DNA from: Patescibacteria group bacterium | Lineage (GTDB): Bacteria; Patescibacteriota; Minisyncoccia; Phycocordibacterales; SIBU01 | Assembly: GCA_040390045.1 (NCBI GenBank) | Contig: JAZJZC010000001.1 | Span: 254,318 to 318,317 of the forward strand | Length of the DNA: 64,000 nt | Direction of reading: 5' to 3' | Shown: positions 1 to 64,000 of the stretch, piece after piece | How positions within the stretch are numbered: position 1 is the first letter of the stretch | Layout: each line of letters begins with the position of its first letter | The notes under the pieces: model-generated | Database searches by the model: none | Told to the model about the DNA's origin: nothing | The model's input: only the letters and a program-made list of their open reading frames with translations | Position numbers and translations under genes: made by a program

Positions 1-1
1 T

Positions 2-54
2 AATTTGGTGAAGTTTGCGTATTAGCAAACCAAGCCAATTTTCACTACGGGATG
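2..54 (+). promoter_or_regulatory. conserved ~53-nt 5' leader motif (copy 1) ending at the fcl start codon
   Basis: AATTTGGTGAAGTTTGCGTATTAGCAAACCAAGCCAATTTTCACTACGGGATG is nearly identical to 6879..6931. Confidence 0.6.
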
Positions 55-981
55 GAAAAAAATTCCAAAATTTATGTTGCTGGACACCGAGGACTGGCGG
101 GGTCGGCAATAGTTCGCAAACTGATTGCTGAAGGCTTTACGAACCTCGTGCTCAAAACGCGATCTGAACTCGACCTTCTCGATCAAAAAGCTGTCGCTCA
201 ATTTTTCGAAAAGGAAAAACCGGAATTTGTTTTTTTGGCAGCCGCGAAAGTCGGCGGCATCATGGCGAATAACACCCACCCCGCAGAATTTATTTATGAA
301 AATTTGGTGGTTCAAACAAATGTCTTGCACGCGGCTCAAAAAAACAACGTGCAAAAATTAGTATTCCTTGGAAGTTCCTGCATCTACCCGCGTCTCGCTC
401 CGCAACCAATCAAAGAAGAATATTTTTTGTCAGGACCTCTGGAGCCAACAAATGAAGCCTACGCCGTGGCGAAAATTGCCGGCATCGTGACTTGCCAAGC
501 CTACCGAACAGAATATGGCTCAAATTTTATTTCAATTATGCCAACCAACCTGTACGGACCAAATGACAATTTCGATCTAGAAAATTCTCATGTCTTGCAA
601 GGATTGATTCGCCGATTCCATGAAGCCAAAGAAAGCGGGGCGCAGACAATTACCCTGTGGGGGACGGGCACCGCGCGACGAGAACTCCTTCAAGTTGATG
701 ATTTTGCCACCGCCGCACTGTTCCTCATGCAAAATTACAACAGCGGAGAGATTATCAACGTAGGCACGGGTACTGACATTTCCATAAAAGAACTTGCTGA
801 AAGCGTGAAAAAAATTGTTGGATTTTCTGGTGAAATTTTGTGGGACACAACGAAACCCGACGGTATGCCAAGAAAACTTCTCGATGTTTCTAAAATTCAC
901 AAACTCGGCTGGAAACATTCCGTTGCCCTCGAGGACGGCATCCATGACACATACGAATGGTATGTCAAAAACGTAAAGTAA
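52..981 (+). CDS. fcl: GDP-L-fucose synthase (GDP-4-keto-6-deoxy-D-mannose 3,5-epimerase/4-reductase)
   Basis: 309 aa; N-terminal KIYVAGHRGLAGSAI Rossmann motif, SSCIYP and YAVAKIAG catalytic region typical of Fcl/WcaG; ATG at 52. Confidence 0.85.
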   Translation: MEKNSKIYVAGHRGLAGSAIVRKLIAEGFTNLVLKTRSELDLLDQKAVAQFFEKEKPEFVFLAAAKVGGIMANNTHPAEFIYENLVVQTNVLHAAQKNNVQKLVFLGSSCIYPRLAPQPIKEEYFLSGPLEPTNEAYAVAKIAGIVTCQAYRTEYGSNFISIMPTNLYGPNDNFDLENSHVLQGLIRRFHEAKESGAQTITLWGTGTARRELLQVDDFATAALFLMQNYNSGEIINVGTGTDISIKELAESVKKIVGFSGEILWDTTKPDGMPRKLLDVSKIHKLGWKHSVALEDGIHDTYEWYVKNVK

Positions 982-997
982 AAAATGAAAAACTAAA

Positions 998-1816
998 ATG
1001 AAGACGTTAATTATTAAACCAAAAAAAACTTTCAGCCTTGAGGACATCAGGGAAGTTTGGCGTTACAAAGAGCTGCTGGTTTTTTTCGTTTGGCGCGATA
1101 TCAAAGTTCGCTACAAACAAACCATTGTCGGCATCGGCTGGGCAATTTTCCAACCGTTTATGACCATGGTTGTGTTTAGCGTTTTCTTCGGCAAACTGAT
1201 TCAAGTGCCTTCGGACGGCATTCCCTATCCAATTTTCGTCTACACTGGACTTTTATTTTGGCAACTATTTGCATCTGCGTTAGGCGATACTTCCAACTCA
1301 CTTATTTCCAACTCAGCCATCATCACCAAAGTATATTTTCCTCGAATAATTTTACCCCTCGCTGATACTGCCAACAAATTCGTGGATTTTTTCTTTGCCA
1401 GTTTGGCTCTCATTTTCTTAATGTTCCACTATGGATATATTCCAGATCTCGCTGGAATTCTTTTGATCCCCGTACTGCTTATAATTACTTCTGCTACGGC
1501 AGTAGGTGCAGGACTGGTGCTCGCGTCAATCAACGTGAAATACCGAGACGTCAGATATATTCTGCCATTTTTTATGCAACTGTTGCTTTTTCTCACACCC
1601 GTTATTTACCCTTCAAGTATCGCTGGAAAATATAGTTGGATCCTTTCGCTCAACCCAATGACAGGCGTGATCAAAGCGGCACGAGCAGGTATTCTCGGCA
1701 CAGGGCCTATTGGGTGGAATTCCCTGGCAATTTCAGCCTTCATGGCAGTGGTATTTTTAAGTATTGGAATTTATTTATTCAAAAAAACTGAACGATATTT
1801 TGCCGATATTGTATAA
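998..1816 (+). CDS. wzm: ABC-2 type polysaccharide/O-antigen export permease (Wzm/TagG-like)
   Basis: 272 aa, about 6 TM segments, typical N-terminal region of ABC-2 permeases; directly upstream of an ABC ATPase. Confidence 0.75.
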   Translation: MKTLIIKPKKTFSLEDIREVWRYKELLVFFVWRDIKVRYKQTIVGIGWAIFQPFMTMVVFSVFFGKLIQVPSDGIPYPIFVYTGLLFWQLFASALGDTSNSLISNSAIITKVYFPRIILPLADTANKFVDFFFASLALIFLMFHYGYIPDLAGILLIPVLLIITSATAVGAGLVLASINVKYRDVRYILPFFMQLLLFLTPVIYPSSIAGKYSWILSLNPMTGVIKAARAGILGTGPIGWNSLAISAFMAVVFLSIGIYLFKKTERYFADIV

Positions 1817-1820
1817 ATGT

Positions 1821-3086
1821 ATGGACCCTATAATTACTATAAAAAATATTGGTAAGCGCTATAACATCACCGGAAGAAAAGGTGGGTATGTTGCCCTGCG
1901 AGATATTTTCTCTGAGTATGTGCGACATCCGTATAGGAGTTTGAAGCACATCGTGAAATACATTCTCGGAAAAAATCGCAATGAAGTTTTTTGGGCACTG
2001 AGAGACATTAATTTCACCGTCGAAAAAGGCGAAGCCATCGGAATCATTGGACCAAACGGCGCCGGCAAATCAACCTTGCTCAAAATTCTCTCGAGAATTA
2101 CTCCGCCAACAGAGGGTGAGATTCGCATTCAAGGTAGAGTCGCATCGCTTCTCGAGGTAGGAACAGGCTTTCATCCGGAACTTTCTGGCCGCGAAAATAT
2201 TTATCTCAACGGCGCCATTTTAGGCATGACTCGAAAAGAAATTGCTGGAAAAATAGATCAGATCATCGAATTTTCCGGAGTGTCACAATTCATTGATACT
2301 CCGGTTAAACGCTATTCATCCGGAATGTACGTTAGGCTAGCCTTCGCCATCGCGGCCCATATTGAACCTGACATTTTAATCGTTGACGAAGTGCTTGCCG
2401 TCGGCGACGCTGAATTCCAAAGGAAATGTCTCGGCAAAATGGATGAAGTGACTCGCGTTGGGCATCGAACAGTAATTTTTGTCAGTCACAATATGGATGC
2501 TATTAGTAGACTCTGTACCAAAACCATCCTTCTCGATAAAGGAAAAATAATTGCCGCCGGAGACACCGATGAAGTCATCGGAAAATATTTGAGCGCCGGA
2601 TACAATTCTGCCACACACCTGCCATTCCCTATTAAAGATCGAGAAGTAAATTTGCATAGCTATTCAGTACAGCAGGATGGAAACGAAACCCTAACCATTG
2701 CGGGCGAGAAACCTTTCAAAGTGCACGTGGATTTTTCAATTGAAAAAATGCTGCGTTCGTTCAGAGCGGGAATCTTCGTAAAAAATATTATGGGCACCGT
2801 CATTACGAGAACTTTTGTGCAAGACTACGCCCGTGAGTTAGAAGAAATCGCTCCGGGAAGATACCGCGCGGCAATTGAAATCCCTCCGGGACTTTTGATG
2901 ACAGGCGAATACCACCTTGAGCTTAAAATTTTCTGCCTTGGTATCACCAATTTCTTTGAAGACGAACACATTGAAAAAAATATCACGGTGTATTCACCAA
3001 AAAATTATAACGAGGTTCGCTCAAAAAATACCGACCTCCGAGGTTACTTTTTAATACCAAGTAAGTGGGAAACAAAAAAGGAGTAA
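1821..3086 (+). CDS. wzt: ABC transporter ATP-binding protein, Wzt/TagH-like, with C-terminal carbohydrate-binding-type extension
   Basis: Walker A GPNGAGKST, signature YSSGMYVRLAFA, Walker B ILIVDE; about 170 aa C-terminal extension; start taken at ATG 1821 (MDPIITIKNIGKRY). Confidence 0.75.
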   Translation: MDPIITIKNIGKRYNITGRKGGYVALRDIFSEYVRHPYRSLKHIVKYILGKNRNEVFWALRDINFTVEKGEAIGIIGPNGAGKSTLLKILSRITPPTEGEIRIQGRVASLLEVGTGFHPELSGRENIYLNGAILGMTRKEIAGKIDQIIEFSGVSQFIDTPVKRYSSGMYVRLAFAIAAHIEPDILIVDEVLAVGDAEFQRKCLGKMDEVTRVGHRTVIFVSHNMDAISRLCTKTILLDKGKIIAAGDTDEVIGKYLSAGYNSATHLPFPIKDREVNLHSYSVQQDGNETLTIAGEKPFKVHVDFSIEKMLRSFRAGIFVKNIMGTVITRTFVQDYARELEEIAPGRYRAAIEIPPGLLMTGEYHLELKIFCLGITNFFEDEHIEKNITVYSPKNYNEVRSKNTDLRGYFLIPSKWETKKE

Positions 3087-3093
3087 CCTCGTC

Positions 3094-4200
3094 ATGACGA
3101 ACGATTCAAAAAAATTAATCCGAGTGAAGGTCTCAACTTCAAGTCCTGCCGTGCCTCACATTAAAACGACACCGGGCTCCAAAGGAGTTGTTGGAAATTT
3201 CCAATTTTTCATCGATCAGGATGTGAAAGACGTCGATTGGTGGGTGGTGGTGGACGGATTTCCACAAAAAGAAACTGCTTCGTGTCCAAGAGAAAATACC
3301 ATTCTCATCACTCAGGAAACCGAAGTGGTCAAAACCTACAGCCAAAAATACATTGATCAATTCCATTGGATAATTACTAGCCAGCAAACTCTCAAACACC
3401 CGAGGCAAATTTTCACCCAACAAGGCCATCAATCCTATCTGTTTCTGAGGCGGCGAGAAGCGGGGCAAAGCCTCGAAAGTTTTCAAGCACAATTTAAAAC
3501 CTACGACGAGCTCCGCGCTCAAACGCCCGCTGACATTCCAAAATCCAAATTGCTCTCAACGGTTATTTCTCAAAAATTACGCACAGAAGGTGCTCAAGCG
3601 CGACACCATTTTGTGATGGAATTACGGAAACACTTCGGTGATCGGTTTGATATTTTCAGTAATAAACTCGCAGACAACAGTCAAAATGTTTTTGGTCCGG
3701 AAGCCAAAACCACGCCCTACAAATGGGATGCGGTTGCGCCATATAAATATTTGCTTTCGATTGAAAACAGTTACGCTCCGAACTGGTGGACCAATCACCT
3801 CTTCGACGGCTTCATCGCTGGCGCCTACCCTATTTTTTACGGCCATCCATCTGTGTTTAATTATTTCCCAAAAAATTCTCTCACCTTAATCGACATCAAT
3901 GATCTTCCCGGATCAATCGCCACCATCGAAAGGGTTTTCTCAGAAAACTATTTTGAGAAATACCAAAAAGAAATTTGGGAGGCACGAAGACTTGTCTTGG
4001 ATAAATATTATCTGTTCGGCATGTTGGCTGAAGAAATAGCAAAACTTCCCGCTGGAAAAAATCCAACACGCATTACTCTTTTCCCCGAGCAGAAACCGTG
4101 GCTGAAGAAAAAAATTGTTGAAACATTGCGCGGAAAAGGAGTGTTATATACCATACCAAGGAAGTTATATAGAATGTATCGAAAAATCCGTTATGATTAA
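3094..4200 (+). CDS. putative fucosyltransferase (GT10-like C-terminal domain)
   Basis: C-terminal KYLLSIENSYAPNWWTNHLFDGFIAGAYPIFYGHPSVFNYFPKNS resembles the GT10 alpha-1,3/4-fucosyltransferase motif (K-F/Y-x-L-S-x-E-N-S ... IPIYWG-x-P); AAAAGGAG RBS before the ATG. Confidence 0.5.
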   Translation: MTNDSKKLIRVKVSTSSPAVPHIKTTPGSKGVVGNFQFFIDQDVKDVDWWVVVDGFPQKETASCPRENTILITQETEVVKTYSQKYIDQFHWIITSQQTLKHPRQIFTQQGHQSYLFLRRREAGQSLESFQAQFKTYDELRAQTPADIPKSKLLSTVISQKLRTEGAQARHHFVMELRKHFGDRFDIFSNKLADNSQNVFGPEAKTTPYKWDAVAPYKYLLSIENSYAPNWWTNHLFDGFIAGAYPIFYGHPSVFNYFPKNSLTLIDINDLPGSIATIERVFSENYFEKYQKEIWEARRLVLDKYYLFGMLAEEIAKLPAGKNPTRITLFPEQKPWLKKKIVETLRGKGVLYTIPRKLYRMYRKIRYD

Positions 4201-4876
4201 AAATAAAAAAATTGTGGCGCTCATACCTTTGCGCGGAGGGTCAAAATCAATCCCGTACAAAAATATAAAAAACTTAGGAGGAAAACCTCTGGCTTTTTGG
4301 GTATGCCAAGCGGCTTTAGAATCAAAATACATTGATGCGGTGTATGTTTCGACTGAGGATGAAAAAATTAAAAAAACTATTGAAAATCTCAAACTTCCTA
4401 TAAAAATTATAGACCGACCGGAAAACCTAGCGACCGATGTTGCAACTGACGAAGCGGTCCTATTGCATGCGATACAGGAAATTAAATGTGACATCTTGAT
4501 TGACCTCCACGCCACTCACCCTTTGACTGACGCATCACATTTGGATTCCGCTCTGGAAAAGTTTGTTAAAGGGGGTTATGATTCGATGCTTACAGGAGTG
4601 CTATTTAAAAACTTCTACTGGACACGAGAAGGTGTGCCGCTCAATTACAATCCCTTGAAAAGACCGATGCGACAACAGTGGGAAGGCACGGTGACCGAAA
4701 ATGGCGCGTTTTACATCACAACTCCAGACACGCTCCGAACGCACGGAAATTTTTTAGGAGGAAAAATAGGCATTTATGAAATGCCGAAGGACATCTACGT
4801 TGATATCGATGAACCGTCGGACTGGGAAAAGGCGGAAAAAATGTTCGCTTTAAAAAAGGTGACCAAAAACGATTAA
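4193..4876 (+). CDS. neuA: acylneuraminate cytidylyltransferase family protein (CMP-nonulosonic acid synthetase)
   Basis: N-terminal KIVALIPLRGGSKSIPYKNIK motif of CMP-NeuAc/CMP-KDO-type cytidylyltransferases; start at ATG 4193 overlapping upstream stop. Confidence 0.7.
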   Translation: MIKNKKIVALIPLRGGSKSIPYKNIKNLGGKPLAFWVCQAALESKYIDAVYVSTEDEKIKKTIENLKLPIKIIDRPENLATDVATDEAVLLHAIQEIKCDILIDLHATHPLTDASHLDSALEKFVKGGYDSMLTGVLFKNFYWTREGVPLNYNPLKRPMRQQWEGTVTENGAFYITTPDTLRTHGNFLGGKIGIYEMPKDIYVDIDEPSDWEKAEKMFALKKVTKND

Positions 4877-4894
4877 AAAATTAGCGCACAAAGC

Positions 4895-6790
4895 ATGAAA
4901 AATAAAACCATAAAAATAGGCGATCGAATAATTGGGGAGAACCAGCCAGCCTTTATTATTGCCGAAGCTGGCATCAACCACAACGGCCATATTGAATTGG
5001 CAAAAAAATTGATTGATCTTGCGGTTACCGCCAGGGCTGACGCCGTAAAATTTCAGATGCGGGATTTTAAAACTCTCTACACCGATAATGCCTGGAACAA
5101 CACGAAACATGAAGATATTGCTTCGCAGTATGTTTTATCGCTCATTCGTGAATCGGAACTCTCTTTTGATAATTTTAAAGAACTTTCTCGATACGCCAAA
5201 TCAAAAGGAATTATATTTCTCTGTACGCCGTTTGACGTCGCGAGCGTTGATGCTTTGGAAAAATTGGGCGTACCTGCGTATAAGGTTTCGAGTGGTGACA
5301 TGGTGAATTTTGAATTACTTGAATATATCGCCAGCAAAAACAAACCGATGCTTCTTTCGACCGGTATGTCCACCTTCGACGAAATAGAAAAAACCGTCAA
5401 ACACTTGGATACTCTTGGCGCCGAATATATTTTGCTTCATTGCAACAGCACCTACCCAACCCCCGGAAAGGATATTAACCTTCGATTTATTCAGATTCTT
5501 AAAGAAAAGTTTGGCGGCATTGTCGGCTATTCCGGACATGAATTGGGAATTGCGGTAAGCACTGCGAGCGTCGCCCTAGGTGCCAAAGTAATCGAGCGCC
5601 ATATTACTCTTGATCACACCATGAAGGGGCCCGACCACGCAGTCAGTCTTGAACCAGCCGGCATCGTCAAACAAGTTCGAGATATTCGCTATCTCGAGTT
5701 GGCCTTACAAGGTGATAAAAAATTCATCACTTCAGGAGAATTCATGAATCGTAAAATTATGGGCAAAAGCCTGGTGGCTAAAGCCGCCATTAAGAAGGGC
5801 GATACGATTACCCGTCAAATGGTAATCGCCAAAAGTCCCGCCAAAGGTCTTTCTCCACAAAAATTGTACGAACTTGTTGGCACCAAAGCCCTTCGGGATA
5901 TTCCGAAGGAAGGTTACTTTACTGAAGAGGATTTAGGCAAAAAAAAGATTGATAGAACTTTTTCCTCAAACAGAAAGTGGGGGCTCATTGTCCGCCCACA
6001 TGACTTTGAAGAGATGATCGAGGGTCTTAAGCCTTCATTTGTAGAGTTCCATTTCAGTTCACATGACTTAAAAAATCCGATTGTCCTCAAAGATCATCCC
6101 GAACTAGAACTGATTGTTCATGCGCCTGAACTCTGGGGAGATGAGCTGCTTGATTTTTCTTCAACTGATCCTGCCACCATTAAACATTCAATTAAATACA
6201 TCAATGACCTCTTGAACACTGTCCGTTCAATGCGTAAACATTTTGGGAAAACTCCTCCAAAAGTAAAAGTGGTGCTTCACCCGGGTGGCATGAGTTTCGA
6301 TCAATTTGTTACAAAAAGTGAGCGCGCAAAAATGTACACCAAGCTCGGTAATGCTTTGAAAAAAATTGATCAAACCGGCATCGAGCTTCTCTTGGAAAAT
6401 CAAGCTCCCCTGCCATGGTATAAAGGCGGATCGTGGTTTTCCAACACCTTCATTGACGCCGATGAAATATTTGAGTTTGCGAAAAAACACGGCTTCAGTC
6501 TCTGTTATGATAGTAGCCATGCGCAGTTGTACTGCTCATTAGCCAAAAAAGATCCGATTGAATACTTCAAAACTCTGAAACCCTTGGTTAAACACGTTCA
6601 CCTCTCTGACGGCATCGGTACTGACGGTGAGGGCATTCAAGTAGAAGAAGGTGATGTGCCGTGGAAATTACTCATGCCGGAAATCCTAAAAACGGATACA
6701 ACAATCGCCCCAGAAATCTGGATGGGACACCGCAACAATGGCGAAGGGTTTATTACAGGACTCAAACGACTGAAAAAATATGGGTTATAA
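4895..6790 (+). CDS. neuB: N-acetylneuraminate synthase family (NeuB/PseI/LegI) fused to a C-terminal sugar-phosphate isomerase/epimerase-like (xylose isomerase-like TIM barrel) domain
   Basis: The N-terminal ~330 aa (FIIAEAGINHNG, then a SAF-like domain GKSLVAKAAIKKGDTI) match NeuB; the C-terminal ~300 aa (HAPELWGDELLDF..., HPGGMS..., LLLENQ..., YDSSHAQLY) look like an AP-endonuclease-2/xylose-isomerase-like TIM barrel. Confidence 0.65.
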   Translation: MKNKTIKIGDRIIGENQPAFIIAEAGINHNGHIELAKKLIDLAVTARADAVKFQMRDFKTLYTDNAWNNTKHEDIASQYVLSLIRESELSFDNFKELSRYAKSKGIIFLCTPFDVASVDALEKLGVPAYKVSSGDMVNFELLEYIASKNKPMLLSTGMSTFDEIEKTVKHLDTLGAEYILLHCNSTYPTPGKDINLRFIQILKEKFGGIVGYSGHELGIAVSTASVALGAKVIERHITLDHTMKGPDHAVSLEPAGIVKQVRDIRYLELALQGDKKFITSGEFMNRKIMGKSLVAKAAIKKGDTITRQMVIAKSPAKGLSPQKLYELVGTKALRDIPKEGYFTEEDLGKKKIDRTFSSNRKWGLIVRPHDFEEMIEGLKPSFVEFHFSSHDLKNPIVLKDHPELELIVHAPELWGDELLDFSSTDPATIKHSIKYINDLLNTVRSMRKHFGKTPPKVKVVLHPGGMSFDQFVTKSERAKMYTKLGNALKKIDQTGIELLLENQAPLPWYKGGSWFSNTFIDADEIFEFAKKHGFSLCYDSSHAQLYCSLAKKDPIEYFKTLKPLVKHVHLSDGIGTDGEGIQVEEGDVPWKLLMPEILKTDTTIAPEIWMGHRNNGEGFITGLKRLKKYGL

Positions 6791-6821
6791 TCCCGTAGTA
6801 GAAATTGGCTTCGCTGTTTGC
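6791..6821 (-). repeat. inverted copy of the leader motif directly after the neuB-fusion stop codon
   Basis: TCCCGTAGTAGAAATTGGCTTCGCTGTTTGC is the reverse complement of GCAAACAG(CGAA)GCCAATTT(C)TACTACGGGA; with copy 2 it forms a ~30-nt inverted repeat around a ~75-nt spacer. Confidence 0.6.
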
Positions 6822-6878
6822 TACAACAAACTTAAAGTATAATATGAGAGTTTCAATTACAAAACTTAGCTTAATCTA

Positions 6879-6931
6879 AATTTGGCGAAGTTCGCTTCAC
6901 AGCAAACAGAGCCAATTTTCACTACGGGATG
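6879..6931 (+). promoter_or_regulatory. conserved leader motif (copy 2) ending at the TylF-like methyltransferase start codon
   Basis: AATTTGGCGAAGTTCGCTTCACAGCAAACAGAGCCAATTTTCACTACGGGATG. Confidence 0.6.
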
Positions 6932-7594
6932 AAAATTTTAAACCAATTTAACAGCGATGACAGTTTTCTGTACGAAAACGGTTTTTATCTCACCGCCAAA
7001 CCAGACCGACTTGGAAAACTTTTGGCGCACTACGAGCTCTACAAAAAAATTGCTGATTTGCCCGGCGCTATCGTTGAGTGCGGCGTATTTAAAGGCGCAT
7101 CACTCATCCGCTTCGCCACATTTCGAAATTTGTTTGAAGCAGAACACTCGAGAAAAATCATCGGCTTTGACATGTTTGGAAAATTTCCAGAAACTAAATT
7201 TAACGAAGATAAAAAATACCGCAAAAAATTTATTGACACTGCAGGCGAAGAAGGAATTACAGAAACTGAGCTTACGCAAGTCTTTGAACTCAAGGATTTG
7301 AAAAATTATGAATTGCTAAAGGGAGATATTAACAAAACGGTTCCTGAATACATAAAAAATAATCCGCACTTGAAAATTGCCCTACTCCACATCGACACCG
7401 ACGTCTACGAACCCGCAGTGACCATCCTCCGTGAAATGTATGACCGCGTCGTCCGCGGCGGCATCATTGCCTTTGATGACTACGGCACCTTCCCTGGCGA
7501 GACCAAGGCCGTCGATGAATTCTTCAAAGACAAAAAAGTTTCGATTAAAAAATTACCTTTTTCTCACATTCCCTCTTTTATCGTAAAACCGTAA
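6929..7594 (+). CDS. TylF/MycF-family sugar O-methyltransferase
   Basis: HIDTDVYEPAVTILREMYDRVVRGGIIAFDDYG matches the macrocin O-methyltransferase family signature; GVFKGAS SAM motif. Confidence 0.7.
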   Translation: MKILNQFNSDDSFLYENGFYLTAKPDRLGKLLAHYELYKKIADLPGAIVECGVFKGASLIRFATFRNLFEAEHSRKIIGFDMFGKFPETKFNEDKKYRKKFIDTAGEEGITETELTQVFELKDLKNYELLKGDINKTVPEYIKNNPHLKIALLHIDTDVYEPAVTILREMYDRVVRGGIIAFDDYGTFPGETKAVDEFFKDKKVSIKKLPFSHIPSFIVKP

Positions 7595-8292
7595 TGAAAA
7601 GTGGAGCTGTAATAAAACGAGGTGGAACAGATACTGAGAGACTCTATCTTGAGAGCCTTGATTTTAAAATGCCAACCGGAGAAAACGTGCAGGTCACAAA
7701 AACAGCAAGTGATGTCCCCGGCTACAATATGAAAGAGCATATTGCGCGACATACGGGGCGATACGCGCTTTTAAATCTATATGGCAAACCAGGGAACACC
7801 GTACTCGATTTCCCTTGCGGAAGCGGCTATGCATCTAAAATTGCAAAAAATCTCGAGCTCAATTACGAAGGAAAAGAATTCGACCGGGTAACTGTCGAGT
7901 ATGCCCGGCGCCTCTACGGCGCAGAACACATTACTTTCAATGAAGGCGATTTTACAAAACCAAACCTTTCAGAAAAAAGCTTTGATATAATTGCGTGCAT
8001 AGAAGGACTCGAACACATGGAGCAAAAATACCAACTTCCTCTTATCCAATCTTTCTATAAAAGCTTAAAAAAGGATGGAGTACTCATTGTCAGTTCCCCG
8101 GAAAATCCAACCGGAAAATCCGGACCGAGCATAACCAACAAAGATCATATTTGGGAGTTGACTAGAATCGACTTTAGTAAACTCCTGTCTAAAGTTTTCG
8201 GAGAAAAGAATGTTGAACTTCTGAGCTACAAAGCCCGATTAAGTACTGGAGTAATCTCGACCTGCTTCTATGGCGTCTGCCATAAAAACTAA
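7594..8292 (+). CDS. class I SAM-dependent methyltransferase
   Basis: VLDFPCGSGY motif I; overlaps neighbouring genes (ATGA-type coupling at 7594). Confidence 0.55.
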   Translation: MKSGAVIKRGGTDTERLYLESLDFKMPTGENVQVTKTASDVPGYNMKEHIARHTGRYALLNLYGKPGNTVLDFPCGSGYASKIAKNLELNYEGKEFDRVTVEYARRLYGAEHITFNEGDFTKPNLSEKSFDIIACIEGLEHMEQKYQLPLIQSFYKSLKKDGVLIVSSPENPTGKSGPSITNKDHIWELTRIDFSKLLSKVFGEKNVELLSYKARLSTGVISTCFYGVCHKN

Positions 8293-9172
8293 TCCTTTTG
8301 CTACCATGAGAACCGTCTTAAAAAAAATCCCGATACTAGGAAACCTTTTAAAAAAAACTGGTGATATCCGCCGTGCCATAAAAGACTCCTTTAATTCCTA
8401 CAATTTTTACCGACGTTACAAAAAAATTCTTAGGGCGAACGAGGTCATGGCTGGAAGCGCAAGGAATAAACGCGTCTTCATACTAGCAACTGGCCCCTCA
8501 ATCAAATCACAAAATCTTTCGATACTGAAAGACGAAATCTGCATCAGTGTCAGTAATTTTTTTGTCCATCCGGATTTTAAAACCATCCTTCCTAAATATC
8601 ACGTATTTGCCCCATCACACGACCCAATTCCAGACTCTCAGATTGTCCTCTGGTTTGCTGACGCCGAAAAACATTTCCCTGAAGGCCAAGAAGTTTTTGT
8701 GGCACTTCACGACAAATTCTTGGTAGATGGAAATAATCTTTTTAAAAAACAAAAAGTTCGGTACTATCAGATTGATTACGCCCGCAAAGGAAAAATTGAA
8801 AAAATAGATTTCACCAAACGTATTCCAGCCATTCAAACCGTGGCCCATCTCGCTACCTACCTTGGTTTGTATTTAGAACCTCAGGAATTATATCTTTTAG
8901 GAGTTGATCACGATTGGATATTGCATATCGACAAAGGTAGACATTTTTATGAAGAAGAAAAAAGTGTACTTGTCCAAGGCATTCCCCAAAAATCCCCAGT
9001 TCAAAAAGATCTAGAAGATGAGTTCCGAAACTATCTCAATTTATGGCATCTATATAAAAATATTCGCGCCTACGCCGCTAGCCACGGAGTAAGCATTAAA
9101 AACGCCACTCCGGGCTCTTTACTCGACGTGTTCCCGCGAGTGAACTTGGAAACTCTTTTCGAGCGTAAATAA
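8270..9172 (+). CDS. DUF115 / MptE-like (Maf-like) protein, putative nonulosonic-acid transferase
   Basis: VFILATGPSIKS and LLGVDHDW motifs resemble the 6-hydroxymethylpterin diphosphokinase MptE-like/motility-accessory-factor family; start uncertain (8270 or 8306). Confidence 0.45.
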   Translation: MASAIKTNPFATMRTVLKKIPILGNLLKKTGDIRRAIKDSFNSYNFYRRYKKILRANEVMAGSARNKRVFILATGPSIKSQNLSILKDEICISVSNFFVHPDFKTILPKYHVFAPSHDPIPDSQIVLWFADAEKHFPEGQEVFVALHDKFLVDGNNLFKKQKVRYYQIDYARKGKIEKIDFTKRIPAIQTVAHLATYLGLYLEPQELYLLGVDHDWILHIDKGRHFYEEEKSVLVQGIPQKSPVQKDLEDEFRNYLNLWHLYKNIRAYAASHGVSIKNATPGSLLDVFPRVNLETLFERK

Positions 9173-9177
9173 TTTTT

Positions 9178-10836
9178 ATGAACCAGAAACCTCTTTCACT
9201 CTCCGATCCAATCAGTTTCGTCATTCCGGGCTTCAATTGCGCCTCAACAATTCTTGAGTCTATTGAATCGATCATTGATGGTAACTGGACAGAAGGAGAT
9301 GAACTTATCATCGTGAACGATGGATCAACTGACAACACTGAAAACGTGCTTGCCGAAGCTAAGAAAAAATATCCGTTTATTAAAGTTTTCAATGAAAAAG
9401 AAAACCGTGGCTGCCCTGCGGCCCGAAACATCGGCTACACGCATGCCAGTCACGAAATTATCTTCAACCTTTATTCTGACGATGTGTTAGTCCCTGGAAG
9501 TGTGGCAAAACTAAAAGAGTACATGATCTCCGAAAATGCCGACATTGCCGGTTTTGAAGAATATCGCTATTTTAAAGAAGAAAAAAATGGCAAGAAAAAA
9601 ATTACTCATCGTTGGATGTGTAGACCGGGAGTTTTATCGCTACCAGATTTTCTCGCAGGCGATATAAACCCAGGGCCAGGGGGAAACTTCATGTTCATTA
9701 AACAAATCTGGAAAGATGTTGGCGGTGTTTGGGAATATGGAAAAGGTATGCACGAAGCCTGGGGTTTTACACTTAAATGTCTTATGGCAGGAGCCAAGTT
9801 TGTCGTCATGCCAAAAAGTTTTTACTTTCACCGATACGGCAGTAATTCCCTCTTTGTTCGCGAAGCCGAAAAAGAAAATGAGGTGTCACTCATGGCAACC
9901 AAAATGATTACGCCGTACCTCGATCGACTAGAACCAAGCGACAAGGCTTACATCCAAAGTGAGGAAGGCAGCAAAAATTGGTACAGCTCACTTGACCGCG
10001 CTCCCATTCGACTTAAAGGCGAACCGTTCGGTAAAACGGGTGTTATTGTTGTGGCAACTGACGCTCGATTAAAAACTCTGGTCTTGAGAAAAATTAAAAT
10101 TGCCTACCCTATCTATCGACGCGCTAAGGCCTTACTCTCACGAACCAAATCCTACGTTCGGTTTATCAAACAATTCAAATCGTTTCAAAAATCAAATTCT
10201 CGATTTGTAATGAGCTGGAAAGAACACCGAGCTTTTTTACGAGACGCCGATAAAAATTTTAGTTTTGATCGCCACTATGTCTACCATCCGGCATGGGCAG
10301 CGCGTGTCTTAAAAGAAACCAGCCCCCAAGAACATGTTGATATTTCATCGACCGTTCACTTTTGTTCAATCGTCTCAGCTTTTATTCCGGTGAAATTTTA
10401 CGACTATCGAAAAACTGATATCCGGCTCTCAGGCCTCTCTTGTGGCGAAGCTGACTTATTGAAATTACCCTTCGAATCAAACAGCCTTCAATCACTTTCC
10501 TGCATGCACACCATAGAGCACATTGGCCTTGGCCGCTATGGCGATCCAATAGACCCTGATGGAGATCTTAAAGCCGTTGCCGAACTAACTCGAGTATTGG
10601 CAAAAGGTGGCACACTTTTATTCGTAGTACCAATTGGAAAACCGAAAATTATTTTCAATGCCCACAGAATTTATTCGTATGATCAAATTCTTACCGCTTT
10701 CAAAACTTTGACCTTGAAAGAATTCTCTCTAATTCCAGAAAAACAATCAGCCGGTGGAATTATAAAAAATGCCACGAAAGAAAGAGCCGATCAGGAAGAC
10801 TACGGCTGCGGTTGTTTTTGGTTTACAAAATCGTAA
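9178..10836 (+). CDS. GT2 glycosyltransferase fused to a DUF268-like putative methyltransferase domain
   Basis: N-terminal IIVNDGSTDNT...DDV is GT2-like; the C-terminal HTIEHIGLGRYGDPIDPDGD region resembles DUF268/class I methyltransferase-like domains. Confidence 0.55.
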   Translation: MNQKPLSLSDPISFVIPGFNCASTILESIESIIDGNWTEGDELIIVNDGSTDNTENVLAEAKKKYPFIKVFNEKENRGCPAARNIGYTHASHEIIFNLYSDDVLVPGSVAKLKEYMISENADIAGFEEYRYFKEEKNGKKKITHRWMCRPGVLSLPDFLAGDINPGPGGNFMFIKQIWKDVGGVWEYGKGMHEAWGFTLKCLMAGAKFVVMPKSFYFHRYGSNSLFVREAEKENEVSLMATKMITPYLDRLEPSDKAYIQSEEGSKNWYSSLDRAPIRLKGEPFGKTGVIVVATDARLKTLVLRKIKIAYPIYRRAKALLSRTKSYVRFIKQFKSFQKSNSRFVMSWKEHRAFLRDADKNFSFDRHYVYHPAWAARVLKETSPQEHVDISSTVHFCSIVSAFIPVKFYDYRKTDIRLSGLSCGEADLLKLPFESNSLQSLSCMHTIEHIGLGRYGDPIDPDGDLKAVAELTRVLAKGGTLLFVVPIGKPKIIFNAHRIYSYDQILTAFKTLTLKEFSLIPEKQSAGGIIKNATKERADQEDYGCGCFWFTKS

Positions 10837-10839
10837 AAA

Positions 10840-11832
10840 CTATTTTCTTCGAGAGCTTTTCTTTTTTTGAGCGTTCTTTTTAAAAACTAAAATGTTGTAG
10901 TATTTTTCGGCTGAAAATGAAAATTTCGGACCGATATTCTCGTCGAGTTCTTCGAGAATGGATTCGATACTCCCTTTCGGCTTAAACCCTAAAATTTTCT
11001 TGGCTTTGTCGATCAACACTTTGTAGTTACGTTTATCCGGAACATTTTTCACTTCAACTTCCAATTTCTTGCCGTGTTTCTCCGCAAAATGTTTGCGAAT
11101 TTTTTCGCCGACTTCTCCGACAGTGAAGTTACCTGAAGAAATATTGAAAATGCCACTGACCGAAAGTGGTGCAGAAACCGCGAGCACATAGGCGTCTACC
11201 GCGTCCGCAATCGTAAGAATCGGCCTCCAAATACCTGGGTTATTCACCGTAATCTTTCCGATCGTCTGTGCCTTCATGTACATCGTGTTGACGATAAGAT
11301 CAAAACGCATGCGTGGACTCCATCCGGAAATGGTACCTTTGCGCAAACTGATTACTGAAAAATTTTCATCTTGAAAATACATCACACCAAATTCCCCTTT
11401 TCGTTTTGAAATACCGTAGGGATACAAACTGGTTGCTACGTCCTCCTCATGTAGTGGTTTGTTGTCAGTGAAACCGTACACCGAACCGGAACTGGCGTAG
11501 ATAAAACGCCCGACGCCCGCGAGTTTCGCAACGTAGGCAAGATAGGCTGGAGCCGCGCCGTTGTAAATAAAATTTTGGGACGGCGAAAATTCCGCCATCG
11601 GATCATTCGATAATCCCGCCAAAAAAATCACTTGGTCAAATCCTTTCAAACTCTCAACATCAATATCGAAAACATCTTTCTTAATGACCGGTACGGATTT
11701 TGGCAAATTATTACCAAACCACAATAAATCGAGCACTGTAACTTTATGGCCTTCTTGCAAGAGTTTAGGCACAAGTCGTGAACCGACATAGCCTGCGCCA
11801 CCGGCTACTAAAATTTTTTGTTTAGCGGACAT
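10840..11832 (-). CDS. NAD-dependent epimerase/dehydratase (extended SDR) family protein
   Basis: KILVAGGAGYVGS Rossmann motif, YPYGISK catalytic YxxxK. Confidence 0.65.
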   Translation of the reverse strand: MSAKQKILVAGGAGYVGSRLVPKLLQEGHKVTVLDLLWFGNNLPKSVPVIKKDVFDIDVESLKGFDQVIFLAGLSNDPMAEFSPSQNFIYNGAAPAYLAYVAKLAGVGRFIYASSGSVYGFTDNKPLHEEDVATSLYPYGISKRKGEFGVMYFQDENFSVISLRKGTISGWSPRMRFDLIVNTMYMKAQTIGKITVNNPGIWRPILTIADAVDAYVLAVSAPLSVSGIFNISSGNFTVGEVGEKIRKHFAEKHGKKLEVEVKNVPDKRNYKVLIDKAKKILGFKPKGSIESILEELDENIGPKFSFSAEKYYNILVFKKNAQKKKSSRRK

Positions 11833-13081
11833 TTAAAGTTTTGAAAAATTCTTCAAATGAATTGATCAAGTGCTTCATATGTGGATCGAGCAGACCATGA
11901 TTGCATCCGATAAGAAATCCGTTGCGCATAATGTTGTCAGCCACAGGGTACCCACCGGTGAGTTTCTTGGCCTCGATATTTCTAAATCCAGGCTGGCGTA
12001 AAATGTTTCCGGTAAAAATTGGTCGTGTTTGAATATTTTTCTCTTCCAGAAACTTAGTAATCTCCATTCGAGTAAACGGCGCTCCATCACGAATGGTCAG
12101 TGGAAAGGCGTGCCAAAAAGTTTCCGCTTTAGGGTGAGCTTTCGGCATTACAAAAAAGTCTTCATACTTTTTGAAAAAATCCAAAAGCATCTTGGCATTT
12201 TTTCTGCGGCGAGCAACAAATTGAGGAAAACGTTTCAATTGCTCAAGACCAAAAGCGGCGTTAATTTCTGTCGATTGAAAGTTATAACCAAGTTCGCTAA
12301 AAACAAATTTAGCATCGTACGGCATGCCATCGAGATCTCCGGTAAAACGTTTCTTGAGTTCTTCAGACTTTTCGTAAAAACCAAAGAGCGTTGATTCTCG
12401 TCCCCAGTTGGCTTTGATCAGGGCCTTCTTAGCTAGGGCACCATCGTGAAATGACACCAAGCCTCCTGCGCCAGCAGTTGTAATAACATGCGCCGCATAG
12501 AAACTCGTGGTAGAAATGTCAGAGTAGGTTCCGGTTGGACGCCCAGCAAACTTTGCACCAAGCACGTCACATGAATCTTCAATAAACCAAAGTTTGTGCT
12601 TCCGTGCAAAAGCCTGGAGCTTCCCGAGATCCGCCATATTTCCCATAAGCGAGGGAATCATAATTGCCTTAGTTTTTTTAGTGACCAAACTCTCCATTTG
12701 ATCGAGATTTATCTGATAGGTTCCTTCTACGACGTCGGCGAAGGCTGGTACCAAACCAAGTTGAACCAAGGGAGCGACGGTGGTTGCAAAGGTTAAAACC
12801 GGAGTAATAACTTCACTGCCACGTGGCAAATTAAGCGTATCAATTGCTAAAAAATTGGCTGAAGATCCGGAGTTGAGCAGGATGCCAAATTTCTTCCCAA
12901 ACATTTTGGAAATTTTCTGCTCGAAATCGCGGACTCGTGGACCGCTGGCAATTTTGGTTGGATCCTTCAAAACATCATTTACAGCCTTGATTTCTTCCTT
13001 TCCGTAGACAGTTAAAAGGTATGGAACTCGAATGTCTTTATGTTTCATATAATTTTGCGTAATCATAGCAAAAGGGTGCAT
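11822..13081 (-). CDS. PLP/PMP-dependent 4-keto-6-deoxy-sugar 3-dehydratase, ColD/RfbH(E1) family
   Basis: DegT-fold protein whose usual PLP lysine is replaced by His (SFYAAHVITTAGAGG, compare ColD SFYSHHIATMEGG); the C-terminal GLEQLKRFPQFVARRRKNAKML and TRPIFTGNILRQPG strongly resemble ColD; ATG at 13081 chosen (ORF track begins at a TTG). Confidence 0.7.
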   Translation of the reverse strand: MHPFAMITQNYMKHKDIRVPYLLTVYGKEEIKAVNDVLKDPTKIASGPRVRDFEQKISKMFGKKFGILLNSGSSANFLAIDTLNLPRGSEVITPVLTFATTVAPLVQLGLVPAFADVVEGTYQINLDQMESLVTKKTKAIMIPSLMGNMADLGKLQAFARKHKLWFIEDSCDVLGAKFAGRPTGTYSDISTTSFYAAHVITTAGAGGLVSFHDGALAKKALIKANWGRESTLFGFYEKSEELKKRFTGDLDGMPYDAKFVFSELGYNFQSTEINAAFGLEQLKRFPQFVARRRKNAKMLLDFFKKYEDFFVMPKAHPKAETFWHAFPLTIRDGAPFTRMEITKFLEEKNIQTRPIFTGNILRQPGFRNIEAKKLTGGYPVADNIMRNGFLIGCNHGLLDPHMKHLINSFEEFFKTLNVR

Positions 13082-13137
13082 CCTTTTCAATGAAATGCTT
13101 TTCCGAGGATTTTCTGAAAAAAATTATAAAATTTGCA

Positions 13138-14151
13138 CTAATATTTTCCTAAAACTTTTGAATCAATGTCAGCAATTTCAGATCGCCCCGTAAACAACAT
13201 CGCTCGTTTCAGTTCTGAAGAAAATTTGTTGAAAGTCGTTTCCACACCCTTTTTTCCACCACCAATAACGCTGTAAAGCATTGAACGTCCAACAAGAACC
13301 GCATCGGCTCCAAGAGCCAAGTACACGAACACGTCGTAACCGTTTTTCACTCCCCCGTCCACCAGAATTTTTATTTTTCCTTTCAATTTCTTAGCAATGA
13401 GCGGCAAAATATCCGCCGTCCCTAAAGAATAATCGATTGACCTACCACCATGATTGGAAATCACAATCGCATCGAAACCACTTTTGTATGCAATCACAGC
13501 ATCTTCAACACTCATAATACCTTTTAAAAACATCGGGCCAGAAAAGAGTTGCCGTATTTTTTTTAATTCTTTCGCATCTTTTCGAGTAACCTGCCCAGTT
13601 TCTAAAAGTTTCCCCGCCGCGCCATCAAGATCAATCCCTATCGCGGTCACCCCTGCCTTTTTTAATTTTTCAATTCTTTCTTTGAGTTTCTCAAAATTTC
13701 TTGGCTTGCACACAGCGATTCCACCAACACTTTTTATTAAATCCGGCACAAGATACTCCGAACTGGTATCAAAACCATCGCCGCACATACCGAGTGTGCC
13801 AGCATCTTTAGAGCCTTCGAGAATCGCTTGATGAAAATCTTTTTCTTTTATAAAGTCTTTTAAGCTAGTTTTAATTCCGCCCATCGAAGCTGGCAAAATA
13901 GGAAATGCTAATTTGACGCCGAAAAGTTCCACAGAGGAGTCCGGTGTAAAATGCTTGCCAAGCAAACAAATTTTAATAAAATATTTTGCGAGAGCTTCTC
14001 GATTTCGCAAAAATGTCACGCCGCCACCAACCGCACCGAGCCCCGGCACACCCGCTTCAAGAATTTTTCCACCATATTCTCCGGAAGACTCGACAATTCC
14101 TTGTTTTGCCAAAATATCTTTACCTTTTTTTATAATTTCTTCGGAGGTCAT
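13138..14151 (-). CDS. FMN-dependent alpha-hydroxy-acid dehydrogenase-family oxidoreductase
   Basis: IVISNHGGRSID and VDGGVKNGYDVFVYLALGADAVLVGR motifs of FMN-dependent TIM-barrel oxidoreductases; start at ATG 14151. Confidence 0.55.
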   Translation of the reverse strand: MTSEEIIKKGKDILAKQGIVESSGEYGGKILEAGVPGLGAVGGGVTFLRNREALAKYFIKICLLGKHFTPDSSVELFGVKLAFPILPASMGGIKTSLKDFIKEKDFHQAILEGSKDAGTLGMCGDGFDTSSEYLVPDLIKSVGGIAVCKPRNFEKLKERIEKLKKAGVTAIGIDLDGAAGKLLETGQVTRKDAKELKKIRQLFSGPMFLKGIMSVEDAVIAYKSGFDAIVISNHGGRSIDYSLGTADILPLIAKKLKGKIKILVDGGVKNGYDVFVYLALGADAVLVGRSMLYSVIGGGKKGVETTFNKFSSELKRAMLFTGRSEIADIDSKVLGKY

Positions 14152-14152
14152 A

Positions 14153-15112
14153 TTAAAAACCGAACTTTTTAAAATGTTCGATCGTGCGGTCAAGGCCTGC
14201 ATGAAGAGAAACTTTTGGTCGCCAGGAAAAATGGGAAAAGGTTTCCGTCATGTCTGCCTGCCAAACATCACTGTCATAAGAAACAGAACGAAATGTTCCC
14301 CACTTCACTTCACTTTTAGATTGGGTTTTTTGAAGAATGTGAGAGACGACATCTCCGATTGAGGTTCGAACGCCAGAGCCAATATTAAAAATTTCTCCTT
14401 TATATTTTTCCGCTTTATCAGCCGCCTCGAGCAAGAGCTCAACAACATCCGAAACAAAAACAAAGTCGCGCGACACCGTCGGCCGAGTCAGAGCAATTTC
14501 TTTACCGGCTAATGCCTGAGCAATAATTTTTGAGGTCAGTCTTTCTTTTTCATTGGCTGGACCGTACGGAGTAAAAAGTCTCAAGGTTACAATAGGCTTG
14601 TTCTGCGCTCGAGCCAAAGCTTGTCCGTACAGCGTAGCGGCAAGTTTGGTGACACCATACAACTCTCCAGGCTGACAAATTTCCGATTCAGCGATCGGAT
14701 GATCTTTAAAACCATACTCGAGAAAACTGCCCATGCTCACAAAAAAATCGTACGGTAGAGATGCAGTCGCTTCAAATAAGTTTATAGTCCCTAAAACATT
14801 TGTCGCAATAATCGTTCCATTATCCGCCCCCACACCACTGACCACACTTGCCACACCAAGATGAAAAATTCCTTTTGGCTTAATTTTTTTTACAATTTTC
14901 TCAATCGAAGCTTTGTCAGAAAGATCACCGTGATGAACAGAAATTTTAGAGATGATGCCTTCAAGTCGCCAAAAATTTGAAGCGGGACGAGCTAAAACAT
15001 GCACCTCGAAACCGCGCTCGACAAGTGCGTGCACCAAGTGAGACCCAACGAAACCCGTCCCGCCGGTCACGAGAATTGGACCGCTTAATTTAAATTTTGA
15101 AATCTCTGACAT
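14153..15112 (-). CDS. NAD-dependent epimerase/dehydratase (SDR) family protein
   Basis: ILVTGGTGFVGSHLV, YGVTK catalytic motif; ATG at 15112 (ORF track begins at an upstream TTG). Confidence 0.65.
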   Translation of the reverse strand: MSEISKFKLSGPILVTGGTGFVGSHLVHALVERGFEVHVLARPASNFWRLEGIISKISVHHGDLSDKASIEKIVKKIKPKGIFHLGVASVVSGVGADNGTIIATNVLGTINLFEATASLPYDFFVSMGSFLEYGFKDHPIAESEICQPGELYGVTKLAATLYGQALARAQNKPIVTLRLFTPYGPANEKERLTSKIIAQALAGKEIALTRPTVSRDFVFVSDVVELLLEAADKAEKYKGEIFNIGSGVRTSIGDVVSHILQKTQSKSEVKWGTFRSVSYDSDVWQADMTETFSHFSWRPKVSLHAGLDRTIEHFKKFGF

Positions 15113-15156
15113 AGAAGTCTCAATAGAGTAACACAAGTCTCAAAATTTAGAATAGA

Positions 15157-15195
15157 AAACTGCCCCGATTCGCCTTGCGAATCGGGGCAGTTTTC
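15157..15195. repeat. perfect palindromic hairpin AAAACTGCCCCGATTCGC-CTTG-GCGAATCGGGGCAGTTTT in a divergent intergenic region
   Basis: 18-bp perfect inverted repeat with a 4-nt loop and A/T runs on both sides; the core CCCGATTCGC...GCGAATCGGG is shared with the hairpin at 28796-28838. Confidence 0.7.
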
Positions 15196-15259
15196 TTGAC
15201 AATCTTATTAATTCGTGCTAATAATATTCCAGATTCCGCAAACAAAAGAAGTTCAAAAA

Positions 15260-15784
15260 ATGAAAAAAACCGGTTTAACGACCGCAGAGGCCGAAACCCT
15301 CGCCGAACTCCTCACCAAAGCCAAATTCCCCCTCCCCAAGGAAGTCTTCGACGCCTGGACAGAGACCCTTCCCACCGGGGCTTTCGAGCTCTGCATCACT
15401 CGAAAAACTTCTGATGGCCTTGAAGTTTTCATGCTCCAGCGGCCCGGAGATGACAAGCACTGGCCGTTTGAATGGCACATACCCGGAACAGTCCTACGAG
15501 ACAAAGACACCTACCCGAAACTCTTTGGCCGCCTGATGAAAAGTGAAATTGGTGGCGGAAATTTCGGGAAACTCCGCCCTGTCGGAACTCGCATTTTTCC
15601 GAAGGGCGAAGGTCTGTACCGGTGTCGCCGTGGCCACGAAACCGCCCTACTTTACACAGTGGAGTTTCTCAAGGGAACCACTCCGGACAACGGCTGCTGG
15701 TTTCCAATCGACCAGCTCCCTAAAAACACTGTCTCCTTCCACCACACCCTCGTGGCGATGGTTCGGAAACATCTTGGGGTCTGA
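15260..15784 (+). CDS. hypothetical protein (GC-rich island)
   Basis: ORF with markedly higher GC than its surroundings; an intrinsic terminator follows it; no confident family assignment. Confidence 0.4.
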   Translation: MKKTGLTTAEAETLAELLTKAKFPLPKEVFDAWTETLPTGAFELCITRKTSDGLEVFMLQRPGDDKHWPFEWHIPGTVLRDKDTYPKLFGRLMKSEIGGGNFGKLRPVGTRIFPKGEGLYRCRRGHETALLYTVEFLKGTTPDNGCWFPIDQLPKNTVSFHHTLVAMVRKHLGV

Positions 15785-15802
15785 GCCAACCTCACATCAC
15801 AC

Positions 15803-15837
15803 GAAGACTTGCACCTTTTGGAGCAAGTCTTTTTTAT
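15803..15837 (+). terminator. Rho-independent terminator
   Basis: GAAGACTTGC-ACCTTTTGGA-GCAAGTCTT stem-loop followed by TTTTTATTT. Confidence 0.6.
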
Positions 15838-15856
15838 TTGAGTTATACTTATTGTC

Positions 15857-16714
15857 ATGATTATCATCAAAATCGAAGGGGGGCTGGGCAATCAGATGTT
15901 CCAATACGCGCTCGGGCGCAATCTGTCTCTGACTCACGGAAAAAACTTTAAAATCGACACCTCCTATCTACGAAAAAATAATCAAAGTGGCAGAACCTTT
16001 AGACTCAGCGGATTTAAAATTGTTACGACCGAAGCCACCAAAACCGAAATCAATCGCTACCGTTCGACATTAGAGAAATTTTTCGACCGTATTCGCCCGC
16101 GACCAAACAAGAAAAAAGTGCTTGAACTCAGCAACACCTTCGATCCTGAGGTTTTGAAACGCACCGATGGCTATCTTGTCGGCCACTGGAACGACGCGCG
16201 GTATTTCGAAAGTTCTGAAAATACCATTCTCGAAGATTTCAAACTACAGAAACCATTCGGAGCGGCGGCGGAAAAAATGGCCAGTTTTATTTTTGCCCAA
16301 CCAGAAGCCGTTAGTGTCCACATTCGCCGCGGAGACTATGTCTCAATTCCAAAAATCGCTGACGTCCACGGCGCTCTCCCACTTTCCTACTACGCCGAAG
16401 CCTGCGAAATCATCATGAAGAAAAAACCAAACGCTCATTTTTTCATCTCTTCAGATGATATTGCATGGGCCAAGAAAAATTTTCCTCCACACTACCCCGC
16501 CACATTCATTTCCGATCCAGAAATTCCTGATTACGAAGAAATGACACTCATGAGTTTGTGCAAACATCACATCATTGCCAATTCTACTTTCAGTTGGTGG
16601 GCAGCCCGACTCAATCAGAAAAAAGAAAAAATAATTATTGCTCCAAAAAATTGGTTTCGAGATACCTCGAAAGACGCGAGCAATCTAATTGCCAAAAACT
16701 GGATTCAAATTTAA
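15857..16714 (+). CDS. GT11 alpha-1,2-fucosyltransferase
   Basis: N-terminal IIIKIEGGLGNQMFQYA and HIRRGDY motifs are diagnostic of GT11 FutC/WbsJ-type fucosyltransferases. Confidence 0.8.
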   Translation: MIIIKIEGGLGNQMFQYALGRNLSLTHGKNFKIDTSYLRKNNQSGRTFRLSGFKIVTTEATKTEINRYRSTLEKFFDRIRPRPNKKKVLELSNTFDPEVLKRTDGYLVGHWNDARYFESSENTILEDFKLQKPFGAAAEKMASFIFAQPEAVSVHIRRGDYVSIPKIADVHGALPLSYYAEACEIIMKKKPNAHFFISSDDIAWAKKNFPPHYPATFISDPEIPDYEEMTLMSLCKHHIIANSTFSWWAARLNQKKEKIIIAPKNWFRDTSKDASNLIAKNWIQI

Positions 16715-16756
16715 ATTGATATTTAGGCGCTTGTATACTAAAATCCAGTCTATTAT

Positions 16757-17749
16757 ATGAAAATTTTAATCACAGGAATTGCCGGCCTTTTGGGTTCTCG
16801 ACTGGCTGATTGGATTTTGGAAAACACCGAGCATACCGTTGTCGGCATCGATAACTTAAGCAGCGGCTATCTTGAAAATGTCCACAAAAAAGCCACGTTC
16901 TACAATCTAGATTTAAACGATCCTAAGCTCGACGAGATTTTCCAGAAACATAAACCCGATTACGTTTTTCACTTCGCCGCCTACGCCGCCGAAGGTCTTT
17001 CGCCATTCATCAGAAAATATAATTACACCAACAATCTCGTGGCGACCGCCGGCGTCGTCAATAATTGCATCCGACACGATGTAAAAAGATTAGTATTCAC
17101 TTCTTCGATGGCAGTCTATGGGAAAGGCAATCCACCATTTAAAGAGACTGACGAGCCAAACCCTATCGATCCGTACGGCGTAGCAAAACACGCCTGCGAA
17201 CGCGACATTCAAATCGCCGGCATTCAACACAATCTCGACTGGTGCATCATTCGTCCACACAATGTGTATGGCATCAAACAAAACATTTGGGATAAGTATA
17301 GGAATGTTTTGGGCATTTGGATGTTCCAACATTTAAACGGAAAGCCTCTAACTATTTTCGGTGACGGTGAGCAAACACGAGCGTTTAGCTATATTGACGA
17401 TTGTTTAGAACCACTTTGGAAAGCGGCGATCGATCCCCGCGCGTCAAAACAAATTATCAATTTGGGAGGTACTAAAGAAATTAGCATCAACGAAGCGAGC
17501 AAAATTTTACTGGAAGTCATGGGTGGCGGAACCATCGAACACCTTGAGCAACGTCACGAAGTAAAAGATGCGCATCCAACCTGGCAGAAATCTGTCGAAA
17601 TTCTTGATTACAAAGATGTCACCTCTCTCAAAGAAGGACTCGCGACCATGTGGCAGTGGGCCCAGAAACAACCGATGAGGGAACAATTTGTCTGGGAAAA
17701 ATACGAAATCGAAAAAGGTATGTATTCGTTTTGGAAGAACAAAAAGTGA
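16757..17749 (+). CDS. NAD-dependent epimerase/dehydratase (GalE/UDP-sugar 4-epimerase-like extended SDR)
   Basis: ILITGIAGLLGS, DNLSSG, YGVAKHACE (YxxxK). Confidence 0.7.
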   Translation: MKILITGIAGLLGSRLADWILENTEHTVVGIDNLSSGYLENVHKKATFYNLDLNDPKLDEIFQKHKPDYVFHFAAYAAEGLSPFIRKYNYTNNLVATAGVVNNCIRHDVKRLVFTSSMAVYGKGNPPFKETDEPNPIDPYGVAKHACERDIQIAGIQHNLDWCIIRPHNVYGIKQNIWDKYRNVLGIWMFQHLNGKPLTIFGDGEQTRAFSYIDDCLEPLWKAAIDPRASKQIINLGGTKEISINEASKILLEVMGGGTIEHLEQRHEVKDAHPTWQKSVEILDYKDVTSLKEGLATMWQWAQKQPMREQFVWEKYEIEKGMYSFWKNKK

Positions 17750-17799
17750 TTCTTTCTGTCTCTTCTCTGACTTGAAAACTTTATAACTTTAAAAACTTT

Positions 17800-18828
17800 A
17801 TGAACTCGAGAGTTAGCGTCATCATGCCTGCGTACAACGCGGAAAAATATATTCGCGACGCGGTACAGAGTGTACTTGCCCAGTCTTTTAGAGACTGGCA
17901 ACTTTTTATCGTTAATGACGCCTCAACAGATGGTACAGGAAAAATCCTGGCTGAATTTTCCGGAGAGTCTCGCATTAAAATTATTAACAACACACAAAAT
18001 CTCGGCTCAGTGGTTTCGAGGAATGTTGCGTTTGCTCAAATTCAATCTCAATACGTGGCAATCCTAGATGCCGACGATCTCGCGGAGCAAACACGCTTCG
18101 AAGAACAAGTACAATTTCTCGATGCTCATCCTGATTTCGGACTGGTAGGATCGTGGACGAAAATCATTGATGAAAGTGGCCGCGCCACTGGGCAAATTGG
18201 CCGTGACACCACCCCTGCTGAAAAAGCTCCGATCAAACTCCTCTTCCACAATTTTTTAGCGTTTTCTTCGGTGATGATGCGGCGTACTGCCATGCCGGAA
18301 ATCCCCTTCACCGAAAACTCAGTGCCCGCAGAAGATGTCGATTTGTATTGGAAAATGATTCACCAATGGAAATTCGCCACCCTACCAAAAGTTTTAATCA
18401 GCTACCGCTCGCACCCAAAAGGTATTTCCAAAGTGTACGCGGCAAAAAAACAAGAGGTGATGGACAGGCTAATCAGGGCAGAACTTAATCGTTTCGGCAT
18501 CGAGCCAACAGCGGAAGAATTACAAATTCATCGAACCAATTACGGCTACGCGGGTGCCGACATCGAGCAATTCCTCAGCAAACGAGAGCAGTGGCTTTTG
18601 AAACTGATTGAAAAAAATCGCGAGGCAAAGATTCATCCTGAAAAAATCTTCTCTGAAGTGGTTGCAGAAAAATGGCTTGAGAGTTGCGACGCCAATGCTC
18701 GGTTAGGTTTTAAAACCTGGAAAATTTTTCAACTCTCGCCACTTTCTCAGAAAATTTCATGGCTAAAAAATGGCAAAATGTTATCGAAATTCTGCGTAAA
18801 ATGCCTGCTGTCAAAAGATACAATATAG
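17800..18828 (+). CDS. GT2 family glycosyltransferase
   Basis: VSVIMPAYNAEKYI...IVNDASTDGT...DADD motifs. Confidence 0.7.
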   Translation: MNSRVSVIMPAYNAEKYIRDAVQSVLAQSFRDWQLFIVNDASTDGTGKILAEFSGESRIKIINNTQNLGSVVSRNVAFAQIQSQYVAILDADDLAEQTRFEEQVQFLDAHPDFGLVGSWTKIIDESGRATGQIGRDTTPAEKAPIKLLFHNFLAFSSVMMRRTAMPEIPFTENSVPAEDVDLYWKMIHQWKFATLPKVLISYRSHPKGISKVYAAKKQEVMDRLIRAELNRFGIEPTAEELQIHRTNYGYAGADIEQFLSKREQWLLKLIEKNREAKIHPEKIFSEVVAEKWLESCDANARLGFKTWKIFQLSPLSQKISWLKNGKMLSKFCVKCLLSKDTI

Positions 18829-18895
18829 TTTGCCTTTAGAAAAATTCTACGTTAGAGTATGGTACTGATTTTAGAAAGTAAAGACACCCGCCTTT

Positions 18896-20086
18896 ATGAA
18901 AAAGTGCCATTTGTGTAATAAAAATAAAGCTGTTGAATTTTTAAATCTAGGCAAACAACCACTCGCCAATAAATATCCGGAGAGTGCGACGAAATTTAAA
19001 ACGGAAGACTTTTTTCCACTCGCTGTTTTTTTCTGCACCAACTGTAAAAATGTTCAGCTCGGCACTATTGTTTCTCGAGAAAGAATGTTTGAAGATTATT
19101 ATTACCTCTCGTCGGTGAACCCTGGGTTGGTCAGGCATTTTGAAAAATTTGCTCAAAAAATTAAAAAATCTAAATTTGTGGTGGATGTTGGAAGTAACGA
19201 CGGCATTTTTCTAAAACCCCTCAAAGCCCTCGGTGTGAAAGCCGTTGGTGTTGATCCGTCTATCAATGTCGGCAAAATCGCAAACGATGCGGGACTTACA
19301 ACCATCGTAGCGTTCTTCAATAACGAGAGTGCAGAAACCATCACAAAAAAATACGGGAAACCCGACGTCGTGGTGGCGAGCAGTATTTTCACCCACCTCG
19401 AAGACCCTCATCAATTTATTGACGCAGTAAAGAAACTGATGACAGCCGACGGTGAATTTATTATTGAAGTCGAGTACATCGGCAATATTTTGAAAGATGT
19501 CCAGTTTGAACGATTCTACCTTGATCGAATTTTTTACTATTCCCTCACCTCACTCGCCAATCTTTTCCAAATGCATGGCATGTACGTTTCCGACGTTGAA
19601 GAAATCGAACCACACGGCGGATCTCTTCGTGTCACTGCCAAAAATATCGGCAACGGTAAAAAACCTTCAGCAAAAGTGACAAAACTTTTAAAACAAGAAA
19701 CAGTCACACTTAATCCTAAGAAACTAAAAGAGTTTAAGGAAAGAGTAGAAAGTTATATCAAAGCTTTCCGAGAGAAACTTCTGGAATACAAGAAGGAAAA
19801 ATTAAAAGTTGGCGGGTATGGCGCGCCGGCCCGTGTAGCCACCATTACAAACTTCGGCAAAATCGGACCTGAACTTATCGATTTTATCGTCGATGACAGT
19901 CCACTGAAGCAAAATCGTTTTAGTCCTGGCATGCACATTCCGATTGTACCAAAGGAGCATCTAGCAAAAAATAAACCAGATGTACTCGTCGTGTTTGCAT
20001 ACGAATATTTTGACGATATTAAGAAAAAAACCAAGGAAGGAAAATATCGCTACTTAATCGCCATTCCACCGAGAGAAGTAAAATAA
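18896..20086 (+). CDS. sugar C-methyltransferase (TcaB9/TylC3-like, zinc-ribbon plus class I methyltransferase plus C-terminal domain)
   Basis: N-terminal CHLCNK...CTNCKN zinc ribbon, VVDVGSNDG SAM motif and a C-terminal GYGAPA domain; paralogous to 27018..28415 and 42311..43540. Confidence 0.6.
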   Translation: MKKCHLCNKNKAVEFLNLGKQPLANKYPESATKFKTEDFFPLAVFFCTNCKNVQLGTIVSRERMFEDYYYLSSVNPGLVRHFEKFAQKIKKSKFVVDVGSNDGIFLKPLKALGVKAVGVDPSINVGKIANDAGLTTIVAFFNNESAETITKKYGKPDVVVASSIFTHLEDPHQFIDAVKKLMTADGEFIIEVEYIGNILKDVQFERFYLDRIFYYSLTSLANLFQMHGMYVSDVEEIEPHGGSLRVTAKNIGNGKKPSAKVTKLLKQETVTLNPKKLKEFKERVESYIKAFREKLLEYKKEKLKVGGYGAPARVATITNFGKIGPELIDFIVDDSPLKQNRFSPGMHIPIVPKEHLAKNKPDVLVVFAYEYFDDIKKKTKEGKYRYLIAIPPREVK

Positions 20087-20091
20087 AAACC

Positions 20092-21270
20092 ATGTCACAG
20101 AAAATCATCAACGAAGATATTGCAACCATAGCAAAAGGCTTGGGAAAGGATGCCAAAAAATTTGAAGGCAAGACTATTTTTATGAGCGGTGGTGGCGGGT
20201 TTTTAGGAAAATACATTACCGGCGTACTCTGCTACCTCAACGACAATGTGTTCAACACACCCTGCCGAATTATTTCTGTCGACAACTTTATCACCGGCTC
20301 CCCTCACCCGCATTTCAATTACAAAGGGAGGGCTGATGTTTTGGAAGTTTGGGGCGACATTACCCAACCACTTCCCATCCGTGAACCAATCCACTACATT
20401 ATCCACGCCGCAGGACTCGCCTCTCCAGTTTTTTACAAAAAATATCCGCTTGAAACCATCGACAGCGCGGTGACCGGCGTCAGACATCTACTTGATCTCG
20501 CCAAGAAAAATAAAGATACCATTGAAGGTTTTTTGTTTTTCAGCTCCAGTGAAATTTACGGCGACCCTGACGAAAAAGCTGTGCCAACGCCAGAAACCTA
20601 CCACGGCTACGTTTCTTCTGTCGGTCCTCGCGCTTGTTACGACGAGTCCAAACGTCTCGGCGAAACCATCACCACCATTTATTTTGAGCAATTTGGCATT
20701 CCAGGAAAAATCGTCCGACCGTTCAATGTCTTCGGCCCGGGTATGGGACACAACGATCGCCGCGTGCTTCCGATGTTTGCCTACAAAGCGCTCAATTCAG
20801 AAACCATTCCAGTTCACGGTGATGGTCACCAAACCCGAACTTTTTGTTACATCACTGACGCCATCACCGGCTTTCTCAAGGTGCTTCTCATAGGCCGAGC
20901 CGGTCAAGCCTACAATATTGGCAACGAAGATAACGAAATCTCGATGGCTGACTTGGCCAAACTTTTTGTGGAAATTGAAGGCGGAGGAGCTTCATTTGAA
21001 CTCATCCCCTATCCAGCAACCTACCCAGGCGGTGAGCCACAGAGACGCTGTCCTGATCTCACTAAGGCTGAAGTTGATCTCGCGTATAAATCAGCAGTGA
21101 GTCTCAAAGATGGCTTAACTCGTTTTATCGATTGGTGCCGAACTCAAGAAATGTATGTTGGGAAAGCACCCGGAGCTAAAACGGAAAGTATAAAAAAATC
21201 TGCGCCCAAGAAAAAAACGAAAAAAGTTGCACCTAAGAAAAAATCTTCAAAATCTAAAAAAACTCGATGA
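20092..21270 (+). CDS. NAD-dependent epimerase/dehydratase (UDP-glucuronate decarboxylase-like SDR) with lysine-rich C-terminal tail
   Basis: IFMSGGGGFLGK Rossmann motif, YDESKR catalytic motif; C-terminal tail KKSAPKKKTKKVAPKKKSSKSKKTR. Confidence 0.65.
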   Translation: MSQKIINEDIATIAKGLGKDAKKFEGKTIFMSGGGGFLGKYITGVLCYLNDNVFNTPCRIISVDNFITGSPHPHFNYKGRADVLEVWGDITQPLPIREPIHYIIHAAGLASPVFYKKYPLETIDSAVTGVRHLLDLAKKNKDTIEGFLFFSSSEIYGDPDEKAVPTPETYHGYVSSVGPRACYDESKRLGETITTIYFEQFGIPGKIVRPFNVFGPGMGHNDRRVLPMFAYKALNSETIPVHGDGHQTRTFCYITDAITGFLKVLLIGRAGQAYNIGNEDNEISMADLAKLFVEIEGGGASFELIPYPATYPGGEPQRRCPDLTKAEVDLAYKSAVSLKDGLTRFIDWCRTQEMYVGKAPGAKTESIKKSAPKKKTKKVAPKKKSSKSKKTR

Positions 21271-22157
21271 TCCTAGGACTTATCGGTGTTGGTACATGGG
21301 GAAAAAATATTCTCGCAACCCTTGAAAAAATTCCAAATGTCGAGGTGAAATATCTCTGCGCCAAAAATCCAGAATCGCTCGTAGGCTTCGAAAAGAAATA
21401 CGAAAAAATTTCTGATTGGCGGAAACTTCTCGATAAACCTGATCTTGATGGAGTTTGCATCGCGACACCACCAGCCACTCATGCTGAAATTGCCGCGGCT
21501 TTTGTAGAACGCGGTAAAGCAGTGTTAGTCGAAAAACCGATGGTGACAAACCTTGAAGATGCCCTCAAACTACAAGCCATTGTACAAAAGAAAAGTTCCC
21601 TCCTCATGGTTGGTTTCGAATATCTTTTCAACGACCACATCACCTATCTAAAAAAAGAAATTGAGAAAGGAACTTTTGGAAAAATTCTGGAGGTCACCTA
21701 CGAGCATTATGTAAGCCCCTCGCGATCTGACGTTGATATTTTTTGGGATGTTGCTCCACACCCGTTTTCCATTTTTCAGTATTTATTCAATCCAGAAAAA
21801 TTAACCTCCTCCGAAGGAAAAATCGAGCGTGAGATAGTCTCGGTAAAAATTCAATTTCAAAATTCTCCACTGCTTGAAATCAATGCTACCTCTTCCGGTT
21901 CCACCAAAACTCGAAAACTTGTTTTGCTGGGTGAAAATGCCACGGCGACACTAGACGAAACAGTAACCGAAAATAAATTATCGATCATTAAAAACGGCAA
22001 AATTCTGTTCCCGGAAATACGCGCTTCCGCCCCACTTCAAAACGAACTCGAACATTTTATTCAGTGTATACAGTCCGGCAAAACGCCACTCACCGATGTT
22101 GATTTCGGTTGCAAGATTACGGAGTGGCTCGAAACAATTTCAAAAAATCAAAAATAA
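21267..22157 (+). CDS. Gfo/Idh/MocA family oxidoreductase
   Basis: N-terminal GLIGVGTWGKN Rossmann motif, EKP motif in VLVEKPMV. Confidence 0.7.
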   Translation: MILGLIGVGTWGKNILATLEKIPNVEVKYLCAKNPESLVGFEKKYEKISDWRKLLDKPDLDGVCIATPPATHAEIAAAFVERGKAVLVEKPMVTNLEDALKLQAIVQKKSSLLMVGFEYLFNDHITYLKKEIEKGTFGKILEVTYEHYVSPSRSDVDIFWDVAPHPFSIFQYLFNPEKLTSSEGKIEREIVSVKIQFQNSPLLEINATSSGSTKTRKLVLLGENATATLDETVTENKLSIIKNGKILFPEIRASAPLQNELEHFIQCIQSGKTPLTDVDFGCKITEWLETISKNQK

Positions 22158-22177
22158 TTTCTTGATTTCGTTTTAGT

Positions 22178-22251
22178 CATATACCCCTTATTCGTGAGAA
22201 TAAGGGGTATATGGTAAAAAATAAAATCCCCGCAAGCAAACTTGCGGGGAT
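22178..22251. terminator. two adjacent stem-loops between convergent genes
   Basis: CATATACCCCTTATTC-GTGA-GAATAAGGGGTATATG (15-bp perfect stem) followed by TCCCCGCAAG-CAAA-CTTGCGGGGA. Confidence 0.6.
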
Positions 22252-22267
22252 AGAAAAATCTTCAGAA

Positions 22268-22993
22268 CTAACTTCCCGAGTCGCGCCACTCAAGGTACTG
22301 CAACGCACGAGTGATACTCACAAGGTCGCCTTTCGCCTCATATGTGTGAATGCGCTGGAGCTCGGTCGCGATCAACTGCCGTCGTGTACCTCTCAGCGTC
22401 CCTTGCGAATGGGCGACCGTTTCAGCCCAAGGCAAGGTAGCGCCAACTTGGCAATAGATCTTGAGTGTGGGAACACCGACATCGTACGCTGCGCTCACCG
22501 CCGAGATAAACGCGCGGGGCAGGTGGAACGGCGGCGCGATGATGCACAACTTCGAAAGGTGGTGATGTTGGGCATATTTCATCAATGCCAGCGATTCGGA
22601 GAAGGTATTGAGTGGCTCGAAACAGGGCACCATGTTGATTTTTTCCCTACGAACACCGCATGACACAAAGTGCGTAATCCACGGATAAGAACCGGGGTAA
22701 CCCTTGTTTGTGCCATCTGCGTCGTCAAGAATCAGCAACTGAGATACTCCGCCGGAGAGGCTGAGCCGAATCGCCGGCACAAAGACGGAACCCTGGTTAT
22801 CTGACGTCTGAGTGTACAGATACGCCGGCATATGACTCTCGGGCGGCAACGCGTCCGTTAGGACGATGGTGGTGAGTTGCTGAAGCAGTATTTCTTCTGG
22901 GCTAATTTGGTGGGCCACAAAGCCTCCTTTTGGTTGAATTTTGACGGACAATCCTTGAAACCTCTCGCACGAGCGGTTTCTGATCTGGCACAA
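22268..22993 (-). CDS. DUF218/YdcF-like protein (GC-rich island paralog 1)
   Basis: CIIAPPFHLPRAF and the upstream EPLNTFSESLALMKY region fit DUF218; the N-terminal region is alignable to paralog 45530..46177; no in-frame ATG near the 5' end (TTG at 22993 or GTG), so the start is uncertain. Confidence 0.45.
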   Translation of the reverse strand: MCQIRNRSCERFQGLSVKIQPKGGFVAHQISPEEILLQQLTTIVLTDALPPESHMPAYLYTQTSDNQGSVFVPAIRLSLSGGVSQLLILDDADGTNKGYPGSYPWITHFVSCGVRREKINMVPCFEPLNTFSESLALMKYAQHHHLSKLCIIAPPFHLPRAFISAVSAAYDVGVPTLKIYCQVGATLPWAETVAHSQGTLRGTRRQLIATELQRIHTYEAKGDLVSITRALQYLEWRDSGS

Positions 22994-23115
22994 TTCTACA
23001 CAGATTTGTTACTGTGTCAATGACTCCTTCTGTTCCTCCTTCTTAAAGGAGGTGGCTGAGTCTTCGAGGCCGGAGGATTTTAAATCCCTCCCTCATTAGA
23101 ATGTCGCGCTCCCTT

Positions 23116-24294
23116 TTAAAAGGGAGCATTAACCGACACAAAATCGATAATCCTCTTAGCTCTTTTATCCCAGGTTAAATCTAAAACTTTTTGAAAAGCC
23201 TGTTCGGCAATGCGCGCACCAAAACCCTCGTCATTCAAAACTTTTTCAATCCCCTCTTGTAAACTTTCCATGCTATCCGGCGCTACAAAAACCGCAGTGC
23301 TCTCTTCTAAAATTTCTCGCACTGCCGGCAAATCTGAAGTGACAATCGGTCGGCGCGCCGCCATGTATTCAAACATTTTCATCGGCGACATAAAATTTCG
23401 GTAATATTCTGTGTTTGGATAATTCATCACGAGCACATCCGAAGCTCGCATAAACTTTGCCACGTCCACATGCGAAACATGCTCGATCAACGTAAACGCT
23501 TCCATTGGAATTTTTTCTCGTGAAAGTATTTTGCCAAGCTCATCTTTTTCATCATCACTCAAGCCAACAATAAGAAGGTGCGCGTCAGTTCTCTGCACCT
23601 GAACTAATCTAAAAGCAGCCACTAAAGAATCGACACCCTTATCCATTCCCATAGTTTTATATTTCCCGACATAGGCCACAATTTTAGCGTCCGCCGGTAA
23701 TTTTAAAATCTCGCGCAACTGCGCTTTTGATTCCCCTCCTGAAAAAATTCCGAGATCAACTCCGTTCGGCGCTACCAAAATTTTCTCAGGGTTAAATCCC
23801 GCCTTCACAAAATCATTTTTGATAATGGAATTTACGGTAATCACCTTCTCCGCTCTTTTTAATAACGGGAGCATTCGTCTGCGGTATGCACCAATACCGA
23901 CATGCGTTTCAAAAATCACGCGGTACCCGAGAAACGTCAAAAGGCAGCCCAAATTGTCCATCGTGTAAATAATGCGTTTGCGCGATCCAAAAAGAAAAAA
24001 TAGTAGAACCAACTTATAAAAATGTAGATATTGAAAAACAAATGCCAATCTGCCCAACACGTTACCAAAAATTAAAAAATCAAAACTCCAAATTTTCCGG
24101 ACTCGAAAGGGCGTCTGTACGGAGTAATACTGCATCGGGTCAATTTTAATTTCTTTGAAACGCTTCGGCACAACAAGTTCCACCTCAAGTCCTTGCGCGG
24201 AGAGCGATTCACAAAACCTCGCCAAATAACTGCTATGTGCGGCAGTACTGGGAAATCTGGTGTTGCACAAAACTGTAATTTTGGTTCCCATCAT
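23116..24294 (-). CDS. GT4 family glycosyltransferase
   Basis: Two-Rossmann GT-B architecture; its C-terminal codons lie inside a perfect palindrome GCTCCCTTTTAAAAGGGAGC. Confidence 0.65.
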   Translation of the reverse strand: MMGTKITVLCNTRFPSTAAHSSYLARFCESLSAQGLEVELVVPKRFKEIKIDPMQYYSVQTPFRVRKIWSFDFLIFGNVLGRLAFVFQYLHFYKLVLLFFLFGSRKRIIYTMDNLGCLLTFLGYRVIFETHVGIGAYRRRMLPLLKRAEKVITVNSIIKNDFVKAGFNPEKILVAPNGVDLGIFSGGESKAQLREILKLPADAKIVAYVGKYKTMGMDKGVDSLVAAFRLVQVQRTDAHLLIVGLSDDEKDELGKILSREKIPMEAFTLIEHVSHVDVAKFMRASDVLVMNYPNTEYYRNFMSPMKMFEYMAARRPIVTSDLPAVREILEESTAVFVAPDSMESLQEGIEKVLNDEGFGARIAEQAFQKVLDLTWDKRAKRIIDFVSVNAPF

Positions 24295-25358
24295 TTTTTA
24301 TCTACAACCTGTCTAAAAATTCCTGCTAAATTTTCCGCTAACTTTTTTGTAGTATACCTTTCTGATCTGGTTTTTGCTCGTTCGCCGAGTCGAACCGCGA
24401 ACGCTTGATCAGCCAACAATCTTTCAATAGCTTTTCGTAACGCTCCGGGATTTTCCGCTGGGACAATCAAGCCTTCTCCTTGATCGCTGAAATAATCAGC
24501 AAGTGTTTCCCGCTCGCTTGCAACAATAGCTTTTCCGAGCGACATGGCGTCGAGTAACACGTATTGTCCCGAACAATCAGAGGCGTCTAGATGCTTCTCA
24601 CTTTTAGTTGGAATAACCACAAAAAGCGCTTCCCTATACAACTCTACAAGTTTAGGAAAAGCTACAAAACCCAAAACTTTCAAGTTCGGTGGAATATTTT
24701 TCACACCACTGAGATTTCTCGGCAAGGCGGCAACTCTCACTTCAATTGGCAAATCTTTCACTGCCTCGGCGAGCGTTTGATAATCTCGTCCGTTGTCTTT
24801 CCCAACGCTCAAAATGAAAGGTTTTGTGTTTCGAGAAGGTTCAATTTTTCGTGACATGAATTCAATATCAATACCGTTCGGCACAAAAAATATTTTAGTG
24901 GCGTCAAACCCCTCGGCAATTAAAAAATCCCGCTGAGCGGTCGAAGGACAAACAATCGCATCGAGCGAGGCAATGGTTTTTCGCAAAAGCCAAAGCTTGA
25001 ACTTGTTGTCTGAATTTCTTTTTAAAGTATTCGTAAAAAAAGTATTGTACCAAACGAACTTCGGTCGTTTCATCCGCAAAATAACCTTCGCAACAAGCGG
25101 CAAAAAAAGCGACGCGCCGGAAAAGACAACATCGTATCGAAAAAGCGCTGGCAACAAAAAAAGATTGGTTAGATTAAAATTTTTCTTCCGAATGTAATTA
25201 AGAAAACGGTTTTCAATATACCGCGCGTCCACTCCGAAATCTTTCAAATGATTAAACCCTATCAAATGACTATCAGGCATAGCTCCCTTTTCCCAATCGG
25301 CCAAAAGTTTCCGCCGTTCGCCTGCGAAAAGATAGAGTACGTTAGTGTTGGCAGTCAT
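24291..25358 (-). CDS. GT4 family glycosyltransferase
   Basis: VPNGIDIEF, ILSVGKDNGRDY and a C-terminal E-x7-E-like region; ATG at 25358 (MTANTNVLYLFAG) preferred over the longer ORF. Confidence 0.6.
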   Translation of the reverse strand: MTANTNVLYLFAGERRKLLADWEKGAMPDSHLIGFNHLKDFGVDARYIENRFLNYIRKKNFNLTNLFLLPALFRYDVVFSGASLFLPLVAKVILRMKRPKFVWYNTFFTNTLKRNSDNKFKLWLLRKTIASLDAIVCPSTAQRDFLIAEGFDATKIFFVPNGIDIEFMSRKIEPSRNTKPFILSVGKDNGRDYQTLAEAVKDLPIEVRVAALPRNLSGVKNIPPNLKVLGFVAFPKLVELYREALFVVIPTKSEKHLDASDCSGQYVLLDAMSLGKAIVASERETLADYFSDQGEGLIVPAENPGALRKAIERLLADQAFAVRLGERAKTRSERYTTKKLAENLAGIFRQVVDKK

Positions 25359-25470
25359 AGATTGTTTGAAATTGAACCCAAATGATAGCACAAACTGTAC
25401 ATTGGGAAATAACTTGAATGTCTGTAACAAAAATGCTACTTTGCCAAAAGAATCGTAGAAAAGGAACAAC

Positions 25471-26142
25471 ATGAAAAAAAGACTTCTGCAGAAGTATGCA
25501 GCGTTGGTGCGCGTGGTTCGCGAGGAACACATAAAGGCTGGCATGGAAGCGCAGGGACACTGCTTCTATCACTGCTATGCGGCAGCCAATATGTGTCTCA
25601 CAATTGCGCCGAACAGAAAAATTGCTGAATTGGCGTGGGTAGCGGCGATGCTCCACAACATTGACCACATTTTCGGTAAAAACGTCGTCCAGTGGTACAT
25701 CAATCGCTATCTGGACCTGACGCCCCTTTGCAAACCCGAGAGAGCAATTATTCTCGACGCTGTGCTCAAGCATGGAGACTTCAATTACTCGACCGACGGC
25801 ATTGTCCTTCGAGTCCTGAAGGATGCGGACATGATCGTGAACATGGGACTCACGGTCGCCATGCGCTCCGCCCGGTTTCGCCCGACTACACCGCTTTTCA
25901 ATCCGCGATTTCTCATGCGACGCGATCCTTCAGCAACGTTCAAAGAGCCGGGCACGATCCTCCAAAATCTCAACCACGTTCTCGCGTGGTGGGAAGATGG
26001 TTGGATCCGCCTGCCGAAATCGAAACCCATCGCTCGGCGGAGGTACAAGGCGCTTAGGGCTTATGTCAATGAACTGACCCGACAGCTTGTGGAAGAAGGT
26101 CTGCTCCGGCCGAAGTTCCCCAAAAAACTCATCGTCACCTAA
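25471..26142 (+). CDS. hypothetical protein, tandem paralog A (GC-rich island)
   Basis: His-rich motifs HCFYHC, LHNIDH, KDADM; clearly paralogous to 26278..26961 (shared ELAWVA, LHNIDH/IHNVDH, WIRLPK/WFRLPK); its own terminator follows. Confidence 0.45.
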   Translation: MKKRLLQKYAALVRVVREEHIKAGMEAQGHCFYHCYAAANMCLTIAPNRKIAELAWVAAMLHNIDHIFGKNVVQWYINRYLDLTPLCKPERAIILDAVLKHGDFNYSTDGIVLRVLKDADMIVNMGLTVAMRSARFRPTTPLFNPRFLMRRDPSATFKEPGTILQNLNHVLAWWEDGWIRLPKSKPIARRRYKALRAYVNELTRQLVEEGLLRPKFPKKLIVT

Positions 26143-26151
26143 CAAAAAACG

Positions 26152-26190
26152 CGACCGTTCCGATCAACATCGGAACGGTTTTTCTTTTTT
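26152..26190 (+). terminator. Rho-independent terminator
   Basis: GACCGTTCCGAT-CAACAT-CGGAACGGTT followed by a T-run. Confidence 0.65.
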
Positions 26191-26277
26191 CTCTACCTTC
26201 CCGCACACTATTGACTCAATCCAAAATACATGTTAATGTGCCGTCTAGTTAGAAAACGAAATTCGGTCTTAGAAAAA

Positions 26278-26961
26278 ATGAAACCTCAGAATATCCTACT
26301 ATCCCGATATGGGACATTGGTGGAAATGGTTAGGGCGGATCACATCGCAAAAGGAGCGATCGGCAAAGGACATGACTTCTATCACGCATTACGCGTGGCA
26401 AACATGTGCCTCAAAATTAGCGACTATGACTCCCTGATTGATGAGCTGGCCTGGGTTGCTGGGTTAATTCACAACGTCGATCATCTGTTCCCAGCAAACG
26501 AAATCGGCAGTAACCTTATCCGGTATTTTGATGCGACCAGCCTCTGCGCCGAATACCGCCACATCATAAAGCTCGCGGTTGAACGGCACAGTGGCCGCAA
26601 TCATCCGGACGACAGCGATGTGCAAATCTGCCTCATGGACGCCGACAAAGTGGTGTGCCTCGAAGCTGACGTGATTATGCGCGCGGCACAATTTGTTTGC
26701 CATCTGCCGACGTTTGATCCGCGTTTTGTTCGGACCGACGATCCATCAGCCAATTACCGGAACCCGAAAACGGTGATTCGTGATTTGTTAGGTGTCCTTG
26801 AATGGGTCGATCTAGATGGCTGGTTCCGACTGCCTAAAGCTCTGGAGATGGCACAGGAGCGCGCAAAGTTCATCCGACTTTTCATCAACACCTTCGCCAG
26901 ACAACTGGAGGCCGCGAACATGCTATCGCCGGAATTTCCGGAAGAGCTTATCACCAACTAA
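26278..26961 (+). CDS. hypothetical protein, tandem paralog B (GC-rich island)
   Basis: Start at ATG 26278 by alignment with paralog A (MKPQNILLSRYGTLVEMV vs MKKRLLQKYAALVRVV); its own terminator follows. Confidence 0.45.
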   Translation: MKPQNILLSRYGTLVEMVRADHIAKGAIGKGHDFYHALRVANMCLKISDYDSLIDELAWVAGLIHNVDHLFPANEIGSNLIRYFDATSLCAEYRHIIKLAVERHSGRNHPDDSDVQICLMDADKVVCLEADVIMRAAQFVCHLPTFDPRFVRTDDPSANYRNPKTVIRDLLGVLEWVDLDGWFRLPKALEMAQERAKFIRLFINTFARQLEAANMLSPEFPEELITN

Positions 26962-26975
26962 CGCGAAACCTTTCA

Positions 26976-27008
26976 CAACCGCCCTTGTAACCAAGGCGGT
27001 TTTTCTTT
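26976..27008 (+). terminator. Rho-independent terminator
   Basis: AACCGCCCTTG-TAACC-AAGGCGGTT followed by TTTTCTTT. Confidence 0.65.
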
Positions 27009-27017
27009 GGTTATATT

Positions 27018-28415
27018 ATGATTGAAACATTGCAAAACCCTTGGAAATATGCCAAAATTTGGCACTATCGTACTATGAAATCTCACAAAAAAAGCCCGAA
27101 AAATATAGATCTTCAAGCGGAAGCCCTGAAAGATCTCTACGAGGTTGCTACTGTCTGCAGAATGTGTAAAAGCACTGACCTATTCCCTTATCTTGATTTG
27201 GGATTTACACCACATGCCGACCAATTTCGCGCCGCGCATGAACTTGATATTCCGGAAATTTTTTACCCGCTTCGCGTCCTCATGTGTGAGAATTGCGGAC
27301 TTTCCCAATTGAGCCACATTGTTAATCCAAAAGTTCTGTATCAATTTGATTACCCTTACGAACAATCCATGACCAAAACTGGTCAGGCGCACTGGAATGG
27401 ATTTGCCCAATCGGTAATTTCGAAATTAAACCTGAAGAAAGGCGACGTGGTTGTCGACATTGGCAGTAACGTCGGAACTCTTTTGAAATCTTTTAAAACG
27501 CTTGGTATGAAAACTATCGGTGTTGATCCAGCGCCAAACATTGTAGAAATTGCCAACAAAGAACACGGCATCCAAACTCTCTGCGATTTTTTCGGCACAA
27601 AAAGCGCTAAGAAAGTGAAAAAATTAGTTGGTCCGGTTTCAGTTGTAGTTGGCGCCAACGTCTTCGCTCATATTCACGATTTGGACGACGTAATGCGCGC
27701 GGTAAAATTTCTCCTAAAAAAAGATGGGGTTTTTATTTTTGAATCTCCCTATTTCAAACACCTCGTCGACTCTCTTGAATACGACACGATCTACCACGAA
27801 CATCTCTCGTATCTTTCGGTAAAACCCTTGATTCCATTTTTTAATAAATTCGGTCTTGAAGTTTTCTCAGTTGAAGAAACCGACATTCACGGCGGCTCGT
27901 TCCGAGTATTTGTCGGCAGAAAAGGCGTACACCCGATTGATGCCAGCGTCCAAAAATTTGTTACGATCGAAAAAGAAACCAAACTTCACGAAAAAGAAAC
28001 CATGCTCGATTTTGCCAAACGCGTCCGAAAAAATCGCGACGACTTAATGACCATGATTGAAAAACTTTTACACCAAGGTAAAAAAGTCGCCGCAGTTTCC
28101 GCTCCCGCCAAAGGCATGACGCTTCTTAATTACATTGGAATTTCCAATCGCCACATCACACTTATCTCCGAAAAAGCGCGCCTCAAAATTGGCCGTTTTG
28201 CTCCGGGAGGCCATGGTGGTGGACACATTCCGGTTGTATCTGATGAAGAACTGCTCAAAGAAAATGTTGATTATGCGCTTCTCCTTGCCTGGAATTTTTC
28301 CAAAGAAATTATTGATAACCTAAAAACCTTCAGCGACAAGGGTGGAAAATTTATTATCCCAATTCCCTTCCCGAAAATCGTAGGAGCTAACGAGTACAAA
28401 AAGAATGATAATTAA
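27018..28415 (+). CDS. sugar C-methyltransferase (TcaB9-like) paralog 2
   Basis: CRMCKS...CENCG zinc ribbon, VVDIGSNVG SAM motif, C-terminal domain as in the other paralogs; longer N-terminus, start uncertain (27018 or 27075). Confidence 0.6.
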   Translation: MIETLQNPWKYAKIWHYRTMKSHKKSPKNIDLQAEALKDLYEVATVCRMCKSTDLFPYLDLGFTPHADQFRAAHELDIPEIFYPLRVLMCENCGLSQLSHIVNPKVLYQFDYPYEQSMTKTGQAHWNGFAQSVISKLNLKKGDVVVDIGSNVGTLLKSFKTLGMKTIGVDPAPNIVEIANKEHGIQTLCDFFGTKSAKKVKKLVGPVSVVVGANVFAHIHDLDDVMRAVKFLLKKDGVFIFESPYFKHLVDSLEYDTIYHEHLSYLSVKPLIPFFNKFGLEVFSVEETDIHGGSFRVFVGRKGVHPIDASVQKFVTIEKETKLHEKETMLDFAKRVRKNRDDLMTMIEKLLHQGKKVAAVSAPAKGMTLLNYIGISNRHITLISEKARLKIGRFAPGGHGGGHIPVVSDEELLKENVDYALLLAWNFSKEIIDNLKTFSDKGGKFIIPIPFPKIVGANEYKKNDN

Positions 28416-28791
28416 ACATCTAAAAAATAATTTTGAGGACGAACGTGGGATTATTCACGACATTACAACCCACACACTGATTGATGCTATTACCTACATC
28501 ACCTTTAAAAAAGAAAGCGTGCGAGGCAATCACTTCCACAACAAGACGATGCAGTATGATTATATTTTGGAAGGCAAATTTCTCTGCCGTTCAAGAAAAG
28601 GCTACGATGGCAAAGTGGAAGAAGCTACCGTTTCTGCCGGCGATCTCATCACTCACGAATTCCCCGACCATCACGCCTACAAAGCGCTTGAAAATGGAGT
28701 AATGATAAGTTGCACGTTGGGACCAAGACAGGGTGATGAATTTGAAACTGATGTTGTCAGACTCACAGGGAAAGAGAAACTCATTGATTAA
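28405..28791 (+). CDS. cupin-fold sugar 3,4-ketoisomerase (FdtA/QdtA-like)
   Basis: 128 aa; the RGNHFHNK motif matches the RGxHAH active site of the WxcM/FdtA family; it immediately follows a C-methyltransferase. Confidence 0.5.
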   Translation: MIIKHLKNNFEDERGIIHDITTHTLIDAITYITFKKESVRGNHFHNKTMQYDYILEGKFLCRSRKGYDGKVEEATVSAGDLITHEFPDHHAYKALENGVMISCTLGPRQGDEFETDVVRLTGKEKLID

Positions 28792-28795
28792 TTTA

Positions 28796-28838
28796 AAAAG
28801 CCCCCCGATTCGCAAAGCGAATCGGGGGGCTTTTTTTA
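28796..28838. terminator. bidirectional Rho-independent terminator
   Basis: AAAAAGCCCCCCGATTCGC-AAA-GCGAATCGGGGGGCTTTTTTT between convergent genes; shares its core with the hairpin at 15157. Confidence 0.8.
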
Positions 28839-30581
28839 TTTAAGTGGCGCCGGTTTTTCAATAATAAAATCTCCAAGGGCAAGTGCGTCAATTCCTGAAT
28901 CGAAAAAACAGCGGATGGCTTCTCTCGGCGAACAGGCAATCGGCTCTCCCATGATATTCATCGACGTGTTGAGAAGAACCGGTGTGCCTGTAATTTTTCC
29001 AAACTCAGTTATCAATTTCCAATATCGTGGATTATCTTTCTGGGTGACAGTCTGAGGACGCAAAGTGCCGTCAACATGGACCACCGCGGGCAATTCATGT
29101 TTTCTTTCAGGCTTGCAATCGAATGACGTCACCATAAATTTCTCTGCGCGAGGCTTCACCAAATATTTTTCTTTGACCTCGTCTGCCATTGATGGACAAA
29201 ATGGTCGGAACGCTTCGCGAAACTTTACTCGCGCATTGATGATGTCTTTATTCTCAGCTTTCTTCGGACTCATTAAAATCGAACGATTGCCCAAAGCGCG
29301 CGGACCAGATTCCATTCGTCCTTGAAACCAGGCGATGATTTTGTCTTCAGAAAGCATGTGAGCCACCTCGGAACAAACGTCGTTTGATTTGCGATACTGC
29401 AATCGGCGTTCCTTTAAAATTTTCTCAATCTCGTCATTTGAATATTCAGGCCCCCAGTACAAATGATCCGCCACAGGATTTTTCAAATGTCCTCCCTCAC
29501 TTGCCACAAAAAGCGCCGCTCCGAGTGGCAACCCCGCGTCTCCTGGATTTGGATATGGATGATGAGTTTCTACTTTTCCCGACTGCCAAATTCTTTGATT
29601 GAGCTTAACGTTGAGGAAAATTCCACCAGATGTCGCCAAAATTTTGGTGTCCTCTTTGCTAAGCCACGGCAAAACAAATTCCATCGCTTGCTCTTCAAGC
29701 ACCCTCTGGGCTTCAGCGGAAACATCTTCCTTGCCATACTTTTTTACAATTTCGGCAATGCGGAGGGCCTCATCAGAATGCCAGTGAATCGAACCGAGCA
29801 ATTTAAATTCTTTAGTTTCCGGAAAGTTGTACGGCTTCACCAATTCTCCATTTTTAAATTCAGGATAAAAACCATCTAACACTCCGCGAACTTTTGAGAG
29901 GTCACCGTACGGCGCAAGCCCCATAGTTTTTCCCTCGCCATCTCCATGCCACCAGCCGATAGCCTCAGTGACATTGCTGTAAAACCAACCAAGTGAACTT
30001 TTAAAATCATATTTAACGAGCGGATAAATTTTACCATTCTCCCCTCTCCAAATGCACGATGATTTACCGTCACCTGATCCGTCCATGGTGGCGATAACCA
30101 TTTTCCGATTATCATTTGCGGTAAAGTAGGCGCCAGCGGCATGGGCTAAGTGATGTTCAACAAACGTAACCTTGGGAAGTTTTTCAAGAAAAAAATCTCG
30201 GCAGTACAGAGGTGTTCGTAGGCCGGTACTCGGACGATTGCCGAAAAATAAACTGCGGACGATTCGCTTGCCGGAGAGGTAGATTTTTTCTTTCAGATTT
30301 TCTGCCGGTTTTTCGGGAATAGCTACTTTCAAACCAAAAATACATTCGAGCTGATCGCCAACCGCCAATCCCGCGACCGCGATCTCATCGATTTCTCGCG
30401 CAGAAATACCTGCCATTTTTAAACAAAATTTAATTGAGGCGAACGGCAAATCACTTGAATGCTTAACGTGATTAAAACGCTCCTCGGAAACATCGGCTAC
30501 AATCTGACCGTCAACAATAATCGCCGCACCCGCGCCGTGTCCAAAATGGAGTCCCAAAATAGTGTATTTTTTCTTACTCAT
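28836..30581 (-). CDS. carbamoyltransferase, NodU/CmcH (TobZ-like) family
   Basis: N-terminal YTILGLHFGHGAGAAIIVDG and a large YrdC/Kae1-like fold typical of O-carbamoyltransferases; ATG at 30581. Confidence 0.7.
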   Translation of the reverse strand: MSKKKYTILGLHFGHGAGAAIIVDGQIVADVSEERFNHVKHSSDLPFASIKFCLKMAGISAREIDEIAVAGLAVGDQLECIFGLKVAIPEKPAENLKEKIYLSGKRIVRSLFFGNRPSTGLRTPLYCRDFFLEKLPKVTFVEHHLAHAAGAYFTANDNRKMVIATMDGSGDGKSSCIWRGENGKIYPLVKYDFKSSLGWFYSNVTEAIGWWHGDGEGKTMGLAPYGDLSKVRGVLDGFYPEFKNGELVKPYNFPETKEFKLLGSIHWHSDEALRIAEIVKKYGKEDVSAEAQRVLEEQAMEFVLPWLSKEDTKILATSGGIFLNVKLNQRIWQSGKVETHHPYPNPGDAGLPLGAALFVASEGGHLKNPVADHLYWGPEYSNDEIEKILKERRLQYRKSNDVCSEVAHMLSEDKIIAWFQGRMESGPRALGNRSILMSPKKAENKDIINARVKFREAFRPFCPSMADEVKEKYLVKPRAEKFMVTSFDCKPERKHELPAVVHVDGTLRPQTVTQKDNPRYWKLITEFGKITGTPVLLNTSMNIMGEPIACSPREAIRCFFDSGIDALALGDFIIEKPAPLK

Positions 30582-30680
30582 TTTAAAATTCTTAATCCAA
30601 GAAATCGTATCACAGGATGTGTTCCCCAGCAAAATTTCAACTTTTTATATTCCTCCACTTATGCTAAATTGTTGTGACTT

Positions 30681-31958
30681 ATGCATATCGGGTTCTATTT
30701 CGAAAGTGTAAAACAAGAAGGTGGCGCCTACCAAGTAGCGCTCAACCACCTCGAAGCCCTCCGTGACATACAAAATCACGAATTTATTATCTTTAACACT
30801 TCGCTCGATTTTCCCTTTGATGATTTTAAAAATCTGCCAAATTTTAAAATTATTGATCTCATTAAACGTCCGAAAAACAAAACCGAGGAAAACCCTTCTC
30901 CCACAAGCACTGCTCAAAAAAAGCAAAACCTAAAAAGAAAAGTGGTTTTGTTTTTTTTGGATATTTTAAGGTTTTTTCATCTCTACCGACTGGAAAATTT
31001 TCTAGCCAGATTTAAAGCTCGAGCTCGAGCGAAAATTTTTGACGGCTATGGACTCGACCTTTTGTTGTTCCATGGTACGTCTGAACTTTCGATTTATACC
31101 AACATTCCATCAGTCGTTATTATTCACGACATTCACCACCGCCTCTATCCGCAATTTCCTGAAATGTCTGAAAAAGGTCAGTGGACTAAACGAGAATATA
31201 CCTACAGCCGCATCGACAAAAACACTTTCAGAATTTACGTTGATTCCGAAGTAGGAAAAGAAGATTTAGCACGCGTCTACAACATTGACCCGAAAAAAAT
31301 TGTCATCCTGCGTCCCCTGCCGCCTCCGTATATTCGAACGGAAATTTCGCAATCCGAACTTGTAGAAATTCGCAAAAAATATAATTTACCGGAAAAATTT
31401 CTGTTTTACCCCGCGCAATTTTGGCCACATAAAAATCACAAAAACTTAGTGCTTGCGGCAAAAATTCTCCGCGACCAAGGCGTTACTGTTCCTATCGTTC
31501 TTGTTGGATCGAAAAAAGAGCTCTGGGGAGAATATGATCGAGTGGTCAACCTCGTTAAAGAAAGTGGATTGGAAAGACAAGTCCTATTTCTAGGCTTCGT
31601 CCCAATTGAAGACATTTCGCCGCTGTATCGCCTCGCCACCGGACTTATCATGCCGGTCTATGTCGGTTGGACCTACGTACCGATTGTTGAGGCTTGGGCC
31701 ATGGAGTGTCCTATAATTTATTCGACTGCGCGCGGTTGTAGAGAACAAGGAGGAGATAGCGCTCTGTACGTTGACCCGTACAAACCAGAAGACATCGCTC
31801 TAAAAATAAAAGAATTTTGGCAGAATCCGCAACTGAGAGCGACACTTATTGAAAACGGCAAGCTACGCTTGGCAGCTTGGACGAGAAAAGATTTTAACAG
31901 TACAATTGAGAACGTCATCAATGAATTCGAACAACAAAAACACCATTCCAGTAAATGA
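30681..31958 (+). CDS. GT4 family glycosyltransferase
   Basis: C-terminal GFVPIEDISPLYRLATGLIMPVYVGWTYVPIVEAWAMECPII (E-x7-E region). Confidence 0.6.
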   Translation: MHIGFYFESVKQEGGAYQVALNHLEALRDIQNHEFIIFNTSLDFPFDDFKNLPNFKIIDLIKRPKNKTEENPSPTSTAQKKQNLKRKVVLFFLDILRFFHLYRLENFLARFKARARAKIFDGYGLDLLLFHGTSELSIYTNIPSVVIIHDIHHRLYPQFPEMSEKGQWTKREYTYSRIDKNTFRIYVDSEVGKEDLARVYNIDPKKIVILRPLPPPYIRTEISQSELVEIRKKYNLPEKFLFYPAQFWPHKNHKNLVLAAKILRDQGVTVPIVLVGSKKELWGEYDRVVNLVKESGLERQVLFLGFVPIEDISPLYRLATGLIMPVYVGWTYVPIVEAWAMECPIIYSTARGCREQGGDSALYVDPYKPEDIALKIKEFWQNPQLRATLIENGKLRLAAWTRKDFNSTIENVINEFEQQKHHSSK

Positions 31959-33054
31959 ATCTATCATTTCTGATGAAGCAAAAAAAAACGTGGCGGAAGC
32001 GCTCTCTTCTGGTTGGCTTTCTTCTGGCGGCCCGTTTGTAGGAAAATTTGAAACAGACTTTGCAAAATATTTTGGAACCAAACATGCAGTCACGGTAACA
32101 AACGGCGGCGCAGCGCTCCACATTGCACTCCTTGCGCTTAACATAGGAAAAGGCGACGAAGTAATCGTGCCAGCGTTTACTATGGCTGCGCCGTGGTTTG
32201 CCGTCATGTACACCGGAGCTACTCCAGTTTTTGTAGACTGCGAACTTGAAACTTTTAATATTGATCCGGGCAAAATCGAAGCCAAAATTACTCCAAAAAC
32301 CCGAGCTATTATTCCCGTACACATTTATGGTCACTCCTGCGATATGGATCCGATTCTAGCGATTGCCAAGAAACACAAACTCTTTGTAATAGAAGACGCT
32401 GCGGAAGCTCACGGAGGAGAGTACAAGGGGAAATTATGTGGCGCCATGGGAGATTTTGGTTGTTTTAGTTTTTATGCTAATAAAATTATCAGTACGGGTG
32501 AAGGTGGCATGGTCATCACAAACAACACCGACTGGGCAGAAAAAGCGAGACAACTAAAATCCTATAATTTTTCAAAAGCCAAGAGATTCATTCACGATGA
32601 AATTGGTTACAACTACCGCATGGGAAATCTTCAAGCGGCGGTTGGTTGCGGAGAGTTGGAAAATCTTTCTGTCTACCTAGAAAAAAAAGAACAGATGGCG
32701 CAGAGATATAATAATGGATTATCAAAAATCGCTGGTTTACGTTTACCGATCACTAAGCCTGACGTAAAAAACGTCTACTGGATGTACGCGGTACTCGTTG
32801 ATGAAAAAACTTTTGGCATGAACAGAAACGAATTGCGAAGTAAATTGCTCGAAAAAAATATTGATACCCGAGATTTCTTTTATGCTCCAGAAGATCAGCC
32901 GGTTCTCAAGGACTTACTGAAAAACGAAAAGTTTCCCAACGCCAAGTACGCTGGTGATCACGGACTCTACCTGCCTTCAGGGCTCGCCATTACCGACGAG
33001 CAAATTGAAGCTGTCATACAGGCTATTAAAGAAATTTATGAGAAACAAAATTAA
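31921..33054 (+). CDS. DegT/DnrJ/EryC1/StrS-family sugar aminotransferase
   Basis: AVTVTNGGAALHIAL and FSFYANKII (PLP lysine present); ATG at 31921, overlapping the upstream gene. Confidence 0.75.
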   Translation: MNSNNKNTIPVNESIISDEAKKNVAEALSSGWLSSGGPFVGKFETDFAKYFGTKHAVTVTNGGAALHIALLALNIGKGDEVIVPAFTMAAPWFAVMYTGATPVFVDCELETFNIDPGKIEAKITPKTRAIIPVHIYGHSCDMDPILAIAKKHKLFVIEDAAEAHGGEYKGKLCGAMGDFGCFSFYANKIISTGEGGMVITNNTDWAEKARQLKSYNFSKAKRFIHDEIGYNYRMGNLQAAVGCGELENLSVYLEKKEQMAQRYNNGLSKIAGLRLPITKPDVKNVYWMYAVLVDEKTFGMNRNELRSKLLEKNIDTRDFFYAPEDQPVLKDLLKNEKFPNAKYAGDHGLYLPSGLAITDEQIEAVIQAIKEIYEKQN

Positions 33055-33877
33055 GAAAATTTTTTTAGCAATTACTCCACCAGCCGCGGTACTGCTGGCT
33101 AAAAAAATTTTCGCTCGGAGCCAATATGAATACACCGGCGACTTTGCCAATTGGGAAACTGCGTACAAACAATCAAGCGGCTATGACGATGGTGCAGTTT
33201 TTGAAAAAGTAAAAAAAGCCAGACTACGGGTGCTTTCAGGAGAAAAGAAATACGAGCGAGATTCTGTGGTTTTTGATTCAGTTCAATACTTTTGGCCACT
33301 CCTCTCTGCACTCCTCTTTGCTGCGGCGGAAGAAAAGGGACGACTTTCCGTACTTGATTTTGGAGGCTCTCTCGGTTCAACCTATTTTCAAAACCTAAGC
33401 TTTTTAAAAAATCTCCCGAGTCTTTCTTGGGGTGTTGTAGAGCAAAAACATTTCGTGGAATTCGGAAAAAAATCAGTCGCCAATCCCTCACTGTCATTTT
33501 TTGAAACCATAGAAGAATGTGCCACACAGCTGAAACCGAATGTTGCTCTGTTCTCCAGTTCGATCCAATACCTAGAACGTCCGTACGAAATTTTAGAAAA
33601 AATAAAAAAATTAGGTCTCCCCTACTTAATCTTTGACCGAACAACTATTCTTGATTTCGAACCAGATCGAATTACCCTGCAAACTATTTCCAAAAGAATT
33701 TACGACGCTTGTTTCCCAACGTGGTTTTTAAGCCGTGAAAAATTAATTTCATTTCTCAACGATTCGTATGAGCACATCGAGGAGTGGCCTTCTCTCGGAG
33801 ATCCACTGGCCCTTTCGAGAGCAACAGGACGATATAAAGGTTTCCTGTTTAAACTTAAAAATAAACCGAACCTCTAA
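33038..33877 (+). CDS. putative methyltransferase (TIGR04325/LIC12133-like)
   Basis: NWETAYKQSSGYDDGAVFEKVK and VLDFGGSLGSTYFQ resemble that family; ATG at 33038. Confidence 0.5.
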   Translation: MRNKIKKIFLAITPPAAVLLAKKIFARSQYEYTGDFANWETAYKQSSGYDDGAVFEKVKKARLRVLSGEKKYERDSVVFDSVQYFWPLLSALLFAAAEEKGRLSVLDFGGSLGSTYFQNLSFLKNLPSLSWGVVEQKHFVEFGKKSVANPSLSFFETIEECATQLKPNVALFSSSIQYLERPYEILEKIKKLGLPYLIFDRTTILDFEPDRITLQTISKRIYDACFPTWFLSREKLISFLNDSYEHIEEWPSLGDPLALSRATGRYKGFLFKLKNKPNL

Positions 33878-34938
33878 GCTTTTTCTAAAATATTTTTTAC
33901 CTGTTCGGTTAGGACCGCGCTCGCGCATCGAGTCTTGTATAACTCTTGAGCGCCTAAAGAAATCTGGGCTCTGAGCACAGAATTTTTCTGTAACTCCATT
34001 ATTTTTTCAGCGAGCGCTTCGGGATTTTCAGCCGGTACAAAAAGCGCGTTTACTCTATCCGTCAAAAGTTCGCGGTTACTTTTTGAATCGCGGGTAATAA
34101 ATGGCAGGCCAAGGGCCAGCGCTTCAAAATTTTTATTCTGAATGGTTCGATCGAGGCGTTCGTGATTGCTAAATTGTCCGAGCATTACCTCTGCCGCAAG
34201 CATCGTTTTGCGCAACTCCTCCGTTGAAAGAAAATGAGTAATGAGGGTGACGTTCGACAAATCATATTCCACCATCAAATTCTTAACACTCGTCTGGATC
34301 GGCTCCCCCCATCCAATGATCACAAATTTCACCCTCGCACTTTTCAAAACCCTAGCCGCTTCTATGACAACCAAAACTCCGGTCGCTGGTAAAAACATGC
34401 CGCGAAAAACTACCGTAAACTGAGGATTTTTCTTCACGGTAGGATCAGGATAAAAAACAGCTTCATCAACTCCGGTAAAAACCACTTCGAGTTTGCTCGG
34501 ACTCACGAAAAAATTCTGAGCAATAAAAAGTTTCTGCTGTTCACTCTCAACCAAGATCACATCAGAAAAATAAAAAGCAAAAATATCAGCAATTTTGATT
34601 ATCCAGGCTTTTACAGAAGACTGCGGGTAGATTTCCCTATCAAGCACTGACCGGTCATACCAAGAATCGAGCGCATTAAAAACAATTTTCTTCTTGGACA
34701 AAAACCAAGCCAAGGGTAGTAGCATGGTACTCAAATATCCAACCCATAAAATATCGTACTGACCTTTAAGCGCCTGATGTTTTTTGGCTAATTGAAAAAA
34801 TTTTTTAATCCCGCGAGAATTATCAACACATTCAATGACCGTGTATCCAAGTTTTTTTAGGCCCTCCAAATACACCCGATCGCGAGGAGCGGTGGGATTA
34901 TACATTCCGAAATAACAAATAGTTTTTTGAGGATTCAT
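33874..34938 (-). CDS. glycosyltransferase (GT4-like, GT-B fold)
   Basis: Two-domain GT-B-like organisation, C-terminal FVPAENPEALAEKI. Confidence 0.5.
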   Translation of the reverse strand: MNPQKTICYFGMYNPTAPRDRVYLEGLKKLGYTVIECVDNSRGIKKFFQLAKKHQALKGQYDILWVGYLSTMLLPLAWFLSKKKIVFNALDSWYDRSVLDREIYPQSSVKAWIIKIADIFAFYFSDVILVESEQQKLFIAQNFFVSPSKLEVVFTGVDEAVFYPDPTVKKNPQFTVVFRGMFLPATGVLVVIEAARVLKSARVKFVIIGWGEPIQTSVKNLMVEYDLSNVTLITHFLSTEELRKTMLAAEVMLGQFSNHERLDRTIQNKNFEALALGLPFITRDSKSNRELLTDRVNALFVPAENPEALAEKIMELQKNSVLRAQISLGAQELYKTRCASAVLTEQVKNILEKA

Positions 34939-36404
34939 TTTGTAACTTTAGTGCGTGTATAGACACTATACCCGTGAACGGCTGGAATTTCCACGTACTG
35001 CTCACGTAAAACTTTTTCTCCGGCTTTAGCAAACTGATTATTTGGATCAGTCACAATCACCTCCGGTGGAACTTTCATAAGAACAGGATTTTCGCCAACA
35101 ATCGGTAAGCCTGCGTTATAAAACGTGAGATACGAATACGACGGATCAAGTAGCACGGAAAGCTCCAAGGCATTAAGCAAACCAATAGTTTCTCCAGGAA
35201 ATTTCTCTTCGATGTACTGCGCCATCTTTAAATCATCATCGCCGAAAAAAACTTGAGCAACCGTAAACATTTGAACAAATTGAAATACAATTAAAATACC
35301 TAATATTGAACTTGTAATAAGTTTTTCACTAATCGAAATTTTCTGAAATTTTTCTTTGAAGTACGAAACCGCGAGCGCGATAGCTTTCGGTAGAATAAAA
35401 AGAATTAAAAGTTCGGCAATTAAAATGTAGCGCAACCAACCAGGCGACCGCAGGTAGTAGATAAAAGCCAAAACCGAATATATAAGCGTAAAGGTAAAAA
35501 GTGGTTTTAATTTTTCTTCTTTCAAAATAATTCTTGCGCCGACAATAAGCAGAAAAAATAGGCCGAAATAAATGAGAGTTGAAGAATGGAAAAATCCCGC
35601 GAGGTTGTTTGCCACGTTTTCCGAGATGGAAGAACTGAAGGGATTTTTATAAAAATTGCTCAGTCCAATCCAAGTTTCAGAGGTGAAAGGTTTTGGAATT
35701 AAAATCAAAATCCAGAGAAGTCCGGCGGGGATCATGCCGAGGCCAAGCATCAAGATTTTTCTAAAAAACCCTCTCCATTCAAAAAGAAACGTTACCACAA
35801 TTGCTGGAATGATCAGTCCAAAGACTGAAGGCTTGGCCACCACGGCGAGTCCCCACAAAAGTCCCGCCACAAAATATTTTTGTTTTTCAAGTAAAAAGTA
35901 AAAACCAGCCAAAAGAAATGCAAATCCAGGAATTTCTCCAACTACAGTTCGTCCACTTCCATAAAATGACGCAAAGCTGGCGATGAGCAATAAACTTCCC
36001 CACGCCTGCTCTTTTGAAAATAACTTCTTGGCCAGAAAAAAAACTGCCGATAGTAGAATTAAAATCCAAAGCACCATAAACGTCCGCGCTTGATAGATAC
36101 CGTAACCAAAGATTTTGAAAAATCCGGCCAGAGAAATGGTAACCGGGTAACCAGTCGACTGAATAAACGCCGGCGGTTCAAAAAAAGTATTCGGAGAAAT
36201 TTGAGGACTGAGCACGCCATGAGTAAGGAAACTTCTCGCGATACTGATACTAATCGCTTCATCAATCCAGAGCCGAGGCTTAGTCACAAGCGTTGAAACA
36301 GAAAAAATTATGACAAAAATAATTGTTGCTAAAAAAACAATAATTGAAACATGTTCTGAAAAAAATTGTCGAACTGTTTTTCGCGGAATTTGTTCTTCTA
36401 ACAT
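34935..36404 (-). CDS. GT-C fold membrane glycosyltransferase (ArnT/PMT-like, GT39/83)
   Basis: 489 aa with more than 10 TM segments; the N-terminal loop with a WIDEA motif is typical of polyprenyl-phosphate-sugar-dependent GT-C enzymes. Confidence 0.6.
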   Translation of the reverse strand: MLEEQIPRKTVRQFFSEHVSIIVFLATIIFVIIFSVSTLVTKPRLWIDEAISISIARSFLTHGVLSPQISPNTFFEPPAFIQSTGYPVTISLAGFFKIFGYGIYQARTFMVLWILILLSAVFFLAKKLFSKEQAWGSLLLIASFASFYGSGRTVVGEIPGFAFLLAGFYFLLEKQKYFVAGLLWGLAVVAKPSVFGLIIPAIVVTFLFEWRGFFRKILMLGLGMIPAGLLWILILIPKPFTSETWIGLSNFYKNPFSSSISENVANNLAGFFHSSTLIYFGLFFLLIVGARIILKEEKLKPLFTFTLIYSVLAFIYYLRSPGWLRYILIAELLILFILPKAIALAVSYFKEKFQKISISEKLITSSILGILIVFQFVQMFTVAQVFFGDDDLKMAQYIEEKFPGETIGLLNALELSVLLDPSYSYLTFYNAGLPIVGENPVLMKVPPEVIVTDPNNQFAKAGEKVLREQYVEIPAVHGYSVYTRTKVTK

Positions 36405-36522
36405 TGCACCATCATAGTCAAAAAAAACTACTCCTGCAATAACGTATTGGTTAATAAGATTGTTTTGACTTCATTTTTTTCATGTGATAGTTTGGCAACA
36501 GAATAGAAAACTAAAAATAAAA

Positions 36523-36999
36523 ATGAAAAGGTACAAAAAAAACCTCTGGGTTCGGATCATTGAAAAACTGGACGACGACTTTCTCGGCATCTGTCCACTC
36601 TGGGTCGCCTTAGTTTTATGCGCTTTAGTCATCTCAGCCGTTTGCGGGTTCTATTGGGTTTCCAAACCCCTCGCACCCGCCGATGAACGATTTGGAGGCG
36701 TTGTTGCTATTCTAAACAAGGATAGCGGCGCACAGGGCAGGAACCTATACCGATTTGCGACACAACTCACAAACTCAATGGAAATATCCTTGAGAGATGC
36801 TTCCACAGAAAATATTCGCTTTTTTGCAGACGTGCCGGCCAGCGAGCCGATGTGGTACATCGAAAAAAAAGTAAGATTCCACCTTTGTGTTGGAGTTCCA
36901 TACGCAATTGAGGTTCACATCCACTCGCCTCGTGACCTTCCTGGGGTCGGGTTAGAATTAAACCCTCGCGGTAACCGCCAAGTTCTCGCCTTCGAGTAA
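36523..36999 (+). CDS. hypothetical membrane-anchored protein (GC-rich island)
   Basis: Single N-terminal TM segment, GC-rich; a terminator follows. Confidence 0.35.
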   Translation: MKRYKKNLWVRIIEKLDDDFLGICPLWVALVLCALVISAVCGFYWVSKPLAPADERFGGVVAILNKDSGAQGRNLYRFATQLTNSMEISLRDASTENIRFFADVPASEPMWYIEKKVRFHLCVGVPYAIEVHIHSPRDLPGVGLELNPRGNRQVLAFE

Positions 37000-37004
37000 A
37001 TTTC

Positions 37005-37042
37005 CTAGGCAGATGATCCAATCGGATTGTCTGCCTATTTTC
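37005..37042 (+). terminator. Rho-independent terminator
   Basis: TAGGCAGAT...GTCTGCCTA stem followed by TTTTC. Confidence 0.5.
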
Positions 37043-37077
37043 TATACTATTTAATTTGTTAAAACCTCTCTTTCTCT

Positions 37078-37103
37078 ATGTAACCTTTCGAGCGAAAGGT
37101 TAT
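37078..37103. repeat. 26-nt palindromic element ATGTAACCTTTCGAGCGAAAGGTTAT (left copy)
   Basis: Perfect internal inverted repeat AACCTTTCG-AGC-CGAAAGGTT; a near-identical copy lies at 37898..37925. Confidence 0.75.
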
Positions 37104-37184
37104 AACTTAAAATTTGACAAAACAATAATTTTCGTGTTATCGTGGCGCGAGTCACTTCGAAAAATTCAACTGAGAAAGGCCAGT

Positions 37185-37808
37185 ATGGCTAGTCTTTGGT
37201 ATGCACTTTTCAGCTGGGATGTACCGACCGCAACCCATCAAGAACTTGCCACTGCCCACGCGATCGTAACGCAAGCTCACGGGAGAATGAGGAACGGAAG
37301 TGCTGGGCCAGGAAATCGAATCATGGCAAATGTCACCCGGCTTCTGCACTACCAATTTCCTCATCTTCCAATTATGCCACAAGAGGATGTGGCGTTGGCC
37401 GATCCCACACTTCCCTATTACACCGTCATTGGTGGATTACGGGACACTCGCTGCTTCATGGCAACCGTCGCCAAGAAACACAACACCACGGACGGCGGAT
37501 CTGCAACCGGTGCCTCGAACATGCAATGGAACACTCACGCCATTGCACGAGCCCAAGCGGAAATCTGCAAGCAAAATGGTTGGACGAGGATCATTGTGGT
37601 TGCGTTTCCGATACATTGGGGACGAGCCGCAGCGGTCTACCGGAAACTGGGGTTGACCCCTCTCATGGCTGAGATGCCTGCAGATCTCGGAGCCTACATG
37701 CATCCATATCTGATTCCCAGCGGCCTGCTTGGAATTCAAACTGTCAGCAAGTTCCGAAAGCGAGAACTGCTCTGCCGAATTCTTTTCTGGCTCAAGAATT
37801 GGATTTGA
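37185..37808 (+). CDS. DUF218/YdcF-like protein (GC-rich island paralog 2)
   Basis: IIVVAFPIHWGRAAAVYRKLG motif; GAAAGG RBS before ATG 37185; strongly GC-rich. Confidence 0.4.
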   Translation: MASLWYALFSWDVPTATHQELATAHAIVTQAHGRMRNGSAGPGNRIMANVTRLLHYQFPHLPIMPQEDVALADPTLPYYTVIGGLRDTRCFMATVAKKHNTTDGGSATGASNMQWNTHAIARAQAEICKQNGWTRIIVVAFPIHWGRAAAVYRKLGLTPLMAEMPADLGAYMHPYLIPSGLLGIQTVSKFRKRELLCRILFWLKNWI

Positions 37809-37833
37809 AAATTCGTCTTCGCACCATATCGCA

Positions 37834-37869
37834 AGCGCCGATCCAAGATTTGGTTCGGCGTTTTTTTCT
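37834..37869 (+). terminator. Rho-independent terminator
   Basis: GCGCCGATCCAA-GAT-TTGGTTCGGCG followed by TTTTTTTC. Confidence 0.65.
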
Positions 37870-37897
37870 TAAAAGTTTTGCATAACTTCTTTACCAC

Positions 37898-37925
37898 ATG
37901 TAACCTTTCGAGCGAATGGTTACAT
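37898..37925. repeat. 26-28 nt palindromic element ATGTAACCTTTCGAGCGAATGGTTACAT (right copy)
   Basis: Direct repeat of the element at 37078 with one mismatch in the core; the two copies bracket the GC-rich DUF218 gene and its terminator. Confidence 0.75.
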
Positions 37926-38090
37926 AGAGAAATGCGAGATAAAAAACTAAATTTATTTTTTATTTCAAAATAGAATTTTTGCAGTCAGATGCAGTTCGAG
38001 GCGCAAGTGATTTTGCGACTAAAACGTATTCATATACGTGGCAGGAGCAAAATCGTGAAGCAACGAAGAAGGGCGCTGACTGCAAAAGTT

Positions 38091-38804
38091 CTAACCGAAA
38101 AACCACTTCATCCACGTCGAAAAAATAAACCACAAAATTCTCGCTCCCCATTTCACAAGGTCATACCAATGACCAGTCAGTGTCGATTCCCCTACGCGCT
38201 CGCCAAACGTAATTGGAATTTCAATGAATTTAATTTTTCTGGAAACCACGAGAAGTAAAAGTTCGGTGGCGAAAAGCGCGTTGGTAGTTTTCCAATGTGG
38301 AGCGAGCTCACGTAAAACTTCTTTGTGAAATAATTTACAGGTACATCCGACATCCGTCAGAGAATTGGTACCGAAAAGTACTTCGATAATTTTCGCTTCA
38401 AACACGTCAGCCATTTTCCTGAGAAAACCCATCGAAGCGCCGTGTAAAATGGCGCTCTGGTTGGTGCGTGTTCCAACCACCACCGGAAAATCTTGGGCGT
38501 ACACTAAAAATCGTTCGAGGTCAGATGCGAGGTAAGTCCCGTCGGGTTCTGATAAAAAAATGTAATCCCCTGTGGCTTCAGTAATCCCGCGCTGGTAGCC
38601 ATATCCATACCCTTGTTTAGTTTCGTGAATAAGTCGGGCTCGAGTTTTTTTCACTTCTTCATCCGTTCCAGCCTCAGCATTGTTATTGATGACAACAACT
38701 TCATCGACAAACCCAGTCGCAAAATAATCTTCGATTGATTGTCGAATTGAAGCTTTTTCTTTGAACGTGGAAAAAACCACTGAAACTTTTTTATTTTTCC
38801 ACAT
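38091..38804 (-). CDS. GT2 polyprenyl-phosphate glycosyltransferase (Dpm1/ArnC-like)
   Basis: VSVVFSTFKE..., DEVVVINNN, YIFLSEPDGTY; 237 aa with a C-terminal TM region. Confidence 0.7.
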   Translation of the reverse strand: MWKNKKVSVVFSTFKEKASIRQSIEDYFATGFVDEVVVINNNAEAGTDEEVKKTRARLIHETKQGYGYGYQRGITEATGDYIFLSEPDGTYLASDLERFLVYAQDFPVVVGTRTNQSAILHGASMGFLRKMADVFEAKIIEVLFGTNSLTDVGCTCKLFHKEVLRELAPHWKTTNALFATELLLLVVSRKIKFIEIPITFGERVGESTLTGHWYDLVKWGARILWFIFSTWMKWFFG

Positions 38805-38869
38805 AAGACTGTAATTTTAGTACATAAAAAAATAGCGCACAACTAGGTTGCGCGCTAAACAAAAATATT

Positions 38870-39523
38870 TCAAACGACAGGTTCAAGAACGATCGCCTCG
38901 CGGAAGCCGACGCGAGGGTTGTCATCGGCAGCGTCACCCAATTTGATGTTCACCGCAAGGCCCAAATGATTTTCATACAAGGCGTGAACCACCGGGCCAC
39001 TCACTGGCAACAAATTTTTTGGAAACACCGTTGTAGTTTCTTGATCAAAAACCTCGGCCGTTACCCAATTCAAAAAGCAGCAGCCAATAACATATGCGCT
39101 GAGAGGAAGCGGCACGGTCTGCCGACCAGCAAGCCAGTGTAAGGCATACTTGGCGGGTAATCCCATTGTTCCCGCAGTTGGACATAGATCCCGTTGCACA
39201 ATGTAAAGTTTCGACCCGTTAGGTCTATCGTTCTCTCCGATATGTTCTTGAGCTTCATCGGAAACTCGAATATTGACCCCGGGAAAGTATCTCGCCTTTT
39301 CTAGGGTTTCCCAAACAGTAAGCCCCGGATCGTAGATGACCAAAACCTCCTTCCATGGAAGCCGCGCGGGAAGTTTGAATTTTTTCTGTACATCAAGTTG
39401 CGGTCCAAAATACTTGAGATCAACCCGCGCCATATGTGAAAACCACTTATGGCAATCCGTATCCTCAATCGCAAAGCCGGTAGGAACAACCGGCGCTGCC
39501 TGAACTCTTGTTTGTTCTGACAT
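38870..39523 (-). CDS. hypothetical protein
   Basis: ORF with moderately elevated GC; ATG at 39523 (ORF track begins at a GTG). Confidence 0.35.
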   Translation of the reverse strand: MSEQTRVQAAPVVPTGFAIEDTDCHKWFSHMARVDLKYFGPQLDVQKKFKLPARLPWKEVLVIYDPGLTVWETLEKARYFPGVNIRVSDEAQEHIGENDRPNGSKLYIVQRDLCPTAGTMGLPAKYALHWLAGRQTVPLPLSAYVIGCCFLNWVTAEVFDQETTTVFPKNLLPVSGPVVHALYENHLGLAVNIKLGDAADDNPRVGFREAIVLEPVV

Positions 39524-39669
39524 ATTTGAAGTACCTTTCACTGCTTTTTCTCTCCGATTTCTAACACATTTTTAGAAAAACACAAGGGGTCGTAATAATT
39601 TTCAGCCGGTGCTACAATGCTTTTTGCAGCCATTCTGCTGCAATTAACGCGTTCGGATGAAATTACTTT

Positions 39670-40731
39670 ATGGCAACATTTAACAAAAAAACTCTTCTCA
39701 TCTGTGGTGGTGCGGGCTTCATCGGCTCAAATTTCATCCACCACATTCTGAGCAACTACCCGACCGTTCGGCTCATCAATTTAGACAAGCTCACCTATTC
39801 CGGAAATCTCGACAACCTCGCCGACATTTCGAAAGACAAACGCTACACTTTTATCAAAGGCGACGTGGCTTCTGAAAAAACCATCAAAGCCATTTTCAAA
39901 AAATATTCTCCCGACTACATCATCAACTTCGCTGCGGAAACTCACGTCGATCGAAGCATTCACGTCGGTGCACTCGAATTTATCAAAACCAACATTCAAG
40001 GAGTGTTCAATATTTTGGAAGCTGTAAAGGAAAATAAAAATGTAACAAAATATCTCCAGGTTTCGACAGACGAAGTCTACGGTACGCTCGAGCTCGACTC
40101 AAAAAATAAATTTACCGAAACCACTGCCTTTGATCCCAACGTTCCCTACGCTGCGACTAAAGCCGGAGGCGATCTTTTATGCAATGCCTATCACACCACC
40201 TGGCATGTGCCGGTTGTCGTCACCCACTGCTCCAACAACTATGGCCCGTATCAATATCCAGAAAAATTAATTCCTTTTTTCACCGTACGAATGCTCGAGG
40301 GTAAAAAATTACCACTCTACGGCGATGGCAAAAATGTCCGCGATTGGATTTATGTACTCGATCATTGCCGCGCGCTTGAGCTTGCACTGCTTAATGGTGT
40401 GGCAGGTGAAGTCTATAACATCGGTGCTGATAATGAGTTATCTAATGTAGAAATTGCCACAATGATCGCTAAACAATTTGGCAAGACTACTGACGTGTTT
40501 GAATTTGTACCCGATCGGCCAGGACATGACAGACGCTACGCCATCGACTCGGCAAAAATTGAAAAGGAACTTGGTTGGAAGCCGACCTACTCTTTCGAGC
40601 GGGCATTTAAAGAAACAGTTGATTGGTACAAGAATCATTTACCGTGGATTAAAAAAATTCAAAAGAAAACTGGAGTTTTCAATCCGCACATTGATTTGTG
40701 GAAGAAACATGCAATTGGAAATAAAAAATAA
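39670..40731 (+). CDS. rfbB: dTDP-glucose 4,6-dehydratase
   Basis: LICGGAGFIGSNF, STDEVYG, YAATKAGGD, DRPGHDRRYAID are canonical RmlB motifs. Confidence 0.85.
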   Translation: MATFNKKTLLICGGAGFIGSNFIHHILSNYPTVRLINLDKLTYSGNLDNLADISKDKRYTFIKGDVASEKTIKAIFKKYSPDYIINFAAETHVDRSIHVGALEFIKTNIQGVFNILEAVKENKNVTKYLQVSTDEVYGTLELDSKNKFTETTAFDPNVPYAATKAGGDLLCNAYHTTWHVPVVVTHCSNNYGPYQYPEKLIPFFTVRMLEGKKLPLYGDGKNVRDWIYVLDHCRALELALLNGVAGEVYNIGADNELSNVEIATMIAKQFGKTTDVFEFVPDRPGHDRRYAIDSAKIEKELGWKPTYSFERAFKETVDWYKNHLPWIKKIQKKTGVFNPHIDLWKKHAIGNKK

Positions 40732-40735
40732 AAAA

Positions 40736-41470
40736 ATGACAAACAACACAAACATCAAGGGCGTAATTTTGGCAGGAGGTTTGGGAACAAGACTCTATCC
40801 GCTGACTAAAATTACCAACAAGCACCTCTTGCCAATCTACGACAAGCCGATGATTCTCTATGGGATTGAAACTTTAAAAAACTCTGACATAGAAGAAGTG
40901 ATGATTGTTTGTGGGCGCGAACATGCCGGACACTTTATGAATTTTCTCGGCTCAGGAAAAGAGTTCGGCGTTAAACTTTCCTACGCCATTCAAGATAAAA
41001 ACAACGGTGGTATTTCCGATGCCCTTATGTGCGCAGAGGATTTTGCTGACGGCGCAAGTGTGGCTGTGATTTTGGGTGATAATATTTTTGAAAATAATTT
41101 TTCTAAAGAAATCACCAACTTTAAAAGTGGCGCCATGGTTTTCCTCAAAAAAGTGGCTGACCCGCACCGATTCGGCGTAGCGGTATTTGATACAACCGGC
41201 AAAAAACTTTTGACCATCGAAGAAAAACCTAAAAACCCAAAATCTGATTTCGCCCAGACCGGTTTCTATATTTATGATGCCAATATTTTTTCCAACATTA
41301 AAAAAATTAAACCTTCGGCTCGTGGAGAACTGGAAATTACTGACGCCAACAATATGTATCTCGAACACGGTGAGCTTAATTTTGCGATTGTAAAAGGTTA
41401 CTGGCTCGACGCCGGAACATTTGATTCCCTACTTGAAGCCAGCACTGTAATCGCCTCGAAAAAGAAATAG
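40736..41470 (+). CDS. rfbA: glucose-1-phosphate thymidylyltransferase (short-form sugar nucleotidyltransferase)
   Basis: GVILAGGLGTRLYPLTKITNKHLLPIYDKPMI; ATG at 40736 right after the upstream stop. Confidence 0.7.
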   Translation: MTNNTNIKGVILAGGLGTRLYPLTKITNKHLLPIYDKPMILYGIETLKNSDIEEVMIVCGREHAGHFMNFLGSGKEFGVKLSYAIQDKNNGGISDALMCAEDFADGASVAVILGDNIFENNFSKEITNFKSGAMVFLKKVADPHRFGVAVFDTTGKKLLTIEEKPKNPKSDFAQTGFYIYDANIFSNIKKIKPSARGELEITDANNMYLEHGELNFAIVKGYWLDAGTFDSLLEASTVIASKKK

Positions 41471-41471
41471 C

Positions 41472-42308
41472 ATGAAAACGCTACCGAAAATTTTAATCAC
41501 CGGAAGTAACGGCATGGTTGGTTCATACATCGATTTTGGAATTAAAACTGATCGAGACACACTTGACGTTACCAATCTTGAAGCGGTGATGAGCGCGGTA
41601 CGGAAACACCAACCAAAAGTAATTTTGCATCTCGCCGCACTCACCGATCTCGACGTTGCGGAAAAAAATCCCACACTCGCCTATCACATAAACACTATCG
41701 GCACGTACAACATCGCGCTGGCCGCGCGCGAAGTAAAAGCTAAATTAGTGTACATTTCTTCAACTGGTGTTTTTGATGGAACCAAAAAAACTCCCTACAC
41801 TGAGAAGGACGTGCCAAATCCAAAAAATTATTACGGCCATTCAAAATTCGCAGGAGAATTGATTATTCAAAGCCTGCTGAAAGATTACATTATCGCTCGT
41901 GGCTGTTGGATGTTTGGCGGCGGACCAACGCTTGATAAAAAATTTATTTCCAAAATTGTAGCACAGCTAAAAAATCCTGAGACCAAAGAAATAAAAGCGC
42001 TAAATGATGTGCACGGATCCCCCACCTTCGGCAAAGATATTGTTGAAGCTTTGAAAAAATTGATTTTAAAAGATGCTACAGGAATTTTTCACCTGACAAA
42101 TGCTGGCAACTGTTCCAGATTCGATGTGGCCAAAATTATCGTGAAAGTCTTAAAACCATCCGTCAAAGTGATCGGAGTCACAGGAGACTATTTCAATCTT
42201 CCCGCCAAACGTGTCACCAATGAATCTGCGACCTCTCGAGTAAGCCTCTTACGCCCATGGCAAGAAGCTCTCGAAGAATATTTAAAAAGTGAGTGGAGTC
42301 CTCTGTAA
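41472..42308 (+). CDS. rfbD: dTDP-4-dehydrorhamnose reductase
   Basis: ILITGSNGMVGS, YGHSK (YxxxK), 278 aa, in an rfbB-rfbA-rfbD arrangement. Confidence 0.7.
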   Translation: MKTLPKILITGSNGMVGSYIDFGIKTDRDTLDVTNLEAVMSAVRKHQPKVILHLAALTDLDVAEKNPTLAYHINTIGTYNIALAAREVKAKLVYISSTGVFDGTKKTPYTEKDVPNPKNYYGHSKFAGELIIQSLLKDYIIARGCWMFGGGPTLDKKFISKIVAQLKNPETKEIKALNDVHGSPTFGKDIVEALKKLILKDATGIFHLTNAGNCSRFDVAKIIVKVLKPSVKVIGVTGDYFNLPAKRVTNESATSRVSLLRPWQEALEEYLKSEWSPL

Positions 42309-42310
42309 CC

Positions 42311-43540
42311 ATGGCTCACGTTATTACAAAAAAAATCTGCCGAATTTGTGGTGGGAGTAAACTAACCAGAGTCCTCGACCTCGGCGCGATGCCTCCGGCC
42401 AACGCTTTTCTTACTAAAAGCCAACTGCGAAAAAAGCAGGATAACTTCCCTTTAGCCATTTATTTTTGCCAAGACTGCACTCTCCTGCAACTGATTGATG
42501 TTGTTGATCCCGAAATTCTTTTTAAAGATTATCTGTACCAAACAAGCGCCAGCTCGCCACTGCTCATACATTTTAAAAAATTGGCACAAGAAATTCTGGA
42601 AAAACACATTGCTTCCAAAAATGATTTAGTGGTTGAAATCGGTAGCAACGATGGGAGTTTGTTAGAACATTTTAAAAATCGAGCACGAATTCTTGGCGTT
42701 GATCCTGCAGAAACGATGGTTACAATTGCCGGAGCAAAAGGCGTTCCAACACTCAGTGCTTTTTTTAACGAAGAAACCGCAAGAAAAATTATCGATTCTC
42801 ACGGCCACGCCAAAATTATTCTGGCCAACAATGTGCTCGCTCATATTGATGACTTGCACAGTGTTTTTGCGGGAATCGAAACCCTTCTCGACGCAGACGG
42901 AAAATTTATTTTCGAGGCTCACTGGGTTGGCAACCTCCTTGGAAAGGGCGGGTTTGATCAGATTTATCATGAACATCTTTGTTACTTTTCACTCCACGCC
43001 GTCAATCATCTTGCCAAAAAATTTGGCTTGAAAGTGCTTGATGTTGTTCTAGTTCCAATTCACGGCGAATCCCTGCGCGTCACTTTGGGAAAAGTTGGAA
43101 CTCCAAATGCTCGCGTTTCAGCCTTCATGAAAAAAGAAAAGAAGCTTGGCCTTGAAAAATTCGCGACGTACCAAAAATTTTCCCAAAAAGTGGCGAAAAA
43201 TAAAATAAAACTTTTGGCACTTCTAAAAAAATTAAAACAGGAGGACAAAAAAATTCTCGGCTACGGCGCGCCAGCTAAGGGCAACACCCTTTTAAATTTT
43301 CTTAAACTTGATCAAAACACCTTAGATTTTATTACCGACACGACGGCATCCAAACAAGGCTTGTACGCGCCCGGCACGCGAATTCCTATCATCGCTCCGG
43401 AAAATCTTACGAGCGCCAAACCAGATTATATTCTCTTACTTGCGTGGAACTACGCAGATGAAATTCTCAAAAAAGAAACGGCGCTCAGAAAATCTGGCGT
43501 GAAATTTATTATTCCTGTACCAGAAGTAAAAGTTGTTTGA
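42311..43540 (+). CDS. sugar C-methyltransferase (TcaB9-like) paralog 3
   Basis: CRICGG...CQDCT zinc ribbon, VVEIGSNDG SAM motif, C-terminal GYGAPAKG domain. Confidence 0.6.
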   Translation: MAHVITKKICRICGGSKLTRVLDLGAMPPANAFLTKSQLRKKQDNFPLAIYFCQDCTLLQLIDVVDPEILFKDYLYQTSASSPLLIHFKKLAQEILEKHIASKNDLVVEIGSNDGSLLEHFKNRARILGVDPAETMVTIAGAKGVPTLSAFFNEETARKIIDSHGHAKIILANNVLAHIDDLHSVFAGIETLLDADGKFIFEAHWVGNLLGKGGFDQIYHEHLCYFSLHAVNHLAKKFGLKVLDVVLVPIHGESLRVTLGKVGTPNARVSAFMKKEKKLGLEKFATYQKFSQKVAKNKIKLLALLKKLKQEDKKILGYGAPAKGNTLLNFLKLDQNTLDFITDTTASKQGLYAPGTRIPIIAPENLTSAKPDYILLLAWNYADEILKKETALRKSGVKFIIPVPEVKVV

Positions 43541-43543
43541 ATT

Positions 43544-44350
43544 TTATTTTCTCGGCAAACTCCAAAAACGCCGGCAGATATTGAGATGATAGACGTGCCT
43601 CTCCCACTCAAGTCGCCAGGGCAACCGAGTCCCTCGACAAAAAATTAAATTTCGAATATATCGAAAAAAGTAGAGCGCTGAAATTTTTGCATTTTCTAAA
43701 CACACGAGAAGCCAACCCCACAAAGAAATTTGTCCGCGACGAGTGGCCTCGAGTTCAATATAGTGATTCCATTTTTGTCGATGGAACATCGGGTCAGGAT
43801 TCATTGGCACAAGCATGTAATTTTCTAACTTCAGAACCGGCGAGCCGGATTTTACCTCAATGCGTTCGTGAATTGATTTAATGAAATGAGTAACCGCGCC
43901 TTTGTGAAAAAATCGCATTTGTTGAGTTGGGTACGTGGCGGCGCAATCAACAACCTCTCCCTGTAAAACATATTTTCGTGGAACCCAAAACGCGGCTGAT
44001 GGATGCCCCGTCGAAATAATAGTATTGATTTCAGTTTCCAATTTCGGCGTCATCAGCTCATCAGAGTCCAAGAAAAAAAACCACGAGTGACTGGCCGCCT
44101 CAAGCATTTGATTGCGGACACCAGAAAAATCTATAATTTTATTATTCGCATCCTTAAACTCTGATGCTTGAATGAGCACCTTCACGCCGTAGGCTCGAGC
44201 TAAAGACAGTGTTTCATCGGTTGAGCCGCCGTCACAAATAATTATTTCAGAAAAATTGGCAACCGAATCAAGCGCCTTCTGTAAACTTTCTCCGGAATTA
44301 AAGGTGAGAATTCCTACACTACACTGAATTTTGTTTCCGGTTTTATTCAT
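43544..44350 (-). CDS. GT2 family glycosyltransferase
   Basis: CSVGILTFNSGES...ICDGGSTDET...DSDE motifs; ATG 44350 overlaps the upstream stop (ATGAATAA). Confidence 0.6.
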   Translation of the reverse strand: MNKTGNKIQCSVGILTFNSGESLQKALDSVANFSEIIICDGGSTDETLSLARAYGVKVLIQASEFKDANNKIIDFSGVRNQMLEAASHSWFFFLDSDELMTPKLETEINTIISTGHPSAAFWVPRKYVLQGEVVDCAATYPTQQMRFFHKGAVTHFIKSIHERIEVKSGSPVLKLENYMLVPMNPDPMFHRQKWNHYIELEATRRGQISLWGWLLVCLENAKISALYFFRYIRNLIFCRGTRLPWRLEWERHVYHLNICRRFWSLPRK

Positions 44351-45446
44351 GCTTTTTAAATGACTCAATGTTGGAAATTATTTTAGAAACAAACGATTTT
44401 AAACTGTGATCTCTCTCAACAATCGCCCGCAATTTCAGACCAAGAGAAAATCGCTCTTCCGAACTCATTTTGGCTATACCCAGGATTTTGTCAGATAAAG
44501 CCTTAAAATCAGCCTTTGGATACATTAAATCGCCTACAAATGGCCCTAAAACGTCCTTAAATGCCTCATTACAGGTCAAAATGGGCAATCCCACAGCCAT
44601 AGCCTCCGGGACGACTTTATCGAGGCTGCCGGTATGTCCCATGTTAACGAAAAGATCATACTCGGAAAGCTTATATGGAAGGTCCACATTAGCAACTGCA
44701 CCCTTAAAATTGATGACGCCCGACAAATCCTTTTTAGCAACTTTTTCCTTTAGACGAGCTAAATATGCCTCGTCCAAAAAGGTTAATCTCGGTCCTATGA
44801 TGTCAACCGTAATTGGCGTAGAAATTTCTTGACGGACCTTTTCAATCGCCTCAATCAACGTATCGTAATCTTTCGATGGTGTGATTCTTCCTACTGTTAC
44901 AATCCGAAGTTCCTTTTGGTTTGTGTTCTGTGGTCTGTGTTCCGTGTTAAATTTCCCCGTGTCGATTCCCTGTCCGATCACCTTTACTTTTTTGCTTTTT
45001 AATCTGAACCCGCTCGTAGTCGATGTAAAAACAATATCCGTAAAAAACAAAGCCACTTTCAAATGCCAGGGCGTGCTTTTATGGGCGTACCAAAGCGTCA
45101 CAGTTTTACCAAAAAGTTTCCAAAAAATTCCTCCGAGAACAATGTATTCTGGATTCATGTGGACGAACACTGCGTCGTATTCATTTCTATTTTGTACGAT
45201 ATATCGTACAAAGCGCCACGAATACAGAAGTCGAGAAAAAGTTTTTAGTTTGTAGTTTGTAATTTTTAGCTTTTCTTTTCCCAAAGAAAAAACCTTTACA
45301 TTGTTCGGCAAATTAACTTCGCCTTTTTCAAGACAAATCGCCACCACGCTTTCTGCCTGTTTAGAAAACTCCGCAATCCAACCATGCATAAACCCGAGCA
45401 CCGCGTCTCGCTCATCAATTTTTTGGGTAACAATTAAAATCCGCAT
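44343..45446 (-). CDS. GT4 family glycosyltransferase
   Basis: GT-B with a C-terminal EAMAVGLPILT region; contains a 20-nt palindrome and a GTGGTCTGTGTTCCGTG repeat shared with 50606..51781. Confidence 0.65.
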   Translation of the reverse strand: MRILIVTQKIDERDAVLGFMHGWIAEFSKQAESVVAICLEKGEVNLPNNVKVFSLGKEKLKITNYKLKTFSRLLYSWRFVRYIVQNRNEYDAVFVHMNPEYIVLGGIFWKLFGKTVTLWYAHKSTPWHLKVALFFTDIVFTSTTSGFRLKSKKVKVIGQGIDTGKFNTEHRPQNTNQKELRIVTVGRITPSKDYDTLIEAIEKVRQEISTPITVDIIGPRLTFLDEAYLARLKEKVAKKDLSGVINFKGAVANVDLPYKLSEYDLFVNMGHTGSLDKVVPEAMAVGLPILTCNEAFKDVLGPFVGDLMYPKADFKALSDKILGIAKMSSEERFSLGLKLRAIVERDHSLKSFVSKIISNIESFKKHE

Positions 45447-45529
45447 ACTTCATTGTAACTTAGAAACCTCGTCGCGACTTACTTGCTAAAGTATATCATT
45501 CGTGTTATTGTTTTTTCAGTAAAAAAGGT

Positions 45530-46177
45530 TTGCGATCCAGCCAACCTGAAAGCGAAAGGGAGTTTGTGTTTGACACCTTATTGCAGTACCTCGTAAGCAA
45601 GTGGGGAGTCGAAAACGCGTTGCCTCCAGAGGCTCCGCCAATTGACTTCTTCATAGGAATTTCCTATGGCATGACCCGCACAAATCTTACAGTTGCCACC
45701 GAACGAATCACCCGTCTTACTGCGGAGATGGCGAGAGCGCAGCAAGCGCCAATTATCATTAGTTGCTGTGAATACTTATTTCGAGGCGCAGCATTTAGCG
45801 AGTGGCAACTGCGGCATCGAATTTTCGAAACCTTTCGTGTTCGATACTACCGAGCCGGTGACATGAATAATTCGATGCAGGAATCTCGGCAAATCCTCAA
45901 ATGCGTCTCCGAACATGGATTACCGACAAGACACATCGGCATCGTCACGGGAATTGGCCATTCTCGGTTCGTTAGTGAGCGGTACGGGAAACTTTTCCCG
46001 AACTCGAAAATCACGATTACCTGTGTTCCTTTCGACTCAGAATATCAACCGGATCACCCAGCCTGGATTCAGCGGGGACCGTGGAGGTGGCTCTTCGCTC
46101 ATGTTGCAAGGCAGATACTCTATCACGTGCGTGGCGAGAAAATGGCCGACATGCAACATTGGGTGCCAAAGGCATAA
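45530..46177 (+). CDS. DUF218/YdcF-like protein (GC-rich island paralog 3)
   Basis: IGIVTGIGHSRFVSERYGKLF motif; its N-terminus aligns with paralog 22268 (ENALPPEAPP vs TDALPPESHM); the ORF begins at a TTG (no ATG until codon 47), so the start is uncertain. Confidence 0.4.
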   Translation: MRSSQPESEREFVFDTLLQYLVSKWGVENALPPEAPPIDFFIGISYGMTRTNLTVATERITRLTAEMARAQQAPIIISCCEYLFRGAAFSEWQLRHRIFETFRVRYYRAGDMNNSMQESRQILKCVSEHGLPTRHIGIVTGIGHSRFVSERYGKLFPNSKITITCVPFDSEYQPDHPAWIQRGPWRWLFAHVARQILYHVRGEKMADMQHWVPKA

Positions 46178-46211
46178 TTATCCAAACTGAACTCTCGCAG
46201 TTCAGTTTTTT

Positions 46212-47771
46212 CTATATTTTTTTCTTGGCAATAACGTATAAATGACACGCCACAGCATCCGCTCCGGGCATCCAAAAAAACAGAAAATCAAAAAATTTAA
46301 ACGGGCCCATGAAAAGCATTAAGAAGTGTGTAATAAATGGCGCGGCTTTTTTAGAACCAAAAGATAAAATGACACCGAACCAATAAGCTTTAAACATAAG
46401 GAGCGCGCTAAAAGGACCGGAACGAACTCCTGTTTCAACAATTTCCATTTCTTTAAATAAGTGCCTGAGACCACTTGTCGTCCAACGATTAAAATCATCT
46501 GGCGAGGCATGATACGGGTGAATAAACGGCGCGCTTATATACAAGTAGCCTCCGGGTTTTAAAATACGAATCATTTCCGAAGCTACGACGTTTGGATCTG
46601 CCACGTGTTCGAGCACAGATTCCGACACAAGCGCGGGAATAGAATTGTCAGCAAAAGGTAGCGCAGAAGCATCAGCCACAATATCAACTTCAGGAAATGG
46701 AAAAATATCGATGTTGATAAATTCCTTACCGATTCTTTCAGGACCAGACCCGACGTCGAGAGTCAGAGTATTCTCGGGCAAATATTTTCTAATTTTCCTC
46801 GGGCCATTGACCAACATCAACACCGGGCAGAAAAAATGCCAGATCGCATAATACAAAAGCGGCCACTGTTTGAAAAAAGATTTCAGCCAGTTGATGCCAC
46901 TTTCATGCTCTTCTTTAAATTGCTCACGAGAAGTTTCTGAGATTAAAAATGGCCGACCAGAATTATCTACCGGATATTTTTTACCGTTTTGAGCAACCAA
47001 AAAATTACCTTCTTTTTTTAACGGCTGATGATCAACCGGATCAACAATCAACCTGAGTGTGTCCTTCGCCTGTTTAGCAGCTTCTTTTTTTAAATGTCCC
47101 AAACGATCTTTAATAATTAAAAGTATCGCTTCGATGCCGTCGCGATAGCGAATCTTCTTCCCTTCCCCAACACTTCTCGGAGCGTGAGAGATTGGAACTT
47201 CAAGTACGCGGAAACCAGCGCGAAGCGTTTGCACAATAAACGCAATGTCCCCTTCAAATCTTTTACCAGAATAAAATTGCTTGGCTCGAGCGGGGAAAAT
47301 TTTGTAGCAGGTCCAAACGTCGGTAAATCCGGCTCCGTAAAGTACATTTATCAATTTAGTCGTCACCCAAGTTCCCAAACGTTGCACATAAAACCCACGA
47401 CGCTTCACGTTGTGCAAATTGCGCGAACCGTAAACAATTGTGTTGTCATCCGTCGCAAATTTTAAAAGCTCTGGAATTTCCGCTGGATTGTACTCGAGAT
47501 CGGCATCTTGAATGATTAAAAAATCTCCAGTAGCAAGCGCCAACCCATCCTGAACAGAAGTTCCTTTGCCTTTGTTTTGCGCGTGACGAAAAATTTTTAG
47601 TTCCGAGGCGTTGGCGGTGAGAATGTCTGAAGTCTTGTCCGTTGACGCATCATCCACCGCCACCACTTCGATTTCCCAATCTGGAATACGGACGTTGAAA
47701 ACCCGCTTCAAAAGTTCGGGTAAGGTTTTCTCTTCGTTATAGATCGGAATTATGATTGAAAGCTTACGCAT
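46212..47771 (-). CDS. GT2 glycosyltransferase fused to a class I SAM methyltransferase domain and a C-terminal TM region
   Basis: N-terminal SIIIPIYNEE...VDDASTDKT...DADLEY is Dpm1-like GT2; the middle LTLDVGSGPERIG...ILKPGGYLYIS is Methyltransf_11-like; a hydrophobic C-terminus follows. Confidence 0.65.
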   Translation of the reverse strand: MRKLSIIIPIYNEEKTLPELLKRVFNVRIPDWEIEVVAVDDASTDKTSDILTANASELKIFRHAQNKGKGTSVQDGLALATGDFLIIQDADLEYNPAEIPELLKFATDDNTIVYGSRNLHNVKRRGFYVQRLGTWVTTKLINVLYGAGFTDVWTCYKIFPARAKQFYSGKRFEGDIAFIVQTLRAGFRVLEVPISHAPRSVGEGKKIRYRDGIEAILLIIKDRLGHLKKEAAKQAKDTLRLIVDPVDHQPLKKEGNFLVAQNGKKYPVDNSGRPFLISETSREQFKEEHESGINWLKSFFKQWPLLYYAIWHFFCPVLMLVNGPRKIRKYLPENTLTLDVGSGPERIGKEFINIDIFPFPEVDIVADASALPFADNSIPALVSESVLEHVADPNVVASEMIRILKPGGYLYISAPFIHPYHASPDDFNRWTTSGLRHLFKEMEIVETGVRSGPFSALLMFKAYWFGVILSFGSKKAAPFITHFLMLFMGPFKFFDFLFFWMPGADAVACHLYVIAKKKI

Positions 47772-49146
47772 TTGGAAACCATTTCTTAATCAAACAACGA
47801 CGTAATACTACAAACCCGTAGACCGCGAAAGTAAATATAAAAACATTCACCGGAATCCGGAAACGCCCGTTCATGCCAAAGCCGTTGGCTGAGGTGAGGA
47901 CTGCAAAATAGGCTACCATTATAAGTCCCGTATAGGCAAACGGAGAAAATTTTTCCTTATACAAATACAGCGCGGCGCCGGCAAAAAATAATAGTGTAAT
48001 TGCAATCCAAAATAATCGCACCAAAAGCACAAAAATTCCGGGAGAGCTCGCGTACATCAAAATATCCCGCGCTAATTCGAGCGGATCGGTCAAAAGCAAA
48101 ACCAGCGCCGGCTTGTGCAACACATTTGGAATACTAATTCCTCCGTACCCAAGCACCGTGAGCATGTGATCGTGCGTAAAAAAAGTCACCATGCTAATGC
48201 CCATAGATTTCAAAAGTGCCACTTTATGTTGCATCAAAACCGCCACCGACTTGTCAGTGTAGAAACGTGAATTAGAAAGATCGGCTGGACCACCGGGAAC
48301 TTCATCGACGATTGGAATTGCGCTGAGCTCAGATTCATAACTCGTCCCCTTGTCGATCGAAAGCACGGTAGGCACAAGCACAGTGTAGAGATTGTACGCG
48401 GGCTGAGCAGTCAAACCCCACACCCCAAACTCTTTCTTATTTCTGAGCACCCAAGGCAGAAGAACTAAAGCAACAACAAAAACAAAACAGAGTAACTGTT
48501 TGAAAAACCGGAGCGACAATTGTTTTCGGTAATGCAACAATAACAAAACCGGAATGATAATCGGCAAAAATTGCACCGTCGGCTTAATCAAAATTGAAAG
48601 TCCCAGGAAAAACCCGGCGAGCGCAATTGATTTAGTAGCTTGAGAATCCAAATATCTAAAAATAAAAACCAAAAACAACAAGAATAAAAAGGTAAAACTG
48701 GTTTCTGAAACCACCATGGTGGAAGAATAAATAGCTGCTGGCTCAAGCGCCAGAAAAAGACCAACGAGCCACGTGTACCGGCTTGGGAAAATTTTTCCTG
48801 CGAGATACATCCCAAGAATCGGAATGAGGCTCGAAAGGATGAGTTGGAAAATGTACACCGGCACATACGAGTGAAAAATTTTAGCGATCAACGCCATTGT
48901 GACAATCCATGCTGGTGGACGCATAGCGTTTGGCACAAACGGGGCTTGTGCAGATTCTGAATAGCCATTACCCGCGATTAAATTTTCACTAATTTCGAAA
49001 TAGCCATCCGCACCGCGAACCGTTCCAATAAAGTCGCCGTGATTGAAATTTAAATACACAAAAAAAAGCCCTAACCGAAGAGCAACCGCAATACTGAAAA
49101 TTATCATATAAGCCTTGTGTTTTTGGAAAAAAGCCCTGAAATTCAT
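47764..49146 (-). CDS. GT-C fold membrane glycosyltransferase (ArnT/PMT-like)
   Basis: 460 aa polytopic membrane protein with an N-terminal glycosyltransferase-39/83-like loop. Confidence 0.55.
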   Translation of the reverse strand: MNFRAFFQKHKAYMIIFSIAVALRLGLFFVYLNFNHGDFIGTVRGADGYFEISENLIAGNGYSESAQAPFVPNAMRPPAWIVTMALIAKIFHSYVPVYIFQLILSSLIPILGMYLAGKIFPSRYTWLVGLFLALEPAAIYSSTMVVSETSFTFLFLLFLVFIFRYLDSQATKSIALAGFFLGLSILIKPTVQFLPIIIPVLLLLHYRKQLSLRFFKQLLCFVFVVALVLLPWVLRNKKEFGVWGLTAQPAYNLYTVLVPTVLSIDKGTSYESELSAIPIVDEVPGGPADLSNSRFYTDKSVAVLMQHKVALLKSMGISMVTFFTHDHMLTVLGYGGISIPNVLHKPALVLLLTDPLELARDILMYASSPGIFVLLVRLFWIAITLLFFAGAALYLYKEKFSPFAYTGLIMVAYFAVLTSANGFGMNGRFRIPVNVFIFTFAVYGFVVLRRCLIKKWFPNA

Positions 49147-49189
49147 ACTGGGTATACTAGCACTCGATTTCTCAATACAAAAGCCTCAC

Positions 49190-49648
49190 TTACTTTGTCC
49201 GTTTGAAAATAAAAAGACGATAAATAAAAAAAGTGACACAGGCAATTCCTATAGTCACAAGTAACTTTGAGAAAATATACCAAAGATGCAACACTTCAAC
49301 TAAAACGTACATCAAGGCGGCTGTCACAAAATAATTGGCGAGCGCGACTAAAAAATACCACGTAGCCTGAGCATGAACTCGATCGACAGATGTGTCTTCA
49401 AAAGCCCAAAATTTTTGTAGCGTAAAGCTGACGCAAAATCCAACAAGAAACCCGGCACTGACTGCCGGCACCAAAGACATACCCAAAAAATCTTTACAAA
49501 CGTAGAGTGTGCTCGTGTCAGTTACAAAAGCCGCTCCACCAGAAAAAATAAAAGCAATAACGGTTCGTCTCTTAAAAAGAATACTGTGAACTTTTGGCGA
49601 AAGCGTTTGCAGAAAATTCCAGACGCTTGTTTCGAGCTTCTTGAGCAT
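49190..49648 (-). CDS. GtrA family membrane protein (putative polyprenyl-phosphate-sugar flippase)
   Basis: 152 aa, 4 TM segments, the FxxSGGAAFVTD motif region is typical of GtrA. Confidence 0.7.
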   Translation of the reverse strand: MLKKLETSVWNFLQTLSPKVHSILFKRRTVIAFIFSGGAAFVTDTSTLYVCKDFLGMSLVPAVSAGFLVGFCVSFTLQKFWAFEDTSVDRVHAQATWYFLVALANYFVTAALMYVLVEVLHLWYIFSKLLVTIGIACVTFFIYRLFIFKRTK

Positions 49649-50547
49649 TAATTGTTTTTAAATCGTTTTAGGAAATCAGAACCGTACACACCAGTTAAAA
49701 GATCCAAATCCTTTTTGCTCTTCATCAACAGATCAACATTTTTATCTCGCAAACTTTCCAAAACTTCGACGCCATATGTATCCCCCACCATTTTTTCGTA
49801 CAATTCTGAAAACGCCGCGAAGTCTTTAATAAAACAGTGCCCTCCGGCGCCTCGTCCACTCTTGTGTACCGGCTCCAAATGACTCGCTCCAATCCGCGGA
49901 TCAGCAGCCACAGCATTCTTCACCGTAGACCAATCAATATTTTCTTTTTCTGCCAAATCATGAAAAATGTTGGCAAAGATTAATTTAAAATAGAAAAAAC
50001 AATTTCCTGCGTATTTTATAAGTTCCGCTTCTTTTGCTCCGGTGATTAATTCAAACGGAGCTTTCGGCAAAATCGCCATCACATCCTTCGCCTTAGCCGC
50101 GTGCTCTTTCGAATCTTTTGGAACACCGATAATGTTCCGCTCAGGCTCTGCCGCGTCTTTACTTGCGGTCACTTCTCGTAAAAATTCTGGAGAATGGAAA
50201 ACGTAGATATCTGGATTTTCATTTTGAATGGAAAGCGTCGTGCCAGGAACAATGGTTGATTTAATAACAGCTGTCTTCCCCTTCCCCAAAAGTTTTACGG
50301 CATCACGAATAATATGATCATCAAACCCTTCACTCGTAGTCGGTGTTGGGACTGCGATAAAAACCACATCACAATCTTTAATTTTTGATTTGTTTTGTAT
50401 GTATGGCGTTTCCAATGAATAGCGGACAATAGAAAATCCTCGATTTTCAAAATCATCTGCGTAGGCCTTTCCCACAAAACCCTGGCCAATAAAGCCGACA
50501 AGTGGCTTAGCCTTACTATTTGATTTGGCGGCTTTTTTTGTTGGCAT
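49648..50547 (-). CDS. UDP-glucose/GDP-mannose dehydrogenase family protein (short form)
   Basis: N-terminal VGFIGQGFVGK Rossmann motif and a central GGHCFIKD region (compare GGSCFPKD); only 299 aa, so it lacks the usual C-terminal domain. Confidence 0.5.
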   Translation of the reverse strand: MPTKKAAKSNSKAKPLVGFIGQGFVGKAYADDFENRGFSIVRYSLETPYIQNKSKIKDCDVVFIAVPTPTTSEGFDDHIIRDAVKLLGKGKTAVIKSTIVPGTTLSIQNENPDIYVFHSPEFLREVTASKDAAEPERNIIGVPKDSKEHAAKAKDVMAILPKAPFELITGAKEAELIKYAGNCFFYFKLIFANIFHDLAEKENIDWSTVKNAVAADPRIGASHLEPVHKSGRGAGGHCFIKDFAAFSELYEKMVGDTYGVEVLESLRDKNVDLLMKSKKDLDLLTGVYGSDFLKRFKNN

Positions 50548-50605
50548 AATTCGACTATTTTACACGAAATTTGACTCTAAGCAAAACATATCCCCCCTCT
50601 CGCAA

Positions 50606-51781
50606 TTAGTTCGATTGGTACGCCCCCTCAATTGAATTTTTGTACTCATGTAAATACTGTTCTTTAGTTTTTGCCAATTCGTCCACCGCGTGCGGTGCAA
50701 TTTGCAAAGCATAAAAAGTTCTCAACTGATTATCTTCTATGAGTTGCGAAATGGTGGAAACAAAACAATTCAAATCATTAACAGGACAATCAAATGAGTG
50801 ACCTTTGTGATTAAGTAGTTCCGGTGCGATGCCCACATCAGATGAAACGGCAGGACAACCACTTGCCACTGCTTCAAAAAGCGCTAACCCAAAACCTTCA
50901 TACAAAGAAGTTTGAAGATACAAATTGGCAGTTTTGTAATAGGAAATCGTGTCATGTTGCCAACCTTCAAAAACCACATTTTTAGAAAGCTGTAAGCTGT
51001 TAGCTTGTAGCTGTAAGCTTCTTTTCAGTGGTCCATCACCAACAATCACCAGTCCCGTCGTTGGATATTTTTTAACCAACTTTTTTAAAATTCGCAGAGC
51101 AAACTGAACATTTTTTTCATACGTTAACCGAGCCACTACCAAAATAATAAAACCGAAATGGGAATACTTTTGCTGGAGACTGAAACTTGGTTCGGCGCTT
51201 CGAAGTTTTTCAACGTCCGTAAAAATCGGCAGTATCTTAGTTCGTAATTCGAAATTCCTAATTCGTAATTCTTTCAAAGAATTGAAAATTCTTTGACTAA
51301 CAACACGAATGGCATTCGCTTTGGGCAACACGCGCCTTGCAATTAAAACACGCACCCTATTGAGAAAAGAGGCTCTTTTAAAATACGGATTAAGAAAATC
51401 AGTGTGAATTTGAATGTGCAGTGGCAACTTGAACCGCGTGGCAATTTTCATCGCCACGTAACCGGTTTCAAAAGGATCCTGCCCTGTAATAACGGAATTA
51501 GGAATTAGGAATTTCGAATTACGAATAATACGCTTCCCAATCCAAATGGCGTCAAAAATATAAAACCATCGATTCCAAGAATTTGTACGATATATCGTAC
51601 AATTAGGAGCGATCTGTATCTTATGCTCCGTGGTCTGTGTTCCGTGGTCTGTTCTCCTCGTCGAGAATACAACGATGTGAAGTTCCTCAAAAAGCCCCGC
51701 ATATTCAACCATCCGCGCGCGAACTGCGCTTCCCTCTTCAAATATTTTCCGATCACTGCTTATTGATAAAACCTTGGTCAT
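50606..51781 (-). CDS. GT4 family glycosyltransferase
   Basis: C-terminal VIVGDGPLKRSLQLQANSLQLSKNVVFEG and YLQTSLYEGFGLALFEAVASGCP (E-x7-E region). Confidence 0.65.
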   Translation of the reverse strand: MTKVLSISSDRKIFEEGSAVRARMVEYAGLFEELHIVVFSTRRTDHGTQTTEHKIQIAPNCTIYRTNSWNRWFYIFDAIWIGKRIIRNSKFLIPNSVITGQDPFETGYVAMKIATRFKLPLHIQIHTDFLNPYFKRASFLNRVRVLIARRVLPKANAIRVVSQRIFNSLKELRIRNFELRTKILPIFTDVEKLRSAEPSFSLQQKYSHFGFIILVVARLTYEKNVQFALRILKKLVKKYPTTGLVIVGDGPLKRSLQLQANSLQLSKNVVFEGWQHDTISYYKTANLYLQTSLYEGFGLALFEAVASGCPAVSSDVGIAPELLNHKGHSFDCPVNDLNCFVSTISQLIEDNQLRTFYALQIAPHAVDELAKTKEQYLHEYKNSIEGAYQSN

Positions 51782-52794
51782 ACTTTTTTGCTAATTTCCA
51801 AAAACTCACGGCTAATGTCTTCCCACGTATGAACAAAATTGAACGCTTCAACCTTTTTTTTCTGAGCTTCGTAATTTTCAGGATTCGAAAGCCACAGGAT
51901 TTTTTCGGCTATTTCTTGAATGTTTTCAGGATCGACAAAAATGGCGCAGTTTGTAATCCGTTCATGGAGACCAGTTTCGCGTGTCAAAATAAAAGGCTTA
52001 TTGAAACGAATCGAATCTAAAATCGAATTGGGGCTAATATCGCCCAAAGAAACCAAGATAACCGCGTAGGCTTTAGAAATTTTATCCATAAAAACTTCAA
52101 ACGTGGCATTCCTGACATCGAGCGAAATAGAATCATCGTGAGTTTTAGCCTTCGAAAAAGCTTCTAACAGTCGCGTATTGTTCTTCCATTTGAGCAATCT
52201 TGTTCCAGCGATAAAATTTTTATCTGTTGGTGTATGTGAAATTTCCTTTGGTCCGTAAAAATTTTCCACCACAAAAAGTTTTGCCGAATGTAATTGGTAG
52301 GCTTTTTGAAAAATATCCTTTTGCCACTCAGTACTAAAAATAACCGCATTTGATTTTTGCAATACAAACTTGGTCAAAGAAAATAAAAATTTTTCTTTTC
52401 TAGAAAATTTCCCAACCGACTCAGTATAAAAATTTCGGAATAACACCAAATCCCCCGTCCGCTCAACAAAGGATTCCCACAAAAAATCTCCTCCAGTCCG
52501 AACGATACATTTCTTCCCCAAAAGCCTCGCCGCTAAAAGCGTTGGCAGGGCGACACTAAACGTATCAAAAGCAAAAATCACATCCGTTTTAAAAACCGCG
52601 GAAAGAATTCTAAAAAAGAAATATGCGTGTCGAATACCCGTCGGCAATCGTCTTTCAAAACTGAAAAATTTTACCGCAACGGTATGCCCATCTTTTTTAA
52701 AAATGGTTTCTAAATTTTTACTGTATTGTGCTGGACCGCCAATATCTGGCGGGTAAATACCCGTAGCAATGAGAATTTTCATCTGATTAAGCAT
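51778..52794 (-). CDS. GT4-like glycosyltransferase
   Basis: N-terminal KILIATGIYPPDIGGPAQYS is typical of GT4 N-domains. Confidence 0.6.
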   Translation of the reverse strand: MLNQMKILIATGIYPPDIGGPAQYSKNLETIFKKDGHTVAVKFFSFERRLPTGIRHAYFFFRILSAVFKTDVIFAFDTFSVALPTLLAARLLGKKCIVRTGGDFLWESFVERTGDLVLFRNFYTESVGKFSRKEKFLFSLTKFVLQKSNAVIFSTEWQKDIFQKAYQLHSAKLFVVENFYGPKEISHTPTDKNFIAGTRLLKWKNNTRLLEAFSKAKTHDDSISLDVRNATFEVFMDKISKAYAVILVSLGDISPNSILDSIRFNKPFILTRETGLHERITNCAIFVDPENIQEIAEKILWLSNPENYEAQKKKVEAFNFVHTWEDISREFLEISKKV

Positions 52795-52991
52795 ACCGTT
52801 AATACAATAAAGGGTATTGAACCACAGGGCAAGCCCTGCACCCTAAATGAAATCAAAAACTCGCCTTCCTTCAGCGGTGCAGTGGGTAATCAACCCTTTG
52901 TTGCGACTTCGACTCGGACGCTGTGTACAATCAGAATTGTACACGCGCTCCTCGCTCGTCGCAATAAAAAACAAAGCCCGAGAGAGCTTTG

Positions 52992-53849
52992 TTACACGAA
53001 TATTTTCTCCGGCACAAGCACAGGTGACCTGAACTTACAGAAACTTAGTAATCCGAGATCAGCTTCGTGGCCGCCGCGACAAGACATGATCGTTCCCGCC
53101 ATCAAAGCACTGTGGTGACTGAGTGCTGTGCCACCCAAAATATCTTGCACTCGGTGGAATAGGAATTTCTGAAGAGCTTGAGCTTTTGAGTATTTCTGCG
53201 GCCAACAAACGGTGTTGATCATCGGTGAACCGAAGAGCGATGCCAACCAACAAAAGGCATACCGCCGCTTCGGAGGCCAACCTTGAGCTCTGGCCCGAAA
53301 GATTTCCTCAAGCACTTCCAGATCTCCAGGAAAAACCAAGTGAGCGTTTTTTTCCCCAAGCCCTGGGTAATTGATTTCTACCCTAACTTGGAGATTTGGC
53401 ATACTCTCAAACCTGATCGGGCACAAAGTGACTGAGCGACCCGAAACTGAATAGCCCCACTCGTACTTTCGCGTTGGCGTTATCCACGAAACGTTCTCGT
53501 CAATCTCAAGGGTTTTAGGCTTAACTACATCCCACAAATCCCAACACCGCCCGTGGTACGGAGGCCAACCCGAGCCCGTAACGATGACACCGTCGAGCCC
53601 GGTAAATCGCAGAGGGAGAACGTGCTCAATGATCCGAAGCTTCAAGCCTTCGTGATGAAGGTACAGAAAGCGAAACAATTTACTGTACTTGGCAATCCGC
53701 CAATCGATAGGAAGAAGTAAGTTATGACCCAGATACGGTTTCCAATGCCACCCGGGCTCGTCCGTTGGTGAAAGCGTGAGCCACGCCTTTCTTCCGAAGC
53801 AGTCAAGACCAGTGATAGTCACCGGTTTCTTTAAACGCAGTTTTTTCAT
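52992..53849 (-). CDS. LpxC-family deacetylase (UDP-3-O-acyl-N-acetylglucosamine deacetylase-like)
   Basis: FLFHRVQDILGG matches the LpxC HKxLD motif; HEGLKLRIIEHVL and TGLDGVIVTGSGW agree with the LpxC fold; ATG at 53849; GC-rich. Confidence 0.5.
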   Translation of the reverse strand: MKKLRLKKPVTITGLDCFGRKAWLTLSPTDEPGWHWKPYLGHNLLLPIDWRIAKYSKLFRFLYLHHEGLKLRIIEHVLPLRFTGLDGVIVTGSGWPPYHGRCWDLWDVVKPKTLEIDENVSWITPTRKYEWGYSVSGRSVTLCPIRFESMPNLQVRVEINYPGLGEKNAHLVFPGDLEVLEEIFRARAQGWPPKRRYAFCWLASLFGSPMINTVCWPQKYSKAQALQKFLFHRVQDILGGTALSHHSALMAGTIMSCRGGHEADLGLLSFCKFRSPVLVPEKIFV

Positions 53850-53910
53850 AGGAACAACCAAAGTTTTCTAAACAAACCTTACTGAAAAAAATCCTGCTTG
53901 TCAAACAAAA

Positions 53911-55098
53911 CTAGACCTGCTCAAAAACTTCCTCTTTCATACGTTTTGCGACGAGGCTCCAATCATATTTTTCCTCTACCATTGCTAAGGCATTATCGAT
54001 AATATATTTTCTTGATTCAAAATCTTTCATCAGTTTCTCAACTTTAAGCGCAATGCTTTTTGGATTTCCTACTTCACAAAATAGTCCTGTCTCGCCATCT
54101 TTCAAGAAATCTAATATGCCGCCGACCGGAGTGGCAATGACTGGAAGTCCGGCCGCCATAGCTTCAATAAAAGAATTACCCATGCCTTCTGAAAGCGAAG
54201 GACGGATGAAAATGTCAGACGCCCACAAATACGGTGGCAGATTTTCATGAGAAATAAATCCCGCAAAATTTATTCGATCATGAAGCTTTAAGCTATCAGC
54301 TTGCAGCTTTAAGCTTTTGTGAAGCTCTCCAGTTCCAATAATCAAAAATTTTACATTTTCAGGCAAATACTGAAGCGCATCAATAATATCTCCAACAGCG
54401 TTTTTAACCACCAGGCGTGATGTTGTGACAATCACGGTATCATCTTCCCCGAACCTAAATTCGCTGCGAATTCGGGTTCGTTCCTCTACTTTTAACTTTT
54501 CACTTTCAACTTTAAACTTGCGGACGTCGACGCCATTCGGTACAACTACTGGCGACGTCCGCGCCCCCATCTCCCTCGCAAAATCCGCCAAGTAATGTGA
54601 AATGGTTTGAATTCTGTTGGCTTTCGTAAAAATCATTTTAAAAATCGGGTACATGAGACCAACGCGGCGTTTAATGTAGGAAATCGGATCGCCTTCCTGC
54701 AACGTCAGGACAAAAGGAATTTCGGGTTTACAAAGTTTAAAAAATAGCGCACCAAATCCGGCGTAGTTGGCCATCACTGACCAAATGACATCATAGTGAT
54801 TTTTTCGATGAAGCGAGAGTGCTTTGAAAAAAGCAAAAAATGGAAAAAAATATTTATAAATTTTAAATTTAGCAAGAAAGGCATTGTCCCCCGCTCGCCA
54901 GCCAAAACCAACTCGGTACACATTGACGTTACCGATCCGTTCAAACTTTGGCGCACTCTTGCGTAGCGTAATCATGTCGAAAGAAATTTCCTCGGGGGAA
55001 ATCCTGTCCGTAATTTCTTTCACTGCCACTTCTGCCCCTCCGATAAATCGCGGATAGTAGACTAAAGAAAAAATTAAAATTCGTTTCGTTTTATTCAT
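53911..55098 (-). CDS. GT4 family glycosyltransferase
   Basis: IIGTGELHKSLKLQADSLKLHDRINFAG and SLSEGMGNSFIEAMAAGLPVIAT (E-x7-E region). Confidence 0.65.
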   Translation of the reverse strand: MNKTKRILIFSLVYYPRFIGGAEVAVKEITDRISPEEISFDMITLRKSAPKFERIGNVNVYRVGFGWRAGDNAFLAKFKIYKYFFPFFAFFKALSLHRKNHYDVIWSVMANYAGFGALFFKLCKPEIPFVLTLQEGDPISYIKRRVGLMYPIFKMIFTKANRIQTISHYLADFAREMGARTSPVVVPNGVDVRKFKVESEKLKVEERTRIRSEFRFGEDDTVIVTTSRLVVKNAVGDIIDALQYLPENVKFLIIGTGELHKSLKLQADSLKLHDRINFAGFISHENLPPYLWASDIFIRPSLSEGMGNSFIEAMAAGLPVIATPVGGILDFLKDGETGLFCEVGNPKSIALKVEKLMKDFESRKYIIDNALAMVEEKYDWSLVAKRMKEEVFEQV

Positions 55099-55109
55099 AA
55101 TTATTCAGC

Positions 55110-55946
55110 TTACTCTAGTATCGTATATTCATCCGCCTTACTTTCAGTGGTAGTTTGTTTTGGTTTGGCGACAAACAATCCCAATGCTCCCAGTGCAATC
55201 ACCCCAGCCAAGGCATAAAACCAAACAGACGTGCCAGAAGTTACCTGTGGCTTATCAGTATACGAAACCTTTGTTGAGTTGGATACATTGGCGAGCGAAG
55301 TGTCTTGAACACCGCTCTCCTTCGAAACTTCAACCGGCGAAACCGCAGGCTTAGGTTTGGAAACAGGAACTTCAGTTACTTTTTTCGGTTCAACCGTTTT
55401 TGTAACCGGAGCCGCTACCACTGCTGTTTTTGGTTTTGATTCTTGGTTAACATGTCCGGGTGTCGGAGGCAATGATTTCCAACTACCGTTTATTTTTTGC
55501 AACGAATTACCTTCCAAATAGGTTTTTTCTCCCGTGTACGAAACTGTGTCTTCAACCGTTGTGCTACTACTTTTCAAAATTAAAATTTCCCCCGTCTGAC
55601 TTAAAGAAAATGTGCTATCAAAAATCGTCCCAACAAACTGAGGCCAATCAGTTAAAAACTTTTTAGGATCATCGGCAATAACAGCAAAACCACCCGAGAG
55701 AATTGTAGGGCTTCCTTGAAACAGCGACAATTTGTGGTTGGTCTCCCCTTCTAGAAATTTCCACGTTGAAGTTGAGATGGTCACTGCTTCCAAACCAACA
55801 TTGGTAATTTCAACCCACTCTCGTCCACCATCAGCGCCAAAGGCGTCATACATAATTTCGTTAAAAGCCACTCCCGCAAAAGCAGTCCTAACAAAGAATA
55901 GGCTTGCGAAAATGATTACGAAAAAAAATCTATGAGCGCTCATCAT
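55110..55946 (-). CDS. secreted lamin-tail-domain (LTD) protein with C-terminal membrane anchor
   Basis: Signal peptide; AFNEIMYDAFGADGGREWVEITN resembles the LTD; P/K/V/E-rich linker; C-terminal hydrophobic segment; ATG at 55946. Confidence 0.55.
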   Translation of the reverse strand: MMSAHRFFFVIIFASLFFVRTAFAGVAFNEIMYDAFGADGGREWVEITNVGLEAVTISTSTWKFLEGETNHKLSLFQGSPTILSGGFAVIADDPKKFLTDWPQFVGTIFDSTFSLSQTGEILILKSSSTTVEDTVSYTGEKTYLEGNSLQKINGSWKSLPPTPGHVNQESKPKTAVVAAPVTKTVEPKKVTEVPVSKPKPAVSPVEVSKESGVQDTSLANVSNSTKVSYTDKPQVTSGTSVWFYALAGVIALGALGLFVAKPKQTTTESKADEYTILE

Positions 55947-57825
55947 GATCGACTTTAAGCAAATCGCGCAATACACTTTCCGGAACCTCTTTGGTTTTCT
56001 TTTCTTTCTGTGGAGGAACTTCCTCAACTTTCTTAGGTTCAGCTACTTTTTCTTGCCGCGCGGCGGTAGGTTGAACGGAATTTTTTTCAGCAGCGCTTTT
56101 CTGTGGAACAACCTCAGCAGGAACTTCTTTAGCTTTCAGGAGCGATGAAAGCGCTTTTCGTAATTCATCAAGATTTTCTTTGCCAATCGTTTTTGGTTTC
56201 TTTTGCTGGTCACCAGCCTTTAATTGATTAAGGGAAATCGGCGACGGTGAATTTGAAACTGCAAGAGTCGGATTTTTTTTAGGTGTAGAAAATACTGGAG
56301 CTTGAGTGGTGGGAGTAACAGCCCGAACTGGTCGAGAGTCAATTTGTGGTTTAAGTATCGCGGGTTTGAGTTTCGGCATCAAAGCTAAAAGATCAGCCTT
56401 CAACTTCGAGCCTGAAGCTGAAATGGTAGGAAGCGCGACAGGCGCTGGAGTTGATGGTTTTTTCGCTGGTTCCTCTTTTTTAAGCTCAATTTTTTCCGCT
56501 GGCTTTTCAATCTTTTTCACAACCACGGGAACAATCGGCGCGTGCCATGTTTGAATTCCCTCCTCCACTTTTGCTCTCGGTGCTCCGAATTGAGCACGCG
56601 AAGAAGCGATGATGGCATCTTTATGGGATACGGCAGGTTTTTCAATCGGCGCCATGGTGGTTGCCGAAAATGGAGCCGAACCAACACTATCAATCATCAG
56701 TTTAAGATAAATTTGATACACTCCAAGATTCACCAAATCTTCCGCGGTAAATTGTGGCGCAAATTCCTTTTCGAGAACTTCAGCATCATAGGCTCCGACT
56801 CGAAACGTCACCATCGTTCCCACGTTTCCGAACACCGCCGCTCGCACTTCTTCTTCCATTTGTTCAATGTACTGGTGGGCAATAGTTAAATTTAATTTAT
56901 ATTTTCGAGCTTCGGATAAAATATCAGCAAAACTTTTGTTGGCAAATGATTGGAATTCGTCGACGTAGAGATAAAAATTCGGCAACTTGTTGAGTTCAAC
57001 TTCTGATGCATCAGCGCGCGACATCGCGGCCAAATAAATTTTGGTAATGAGCATGCTTCCCAAAAGATTGGCATTGCCTTCGCCAACTCTTCCTTTTGAA
57101 AGGTTGATGATCATGATTTTTTTCTCATCCATGATCTTTCGCATGTCGAAACTCGAGGTCGGTTGACCGACGATATTTCGAATCAAGGGATTTGAAGTAA
57201 ATTGCCCCACTTTATTTTGAATAGCGGGCGTGGCTTCTGCCGCATATTTGTCGGTATATTTTCCGAATTCATCTACCCAGAAAGAGCGTACCGACGGATC
57301 TTTGATATTGGCCACCACAAGTTTACGAAAATCTTTATCAGCCAACATTCGGTTGATACCAAGAAGCGTTGAACCCGGATACTCGAGAAGAGCCAAAAGC
57401 GTGTTGCTTAAAATGTACGCCATTCTGGCGCTCCAGGCGTCCACCCAAATTTTTTCAAAGGTCGACATGAGGCCGTTGACCACGAGATGCCTTTTGTCAG
57501 GACCAACATCTTCCATAACGTTGAACGAAATCGGATAGTCCATATCAAACGGGGCGAAATATAAAACATCTTTGATGCGATGTTCAGGAACATATTCCAA
57601 AAGTAGTTCGGCGGTTTTGCCGTGCGGATCGATGAAGGCAATTCCCTCACCATTTTGAATATCTTGAATCGCCATGTTTTCAAGCAAGGTTGATTTACCC
57701 ATACCGGTTTTCCCGATGACATAGGTGTGACGAGATCGATCCTTGCGCTTGATGCCAAAAGGAGTTCTTCTGTTACGCGAATCGGTTTGAGCGAAGTACG
57801 TGACTTTGTTATCGTCGGTGGACAT
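55930..57825 (-). CDS. VirD4/TraD-like type IV coupling-protein-family ATPase with disordered P/K/E-rich C-terminal tail
   Basis: Walker A YVIGKTGMGKST, Walker B-like LYVDEF; about 400 aa ATPase core plus a ~230 aa low-complexity tail. Confidence 0.5.
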   Translation of the reverse strand: MSTDDNKVTYFAQTDSRNRRTPFGIKRKDRSRHTYVIGKTGMGKSTLLENMAIQDIQNGEGIAFIDPHGKTAELLLEYVPEHRIKDVLYFAPFDMDYPISFNVMEDVGPDKRHLVVNGLMSTFEKIWVDAWSARMAYILSNTLLALLEYPGSTLLGINRMLADKDFRKLVVANIKDPSVRSFWVDEFGKYTDKYAAEATPAIQNKVGQFTSNPLIRNIVGQPTSSFDMRKIMDEKKIMIINLSKGRVGEGNANLLGSMLITKIYLAAMSRADASEVELNKLPNFYLYVDEFQSFANKSFADILSEARKYKLNLTIAHQYIEQMEEEVRAAVFGNVGTMVTFRVGAYDAEVLEKEFAPQFTAEDLVNLGVYQIYLKLMIDSVGSAPFSATTMAPIEKPAVSHKDAIIASSRAQFGAPRAKVEEGIQTWHAPIVPVVVKKIEKPAEKIELKKEEPAKKPSTPAPVALPTISASGSKLKADLLALMPKLKPAILKPQIDSRPVRAVTPTTQAPVFSTPKKNPTLAVSNSPSPISLNQLKAGDQQKKPKTIGKENLDELRKALSSLLKAKEVPAEVVPQKSAAEKNSVQPTAARQEKVAEPKKVEEVPPQKEKKTKEVPESVLRDLLKVDHDERS

Positions 57826-57861
57826 TTGACCATATTATAGTATGTATTCTAATAATAGACC

Positions 57862-57904
57862 AAGCCCCCGCTCCGCCTTTGGCGGAGCGGGGGCTTATTT
57901 TTAC
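57862..57904. terminator. strong stem-loop/terminator
   Basis: AGCCCCCGCTCCGCC-TTTG-GCGGAGCGGGGGCT followed by TATTTTTTAC. Confidence 0.7.
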
Positions 57905-57945
57905 AAAAGAAAAACCTCCGGCCGAAACCGAAGGTTGAGAGAGAT

Positions 57946-58497
57946 TCAGGCGATTGCCATTGAGGCCACGAAGAGGTCGTGCCGGAATTTTGGGCAAAGC
58001 CATAGTGGCCGAAGTTTTTCAACCAACTCCGAAAAACCAATCTGTGAAAAAACCTGCCGGCATGCTTGCAGGAAATCTGCAAAAACCGCAAAAGCCGACT
58101 TCGCAGCAAGTTTGACAACCTGTGCCGCAACACAAATGTGTTCGAATTCGACTTCACCCAACACAAGCCAGGCACGTACCATGCTCCGAAGCTCCGAGCC
58201 ACATTCTTGCATTTGCCCACGGCCATAGGCGGCTGCGACCCTTGCGGCCCTTTTCGGTTTCATTTTGGGAAATGCGTCAGCCAGTATTGACTGGTCAGCA
58301 ACATCAATTTCCGTTCGGCGCGCAAAAGCCGAAATTGCTTCAATCTGGAGCGTGGTGTAACCTGAATTTTTAGTTTTCACCTGAATACTTATTTTGATTT
58401 GGAGATCGATACCGATGAGAAGAACTGATTGTTCAACACACCGAGCATCTGGATAAATAGTATATAAAATGAAAAGTTGTTTGTCAACAACAGGCAA
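57946..58497 (-). CDS. hypothetical protein (doubtful; TTG start)
   Basis: 183-aa ORF with no ATG near its 5' end; AT-rich 5' part and GC-rich 3' part; VLLIGIDLQIKISIQV loosely resembles a RuvC/YqgF-like N-terminus. Confidence 0.2.
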   Translation of the reverse strand: MPVVDKQLFILYTIYPDARCVEQSVLLIGIDLQIKISIQVKTKNSGYTTLQIEAISAFARRTEIDVADQSILADAFPKMKPKRAARVAAAYGRGQMQECGSELRSMVRAWLVLGEVEFEHICVAAQVVKLAAKSAFAVFADFLQACRQVFSQIGFSELVEKLRPLWLCPKFRHDLFVASMAIA

Positions 58498-58519
58498 TGT
58501 TTTAATTATCCTGTCAAAA

Positions 58520-58565
58520 AAATTAATTTAAAAAAAATAGCCCGATCCTGTGGTGGATCGGGCTG
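58520..58565 (-). terminator. Rho-independent terminator for the minus-strand gene ending at 58581
   Basis: AGCCCGATCC-TGTGGT-GGATCGGGCT with a plus-strand A-run (a minus-strand U-run) after it. Confidence 0.65.
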
Positions 58566-58580
58566 ATTAGCAAACACGGC

Positions 58581-58853
58581 TCAAGCCGCGACACCGCGAG
58601 CGAGATTGCCTCGCCCGCCAAACAGGAACGCCTGCCGTGCGGCAAACTCCGCGTCCGTTCCCGCCCACATGGCAACTCCCGGATCAACCGAGTCGAGAAC
58701 TCTGAGTCCCGCGCGCCTGAGAAGGCCGATTGGGATTTTGGTTCTCTCCTCTATTGGCAAACTCAGAACGTGGGCGCGGATCAGGTGACCGTTGCCGTTG
58801 CGGTGACTGTGGGCGCCTCCATTGATGATGGCCGGCAGAACTAATGCTGACAT
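58581..58853 (-). CDS. hypothetical small protein (GC-rich)
   Basis: 91-aa ORF from ATG 58853; its own terminator follows. Confidence 0.3.
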   Translation of the reverse strand: MSALVLPAIINGGAHSHRNGNGHLIRAHVLSLPIEERTKIPIGLLRRAGLRVLDSVDPGVAMWAGTDAEFAARQAFLFGGRGNLARGVAA

Positions 58854-58949
58854 AATTACTGCTTTGTGATTACTTACTACGTAAACTGGGGGGCTGGGAA
58901 AAACAATACTCCTCGAGTACTTATGTGTCAACGAAAACCTGTGTCTAAC

Positions 58950-60260
58950 TTATTGATTGACACTCACCGCGTCGGCGACTTTAAGCGCCGCGACAGTGTA
59001 ATGGTTTGAAGCATTCCACAACATCCAAGAATTTAAACCAGAATCGTACGTTGCTTGAATTTGTTTATCCACCATCTCTGCCGTATAGGTCGCGCCTAAA
59101 TTAAAATCTTGAAGCCACGGTCTAATTTTTAATTGAGAAAATTCTTCCTTAGGATACAGTTTCGGACTGGTAGAAGCAATGGCCGCCGATCCGTCAAAAG
59201 AAATTTTTGTCGTCGTTGCAATTGATCGCCTCACTGCCGCATCCATGGAAAACTTCACCACTTCGTACGGTTTATCAGCCGGATTTTTAAAACCCATAAA
59301 GGTTGGCGGATAGTGGGATGGATAGACCATCGGGGCAACATAATCAAAATATGGCAGAGCATTTTCAAGCACTTGGCCGATTCCTAAATCATCTGTATTG
59401 GTGGTAGTCATACCAAAAAGATCGGCAGATAAAACAGCGCCCATCGGTTTCAGGTGAGTGTTAAGATAGGCAAAGAAATCTCTCAAGACCGTTGGTTTAG
59501 AATTTTTGCCACTGTACGGATACGCGATATCTTTCATGTTTCCATCAGATGGAAATCGAATATAATCAAAGTTCAATTCATCAAAACCAGCTTTGTAGGA
59601 TTCGGCGCCAATGGCTGTAATATATTTCCACTCCTCTTTTGATCCCGGATCAATCCAGCTAATACCTTTGTAATCTTTCCAAACTGCACCGTCACTTTCT
59701 CGCTTGACTGCAAGTGTCGGTTTCAATTTTACCAAATAGGCATCCTGAAATGTTGAAATTCGGCCGATGACATAAATCCCCCGCCTGTGGAGATCGGCAA
59801 TAAATTCTCGGGCGTCGGGAATACGATTTTCAAACGCGCCAATTTCTTTGAGGTATGGATCATCGGGACTGAATGCAATTCGTCCACTATAATCTTTAAT
59901 GTCGATCACCACAGAATTGATTTCGGTGGTGTCGATAATATTGACGAGCTTACTTCGCAAATCTTTTGATCCGGCAACCCAGCTGGTCATGTAAATCGCT
60001 TTCACCGAGGAAGGTGTGGGTACGTGTGTTGCAACAAACTCTGCCTTTGGATCTTTAGCAGTAGCAATGATTGAAGTGGAAGTAGCGACAGGTCGAGTCA
60101 CATTCAATCCAACACTTGTTGATAAATAACTTGGCAAAATAAAATAACACAAAACGAAAACGGCGAGCACAAGAATTGCAAAGACAAAAAACCACGCGGC
60201 GCGCGCTCGAGAAATTCCCATCTTCTTGCCTGCAATTTTAAACTGTCGGGCTCTGTTCAT
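58950..60260 (-). CDS. membrane-anchored putative glycoside-hydrolase-like TIM-barrel protein (GHL/DUF4015-like)
   Basis: N-terminal TM anchor, then a ~380 aa domain with FDELNFDYIRFPSDG and GQVLENALPYFDYVAPMVYPSHY resembling hypothetical glycosyl-hydrolase-like families. Confidence 0.45.
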   Translation of the reverse strand: MNRARQFKIAGKKMGISRARAAWFFVFAILVLAVFVLCYFILPSYLSTSVGLNVTRPVATSTSIIATAKDPKAEFVATHVPTPSSVKAIYMTSWVAGSKDLRSKLVNIIDTTEINSVVIDIKDYSGRIAFSPDDPYLKEIGAFENRIPDAREFIADLHRRGIYVIGRISTFQDAYLVKLKPTLAVKRESDGAVWKDYKGISWIDPGSKEEWKYITAIGAESYKAGFDELNFDYIRFPSDGNMKDIAYPYSGKNSKPTVLRDFFAYLNTHLKPMGAVLSADLFGMTTTNTDDLGIGQVLENALPYFDYVAPMVYPSHYPPTFMGFKNPADKPYEVVKFSMDAAVRRSIATTTKISFDGSAAIASTSPKLYPKEEFSQLKIRPWLQDFNLGATYTAEMVDKQIQATYDSGLNSWMLWNASNHYTVAALKVADAVSVNQ

Positions 60261-60516
60261 TGGAATTACTTACAAATACTTCGGGTTGTTTTATTTCTAC
60301 TACTGGTTCAGGCGCTGTTGCCACAACGTGAATTTTTTTAGAAGTTCGTTTGTGCTTAACACTGGTAGCTCTCACCGATCTCATAGAAAAAGACATGGCG
60401 AGTAACCACAAACCTAGGGCGAGCAGGAAAAAACTTTTCCATGCGGAAGGAAATCCTAGGGCTGGCAGTACAATCAGAAAAATTCCGATGCCTAATACTG
60501 AATTAATGTATCGCAT
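60238..60516 (-). CDS. small membrane protein
   Basis: 92 aa, two predicted TM helices; overlaps the downstream gene start. Confidence 0.3.
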   Translation of the reverse strand: MRYINSVLGIGIFLIVLPALGFPSAWKSFFLLALGLWLLAMSFSMRSVRATSVKHKRTSKKIHVVATAPEPVVEIKQPEVFVSNSNEQSPTV

Positions 60517-60630
60517 AAAAAGATTATACAGGATGCTCTTGAAAAAAAGAAATTATTAGTCATGTGTACAAAATGCTATAATGACACCAGCGTAGAAATT
60601 TGAAACTTCACCCAAGAAAGGCGGGTGCAT

Positions 60631-61221
60631 ATGAAAATTATAAAACTTTTCGATCCGTGGAAACTAGCAACCTACAGGGCGCGCGATCATGCTGATCATC
60701 TTGAAAGACGGCTTCAAAAATTTTGTCTCCTAAGTACACCAGAAGACGTTGTTGCTAAAGGAGAAAAGTGGGGTAATGGCCAGATACTGACAACTCGAGA
60801 CGGCGGTACTCAGATTTGGCGAGGACAAATAAATAGCGCGTGGTTCGAGCAAATTCCCCAACCAAAATGGATAACACCGACCGGAGACGGAGTACTCATA
60901 GAACTTAAGCTCACCTGGTTTGCTCGGAGAATACCGATCTCTCTTACCTTAGGAAAACGAGAAAAACCAAAGATACTTTGGGTGCGAGATTCACAGAGTC
61001 TCCCATATTCCTTAAAAATTACGATCGCAAGTTTTTACCAGAATAAGGGAGGAAAAGCCTTACTCTCCAGAAACTTTTTTCCCAGACGATTGTTCTTCAC
61101 TACCACTGATGGCGAACAGGGATTTTTTACGAGAGACAACGATCCGGAAAATTTAATACTCCGAGACCACGGTCTGCATGACCCTACTACCGCCAAGCCG
61201 CCTAAGAAAAAGAAAAGTTAG
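60631..61221 (+). CDS. hypothetical protein
   Basis: ORF with GAAAGG RBS before ATG 60631; lysine-rich C-terminus. Confidence 0.35.
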   Translation: MKIIKLFDPWKLATYRARDHADHLERRLQKFCLLSTPEDVVAKGEKWGNGQILTTRDGGTQIWRGQINSAWFEQIPQPKWITPTGDGVLIELKLTWFARRIPISLTLGKREKPKILWVRDSQSLPYSLKITIASFYQNKGGKALLSRNFFPRRLFFTTTDGEQGFFTRDNDPENLILRDHGLHDPTTAKPPKKKKS

Positions 61222-61269
61222 TATACTGGTATCTCTTTGATACCAGTATTTTTTTGATATACTCAAAGT

Positions 61270-61608
61270 ATGACAACATCACTTGAACAAAAACATTGCC
61301 GAGCCTGCGAGCTCGGTGAAGGAAAACTAAATCACGCTGACATCGAAGCTTTTATGACCCACACGCCACAATGGACTGTGGTAAAAGATCACGAGATTTT
61401 TCGCGACTTTAAATTTAAAAACTTTGCTGAAGCGCTCGCCTTTGTAAATAAAGTTGGTGCGCTCGCCGAATCCGAAGGTCATCATCCGGATGTCTCGTTC
61501 GGTTGGGGCTACGTCAAAATTACCCTCTCAACTCATGCGGTAGATGGACTCTCAGAAAATGATTTTATTCTCGCGGTGAAAATAGATACACTAGAAAATA
61601 GTCGGTAG
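61270..61608 (+). CDS. pterin-4a-carbinolamine dehydratase (PCD/DCoH)
   Basis: 112 aa with the EGHHPD signature and FVNKVGALAE region. Confidence 0.8.
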   Translation: MTTSLEQKHCRACELGEGKLNHADIEAFMTHTPQWTVVKDHEIFRDFKFKNFAEALAFVNKVGALAESEGHHPDVSFGWGYVKITLSTHAVDGLSENDFILAVKIDTLENSR

Positions 61609-61635
61609 TAAGTAGACATGTAGAAAAACAAAAGA

Positions 61636-61672
61636 AAAACTTCTGACAAAATGACTGTCAGAAGTTTGAAAA
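61636..61672. terminator. bidirectional terminator between convergent genes
   Basis: CTTCTGACA-AAATGAC-TGTCAGAAG 9-bp stem flanked by A- and T-runs. Confidence 0.6.
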
Positions 61673-61673
61673 T

Positions 61674-62222
61674 TTAGCAAAAGCCCTTAGACGATTCTCT
61701 CACCGGCTCAGTCGCATCAAAAAACACTCTGTCTCCGGTCACGCCACCATCCTGATGCCGAGGCTGGTGTTGAGAAATACGGTTGGCGCCAAGATGCCAG
61801 CCGCCACCTTCCTGCTCGGCGCGGATTGCCCAATCAGTGCCCTTAAGATGGAAAATATTCTCCGCATGTTCGTGAACAACCAGGAACCGATCGATCGTGG
61901 GATCGGGAACCTCACCAGATGGTTGAAGCGCCAGTAACCCAAAGATATGGGCGAGCGGCACTGTGCGAGTTCCCCTTCCCAAAGCGGCAGATATCTCGTC
62001 GTTAGTTGCCCGATCGAGAAGTTTCCCGGCCTTAATTCTCATTGCCGGAACATTTTCCTCAACATAGTCACGAATCAAAACTTTAAAGTTCTGACCGAAA
62101 AGGGCGAATCGAACACTCCTTACAGAATGTTCTTCCTGAAACCCCTCCCGCGCTAAGAAATACGGAACCCGCGGTAATGTAACTGCACCAATGATCTCTA
62201 TCAGATTTGTGGGATAGTTCAT
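61674..62222 (-). CDS. hypothetical protein (GC-rich)
   Basis: 182-aa ORF, ATG at 62222, His-rich motif HEHAENIFH. Confidence 0.35.
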   Translation of the reverse strand: MNYPTNLIEIIGAVTLPRVPYFLAREGFQEEHSVRSVRFALFGQNFKVLIRDYVEENVPAMRIKAGKLLDRATNDEISAALGRGTRTVPLAHIFGLLALQPSGEVPDPTIDRFLVVHEHAENIFHLKGTDWAIRAEQEGGGWHLGANRISQHQPRHQDGGVTGDRVFFDATEPVRESSKGFC

Positions 62223-62322
62223 AACTCAACTTTCTGTCTTTGGCCTTTAGTGGCCGTTTTCTACCGGAAACCTTATCCATAAGTCGCCCCCCTGTCAAAT
62301 ATAAAAATAAAAAGCACCACTA

Positions 62323-62760
62323 CTATAGGGTGCTTGCTTGAGCGCTGATTTCGATACTGTAACGCTCCTTTAAAATTTGCGTAAATCGGTCGACGTCGCC
62401 GGAGCATTCGCCATCGAGAATGGTTGTCATGTAGACTCGGTGATCGAGAGTCAAAACACTTCCCAGACACCAGATCCAGAAAATATTTTTGGCTAAAGCC
62501 GGCGTCGGTATCGCACGCGGATAACAAACAAAGTATGTGCCGGAACGTGGCGACTGACGAGTGTACAAACGTTGCAGAGTAGTTTCATCGTTTGGCCGAA
62601 CCAACTCAATTTCGTAGTGATTGCCTACTGGCACCTGACCGAAGTGGTCGTAAAATTCCTCCGCTTCAAGAAAAAAGTGCGCGGGAGAGGTGGAGAGATG
62701 GCAACGGGCTTGAAACACATGGGTCACAAGGCCAGAGTGCACTGCGATTTCGATATTCAT
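62323..62760 (-). CDS. hypothetical protein (GC-rich)
   Basis: ORF from ATG 62760; a terminator hairpin overlaps its stop codon. Confidence 0.35.
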   Translation of the reverse strand: MNIEIAVHSGLVTHVFQARCHLSTSPAHFFLEAEEFYDHFGQVPVGNHYEIELVRPNDETTLQRLYTRQSPRSGTYFVCYPRAIPTPALAKNIFWIWCLGSVLTLDHRVYMTTILDGECSGDVDRFTQILKERYSIEISAQASTL

Positions 62761-62847
62761 GGTAAAGAAAGAACAGGAATTTTCTAGCGACAAACTAACA
62801 CAAACAGAAAATTTTGGCCACCTTTGTTCAACCTTTCTTTTGTGTAG

Positions 62848-63525
62848 TTATGGATGAACAATCACCACAAACTCCCCTCTCACTTTTTCAGCGTTGCTTG
62901 TAAAAAATTCCAGAAGTTCAGCTGGCGTTCCCATTTTCACTTCTTCGTGAATTTTAGTGAGTTCGCGACAAATCGTCACTTTTTTACTTGGCGCGAATTT
63001 AATTAAAGATTCAAAAGTTTTCAAAATCCGATGGGGAGATTCATAAAAAACCATGGCTCGTTCGGAAGCGGCAATTTCCTTAAAGAGCGTTTCCCTTCCC
63101 TTTTTGTGTGGTAAAAATCCAAGAAAAGTAAAGTCAGCTACTGGCACGCCGGCAATGGAAAACGCAGTGGTAAGTGCTGATGGCCCTGGCACTGATTCAA
63201 TTTTCGCCTCGGGCATGGCTACGCGAATTTGCTTGACTAGGTACGAACCTGGGTCAGAAATCCCCGGCGTTCCCGCGTCGGTCACCAAGGCTAAATTTTT
63301 CCCTTCGGAAAGAAGTTGCACAATTTTCTCAACTTTAATGCCACTGCGTTCTTCGTTGTAGGTCAGCAAATGTTTGTCCAAAATTTCATGCCGATCAAGC
63401 ACGCGCTTGGTCATTCGCGTATCCTCGCACAAAATCACATCGACTTCCTTGAGCACTCGAAGCGCCCGAAGCGTGATGTCTTCTAGGTTACCGATTGGTG
63501 TTGCCACTATATATAAAATTCCCAT
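62848..63525 (-). CDS. rsmI: 16S rRNA (cytidine1402-2'-O)-methyltransferase
   Basis: N-terminal LYIVATPIGNLEDIT and a tetrapyrrole-methylase fold of typical RsmI length. Confidence 0.8.
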   Translation of the reverse strand: MGILYIVATPIGNLEDITLRALRVLKEVDVILCEDTRMTKRVLDRHEILDKHLLTYNEERSGIKVEKIVQLLSEGKNLALVTDAGTPGISDPGSYLVKQIRVAMPEAKIESVPGPSALTTAFSIAGVPVADFTFLGFLPHKKGRETLFKEIAASERAMVFYESPHRILKTFESLIKFAPSKKVTICRELTKIHEEVKMGTPAELLEFFTSNAEKVRGEFVVIVHP

Positions 63526-63551
63526 AATTATTTTAATATTCTTCCGCCTTA

Positions 63552-63570
63552 TAAACTCATTATTCTAATG
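63552..63570. promoter_or_regulatory. 19-nt repeat ATTCTAATGTTCTCAAGAA (copy 1) within an imperfect palindrome
   Basis: AATGTTCT...AGAACATT inverted arms; an identical 19-mer occurs at 63865..63883 on the other side of the ArsR gene. Confidence 0.5.
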
Positions 63571-63847
63571 TTCTCAAGAACTTCAGAACATTCTCTGCTC
63601 GTGATGTAAGTTTATGACGAACCGAAACACTATCCGACTTCTTGAGCACAAGACCAGCAATGGCAAGGCGTCGTAAATGATCTGAGGCTGTCTTATAGTT
63701 TAGTTTAAGTAATTCGGTAACTTCATCAACAGACATTTCTGGTGTTTTCTTTAAAACTTCGAGAATTTGAATTCGCCGATGATTTGCAAATCCACGAACC
63801 AGCCGCTCAAGTGTTCTGTAATTTTTTTGTTTCTCCTTCTTTTCCAT
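63560..63847 (-). CDS. ArsR/SmtB-family transcriptional regulator
   Basis: HTH region RRIQILEVLKKTPEMSVDEVTELLKLNYKTASDHLRRLAIAGLV; ATG at 63847. Confidence 0.6.
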   Translation of the reverse strand: MEKKEKQKNYRTLERLVRGFANHRRIQILEVLKKTPEMSVDEVTELLKLNYKTASDHLRRLAIAGLVLKKSDSVSVRHKLTSRAENVLKFLRTLE

Positions 63848-63864
63848 TCGATTGTAGTTTTTAT

Positions 63865-63883
63865 ATTCTAATGTTCTCAAGAA
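63865..63883. promoter_or_regulatory. 19-nt repeat ATTCTAATGTTCTCAAGAA (copy 2), putative ArsR operator in its own promoter
   Basis: Exact direct repeat of 63552..63570, located just upstream of the ArsR start. Confidence 0.5.
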
Positions 63884-64000
63884 TATCAGAATATACTACT
63901 ACATTCAACTTTATAAACCTTTAACTAATTCCCCTCCTATCTTGTAAATATCTCCGGCTCCGACTGTAATAACCACATCATCAGCTCTAGCACTCTTTTT

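Follow-up and report, generated by a model that had tools for sequence, protein, structure and literature searches.

A leader-like sequence upstream of two glycan genes of a Patescibacteria genome is probably the end of a small MITE-like element

Why should two genes of one glycan cluster, fcl and a gene encoding a TylF-like methyltransferase, be preceded by almost the same sequence? In the stretch of Patescibacteria DNA that we analysed (64 kb in length, and referred to here as the window), this sequence occupies positions 2-54 (copy 1) and 6879-6931 (copy 2), and each copy ends in the start codon of the gene that follows it (the fcl ATG at 52 and the TylF-like ATG at 6929). The two copies are 84% identical across 57 nt (copy 1 against 6879-6935), and a 21-mer within them, GCCAATTTTCACTACGGGATG, has exact matches at 34-54 and 6911-6931, plus a minus-strand match with 3 mismatches at 6789-6809; the number of matches expected is 0 (100 shuffles). 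The alignment, the exact matches and the shuffles bear out the three copies, two direct and one inverted, that a preliminary description of this locus had recognised. The inverted copy adjoins the NeuB-fusion gene as had been stated, its first base, 6791, following directly on the TAA stop codon (6788-6790) of that 631-aa reading frame; it had been placed at 6791-6821, and is present there, but is longer than claimed, being a full-length, more diverged copy that runs to ~6841. Folding of 6780-6940 as RNA also reproduced the proposed stem of ~30 bp, with 6790-6822 paired to 6900-6931 around a loop of ~77 nt (-48.6 kcal/mol, z = -6.7; none of 200 shuffles was equally stable), and folding of the same interval as DNA gave z = -7.5. 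Neither fuzzy searching nor nhmmer identified further copies in the window.

Comparison with related loci indicated how the sequence came to lie where it does. Four related gene clusters of Patescibacteria have nothing inserted at the neuB-TylF junction: in L020/21, L022/23 and L024/25, whose TylF proteins are 88%, 86% and 79% identical to that of the window, the neuB stop codon and the TylF ATG are separated by 0-1 nt (the junctions read …aaaaatag or …aaaataaa followed by ATGAAAATT), and in L029 neuB and TylF overlap. It follows that the 139 nt at 6791-6929 are an insertion. The TylF-like protein of the relatives has the same start (ATGAAAATTTTA...), right after the neuB stop, and the C-terminus of the NeuB-fusion protein (...KKYGL*) is likewise conserved among relatives. 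In other relatives of the NeuB-fusion gene the gap measures 9 nt (P0122) or 57 nt (L026/27), and neither gap contains the arms described below. The motif is also absent upstream of fcl in L020 and L022, in both of which the gmd-fcl junction is empty, and no copy of the element was found by fuzzy search or nhmmer in ~110 kb of non-redundant sequence from the relatives' glycan loci. The preliminary description had spoken of two operons; in the relatives, the genes from gmd to beyond TylF form one tightly packed co-directional array, and the locus looks like two operons because the insertion splits this array.

The inserted element (plus strand, TCCCG...CGGGA) fills the space between the neuB-fusion stop codon and the TylF-like start codon. 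Its left inverted repeat (the B arm, TCCCGTAGTAGAAATTGGCTTCGCTGTTTGC, minus strand, 6791-6821) is the inverted copy of the leader, and its right inverted repeat (the A arm, GCAAACAGAGCCAATTTTCACTACGGGA, plus strand, 6902-6929) ends in an A that is the A of the TylF-like ATG; the two repeats are 85% complementary over 26 nt. Between them lies an interior (6822-6901) that contains a TATAAT at 6838-6843 on the plus strand (TATACT-like on the minus strand), a conserved block, GAGTTTCAATTACAAAACTTAGCTTAAT, and the 5′ half of an A-side hairpin (6882-6895). To the right of the element, a target-site duplication copy, TGA (6930-6932, plus strand), completes the rebuilt ATG at 6929-6931, and the TAA stop codon of the NeuB-fusion gene (6788-6790, plus strand) can be read as the left copy, in which TGA would have changed to TAA.

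Copy 1, whose similarity to copy 2 extends to the first base of the window, is best read, on its alignment, as the right-hand ~52 nt of a second element (1-52, plus strand) that is cut by the window start and whose left half would lie outside. It contains a subterminal hairpin (TTGGT..GCCAA, 5-38) and an A arm (GCAAACCAAGCCAATTTTCACTACGGGA, 25-52) whose final A also serves as the first base of the fcl ATG (52-54), and profile positions 101-157 match window positions 2-58 by nhmmer (E = 5.7e-10). The short-read Logan contig L019 starts within copy 1, at window position 25, and breaks inside both arms, which is the behaviour expected of a repeat. The window start at copy 1 is probably itself a contig end caused by the repeat, and the repeat explains why assemblies of this genome break at these points.

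The same pair of arms occurs in two Candidatus Saccharibacteria MAGs, in the unclassified MAG ELA362 and in six metagenome contigs (groundwater/JGI). Elements measure 68-147 bp between TCCCG and CGGGA, usually ~139 bp, and every copy has imperfect terminal inverted repeats of ~21-31 nt around a variable, AT-rich interior of 30-105 nt, with no conserved ORF within. In every element the two arms are slightly different (…TTTTCACTACGGGA and …TTTCTACTACGGGA), diverging consistently at two adjacent positions (A arm ...GCCAATTTTCACTACGGGA, B arm ...GCCAATTTCTACTACGGGA), and a B-type core, TTTCTACTACGGG, partners an A-type arm. Copy 2 can be aligned over its full length with elements in L008, L010, L013 and L015; the interior is conserved among window-like copies and unrelated in the Saccharibacteria and ELA362 copies and in L016. 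The neighbouring genes elsewhere are unrelated to one another and mostly of housekeeping type (YqeY-like, permease, peptidase/CorA, nucleotidyltransferase and hypothetical proteins). Copy number is apparently low, with two copies per 64 kb here, two on one 27.7-kb contig (OBEQ013055075.1) and none in the relatives' loci. Viral contigs gave no match, and the partial matches in plasmid and phage collections were few and below significance (E >= 0.1), spanned no more than 35% of the element and did not involve the arms. Nine of the 18 pattern matches (L001, L003, L006, L007, L009, L011, L012, L014 and L017) were rejected because they fall inside coding sequence in other genomes, mostly of high GC; eight of these nine chance matches read A-N-F-Y-Y-G-I.

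Exact direct repeats of 3-5 nt (TGAA, TGGA, TGCAA, TGG, TGAA, ATGA and TGT) flank seven of the eight complete independent copies, where the chance of a repeat of at least 3 nt is 2.5% per site; among the complete copies, that of the window alone has no exact repeat (TAA versus TGA). These repeats were scored with boundaries at TCCCG…CGGGA, and their length is not constant, being 3-5 nt, or 5-7 nt if the boundary is set at CCCG. We rejected CCCG…CGGG boundaries, which give 5-7-nt repeats with inner mismatches where TCCCG…CGGGA gives exact ones. An ATG adjoins an arm at all nine independent sites sampled, with the A arm facing the gene at eight; the pattern of the search required a T as the first flanking base of one arm. 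On insertion, 3-5 nt of target sequence, counted from within the start codon, were duplicated. The terminal A of the element together with the duplicated TG... rebuilds an ATG right where the element ends, which keeps the downstream gene intact. A model in which the dinucleotide AT is duplicated was set aside, since it would need a pre-existing tandem ATGx-ATGx at every empty site, as was a small ORF (MNPVVEIG…) starting from the left duplicated ATG, which is explained by the duplication and whose frame is not conserved between copies.

We conclude that the leader is probably the right terminal part of a small non-coding, MITE-like, non-autonomous transposon of Patescibacteria. The family combines small size without coding capacity, terminal inverted repeats, target-site duplication, and presence or absence at orthologous sites. 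Counting against this reading are the apparently low copy number, the varying length of the direct repeats, the imperfect pair around the window copy, the small sample of nine sites, and arms more strongly conserved than simple selfish mobility would lead one to expect. Among the suggestions of the preliminary description were the termini of a miniature inverted-repeat element carrying a promoter; the termini are upheld by the empty sites, the direct repeats, the dispersal of copies beside unrelated genes in other genomes and the pairing of conserved arms with a variable interior. As to the promoter, a scan of 6600-7100 found no sigma-70 promoter in the element and no terminator. We regard the element as non-autonomous because the window encodes glycan enzymes only, without a transposase or recombinase; no transposase was found in the relatives' loci, nor did we find an autonomous insertion sequence sharing the element's ends. 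A trans-acting DDE-type transposase would recognise the arms. Once inserted, the element would leave the downstream gene to be expressed by read-through, with the arms then forming an RNA stem of ~30 bp that ends at the AUG, or else from a weak internal promoter (TATAAT, 6838-6843). The likeness of the sequences upstream of fcl and the TylF-like gene then reflects two insertions of one repeat family and not a shared regulatory design, which removes a false lead, that of a common regulator for the fucose and nonulosonic-acid modules. Patescibacteria, with their tiny genomes, are generally considered to carry little mobile DNA. This mobile repeat family appears to be so far undescribed; a search of the literature for MITEs or repeats of Patescibacteria or Saccharibacteria returned no relevant paper.

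Do the arms do more than mark the ends of a transposon? At one orthologous site shared by L013 and L016, the arms are 96% and 84% identical and better conserved than the neighbouring genes, the interior is 46% identical, and between Saccharibacteria and Paceibacterota-like contigs the arms differ very little. As judged from these alignments, arm conservation suggests selection or gene conversion in addition to simple selfish mobility. We tentatively raise the possibility of a new transposon family of candidate-phyla-radiation bacteria that targets start codons and whose arms are kept as a portable promoter or translation-initiation context. Such an element would insert one base into the ATG and replace the whole upstream region of the gene, and its arms might be useful in genomes that largely lack Shine-Dalgarno sequences. 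If the association with start codons is true, this would be an unusual transposon, swapping a gene's upstream region while rebuilding its ATG, and would offer a handle on transcription and translation initiation in uncultured Patescibacteria.

A related reading, compatible with a mobile origin, is that the element has been domesticated as an expression module in which the arms and the subterminal hairpin supply a portable promoter, 5′ UTR or translation-initiation context. This would explain why the arms are kept at start codons and strongly conserved, and it gains from the constant adjacency of arm and ATG (nine of nine sites, with the A arm facing the gene at eight), from arms that outconserve the flanking genes in L013 and L016, from the lack of Shine-Dalgarno sequences before most genes of the window, such that context near the AUG may matter, and from a TATAAT box in the interior of three of five window-like copies. 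We nonetheless consider domestication rather doubtful: the consensus scan yielded no promoter, different lineages have unrelated interiors, the same genes are expressed in relatives without the element, and in a read-through transcript the AUG would be hidden at the base of a 30-bp stem. A TATAAT box is visible in the element, without a good -35. Sigma-54, ECF, sigma-B, Bacteroidetes-type (TAnnTTTG) and leaderless promoters, looked for by eye, and a CsrA-site reading of CACUACGGGAUG were discarded, their spacing and conservation being inconsistent across copies.

Mobility of another kind, as a REP/BIME-type repeat mobilised by a RAYT (Y1) transposase, is improbable. Each arm does contain GTAG with an imperfect palindrome after it (CCCGTAGTGAAAATTGGC…GCCAA), and the arms, of two subtypes, are paired in inverted orientation on either side of a linker, as the Y and Z units of BIMEs are. 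Single-strand Y1 transposition is not expected to leave the flanking direct repeats seen here, however, and REP/BIME repeats occur without target duplication, at high copy number and with a RAYT gene flanked by them, whereas copy density here is low, the GTAG stands 6 nt from the palindrome and not next to it, and no RAYT gene was seen in the window or the relatives' loci.

The reading put first in the preliminary description, a regulator-binding site or RNA leader that coordinates the fucose and nonulosonic-acid modules, starts from two copies directly upstream of glycan genes in one cluster. It is very unlikely to be correct: four related clusters lack the motif at the corresponding junctions, it is not limited to the two glycan sites and elsewhere adjoins housekeeping or unrelated genes, direct repeats flank the element, and there is neither an Rfam match nor covariation. 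It is equally unlikely that a structured non-coding RNA, or a signal for RNA processing or attenuation, lies between neuB and TylF. The long hairpin is very stable (z = -6.7), and Correia- and ERIC-type repeats are known to be processed in mRNAs; but such stability follows trivially from terminal inverted repeats, and the attenuator or terminator that had been suggested lacks a U tract and a terminator call. No helix covariation was found, that of the local hairpin being no better than in shuffled controls. The whole window gave 0 Rfam matches at gathering score, and 6700-7000, searched at E <= 10, matched only plant hairpin precursors, the best sub-threshold match scoring 35 bits against a cut-off of 140 bits. 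Lastly, an invertible promoter (inverton) driving phase variation of the downstream glycan genes would account for inverted repeats around a segment of ~80 nt with a TATAAT/TATACT box upstream of surface-glycan genes, but is hardly credible given that orientation is constant in all window-like copies, including L015 and L018 (one locus in two metagenomes) and L013 and L016 (two species), that neither a second orientation nor a nearby invertase was seen across assemblies and no recombinase in 64 kb, that direct repeats and empty sites indicate insertion, and that most copies lie beside housekeeping genes.

How does the element compare with known systems? Invertons such as those of Bacteroides capsule loci and E. 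coli fimS share with it inverted repeats around a promoter-like segment upstream of surface-glycan genes; here there is one orientation, no nearby recombinase, and empty sites in relatives. JUMPStart/ops leaders, which depend on RfaH and resemble the regulatory idea of the preliminary description, are likewise conserved short sequences just upstream of polysaccharide clusters, but the ops core, GGCGGTAG, is missing from the copies (direct reading of 1-54 and 6879-6931 revealed no GGCGGTAGnnT), and the present motif is neither conserved at orthologous clusters nor restricted to glycan genes. REP/BIME repeats with their RAYT have in common with the element the GTAG, the imperfect palindrome and two unit subtypes paired in inverted orientation around a linker, and differ from it in that the element has flanking direct repeats, low copy number and no RAYT gene in view. 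The element is most reminiscent of bacterial MITEs such as the Correia elements of Neisseria, the pneumococcal RUP and the enterobacterial ERIC/IRU, which are also non-coding units of 70-150 bp with terminal inverted repeats, a variable interior, short flanking direct repeats, an intergenic site and presence/absence polymorphism between relatives, which form a long hairpin if transcribed, and which may donate promoter-like boxes. It has no sequence similarity to them, as assessed with plasmid and phage collections and Rfam, and it stands apart in three respects: its duplication is of 3-5 nt beginning in the start codon and not of TA, its hosts are Patescibacteria, and every sampled copy adjoins an ATG rebuilt by the last base of the element.

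Positions 2–54 and 6879–6931 are 84% identical over 57 nt, so the repeated leader noted in the preliminary description is real, and both copies reach an ATG: that of fcl (at 52), whose product is a GDP-fucose synthase type epimerase, and that of a gene for a TylF-family methyltransferase (at 6929). The inverted third copy is real too. Specifically, the 21-mer GCCAATTTTCACTACGGGATG, which is not expected at all in shuffled sequence, has two exact matches and one inverted match with three mismatches (6789–6809), and the inverted copy starts one base past the TAA stop of the gene encoding a 631-aa fusion of NeuB, SAF and a TIM barrel. The predicted fold of 6780–6940 pairs 6790–6822 with 6900–6931 (−48.6 kcal/mol, z = −6.7), as had been proposed; stability of this kind, which any inverted repeat has, is the only evidence for the suggested structured RNA or attenuator, a reading that we therefore consider to be without support. 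Neither fuzzy matching nor an nhmmer profile found further copies in the 64-kb window. The only short-read contig with the exact NeuB fusion spans window positions 25–6818 and thus breaks within both arms, as assemblies do at repeats. Gmd (protein P0245) is annotated as 3′-partial on the 323,682-nt contig of the metagenome-assembled genome (MAG) that also carries the NeuB fusion, which suggests that element copy 1 is where this contig, and hence the window, begins. Since gmd lies directly before fcl in relatives, both ends of the contig probably stop in this copy and may join to make it circular.

The TylF-like protein has its nearest homologues in entries annotated as Patescibacteria group or Candidatus Paceibacterota, the NeuB fusion in entries annotated as Candidatus Taylorbacteria. 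At three relatives' loci with TylF 88, 86 and 79% identical (L020/21, L022/23 and L024/25), the next gene begins 0–1 nt after the neuB stop (…aaaaatag or …aaaataaa joined to ATGAAAATT), and at a fourth (L029; TylF 88% identical) neuB and the next gene overlap. The corresponding distance in two relatives of the NeuB fusion is 9 nt (P0122) and 57 nt, the latter without arms (L026/27). In L020 and L022, moreover, gmd is followed by fcl after 6–30 nt without the motif, and the glycan loci of these relatives, about 110 kb when redundancy is removed, contained no copies. The empty neuB/TylF junctions thus show that the 139 nt at 6791–6929 were inserted into a close-packed run of co-directional genes; what lies before fcl is lineage-specific likewise. 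A further relative (L028, 1469–1652; TylF 87% identical) carries at the same neuB-fusion/TylF junction a different insert of about 184 nt, with word-like low-complexity sequence and long inverted arms (CAAGTGTGAAAGTAAGAAAGTTTAGAAAGT / ACTTTCTAAACTTTCTTACTTTCACACTT), indicating that this junction was struck independently by another palindromic element.

A scan of one genome per species with the pattern GCCAATTTYYACTACGGGAT gave seven loci, three of them real: L002, in the unclassified MAG ELA362, and L004 and L005, in two Candidatus Saccharibacteria MAGs. The other four are chance matches in coding sequence of high-GC genomes that encodes the peptide A-N-F-Y-Y-G-I. Metagenome contigs gave 11 loci, comprising six real ones (L008, L010 and L016 on one contig, L013, and L015, which equals L018) and five chance matches in coding sequence, four with the same peptide; viral contigs gave none. 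Among the products of genes adjoining the real copies are a membrane permease, a nucleotidyltransferase, a YqeY-like protein, hypothetical proteins and, opposite CorA, a peptidase-like membrane protein; the wider neighbourhoods include ribosomal proteins L27 and L9, Obg, CysS and DNA polymerase I. The motif is thus not tied to glycan genes. A shared leader co-controlling the fucose and nonulosonic-acid modules, as originally suggested, is contradicted both by these unrelated neighbours and by the empty sites in relatives.

Every real case contains an inverted pair, an A arm (…GCCAATTTTCACTACGGGA) and a B arm (…GCCAATTTCTACTACGGGA), about 30–105 nt apart. Alignment indicated that window-like contigs have the whole unit of about 139 nt in common, with a TATAAT box and the block GAGTTCGAATTACAAAGCTTAGTTTAAT among the shared interior parts, and that likeness in the Saccharibacteria and ELA362 copies is confined to the arms. 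In L013 and L016 one orthologous site is occupied by the element, yet with unrelated interiors (identity 96% and 84% for the arms and 46% for the interior, against 72–79% for the flanking genes and 58% for flanking intergenic DNA). The arm facing the gene is the A arm at eight of nine sites. Independent assemblies show the element in one orientation only, and no invertase was found, leaving its reading as an inverton unsupported.

With the boundaries set at TCCCG…CGGGA, seven of eight complete, independent copies are flanked by exact direct repeats: TGAA (L002), TGGA (L005), TGCAA (L010), TGG (L008), TGAA (L013, equivalent to L016), ATGA (L015, equivalent to L018) and TGT (L004). At random sites a direct repeat of at least 3 nt is expected in 2.5% of cases. 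The flanks in the window are not identical, TAA (6788–6790) versus TGA (6930–6932); one G-to-A change would account for this, with the NeuB-fusion gene still stopped by TAA, and the reconstructed empty site, …GGGTTATGAAAATT…, would have stop and start codons overlapping in the standard ATGA form. At each of the nine independent sites the left repeat is immediately preceded by the A of an ATG, and the last A of the element together with the duplicated TG rebuilds an ATG on the other side. It is at this rebuilt ATG that the downstream gene truly begins. Both fcl and TylF start at the same residues in relatives, and the products at L010 and L004 have beginnings like those of their families; for L002, L005, L008 and L015 the support is the open reading frame continuing downstream from the ATG. 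The search pattern imposed only a T after CGGGA, on one arm only, and yet the gene-side flank, unconstrained by the pattern in L013, L016 and L015, is a start codon. In L015 (3745–3773) the full element's left direct repeat is immediately preceded by a remnant arm end (CTAACGGGA; also aaatttCTAACGGGA), which indicates that this start codon was hit a second time.

The window as a whole (1–64000) is one glycan-biosynthesis island with epimerases, aminotransferases, C- and O-methyltransferases, many GT1/GT2/GT10/GT11 enzymes, a carbamoyltransferase, PMT_2 and a Wzm/Wzt exporter, and most of its genes are without Shine-Dalgarno sequences. The fusion gene (4895–6790) joins NeuB to SAF and a xylose-isomerase-like TIM barrel (AP_endonuc_2); many Patescibacteria and other uncultured lineages keep the fusion, at about 50–84% identity, whereas NeuB in the closest relatives with TylF is a plain protein of 293–311 aa. 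Other repeats lie within the island. A 31-nt inverted repeat of TTCGTAATTCGAAATTCCTAATTC-type words (51241–51271 and 51495–51525; 97% complementary) is within a GT1-family glycosyltransferase frame (50606–51781, minus strand), and related GTGGTCTGTGTTCCGTG words occur in two glycosyltransferase genes (44921–44946 and 51621–51660); these may represent repeats inserted in frame. The hairpin TAACCTTTCGAGCGAAAGGTTA occurs twice (37071–37102 and 37901–37932; 91% complementary as a pair), bracketing an unknown 250-aa ORF (37056–37808) with no Pfam match, and two terminator-like hairpins (15147–15194 and 28796–28843) have a common core, CCCCGATTCGC…GCGAATCGGGG, that may be a reused terminator sequence.

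Taken together, the arm pairs, empty sites and direct repeats support another of the initial suggestions, the inverted termini of a miniature inverted-repeat element, which is most likely a bacterial MITE. The literature searched held no description of this repeat family, Rfam gave no match, and plasmid and phage collections gave only weak partial matches (E ≥ 0.1). The whole window, whose genes encode glycan-biosynthesis enzymes, contains no transposase or recombinase, and the element is therefore considered non-autonomous. As for a putative effect on the host genes, the arms would in a read-through transcript fold into a stem of about 30 bp with the AUG within its foot, implying either a translation cost or a transcription start inside the element. 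The interior has a perfect TATAAT (6838–6843) without an acceptable −35, and a consensus scan called no promoter in the element. Both the bias in orientation and the strong conservation of the arms hint at some host-level role or at gene conversion among copies. If confirmed, precise insertion that rebuilds the ATG at start codons, in an element whose arms barely differ between distant candidate-phyla-radiation lineages, could make this more than one more bacterial MITE. REP/BIME-type elements resemble it in their paired subtypes and in having GTAG plus a palindrome, but the target duplications seen here are not expected of them.

Follow-up and report, generated by a model that had tools for sequence, protein, structure and literature searches.

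Relation to described systems

FucT/FutA of Helicobacter pylori (HpFucT; PDB 2NZW/2NZX/2NZY, 5ZOI) is an alpha-1,3/4-fucosyltransferase of CAZy family GT10 with a GT-B fold which is found in the context of Lewis-antigen LPS genes. Residues E249 and K250 of HpFucT, and E280 and K281 of AtFUT11, bind GDP-Fuc through its ribose/fucose and its beta-phosphate (PMC7826918, PMC12929593). In HpFucT no activity could be detected for the K250A mutant, and E249 serves to stabilise the transition state (PMC7826918). The phosphate-binding and guanosine-binding residues of the two enzymes have been described in the same papers (PMC12929593, PMC7826918).

In R. tropici CIAT 899 a fucose-containing O-polysaccharide is made and exported in an ABC-transporter-dependent manner by an operon with a wzm-wzt-gmd-fcl-GT cluster, in which a glycosyltransferase may add the terminal residue that Wzt reads (PMC12595478). 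The characterised Rhizobium fucosyltransferase WrtF is GT-A/GT2-like and not a member of GT10.

We examined the left part of a 64-kb window (the whole stretch of DNA that was analysed, 64,000 nucleotides) from a MAG labelled Patescibacteria (CPR), and compared it to loci fetched for relatives of its GT10-like protein (GT10L), which are numbered L001, L002 and so on. A database record of the identical GT10L protein bears the same label. The genes are as follows:

52..981, + strand: fcl, GDP-L-fucose synthase, 309 aa, very likely; within the window, the operon starts with this gene
998..1816, + strand: wzm, ABC-2 type polysaccharide exporter permease (PF01061, E = 1.6e-15, 57.7 bits)
1821..3086, + strand: wzt, ABC exporter ATPase, ATG at 1821 (PF00005, 83.6 bits)
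3094..4200, + strand: GT10L, GT-B glycosyltransferase of the GT10 family, 368 aa; donor site atypical, C-terminal helices basic/aromatic
4193..4876, + strand: CMP-sugar (nonulosonic acid) cytidylyltransferase (PF02348, 99.3 bits)
4895..6790, + strand: NeuB-type nonulosonic acid synthase fused to a xylose-isomerase-like TIM-barrel (AP_endonuc_2)
6929..7594, + strand: TylF-like O-methyltransferase (PF05711, 78.7 bits)
7594..8292, + strand: class I SAM methyltransferase (PF13649 and PF08241)
8270..9172, + strand: DUF115/MptE-like protein (PF01973, 26 bits, below the cutoff of 34.6)
9178..10836, + strand: GT2 and DUF268/methyltransferase fusion (PF00535, 98.9 bits; PF03269, 61 bits), the last gene of the operon
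10840..15136, − strand: block of SDR, DegT-type aminotransferase, FMN-dependent alpha-hydroxy-acid dehydrogenase and LegB-like SDR genes (Pfam and NCBIfam matches)
15215..15784, + strand: weakly NUDIX-like ORF, 5' of the GT11 gene (PF00293, 20.7 bits against a cutoff of 21.1)
15857..16714, + strand: GT11 alpha-1,2-fucosyltransferase-family enzyme, 285 aa (PF01531, E = 1.7e−29, 103.5 bits against 23.9)
16757..22157, + strand, same direction as GT11: SDR, GT2, sugar C-methyltransferase, SDR and GFO/IDH oxidoreductase genes

The original prediction had placed an fcl gene (52-981), a GT10-family gene (3094-4200) and a GT11 gene (15857-16714) in one locus. All three were found to be intact ORFs; fcl and GT10L share a tight operon, and several other Patescibacteria also have these components together in one gene cluster. 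The reading which explains these data best, and which we consider reasonably probable as a whole, is that we see here the left portion of a large Patescibacteria surface-glycan locus, in which a Wzm/Wzt-exported glycan is made and a rewired GT10L still uses a GDP-6-deoxyhexose.

Export and nonulosonic acid genes

The + strand operon has the order fcl-wzm-wzt-GT10L-CMP-sugar synthetase-NeuB fusion-two methyltransferases-DUF115-GT2/methyltransferase, with gaps, in gene order, of 16, 4, 7, −8, 18, 138, −1, −23 and 5 nt. This gene content indicates an ABC-transporter-dependent glycan pathway in which nonulosonic acid is also made. As in R. tropici CIAT 899, one operon holds wzm, wzt with a carbohydrate-binding module, GDP-fucose genes and several glycosyltransferases; the nonulosonic acid genes are extra in comparison to the Rhizobium operons. 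A Rhizobium locus is itself among those of the GT10L relatives (L075, gmd-fcl-GT11-wzt-GT10L). LPS synthesis is not known in Patescibacteria, and the acceptor or anchor must therefore differ from that in Rhizobium.

Both the ABC-2 permease and the ATPase of a Wzm/Wzt exporter are present. The permease is 66-72% identical in CPR relatives, where it adjoins wzt-GT10L every time, and the wzt start at 1821 agrees with the gene call in L001. The C-terminal glycan-cap-binding domain of Wzt (Wzt_C, PF14524) is weakly matched (29.1 bits against a cutoff of 30.4), as it also is in L001, L082 and L084.

The start of the cytidylyltransferase gene overlaps the GT10L stop by 8 nt (ATGATTAA), and its product scores 101.5 bits, below the cutoff, against the PseF-like model TIGR03584. 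The NeuB fusion matches PF03102 (275 bits), PF08666 and PF01261 (60 bits) and scores 345 bits against NeuB_NnaB, under the cutoff of 399.65; the same fusion is found in L082 and L084, and L005 gave a full-length tblastn match at 70% identity. The DUF115/MptE-like protein, which has homologues at the equivalent position in L002, L005, L007, L084, L085 and L086 and gave no match to PDB sequences, is tentatively assigned as a candidate nonulosonic-acid transferase. The convergent block at 10840..15136 probably encodes amino-sugar/nonulosonic acid precursor enzymes; its SDR, DegT and SDR genes are kept in L002, with partial conservation in L007 and L084. Taken together, the NeuB-type synthase, CMP-synthetase, DegT, LegB-like SDR and DUF115/MptE-like genes resemble pseudaminic/legionaminic acid pathways with Maf/DUF115-type transferases. 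However, all scores fall below the equivalog cutoffs, and fusion of NeuB to an AP_endonuc_2 TIM-barrel is a further difference from those pathways.

Probable supply of GDP-L-fucose

The identification of fcl is based on a full-length match (2-305/308) to the GDP-L-fucose synthase equivalog NF047922 of NCBIfam (E = 1.2e−147), whose 491.3 bits are slightly below the 500-bit curated cutoff and compare with 81 bits for the runner-up model; the Pfam Epimerase match scored 220 bits. Orthologues of this gene adjoin verified gmd in relatives, and fcl is 56-71% identical to the gmd-adjoining fcl genes of related loci.

The second gene of GDP-fucose synthesis, gmd, had been noted as not obvious in the window, and this was borne out across the whole 64 kb by tblastn with verified Gmd and by profile scans: the best tblastn match had 28% identity and was to a generic SDR. 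The PF16363-rich ORF at 39670-40731 was rejected as Gmd, since it is RmlB by TIGR01181 (447 bits).

We found gmd directly 5' of (fcl-)wzm-wzt-GT10L in five CPR relatives (L002, L004, L005, L082 and L084), verified by TIGR01472 (513-564 bits), and two of these five loci are among the closest relatives. The order gmd-(fcl)-wzm-wzt-GT10L was seen in seven relatives, these five plus L006 and L007, and gmd, fcl and GT10L are directly adjacent in at least nine Syntrophomonadaceae and other loci. The window starts only 51 nt 5' of fcl. Because gmd sits 5' in relatives, it most likely lies just beyond the left edge of the window and is probably the first gene of the operon; judged by synteny, the doubt over gmd would thus largely be answered. 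It should be noted that fcl was not found in the visible loci of L002, L003, L007 and L084, and GDP-L-fucose is therefore not a universal partner of the clade to which GT10L belongs. In the present genome, Gmd and Fcl would supply GDP-L-fucose, for which the canonical GT11 and the GT10-family enzyme would be the two candidate users.

Family and fold of the GT10-like protein

The GT10L gene has an AAGGAG 10 nt 5' of its ATG. Its product passes Pfam PF00852 marginally (E = 2.5e−05, 24.4 bits, with the gathering score at 23.9) and over residues 150-270 only. PF00852 is nevertheless present in most of its homologues, and the family profile matched only GT10 chains in the PDB, with E-values from 1e−15 (HpFucT) to 1e−10. 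An AF2 model (pLDDT 91.3, pTM 0.86) gave GT10 structures at all of Foldseek ranks 1-15, with 2nzx (E = 2.5e−8), 7yro, 8d0o and 9s6a at the top. These three lines of evidence make the GT10 assignment robust, and the model indicates a complete GT-B glycosyltransferase with both domains. The protein belongs to a large, separate, prokaryotic GT10 subfamily (approximately 2,500 cluster representatives). In the literature which we searched, no biochemically characterised member of this subfamily was found.

HpFucT was the best structural and profile match. The two proteins have in common the GT-B fold, the core motif Y-K-[FY]-x-L-x-[FI]-E-N-[ST], a P-I-[YF]-[WY]-G segment, an arginine (R195 in HpFucT, R170 in GT10L), an asparagine (N240 and N225) and a basic helical C-terminal tail, by which GT10L probably associates with the membrane. 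Unlike HpFucT, GT10L has N234/H235 in place of E249/K250, and neither a heptad-repeat region nor N-terminal sequence similarity was detected. Overall identity to HpFucT and FUT9 is 13-15%, or 13-14% for HpFucT in the direct comparison, with no sequence match in the N-terminal (acceptor) domain.

A rebuilt donor site

The GT10L motif S-I-E-N-S-Y-A-P-N-W-W-T-N-H retains the E-N-S, the aromatic residue and the T, while the Y-x-T-E-K which ends the alpha-1,3-FucT motif is changed, E to N and K to H, to give T233-N234-H235. The [T/S]-E-K was present in all of the approximately 165 family members examined outside the clade and in 5/5 solved GT10 structures. The altered dyad is confined to a small clade with the variants T-N-H, T-S-D and T-T-N; six of its members have a named source genome, and every one of these is Patescibacteria with wzm-wzt adjacent. 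Further concerted changes in GT10L are N160 to Q, H167 to A and C251 to H, together with a new G-H-P. The N-H is shared by at least 16 sequences that span 54-100% identity, which would suggest that it is under purifying selection.

Other donor-site residues are retained: E75, S159, R170, K210, E224, N225 and T233 show full or almost full conservation across 194 sequences. In the HMM alignment R170, N225 and S159 fall on the phosphate-binding residues of AtFUT11 and HpFucT, and K210 on the guanosine-binding residue. GT10L has the pyrophosphate-binding set (R195 in HpFucT and R226 in AtFUT11, the Ser-Asn, and N240 and N271), as R170, S159 and N225 align with the S-N...R and E-N of FUT9 and AtFUT11, the Asn of the S-N being Q160. 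E75 follows an N-domain beta-strand; sequence alignment gave no pairing of it with E95 of HpFucT or E158 of AtFUT11.

We consider that GT10L most likely still acts on a GDP-6-deoxyhexose (fucose), through a donor site that has been rewired. Following the concerted changes in the small clade, the sugar transferred would still be a GDP-activated 6-deoxyhexose, which in this genome would be fucose, and the phosphate contact of the lost lysine would pass to His235 and/or His251.

Since the counterparts of both E249 and K250 are lost, function could be lost or changed, which counts against this explanation. If it were lost, GT10L would be a catalytically dead scaffold or carbohydrate-binding partner of Wzm/Wzt, with GT11 as the sole fucosyltransferase. 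The lost residues are those whose alanine mutants abolish HpFucT activity (PMC7826918), GT10L is strictly wzt-adjacent in CPR, and the replacements differ across sister clades (NH, SH, SD, SN, TN and DK). However, E75, R170, N225, E224 and K210 are invariant, and the new residues are conserved in their turn and change in concert with other positions of the pocket, suggesting re-optimisation rather than decay. In addition, no GT11 was seen in the available sequence of L084 and L006, where a dead GT10L would leave the gmd product without an obvious user. We therefore hold inactivity to be very unlikely.

If function were changed, the T-N-H clade would use another activated sugar from the neighbouring genes, e.g. 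CMP-nonulosonic acid, in place of GDP-fucose, and the transferred sugar would possibly terminate the chain as a cap for recognition by the C-terminal domain of Wzt. An ‘HP’ motif is known from bacterial GT-B sialyl- and Kdo-transferases, and the Wzt of Klebsiella O12 reads a beta-Kdo cap. The clade has lost the Glu that binds ribose/fucose and the Lys that binds the beta-phosphate and has three other pocket changes and the new G-H-P; GT10L has wzt on one side and the CMP-synthetase/NeuB genes on the other, with stop and start codons that overlap; wzt has a weak Wzt_C domain; and L002 and L084 have the T-N-H enzyme with gmd and without fcl. On the other hand, K210 and S159, which contact guanosine, are unaltered, as are R170 and N225, which contact phosphate; gmd is kept in the operon, and a candidate nonulosonic-acid transferase, the DUF115/MptE-like protein, already accompanies the NeuB genes. 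Among the relatives, L007 keeps T-E-K alongside nonulosonic-acid genes, whereas L003 and L006 have variant motifs with no nonulosonic-acid genes in the available 10 kb and 4.4 kb downstream, respectively (L006, on a 9-kb contig, has T-S-D and gmd-fcl). A change of donor is in our view rather unlikely. The specific form in which the whole rebuilt-pocket subclade (T-N-H/T-S-D/T-T-N, with the new G-H-P) transfers a non-fucose sugar, e.g. a CMP-activated nonulosonic acid or some other unusual nucleotide sugar, as a chain-terminating cap for the adjacent Wzt is a slimmer prospect, and would, if true, be the first non-fucosyl GT10 activity.

Other observations sit against the favoured scheme of a GDP-6-deoxyhexose transferase in a Wzm/Wzt pathway: the lack of fcl in the visible loci of L002, L003, L007 and L084, the marginal Pfam GT10 score, and the CMP-sugar or NeuB genes which directly follow and overlap GT10L.

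The GT11 enzyme and the nature of the glycan

The GT11 gene is well defined. Besides its clear PF01531 match, we read both of the motifs which had been reported for it, GGLGNQMFQYA and HIRRGDY, in the translation, along with SSDD..W and ANSTFSWW. In PF01531, HxRRGDY, GGLGNQMFQYA and ANSTFSWW it resembles H. pylori FutC and the E. coli O-antigen enzymes of the WbsJ/WbwK type. Some GT11 members reportedly use other GDP-deoxyhexoses, e.g. colitose. NCBI names the identical protein alpha-1,2-fucosyltransferase, approximately 90 homologues have ≥ 50% identity (those with a named source being nearly all Patescibacteria), and no solved homologue was found in the PDB. At least three further CPR assemblies have GT11 within this same cluster, and GT10L and GT11 occur together in L014, L075, L048, L072, L085 and L086.

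The original prediction saw in these genes a potential for a fucosylated surface glycan of Lewis-antigen-like form, with GT10 (alpha-1,3/4), GT11 (alpha-1,2) and Fcl making Lewis x/y-like epitopes as in H. pylori, possibly for host mimicry or adhesion. The potential for fucosylation stands, given fcl, a well-supported GT11 and a GT-B enzyme of the GT10 family; the Lewis-like form is not supported. The three enzyme families are indeed the same, the pairing of GT10L and GT11 is kept in several CPR and non-CPR loci, and latent LacNAc activity is known in GT10 enzymes specialised for other acceptors (PMC12929593). Against this, the ‘Lewis-antigen-like’ and ‘alpha-1,3/4-type’ labels sit poorly on a protein of a separate subfamily with such low identity to HpFucT and FUT9, an unmatched acceptor domain and no E-K dyad. 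The context is a Wzm/Wzt polymer export operon with nonulosonic acid, C-/O-methylation and carbamoylation genes, and not an LPS outer-chain system of the H. pylori type. Pfam and NCBIfam scans of the annotated ORFs of the window recognised neither a galactosyltransferase of the GT25 type nor any other enzyme that builds LacNAc, and the only GT families in these scans were GT2, GT4, GT10, GT11 and PMT_2, although a GT2 or GT4 enzyme may have such activity. Lewis-type mimicry is thus highly improbable. Under the favoured scheme, the glycan would be assembled on a lipid carrier on the cytoplasmic side before Wzm/Wzt export it, and the product would be a polymer decorated with fucose, nonulosonic acid and methyl groups rather than a Lewis-type epitope.

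Promoter matches in the region were overall not above chance, the best promoter-like match being at 15196-15225, around the start of the NUDIX-like ORF. Downstream of GT11, the order GT11-GT2-...-C-methyltransferase-SDR-GFO_IDH is kept in the relatives L085 and L086.

Gene content and organisation of the locus

The first part of the window (1-22 kb) is coding-dense, and its genes were mapped by profile searches.

Genes of the locus, with coordinates, strand, product and profile match
52-981, +, fcl, GDP-L-fucose synthase (E=1.2e-147, 491.3 bits vs cutoff 500)
998-1816, +, wzm, ABC-2 permease (PF01061, E=1.6e-15)
1821-3086, +, wzt, ATPase with a weak Wzt_C domain (Wzt_C 29.1 vs 30.4 bits)
3094-4200, +, GT10-like protein, GT10L (PF00852, 24.4 vs 23.9 bits)
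4193-4876, +, CMP-sugar cytidylyltransferase (PseF-like, 101.5 bits)
4895-6790, +, NeuB synthase fused to an AP_endonuc_2 TIM barrel (PF03102, 275 bits)
6929-7594 and 7594-8292, +, two methyltransferases (PF05711, 78.7 bits)
8270-9172, +, DUF115/MptE-like protein (26 bits, under cutoff)
9178-10836, +, GT2 fused to DUF268/MT (PF00535, 98.9 bits)
10840-15136, -, SDR, DegT aminotransferase, FMN dehydrogenase and LegB-like SDR
15215-15784, +, weak NUDIX-like ORF (20.7 vs 21.1 bits)
15857-16714, +, GT11 (PF01531, 103.5 bits)
16757-22157, +, SDR, GT2, C-methyltransferase, SDR and GFO/IDH oxidoreductase

The original prediction had named fcl, a GT10-like gene and a GT11 gene in one locus. All three have profile matches at these positions, GT10L passing the GT10 check marginally; both GT11 motifs (GGLGNQMFQYA and HIRRGDY) are present in the translation, and NCBI records for identical proteins (Patescibacteria group bacterium MAG, 323,682-bp contig) list GT10L, locus tag V4467_01475, as ‘hypothetical protein’ and GT11 as ‘alpha-1,2-fucosyltransferase’. 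The presence of the three genes is therefore confirmed. PDB sequence searches with the GT11 and DUF115 proteins gave no informative match.

Ten genes, fcl first and the GT2/MT fusion last, are closely packed, with intervals of 16, 4, 7, -8, 18, 138, -1, -23 and 5 nt. The start of the CMP-synthetase gene overlaps the stop of the GT10-like gene (ATGATTAA) and AAGGAG lies 10 nt 5' of the GT10-like ATG; promoter and terminator scans gave matches at chance level. Wzm and Wzt mark a predicted ABC-transporter-dependent glycan pathway, to which the neighbouring genes would also add methylation, alongside a predicted nonulosonic-acid branch comprising the NeuB-type synthase, CMP-synthetase, DegT, LegB-like SDR and DUF115 candidate transferase.

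GT10L as a member of family GT10

We found 46 homologues of GT10L, most of which matched PF00852; one of them, P0007, is 70% identical. A 30-sequence GT10L profile searched against the PDB matched GT10 chains only (H. pylori fucosyltransferase HpFucT, 5ZOI/2NZW, E=1e-15; AtFUT11; FUT9; mango FT13). The AF2 model (pLDDT 91.3, pTM 0.86) has a two-domain GT-B fold, with Foldseek ranks 1-15 all belonging to GT10. Judged from these profiles and the model, the family assignment is solid despite the marginal Pfam score. Identity to the solved GT10 enzymes is 13-15%, and only the C-terminal (donor) domain shows sequence similarity. At E<=1e-3 there are 2,512 50%-cluster representatives of this large subfamily, which spans many phyla; the literature searched yielded nothing on fucosyltransferases in Patescibacteria.

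A remodelled donor site

HpFucT binds GDP-fucose through N240, Y246, E249 and K250; K250 and R195 neutralise the phosphates, K250A and R195A being inactive, and E249 stabilises the transition state and is hydrogen-bonded to both ribose and fucose (PMC7826918). In AtFUT11 the pyrophosphate is held by the homologous S218/N219, R226, N271 and K281, and the guanosine by S218, K256 and E280 (PMC12929593). This Glu-Lys pair is considered indispensable both for binding GDP-fucose and for stabilising the leaving group.

Aligned to HpFucT and AtFUT11, GT10L retains S159, R170, K210, E224, N225 and T233, and carries N234-H235 in place of the E-K found in every solved GT10. T/S-E-K was present in 73 of 79 genomic relatives. 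The six exceptions are all Patescibacteria genes located just downstream of wzm-wzt, five of them directly after wzt and the other (locus L003) with a GT4 gene in between; the variant motifs are T-N-H in L002 and L004, which are the window's nearest relatives, T-D-K in L003, T-T-N in L005 and T-S-D in L006. In a 194-sequence set, T/S-E-K, H167 and C/A251 were invariant in the ~165 sequences outside the window's clade, whereas the ~29 clade members show concerted changes (H167 to A/Q, E234 to N/S/T/D, K235 to H/D/N and C251 to H/D). E75, R170 and N225 were unchanged throughout the set, and at least 16 sequences, 54-100% identical, kept N-H. The profile alignments span the C-terminal domain only and gave no match between E75 and HpFucT E95.

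We suggest that the remodelled donor pocket has been re-optimised under selection and is not a product of decay; that GT10L serves as a non-catalytic partner of the exporter seems very unlikely. What is new here is this small clade with an apparently remodelled GT10 donor site, found in Patescibacteria wherever a source is named; the rest of the locus consists of new members of known families. The clade represents a natural experiment on GT10 catalysis, in which Glu-Lys has been replaced in a concerted and conserved way, implying either alternative donor binding or a changed donor.

Predicted function of GT10L

The GT10L family as a whole is tightly linked to GDP-fucose synthesis: gmd-fcl-GT10L are directly adjacent in at least 9 Syntrophomonadaceae and deltaproteobacterial loci, and gmd-(fcl)-wzm-wzt-GT10L is found in CPR. 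The simplest reading is that GT10L would still transfer a GDP-activated 6-deoxyhexose; given fcl in the operon, that sugar would be fucose. Apart from E-K, the residues that bind the base and the phosphates are retained, and His235 and/or His251 would substitute for the lost Lys. We hold this reading with moderate confidence. The GT-A enzyme WrtF provides a precedent, as it transfers fucose with no basic residues at the pyrophosphate (PMC12595478).

GT10L is sandwiched between wzt and CMP-sugar genes, and L002 and L084 have gmd without fcl, both of which would fit a switch of the T-N-H enzymes to a donor other than GDP-fucose. However, L003 and L006 combine variant motifs with a lack of nonulosonic-acid genes over the 10 kb and 4.4 kb of downstream sequence available, L007 has nonulosonic-acid genes despite its T-E-K, and the NeuB genes come with a DUF115 candidate transferase; we consider such a switch unlikely. 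Motif state (T-E-K vs variant) did not correlate strictly with the presence of fcl or of NeuB/CMP-synthetase. Transfer of a GDP-6-deoxyhexose is the reading we prefer.

Pairing with GT11 and the Lewis-antigen interpretation

In the L082/L085 contig family the genes lie on one strand in the order gmd-fcl-wzm-wzt-GT10L ... DUF115-GLF-GT4-DUF5672-DUF268-GT11-GT2 ... C-MT-SDR-GFO_IDH, and the block GT11-GT2-...-C-MT-SDR-GFO_IDH is common to these contigs and the window; L086 contains the GT11-GT2-...-GFO_IDH block. GT10L also occurs with GT11 in a Saccharibacteria locus (L014), and the two are adjacent or nearby in Desulfobacteraceae, Rhizobium, Verrucomicrobia and one Bifidobacterium MAG. These gene neighbourhoods show that other genomes share the pair; thus two fucosyltransferase-family enzymes per glycan cluster are a recurring, fairly ordinary bacterial theme.

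The homologous clusters of L082 (14740-15735), L085 (4280-5275) and L086 (1-594) encode a protein of faint to weak similarity to NodZ (GT23 alpha-1,6-fucosyltransferase family), which could be a third fucosyltransferase candidate. Downstream of GT10L, several CPR relatives (L082 10166-11860, L003 12214-14050, L085 1-1400) have SDRs together with transketolase-like genes split into N and pyrimidine/C subunits, an arrangement absent from the window; these genes may function in two-carbon branched-sugar chemistry.

The original prediction read fcl, GT10 and GT11 together as a potential for H. pylori-like Lewis-antigen fucosylation. The potential for fucosylation stands on the fcl, GT10-family and GT11 genes; a Lewis-type epitope is not supported. 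Lewis x/y depends on defined alpha-1,3/4 and alpha-1,2 linkages and on LacNAc as the acceptor, and no GT25 or other recognisable LacNAc-building enzyme was found among the annotated window ORFs. The N-terminal (acceptor-binding) domain of GT10L shows no sequence relationship with HpFucT/FUT9, and the operon logic appears to be that of an exported polymer, with Wzm/Wzt, a possible cap-binding Wzt_C, nonulosonic acid, and O- and C-methylation. Its closest analogues are ABC-transporter-dependent operons for fucose-containing O-polysaccharide of the R. tropici type (PMC12595478), and not H. pylori LPS. Lewis-like mimicry in a CPR bacterium would be striking as stated, but the evidence does not carry the claim, and we regard it as extremely improbable. 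Patescibacteria do repeatedly carry a conserved ABC-transporter-type operon of gmd-fcl-wzm-wzt-GT10-nonulosonic acid genes, with GT11 further along, which gives a concrete hypothesis on what makes up their little-known cell surface, presumably in contact with the host cell.

Location of gmd

As originally noted, gmd is not obvious in the window: profile scans and tblastn found none anywhere in the 64 kb, the best tblastn match to a verified Gmd being only 28% identical. Two ORFs were considered and rejected. That at 39670-40731, which is PF16363-rich and precedes rmlA and rmlD, is RmlB (TIGR01181, 447 bits; 62 bits on the gmd model), and that at 14153-15136 is the LegB-like SDR (58 bits on the gmd model).

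In L082 (GT10L 72% identical) the order is HTH_17-gmd-fcl-wzm-wzt-GT10L and in L084 (61% identical) HTH_17-gmd-wzm-wzt-GT10L; gmd is likewise upstream of (fcl-)wzm-wzt-GT10L in L002, L004, L005, L006 and L007. These gmd genes scored 513-564 bits against TIGR01472 (cutoff 415). Because gmd is directly upstream in relatives and the window starts only 51 nt before fcl, synteny would place it just beyond the left edge, its absence probably being an edge effect. An exact-protein search with Fcl gave no match, and one look-up with GT10L gave only a 6.8-kb Logan contig, which starts at window position 25. The GTDB representatives scanned did not include the source genome, their best match being 59% identical, and a search with a relative's Gmd returned no protein from the 323,682-bp source contig among the best 120 matches.

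The SDR after the CMP-synthetase in L084 was considered as a relocated fcl and rejected, as no Fcl model matched. The small HTH_17 (excisionase/MerR-like) gene directly before gmd heads the operon in L082 (2667-2936) and L084 (4493-4741); it may be a regulator, and would predict the content further upstream of the window.

Other features of the glycan island

The remaining window is the same glycan island, with GT2 and GT4 enzymes, three sugar C-methyltransferases, a carbamoyltransferase, rmlBAD, two PMT_2 GT-C enzymes and GtrA. The C-terminal fusion of the NeuB-type synthase (4895-6790, +) to a xylose-isomerase-like TIM barrel (AP_endonuc_2; ~631-644 aa in total) also occurs in L082 (8213-10126) and L084 (10685-12595), and a 644-aa ORF in L005 (18117-20003) is a 70%-identical, full-length tblastn match. 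An LldD-like FMN-dependent alpha-hydroxy-acid dehydrogenase/oxidase (13138-14202, -; PF01070, 199 bits), an unusual partner for nucleotide-sugar enzymes, lies between the DegT aminotransferase and an SDR. The NUDIX-like ORF, just below cutoff and directly upstream of GT11, has a 30% homologue in L007 and could, by analogy with Gmm/WcaH of fucose clusters, be a GDP-sugar hydrolase.

Three sugar C-methyltransferase paralogues (18896-20086, 27018-28415 and 42293-43540, all +), with Methyltransf_13 zinc and Methyltransf_14 domains, suggest branched-chain or C-methylated deoxysugars, and a NodU/CmcH-type carbamoyltransferase (Carbam_trans_N/C; 28836-30632, -) would imply a carbamoylated sugar. GT2 with a C-terminal methyltransferase or DUF268 fusion occurs twice (9178-10836, +; 46212-47771, -), DUF268 being a separate gene in L084, where it adjoins GT2, and in L085 and L086, directly before GT11. 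Two PMT_2 (ArnT/PMT-like GT-C) membrane glycosyltransferases (34935-36404 and 47764-49146, -) and a GtrA-like protein (49190-49648, -) form a predicted outer-face membrane glycosylation machinery using polyprenyl-phosphate sugars. The UDP-glucose/GDP-mannose dehydrogenase-family ORF at 49648-50547 (-) is short, at 299 aa: its match to the N-terminal domain profile misses the first ~70 positions, and a C-terminal domain match is absent; it is possibly truncated, or its start mis-called. The right edge of the island encodes a VirD4/TraD-like type IV coupling ATPase (631 aa) and, after it, a lamin-tail-domain protein (55110-57825, -).

What the first reader, a model, noticed from the sequence alone, without database searches (positions are those of the whole stretch)
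4193..9172. Nonulosonic (sialic-like) acid module with a NeuB-TIM-barrel fusion, two methyltransferases and a Maf/DUF115-like putative transferase
The neuA-like cytidylyltransferase and neuB-like synthase are adjacent. The NeuB homolog carries an unusual ~300-aa C-terminal xylose-isomerase-like TIM-barrel domain, possibly an epimerase or isomerase that supplies the hexosamine substrate in cis. Downstream, tightly overlapping genes encode a TylF-like O-methyltransferase, a second SAM methyltransferase and a DUF115/MptE-like protein. DUF115 is the family of Campylobacter Maf proteins implicated in transferring pseudaminic or legionaminic acid. Together this suggests synthesis, methylation and transfer of a modified nonulosonic acid.
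Basis: partly seen in the sequence, partly recalled or inferred. Interest (0 to 1): 0.6.

Follow-up and report, generated by a model that had tools for sequence, protein, structure and literature searches.

The report
Two-gene Kdn-type sialic acid module
A candidate-phylum (Patescibacteria) bacterium carries a compact gene set that most likely makes, activates, methylates and attaches a sialic-acid-like sugar of the Kdn type to an exported surface glycan. The extra barrel domain on its synthase, which databases label an isomerase, sits exactly where related systems carry a phosphatase.

Summary
Window 4193-9172 encodes, in order:
- a NeuA-like cytidylyltransferase;
- a 631-aa NeuB+SAF+xylose-isomerase-like TIM-barrel fusion;
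- a TylF-like O-methyltransferase;
- a class I SAM methyltransferase;
- a 288-aa MptE/DUF115-like protein whose model resembles the sialyltransferase Cst-II.

The fusion is not rare. At least 598 species-representative genomes carry a relative. A cytidylyltransferase gene lies within 10 kb in 56 of 72 fused loci.

A Serratia marcescens NeuB of the same described architecture is required for capsular Kdn (PMC9000132). I could not check its sequence.

The window has no neuC, pse or leg genes. The Arg that binds the N-acetyl group in Neisseria NeuB is Ser here. The NeuB domain shares a basic-residue signature with unfused NeuBs that sit next to a KdsC-like phosphatase.

That phosphatase gene neighbours 10 of 13 unfused NeuBs but only 4 of 74 fused ones. 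Two of those four belong to a second, unfused cassette.

Best reading:
- Man-6-P + PEP gives Kdn-9-P (NeuB domain).
- The TIM domain dephosphorylates it (inferred).
- NeuA makes CMP-Kdn.
- The sugar is transferred and O-methylated on a Wzm/Wzt-exported glycan.

This is a new member of a known but mechanistically unresolved kind.

The parts
998..1816 (+). Wzm-like ABC-2 permease of the glycan exporter (context)
   Evidence: Pfam ABC2_membrane, E 1.6e-15. The same Wzm-Wzt pair precedes the module in the CPR relative L093.
1764..3086 (+). Wzt-like ABC ATPase with a C-terminal Wzt_C-like domain (context). The true start is probably downstream of the TTG at 1764.
   Evidence: ABC_tran E 2.6e-23. 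Wzt_C scores 29.1 bits, just under the 30.4 cut-off. NCBIfam TagH/Wzt models score 190-210 bits, below their cut-offs.
3094..4200 (+). GT10 (alpha-1,3-fucosyltransferase)-like glycosyltransferase. Its stop overlaps the neuA-like start.
   Evidence: Glyco_transf_10 at 24.4 bits, E 2.5e-5. There are weak PDB sequence hits to fucosyltransferases. In CPR relative L092 the homologue is fused to the CTP_transf_3 domain as one 551-aa protein. In L093 it follows Wzt.
4193..4876 (+). NeuA-like CMP-nonulosonate synthetase (227 aa)
   Evidence: CTP_transf_3 E 3.6e-28. Best PDB sequence matches are PpNeuA 9t4z (128 bits) and mouse CMP-Neu5Ac synthetase 1qwj (119 bits), against N. meningitidis 1eyr at 60 bits. 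The PseF equivalog scores 101 bits against a cut-off of 205.7. A homologue lies within 10 kb of the fusion in 56 of 72 fused loci.
4895..5950 (+). NeuB + SAF part of the fusion (aa 1-352): PEP-dependent nonulosonate(-9-phosphate) synthase
   Evidence: NeuB E 5.6e-82, SAF 6.4e-07. NmNeuB 1xuu scores 189 bits, with metal ligands His215 and His236 conserved and Arg314 replaced by Ser. It scores below the NeuB_NnaB (345 vs 399.65) and PseI (253 vs 340.25) cut-offs. The signature R56, H248, R262, K291, S314 is shared with phosphatase-linked unfused NeuBs.
5951..6790 (+). Xylose-isomerase/endonuclease-IV-superfamily TIM-barrel domain of the fusion (aa 353-631). Proposed Kdn-9-P phosphatase; the rival role is sugar isomerase/epimerase.
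   Evidence: AP_endonuc_2 E 3.3e-16. AF2 pLDDT 94.1. Foldseek top hits are ketose 3-epimerases and UlaE. hhalign gives UlaE 82% and Nfo 29%. Invariant residues are H409, H462, E501, D539, H542, H569, D577, E579, E607. It is encoded as a separate gene just downstream of NeuB in L096 and L097. It is mutually exclusive with the adjacent KdsC-like phosphatase.
6791..6928 (+). Intergenic spacer with a long hairpin whose 3' arm abuts the TylF start codon
   Evidence: RNA MFE -48.3 kcal/mol, z = -7.2. Inverted repeat I1. The 3' half recurs at window 1-54, upstream of the GDP-fucose synthase ATG. No Rfam match.
6929..7594 (+). TylF-family sugar O-methyltransferase (221 aa)
   Evidence: TylF E 5.4e-22, 78.7 bits against a cut-off of 23. 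TylF homologues flank the neuA-neuB pair in Alishewanella L024 and occur in L038, L044, L045 and L059.
7594..8292 (+). Class I SAM-dependent methyltransferase (232 aa)
   Evidence: Methyltransf_25/11/23/31 at E 1e-11 to 1e-10. A homologue occurs in Roseibium L044 (228 bits). Non-orthologous class I methyltransferases follow the fusion in L004, L005, L007 and L092, and one is fused to it in P0067.
8306..9172 (+). MptE/DUF115-like, Cst-II-like putative CMP-nonulosonate glycosyltransferase (288 aa by the deposited start; the ORF opens at 8270)
   Evidence: PF01973 at 26 bits against a 34.6 cut-off for this protein, but 26 of 26 family members hit it. AF2 pLDDT 91.9. Foldseek gives Cst-II E 5.5e-5, MptE HPPK and ST8SiaIII. 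Motifs are shared with Maf 5mu5 and Cst-II. It is adjacent to the fusion or CTP3 in L092, L093 and L059. In at least 12 cases fusion and MptE-like hits report the same longest-contig length, which suggests a shared contig.
9178..10836 (+). GT2 glycosyltransferase fused to a DUF268/Methyltransf_11-type methyltransferase (552 aa); probable partner in glycan assembly or capping
   Evidence: Glycos_transf_2 E 4e-28, DUF268 1.7e-16. Separate GT2 and DUF268 methyltransferase genes sit directly upstream of CTP3 and the fusion in L006.

Best explanation
The region is a self-contained module for a Kdn-type (deaminated, non-amino) nonulosonic acid. It sits inside a Wzm/Wzt (ABC-transporter-dependent) surface-glycan locus of a Patescibacteria genome.

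Proposed steps:
1. The NeuB+SAF part of the 631-aa fusion condenses PEP with a hexose 6-phosphate, most likely mannose-6-phosphate, to give Kdn-9-phosphate. The enzyme family and catalytic residues are shown. The substrate is inferred.
2. The C-terminal TIM-barrel domain belongs by fold to the xylose-isomerase/endonuclease-IV superfamily. I propose that it removes the 9-phosphate and so stands in for the KdsC-like HAD phosphatase used by unfused relatives. This is inferred from gene-context complementarity and the metal-site pattern. It is not shown.
3. The NeuA-like enzyme (4193-4876) makes the CMP-activated sugar. The family is shown.
4. The Cst-II/Maf-like MptE-family protein (8306-9172) transfers the sugar to the glycan, possibly together with the GT10-like protein (3094-4200). 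This is inferred from fold, motifs and synteny.
5. The TylF-like and class I methyltransferases O-methylate the sugar or a neighbouring residue. The families are shown; the target is inferred.
6. Wzm/Wzt export the finished polymer (context).
For: Domains and folds.

Conserved core pair:
- A CTP_transf_3 gene lies within 10 kb of the fusion in 56 of 72 fused loci. These span bacteria and archaea and include an Orenia flagellin-glycosylation island with three Maf genes.
- In S. marcescens KL1/KL2, neuA plus a NeuB described as carrying an extra COG1082 sugar-phosphate isomerase/epimerase domain (2241-bp ORF) are the genes specific to Kdn-producing capsule types. Deleting neuB abolishes sialic acid and capsule (PMC9000132).
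- The 746-751-aa CBS+NeuB+SAF+TIM class is common in Proteobacteria and Cyanobacteria.

Non-amino, phosphorylated substrate:
- NmNeuB Arg314 is Ser here.
- The protein scores below the NeuB_NnaB and PseI equivalog cut-offs.
- There is no neuC, pseB/C/H/G or legB/C/H/G in 64 kb. The adjacent DegT is RfbH-like.
- The fused NeuB domains share R56, D135, H248, R262, K291 and S/G314 with unfused NeuBs that have an adjacent KdsC-like phosphatase. NmNeuB lacks these residues.
- Kdn is known to be made from Man-6-P + PEP (PMC7845648).

TIM domain as phosphatase:
- A KdsC-like gene abuts 10 of 13 unfused NeuBs but occurs in only 4 of 74 fused loci (Fisher p = 6e-8).
- In L011 and L015 the two arrangements sit side by side: CTP3-HAD-NeuB and CTP3-NeuB-TIM.
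- When the fusion is split, the TIM gene lies immediately downstream of NeuB, in the same position as the HAD gene.
- The window has no KdsC-like gene.
- Invariant H462, E501, D539, H542 and H569 align with the endonuclease IV Zn ligands H109, E145, D179, H182 and H216. H409, D577, E579 and E607 are further invariant metal-type residues.

Transfer and export:
- The MptE-like gene is adjacent to CTP3 or the fusion in CPR relatives, together with Wzm/Wzt.
- GT10-like and CTP3 are fused in L092.

Methylated Kdn exists in nature: 5-O-methyl-Kdn in S. fredii (reference 44 in PMC9000132).
Against: - No enzyme of this fusion family has been assayed.
- I could not retrieve the Serratia NeuB sequence. 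Its membership in this family rests on the paper's domain description and ORF length.
- By overall sequence and fold the TIM domain is closest to sugar epimerases: UlaE hhalign 82% against Nfo 29%, and the top 50 Foldseek hits are epimerases or isomerases. I know of no phosphomonoesterase acting on sugars in this superfamily (own knowledge).
- The HAD/TIM complementarity would also arise if fused enzymes used an unphosphorylated sugar made by an isomerase domain.
- L011 and L015 carry both cassettes, so the two probably make different products.
- CPR relatives L092 and L093 have weak KdsC-like hits near the fusion.
- The MptE-like hit is sub-threshold for this protein, and the fold-match TM-scores are modest (0.43-0.49).
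- The methyltransferases are not conserved across relatives, so their target is unknown.
Confidence: 0.5

Rival explanations
1. First reader's model. The TIM barrel is a true sugar isomerase or epimerase that makes the manno-configured aldose in cis for the NeuB domain. Possible reactions are Fru(-6-P) or Glc(-6-P) to Man(-6-P), or GlcNAc to ManNAc. It would replace NeuC or a phosphomannose isomerase.
For: - The best fold and profile matches are ketose 3-epimerases, UlaE, YcjR and Art22.
- The canonical E-D-H-E metal tetrad aligns with UlaE E155, D185, H211 and E251.
- The extra D577-x-E579 and D539-x-x-H542 residues have spacing like the second metal site of xylose isomerase (own knowledge of XI ligands; the local alignment is).
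- No neuC is present in the window, and neuC is rare near fused loci (3 of 72).
- If the substrate is unphosphorylated, the absence of a HAD phosphatase is explained as well.
Against: - neuC is equally rare near the unfused close relatives (1 of 13), so there is no complementarity with NeuC.
- The NeuB domain shares its extra basic residues with phosphatase-linked NeuBs. That points to a phosphorylated substrate, which would still need a phosphatase.
- Man-6-P is a standard metabolite. The window makes GDP-fucose (Fcl at 491 bits), which requires mannose phosphates.
- Hexosamine supply is unlikely because Arg314 is Ser.
Confidence: 0.28
2. The TIM barrel acts on the keto-acid product or an intermediate, for example by epimerisation or dehydration next to the C2 keto group. 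The module would then make a Kdn stereoisomer or a deoxy variant rather than Kdn.
For: - Superfamily members act next to keto groups (YcjR, ketose 3-epimerases).
- L011 and L015 hold both a plain NeuB cassette and a fused cassette, which suggests different products.
- GFO_IDH_MocA oxidoreductases are frequent neighbours (18 of 72).
Against: - The Serratia strains make authentic Kdn, identified by GC-MS, HPAEC-PAD and DMB-UPLC against standards.
- C3 of a nonulosonate is a methylene, so 3-epimerisation has no meaning there.
- This role does not explain the missing phosphatase.
Confidence: 0.1
3. The module makes a pseudaminic- or legionaminic-type diamino nonulosonic acid. It would use the dehydratase and aminotransferase genes elsewhere in the locus. 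The DUF115 protein would be a Maf-like protein glycosyltransferase.
For: - DegT aminotransferases and SDR dehydratases are present in the window. 31849-33054 scores 334 bits on the LegC family model. 14153-15136 scores 128 bits on LegB.
- In Orenia the fusion lies among Maf genes.
Against: - All Pse/Leg equivalog scores are below their cut-offs: PseI 253 vs 340, PseF 101 vs 206, LegC 334 vs 420, LegB 128 vs 475.
- 11822-13090 is RfbH-like, which indicates a 3,6-dideoxyhexose route.
- No hydrolysing 2-epimerase was detected. No PseH/PseG-type gene showed up in the ORFs scanned up to 42 kb.
- The Orenia island has no aminotransferase or acetyltransferase.
- The ORF lacks Maf_flag10_N.
Confidence: 0.07
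4. The 8306-9172 protein is not a glycosyltransferase. It would be a pyrophosphokinase like archaeal MptE, or serve another nucleotide-dependent role unrelated to the sugar.
For: The Pfam family is named after MptE, and M. jannaschii HPPK 8sd5 is among the top fold hits (E 1.5e-4).
Against: - The best fold hit is Cst-II, and ST8SiaIII also appears.
- The gene is consistently adjacent to CTP3 or the NeuB-TIM fusion in glycan loci.
- Nothing in the surrounding locus suggests pterin or folate biosynthesis.
Confidence: 0.05

Closest known systems
Serratia marcescens KL1/KL2 capsule neuA-neuB (Anderson et al. 2022, PMC9000132)
   Same: - An adjacent acylneuraminate cytidylyltransferase-family gene sits beside the synthase.
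- The NeuB is described as carrying an extra sugar-phosphate isomerase/epimerase (COG1082) domain.
- No neuC is reported in the locus.
- The genes lie inside a surface-polysaccharide locus.
- Genetics and chemistry tie the pair to Kdn, with minor Neu5Ac.
   Different: - The Serratia ORF is 2241 bp (about 746 aa). That matches the CBS+NeuB+SAF+TIM class. The window protein (631 aa) has no CBS domain.
- Serratia uses Wzy-type group 1 capsule assembly; the window uses Wzm/Wzt.
- I did not see a report of methyltransferases or a DUF115 protein there.
- Sequence identity could not be checked.
Bacteroides thetaiotaomicron Kdn pathway (Kdn-9-P synthase BT1714 plus HAD phosphatase BT1713; Wang et al. 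2008, cited in PMC9000132 and PMC7845648)
   Same: - A NeuB-family synthase with a sugar-6-phosphate logic (Man-6-P + PEP), followed by dephosphorylation and CMP activation.
- The closest unfused relatives of the window's NeuB domain have exactly this layout, with an adjacent KdsC-like HAD phosphatase.
   Different: - The window and 70 of 74 fused loci lack the HAD phosphatase. A TIM-barrel domain occupies its position.
- The B. thetaiotaomicron proteins themselves were not compared here.
Neisseria meningitidis NeuB (PDB 1xuu), the canonical bacterial Neu5Ac synthase
   Same: - TIM barrel plus SAF/antifreeze-like domain.
- Conserved metal ligands His215 and His236 and PEP-binding residues E24, K52, Q54 and K130.
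- 189-bit match over aa 3-338.
   Different: - Arg314 (N-acetyl contact) is Ser.
- H57 is replaced by R56, I248 by H, Q262 by R and A291 by K.
- There is an extra 280-aa C-terminal domain.
- The protein scores below the TIGR03569 cut-off.
Ketose 3-epimerases, L-xylulose-5-P 3-epimerase UlaE and endonuclease IV (AP_endonuc_2 superfamily)
   Same: - Same (beta/alpha)8 fold, with TM about 0.6-0.7.
- E501, D539, H569 and E607 match the UlaE metal tetrad.
- H462, E501, D539, H542 and H569 align with Nfo Zn ligands.
   Different: - 10-19% identity.
- Always linked to a NeuB synthase, either fused or encoded just downstream.
- Extra invariant His, Asp and Glu residues absent from the epimerases.
- The activity is unknown.
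Campylobacter Cst-II (GT42) and Maf flagellin nonulosonate transferases (for example Magnetospirillum Maf, PDB 5mu5)
   Same: - The Rossmann-like core is shared.
- So are the N-terminal G-P-S-[IL]-K nucleotide motif and the LG..E[IL]YL.G.D motif.
- All are genomically linked to CMP-nonulosonate synthesis.
   Different: - A stand-alone 288-aa protein with a long N-terminal helix.
- No Maf_flag10_N domain and no flagellin genes in the locus.
- Sequence similarity to the solved structures is not significant on its own (E 0.09-1).

Membership tests
NeuB family (PF03102), PEP-dependent nonulosonate synthases | Pfam NeuB and SAF domains above threshold | tested here: met
   NeuB 275 bits against a cut-off of 22.1; SAF 30.3 against 21.
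NeuB family (PF03102), PEP-dependent nonulosonate synthases | Catalytic metal ligands (NmNeuB His215, His236) and PEP-binding residues conserved | tested here: met
   H215, H236, E24, K52, Q54 and K130 are invariant in the family and aligned to 1xuu.
N-acetylneuraminate synthase proper (TIGR03569 NeuB_NnaB equivalog) | Score above the curated equivalog cut-off | tested here: not met
   345.1 bits against a cut-off of 399.65.
N-acetylneuraminate synthase proper (TIGR03569 NeuB_NnaB equivalog) | Arg314 of the SAF domain, which contacts the ManNAc N-acetyl group | tested here: not met
   Ser314 in the window protein. The position is Ser in 90% or more of the aligned fused proteins and in all eight fused sequences compared.
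Pseudaminic acid pathway (PseI, PseF, PseB, PseC) | Equivalog scores above cut-off for the synthase, cytidylyltransferase, dehydratase and aminotransferase | tested here: not met
   PseI 252.8 vs 340.25. PseF 101.5 vs 205.7. Best PseC 264.7 vs 423.5.
Legionaminic acid / Neu5Ac routes that need a hydrolysing 2-epimerase (NeuC/LegG, PF02350) | An Epimerase_2 gene in the locus | tested here: not met
   tblastn with two Epimerase_2 proteins gave no hit with E<1 in the 64-kb window. The test has limited sensitivity.
Kdn pathway of the sugar-phosphate type (synthase, then 9-phosphatase, then CMP-Kdn synthetase) | Synthase grouping with phosphatase-linked NeuBs | tested here: met
   Shared R56, D135, H248, R262, K291 and non-Arg314 signature. 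tblastn gives 240-311 bits against these unfused NeuBs; phmmer gives 189 bits against NmNeuB. The two figures come from different programs.
Kdn pathway of the sugar-phosphate type (synthase, then 9-phosphatase, then CMP-Kdn synthetase) | A KdsC-like HAD 9-phosphatase gene | tested here: not met
   No KdsC-like hit (E<0.01) in the window. It is present next to 10 of 13 unfused relatives.
Kdn pathway of the sugar-phosphate type (synthase, then 9-phosphatase, then CMP-Kdn synthetase) | The product is Kdn and the substrate is Man-6-P | not testable with these tools
   This needs an enzyme assay or glycan chemistry. The only indirect support is the Serratia data.
Xylose isomerase-like TIM barrel (PF01261 AP_endonuc_2) | Pfam hit above threshold and a (beta/alpha)8 fold | tested here: met
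   60.2 bits against a cut-off of 31.1. AF2 pLDDT 94. Foldseek probability 1.0 to many family members.
Ketose 3-epimerase / UlaE-type epimerases | E-D-H-E single-metal tetrad | tested here: met
   E501, D539, H569 and E607 correspond to UlaE E155, D185, H211 and E251. The D539 pairing is offset by a few residues in the hhalign output.
Ketose 3-epimerase / UlaE-type epimerases | Epimerase or isomerase activity | not testable with these tools
The context argues for another role.
Endonuclease IV-type trinuclear phosphoesterases | Nine Zn ligands (H69, H109, E145, D179, H182, H216, D229, H231, E261) | tested here: inconclusive
   Five align with identical invariant residues (H462, E501, D539, H542, H569). 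H409, D577/E579 and E607 are plausible equivalents but are not in register. Overall hhalign probability is only 29%.
CMP-nonulosonate/Kdo cytidylyltransferases (PF02348) | Pfam hit above threshold and similarity to solved CMP-sialate synthetases | tested here: met
   99.3 bits against a cut-off of 22.6. 9t4z at 128 bits and 1qwj at 119 bits.
MptE-like / DUF115 (PF01973) | Pfam hit above the gathering score | tested here: inconclusive
   The window protein scores 26 bits against 34.6. All 26 aligned homologues hit the family at E<=0.01, with a best E-value of 6e-12. The fold matches MptE HPPK and Cst-II.
Maf flagellin nonulosonate transferases | Maf_flag10_N domain plus a flagellin/flagellar gene context | tested here: not met
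   There is no Maf_flag10_N hit. The neighbours are Wzm/Wzt and glycosyltransferases, not flagellar genes. ORFs beyond 42.3 kb were not scanned.
Wzm/Wzt ABC-transporter-dependent glycan assembly | An ABC-2 permease, an ABC ATPase and a Wzt C-terminal carbohydrate-binding domain | tested here: inconclusive
   ABC2_membrane and ABC_tran are met. Wzt_C scores 29.1 bits, just below 30.4. L093's Wzt also has a weak Wzt_C hit.

The most novel reading that the evidence does not exclude
The TIM barrel attached to NeuB is annotated everywhere as a 'sugar phosphate isomerase/epimerase'. The most novel reading not excluded is that it is a new kind of nonulosonate-9-phosphate phosphatase built on the xylose-isomerase/endonuclease-IV fold. 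It would have displaced the KdsC-like HAD phosphatase. The result would be a two-gene route (neuA plus neuB-TIM) from Man-6-P and PEP to CMP-Kdn. That route would operate in hundreds of bacterial and archaeal lineages, including Patescibacteria, where (O-methyl-)Kdn would decorate or cap a Wzm/Wzt-exported wall glycan.
Probability: 0.4. Interest if true: 0.6.

Novelty: new member of a known kind. Interest (0 to 1): 0.5.

Why it matters
Kdn is regarded as an uncommon bacterial sialic acid (PMC9000132).

- If the neuA plus neuB-TIM pair is a general CMP-Kdn cassette, Kdn-type sugars are far more widespread than thought. The pair occurs in Proteobacteria, Cyanobacteria, Chloroflexota, Patescibacteria, haloarchaea and Asgard-related archaea.
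- These sugars could then be predicted from sequence.
- The work also gives a concrete, cheap experiment for an enzyme domain whose database label may be wrong.
- It points to a nonulosonic acid on the envelope of ultra-small episymbiotic bacteria. A full-text search here found no paper linking nonulosonic acids to Patescibacteria.

For the window itself, the result is an ordinary member of this widespread family.

Tried and rejected
- **Literature.** Searches for the fusion under several term sets found nothing. Only 'N-acetylneuraminate synthase + sugar phosphate isomerase + cytidylyltransferase' led to the Serratia paper. Wang et al. 2008 (PMC4425688) is not held.
- **Serratia NeuB sequence.** I tried to recover it by searching with the Alishewanella 750-aa homologue. 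Serratia was not among the 120 listed hits. The plasmid collection holds only one full-length fusion, on an Ensifer canadensis chromid.
- **Fused methyltransferase.** I compared the methyltransferase domain fused to P0067 with the two window methyltransferases. Only generic class I similarity appeared, E 0.03 or worse. There is no orthology.
- **NeuC complementarity.** Epimerase_2 is rare near both fused (3 of 72) and unfused (1 of 13) NeuBs. This does not discriminate between the models.
- **hhalign against E. coli XylA.** Not significant.
- **Rfam scan of 1-16000.** No match to the hairpin element or anything else.

Full report
**What is there**

The window comes from a Patescibacteria (CPR) metagenome-assembled genome. 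The fusion protein is 100% identical to an NCBI entry named 'MAG: N-acetylneuraminate synthase family protein [Patescibacteria group bacterium]', on a 323,682-bp contig. The closest relatives (76-77% identity) are from Taylorbacteria and Parcubacteria.

The + strand carries a tight gene row from 998 to 10836:

| Coordinates | Product |
|---|---|
| 998-1816 | Wzm-like ABC-2 permease |
| about 1764-3086 | Wzt-like ATPase with a near-threshold Wzt_C domain |
| 3094-4200 | GT10-like glycosyltransferase |
| 4193-4876 | NeuA-like CTP_transf_3 |
| 4895-6790 | NeuB+SAF+AP_endonuc_2 fusion |
| 6929-7594 | TylF-like O-methyltransferase |
| 7594-8292 | class I SAM methyltransferase |
| 8306-9172 | MptE-like protein |
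| 9178-10836 | GT2 fused to a DUF268-type methyltransferase |

- The neuA-like ATG at 4193 overlaps the upstream stop codon.
- A 138-nt spacer with a strong hairpin separates the fusion from the TylF gene.

**The two doubtful domains**

*C-terminal domain of the fusion.* I modelled aa 353-631 from a 21-sequence alignment. The model has pLDDT 94.1. It is a (beta/alpha)8 barrel. The best PDB matches are D-tagatose/D-psicose/L-ribulose 3-epimerases, UlaE, YcjR and Art22, with E down to 2e-10 and TM 0.6-0.7. The refutation criterion 'no TIM-barrel isomerase homology' is not met.

*The last ORF.* It scores only 26 bits on PF01973, below the cut-off of 34.6. Three results support the call anyway:
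- All 26 aligned homologues hit that family.
- The model has pLDDT 91.9. Its best fold matches are Cst-II sialyltransferase (E 5.5e-5), M. jannaschii MptE/HPPK and human ST8SiaIII.
- A family profile searched against PDB sequences ranks Maf 5mu5, MptE and Cst-II first. The E-values are not significant (0.09-1). The G-P-S-[IL]-K and LG..E[IL]YL.G.D motifs align.

It is DUF115-like, but it lacks the Maf N-terminal domain.

**The fusion is common, and its conserved partner is the cytidylyltransferase**

- The protein search returned thousands of ~630-aa NeuB+SAF+TIM proteins. They come from CPR, Rokubacteria, Orenia, Nanoarchaeia, Helarchaeota and Dehalococcoidia.
- A scan of one genome per GTDB species found at least 598 loci. 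Cultured examples include Paraglaciecola, Alishewanella, Nitrosomonas eutropha, Pseudomonas, Burkholderia, Roseibium, Leptolyngbya and Natronococcus.
- A profile of the TIM domain finds 285 50%-identity clusters at E<=1e-30. Most are 610-660 aa or 730-777 aa.
- The longer class has an N-terminal CBS domain (Alishewanella, 750 aa). It is abundant in Proteobacteria and Cyanobacteria.
- In some contigs NeuB+SAF and the TIM barrel are separate adjacent genes, with the TIM gene directly downstream (L096, L097).
- A CTP_transf_3 homologue lies within 10 kb in 56 of 72 fused loci, usually immediately upstream.
- In Orenia marismortui the pair sits in a flagellin glycosylation island with three Maf genes and no aminotransferase or acetyltransferase.

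**Which sugar**

- No canonical Neu5Ac, Pse or Leg supply genes are present. The fusion scores below the NeuB_NnaB and PseI equivalog cut-offs, and the cytidylyltransferase far below PseF.
- The neighbouring DegT is RfbH-like. The SDR enzymes score far below LegB. Gene 52-981 is GDP-fucose synthase.
- Two NeuC queries find nothing in 64 kb.
- In the alignment to N. meningitidis NeuB, the metal histidines are conserved but Arg314 is Ser. The PDB entries 4ipi and 4ipj are mutants at this residue.
- One paper describes this architecture. In Serratia marcescens KL1/KL2 capsule loci, neuA and a neuB are the genes specific to strains that make Kdn, with Neu5Ac at about 1:20. The neuB product is described as having pfam03102 plus an extra COG1082 sugar-phosphate isomerase/epimerase domain, from a 2241-bp ORF. 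Deleting neuB abolishes sialic acid and capsule, and complementation restores them.
- I could not obtain the Serratia sequence. The link therefore rests on architecture and length.
- Kdn is made from Man-6-P and PEP (PMC7845648).

**What the TIM barrel does**

I compared the fused loci with the 13 unfused NeuB loci recovered by the same scan. These unfused proteins give tblastn scores of 240-311 bits against the window's NeuB domain. NmNeuB gives 189 bits by phmmer, a different program.

- *Gene context.* Using E. coli KdsC as query, a KdsC-like HAD phosphatase gene lies directly beside the unfused NeuB in 10 of 13 loci. It is found in only 4 of 74 fused loci, and not in the window (Fisher p = 6e-8).
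- *A natural control.* In two of those four (L011, L015) the phosphatase belongs to a second cassette, CTP3-HAD-NeuB. That cassette lies 4 kb from a CTP3-NeuB-TIM cassette.
- *Shared signature.* The fused NeuB domains share R56, D135, H248, R262, K291 and S/G314 with the phosphatase-linked unfused NeuBs. NmNeuB has H, E, I, Q, A and R at these positions. The three extra basic residues fit a phosphorylated substrate.
- *Metal site.* By overall similarity the domain is nearer UlaE (hhalign 82%) than endonuclease IV (29%). Its invariant H462, E501, D539, H542 and H569 nevertheless align with the Nfo Zn ligands H109, E145, D179, H182 and H216. H409, D577, E579 and E607 are further invariant metal-type residues that single-metal epimerases lack.

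I therefore favour the view that the TIM barrel supplies the 9-phosphatase step. I hold this with only moderate confidence.

The main rival is that the domain is an isomerase or epimerase feeding an unphosphorylated sugar. That would also remove the need for a phosphatase. It matches the fold neighbours better, but it fits the NeuB signature and normal metabolite pools less well.

**Transfer, methylation and export**

- In CPR relative L092 (77% identity) the GT10-like and CTP_transf_3 proteins are fused into one 551-aa protein. The order there is fusion, methyltransferase, MptE-like.
- In L093 (60% identity) the order is Wzm, Wzt(Wzt_C), GT10-like, two SDRs, fusion ... CTP3, MptE-like.
- In a Bdellovibrionota locus the MptE-like gene directly precedes the fusion (L059).
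- At least a dozen fusion and MptE-like hits report the same longest-contig length, which suggests they share contigs.
- TylF-type methyltransferases flank the neuA-neuB pair in Alishewanella and occur in four other fused loci.
- Elsewhere non-orthologous class I methyltransferases take that place, and one is fused to the C-terminus of P0067.

Methylation is thus a recurrent but not orthologous theme. 5-O-methyl-Kdn is a known bacterial sugar (reference 44 in PMC9000132). Patescibacteria are monoderm (own knowledge). The product would therefore resemble the Kdn-containing wall polymers reported from Streptomyces (cited). A role as a non-reducing-end cap read by the Wzt C-terminal domain is possible but untested.

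**Verdict**

Three details are not supported:
- the fusion is not unusual;
- the sugar is more likely Kdn-type than hexosamine-derived or Pse/Leg;
- the DUF115 protein is a Cst-II/Maf-like stand-alone enzyme in a polysaccharide context, not a Maf.

The instance is a new member of a widespread, genetically validated but enzymatically uncharacterised family. The most interesting by-product is the testable proposal that the TIM barrel replaces the HAD phosphatase.

Noticed in passing
window 6791-6928 and window 1-54: A long hairpin (MFE -48.3 kcal/mol, z = -7.2) fills the spacer between the fusion and the TylF gene. Its 3' arm ends at the ATG. About 55 nt of its 3' half recur at roughly 85% identity directly upstream of the GDP-fucose synthase ATG at position 52. 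It is a repeated element or shared leader, with no Rfam match.
   Followed up: partly
L092 6329-7984 (CPR relative), compared with window 3094-4876: The GT10-like protein and the CTP_transf_3 enzyme are two overlapping genes in the window. In a relative they are fused into one 551-aa protein. This suggests that the GT10-like enzyme uses or channels the CMP-sugar.
   Followed up: partly
L011 4245-6316 and 9200-11866; L015 likewise: Two paralogous cassettes lie side by side in Anaerolineae/Chloroflexia genomes: CTP3-KdsC-like-NeuB and CTP3-NeuB-TIM. This is a natural control for the displacement idea. It also hints that the two cassettes make different sugars.
   Followed up: partly
L096 509-2391; L097 584-2506: Split versions exist. 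NeuB+SAF (344-349 aa) is followed by a separate 276-278-aa TIM-barrel gene. In L096 the two genes overlap by 4 nt.
   Followed up: yes
L024 9662-11914 (Alishewanella tabrizica) and P0241-P0360: Proteobacterial and cyanobacterial versions are about 750 aa, with an extra N-terminal CBS domain. In Alishewanella two TylF-like methyltransferase genes flank the neuA-neuB pair.
   Followed up: partly
P0067 (959 aa, metagenomic): A NeuB+SAF+TIM protein with a class I SAM methyltransferase domain fused at the C-terminus. That domain is not orthologous to the window's methyltransferases.
   Followed up: partly
L001 (Orenia marismortui) 1-21884: The CTP3 plus fusion pair lies in a flagellin glycosylation island with flagellins, FliD, three Maf genes, DUF8042 and two alkaline-phosphatase-superfamily (Sulfatase/Phosphodiest) genes. 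There is no aminotransferase.
   Followed up: no
window 10840-15136 (- strand): A convergent block holds an SDR, an RfbH/E1-like PLP enzyme (352 bits), an FMN-dependent alpha-hydroxy-acid dehydrogenase-like protein (unusual in a sugar locus) and a 4,6-dehydratase-like SDR. It suggests a 3,6-dideoxyhexose-type branch.
   Followed up: no
window 15154-15196: A perfect 20-bp inverted repeat with a 3-nt loop lies between the divergent genes 14153-15136 (-) and 15215-15784 (+).
   Followed up: no
window 15857-42308: The rest of the locus is an unusually rich glycan toolkit. It holds a GT11 fucosyltransferase, two sugar C-methyltransferases (18896-20086, 27018-28415), a carbamoyltransferase (28836-30632), a LegC-family-like aminotransferase (31849-33054, below cut-off), a PMT_2 GT-C enzyme (34935-36404) and an RmlB/RmlA/RmlD-like set (39670-42308).
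   Followed up: no
L003 and L005, downstream of the fusion: A recurrent four-gene set follows the fusion in the Rokubacteria locus (L005) and in an unnamed 2.18-Mb contig (L003). It comprises a GFO_IDH_MocA oxidoreductase, a radical SAM/SPASM enzyme, a class I methyltransferase and a DegT aminotransferase. It may further tailor the sugar.
   Followed up: no
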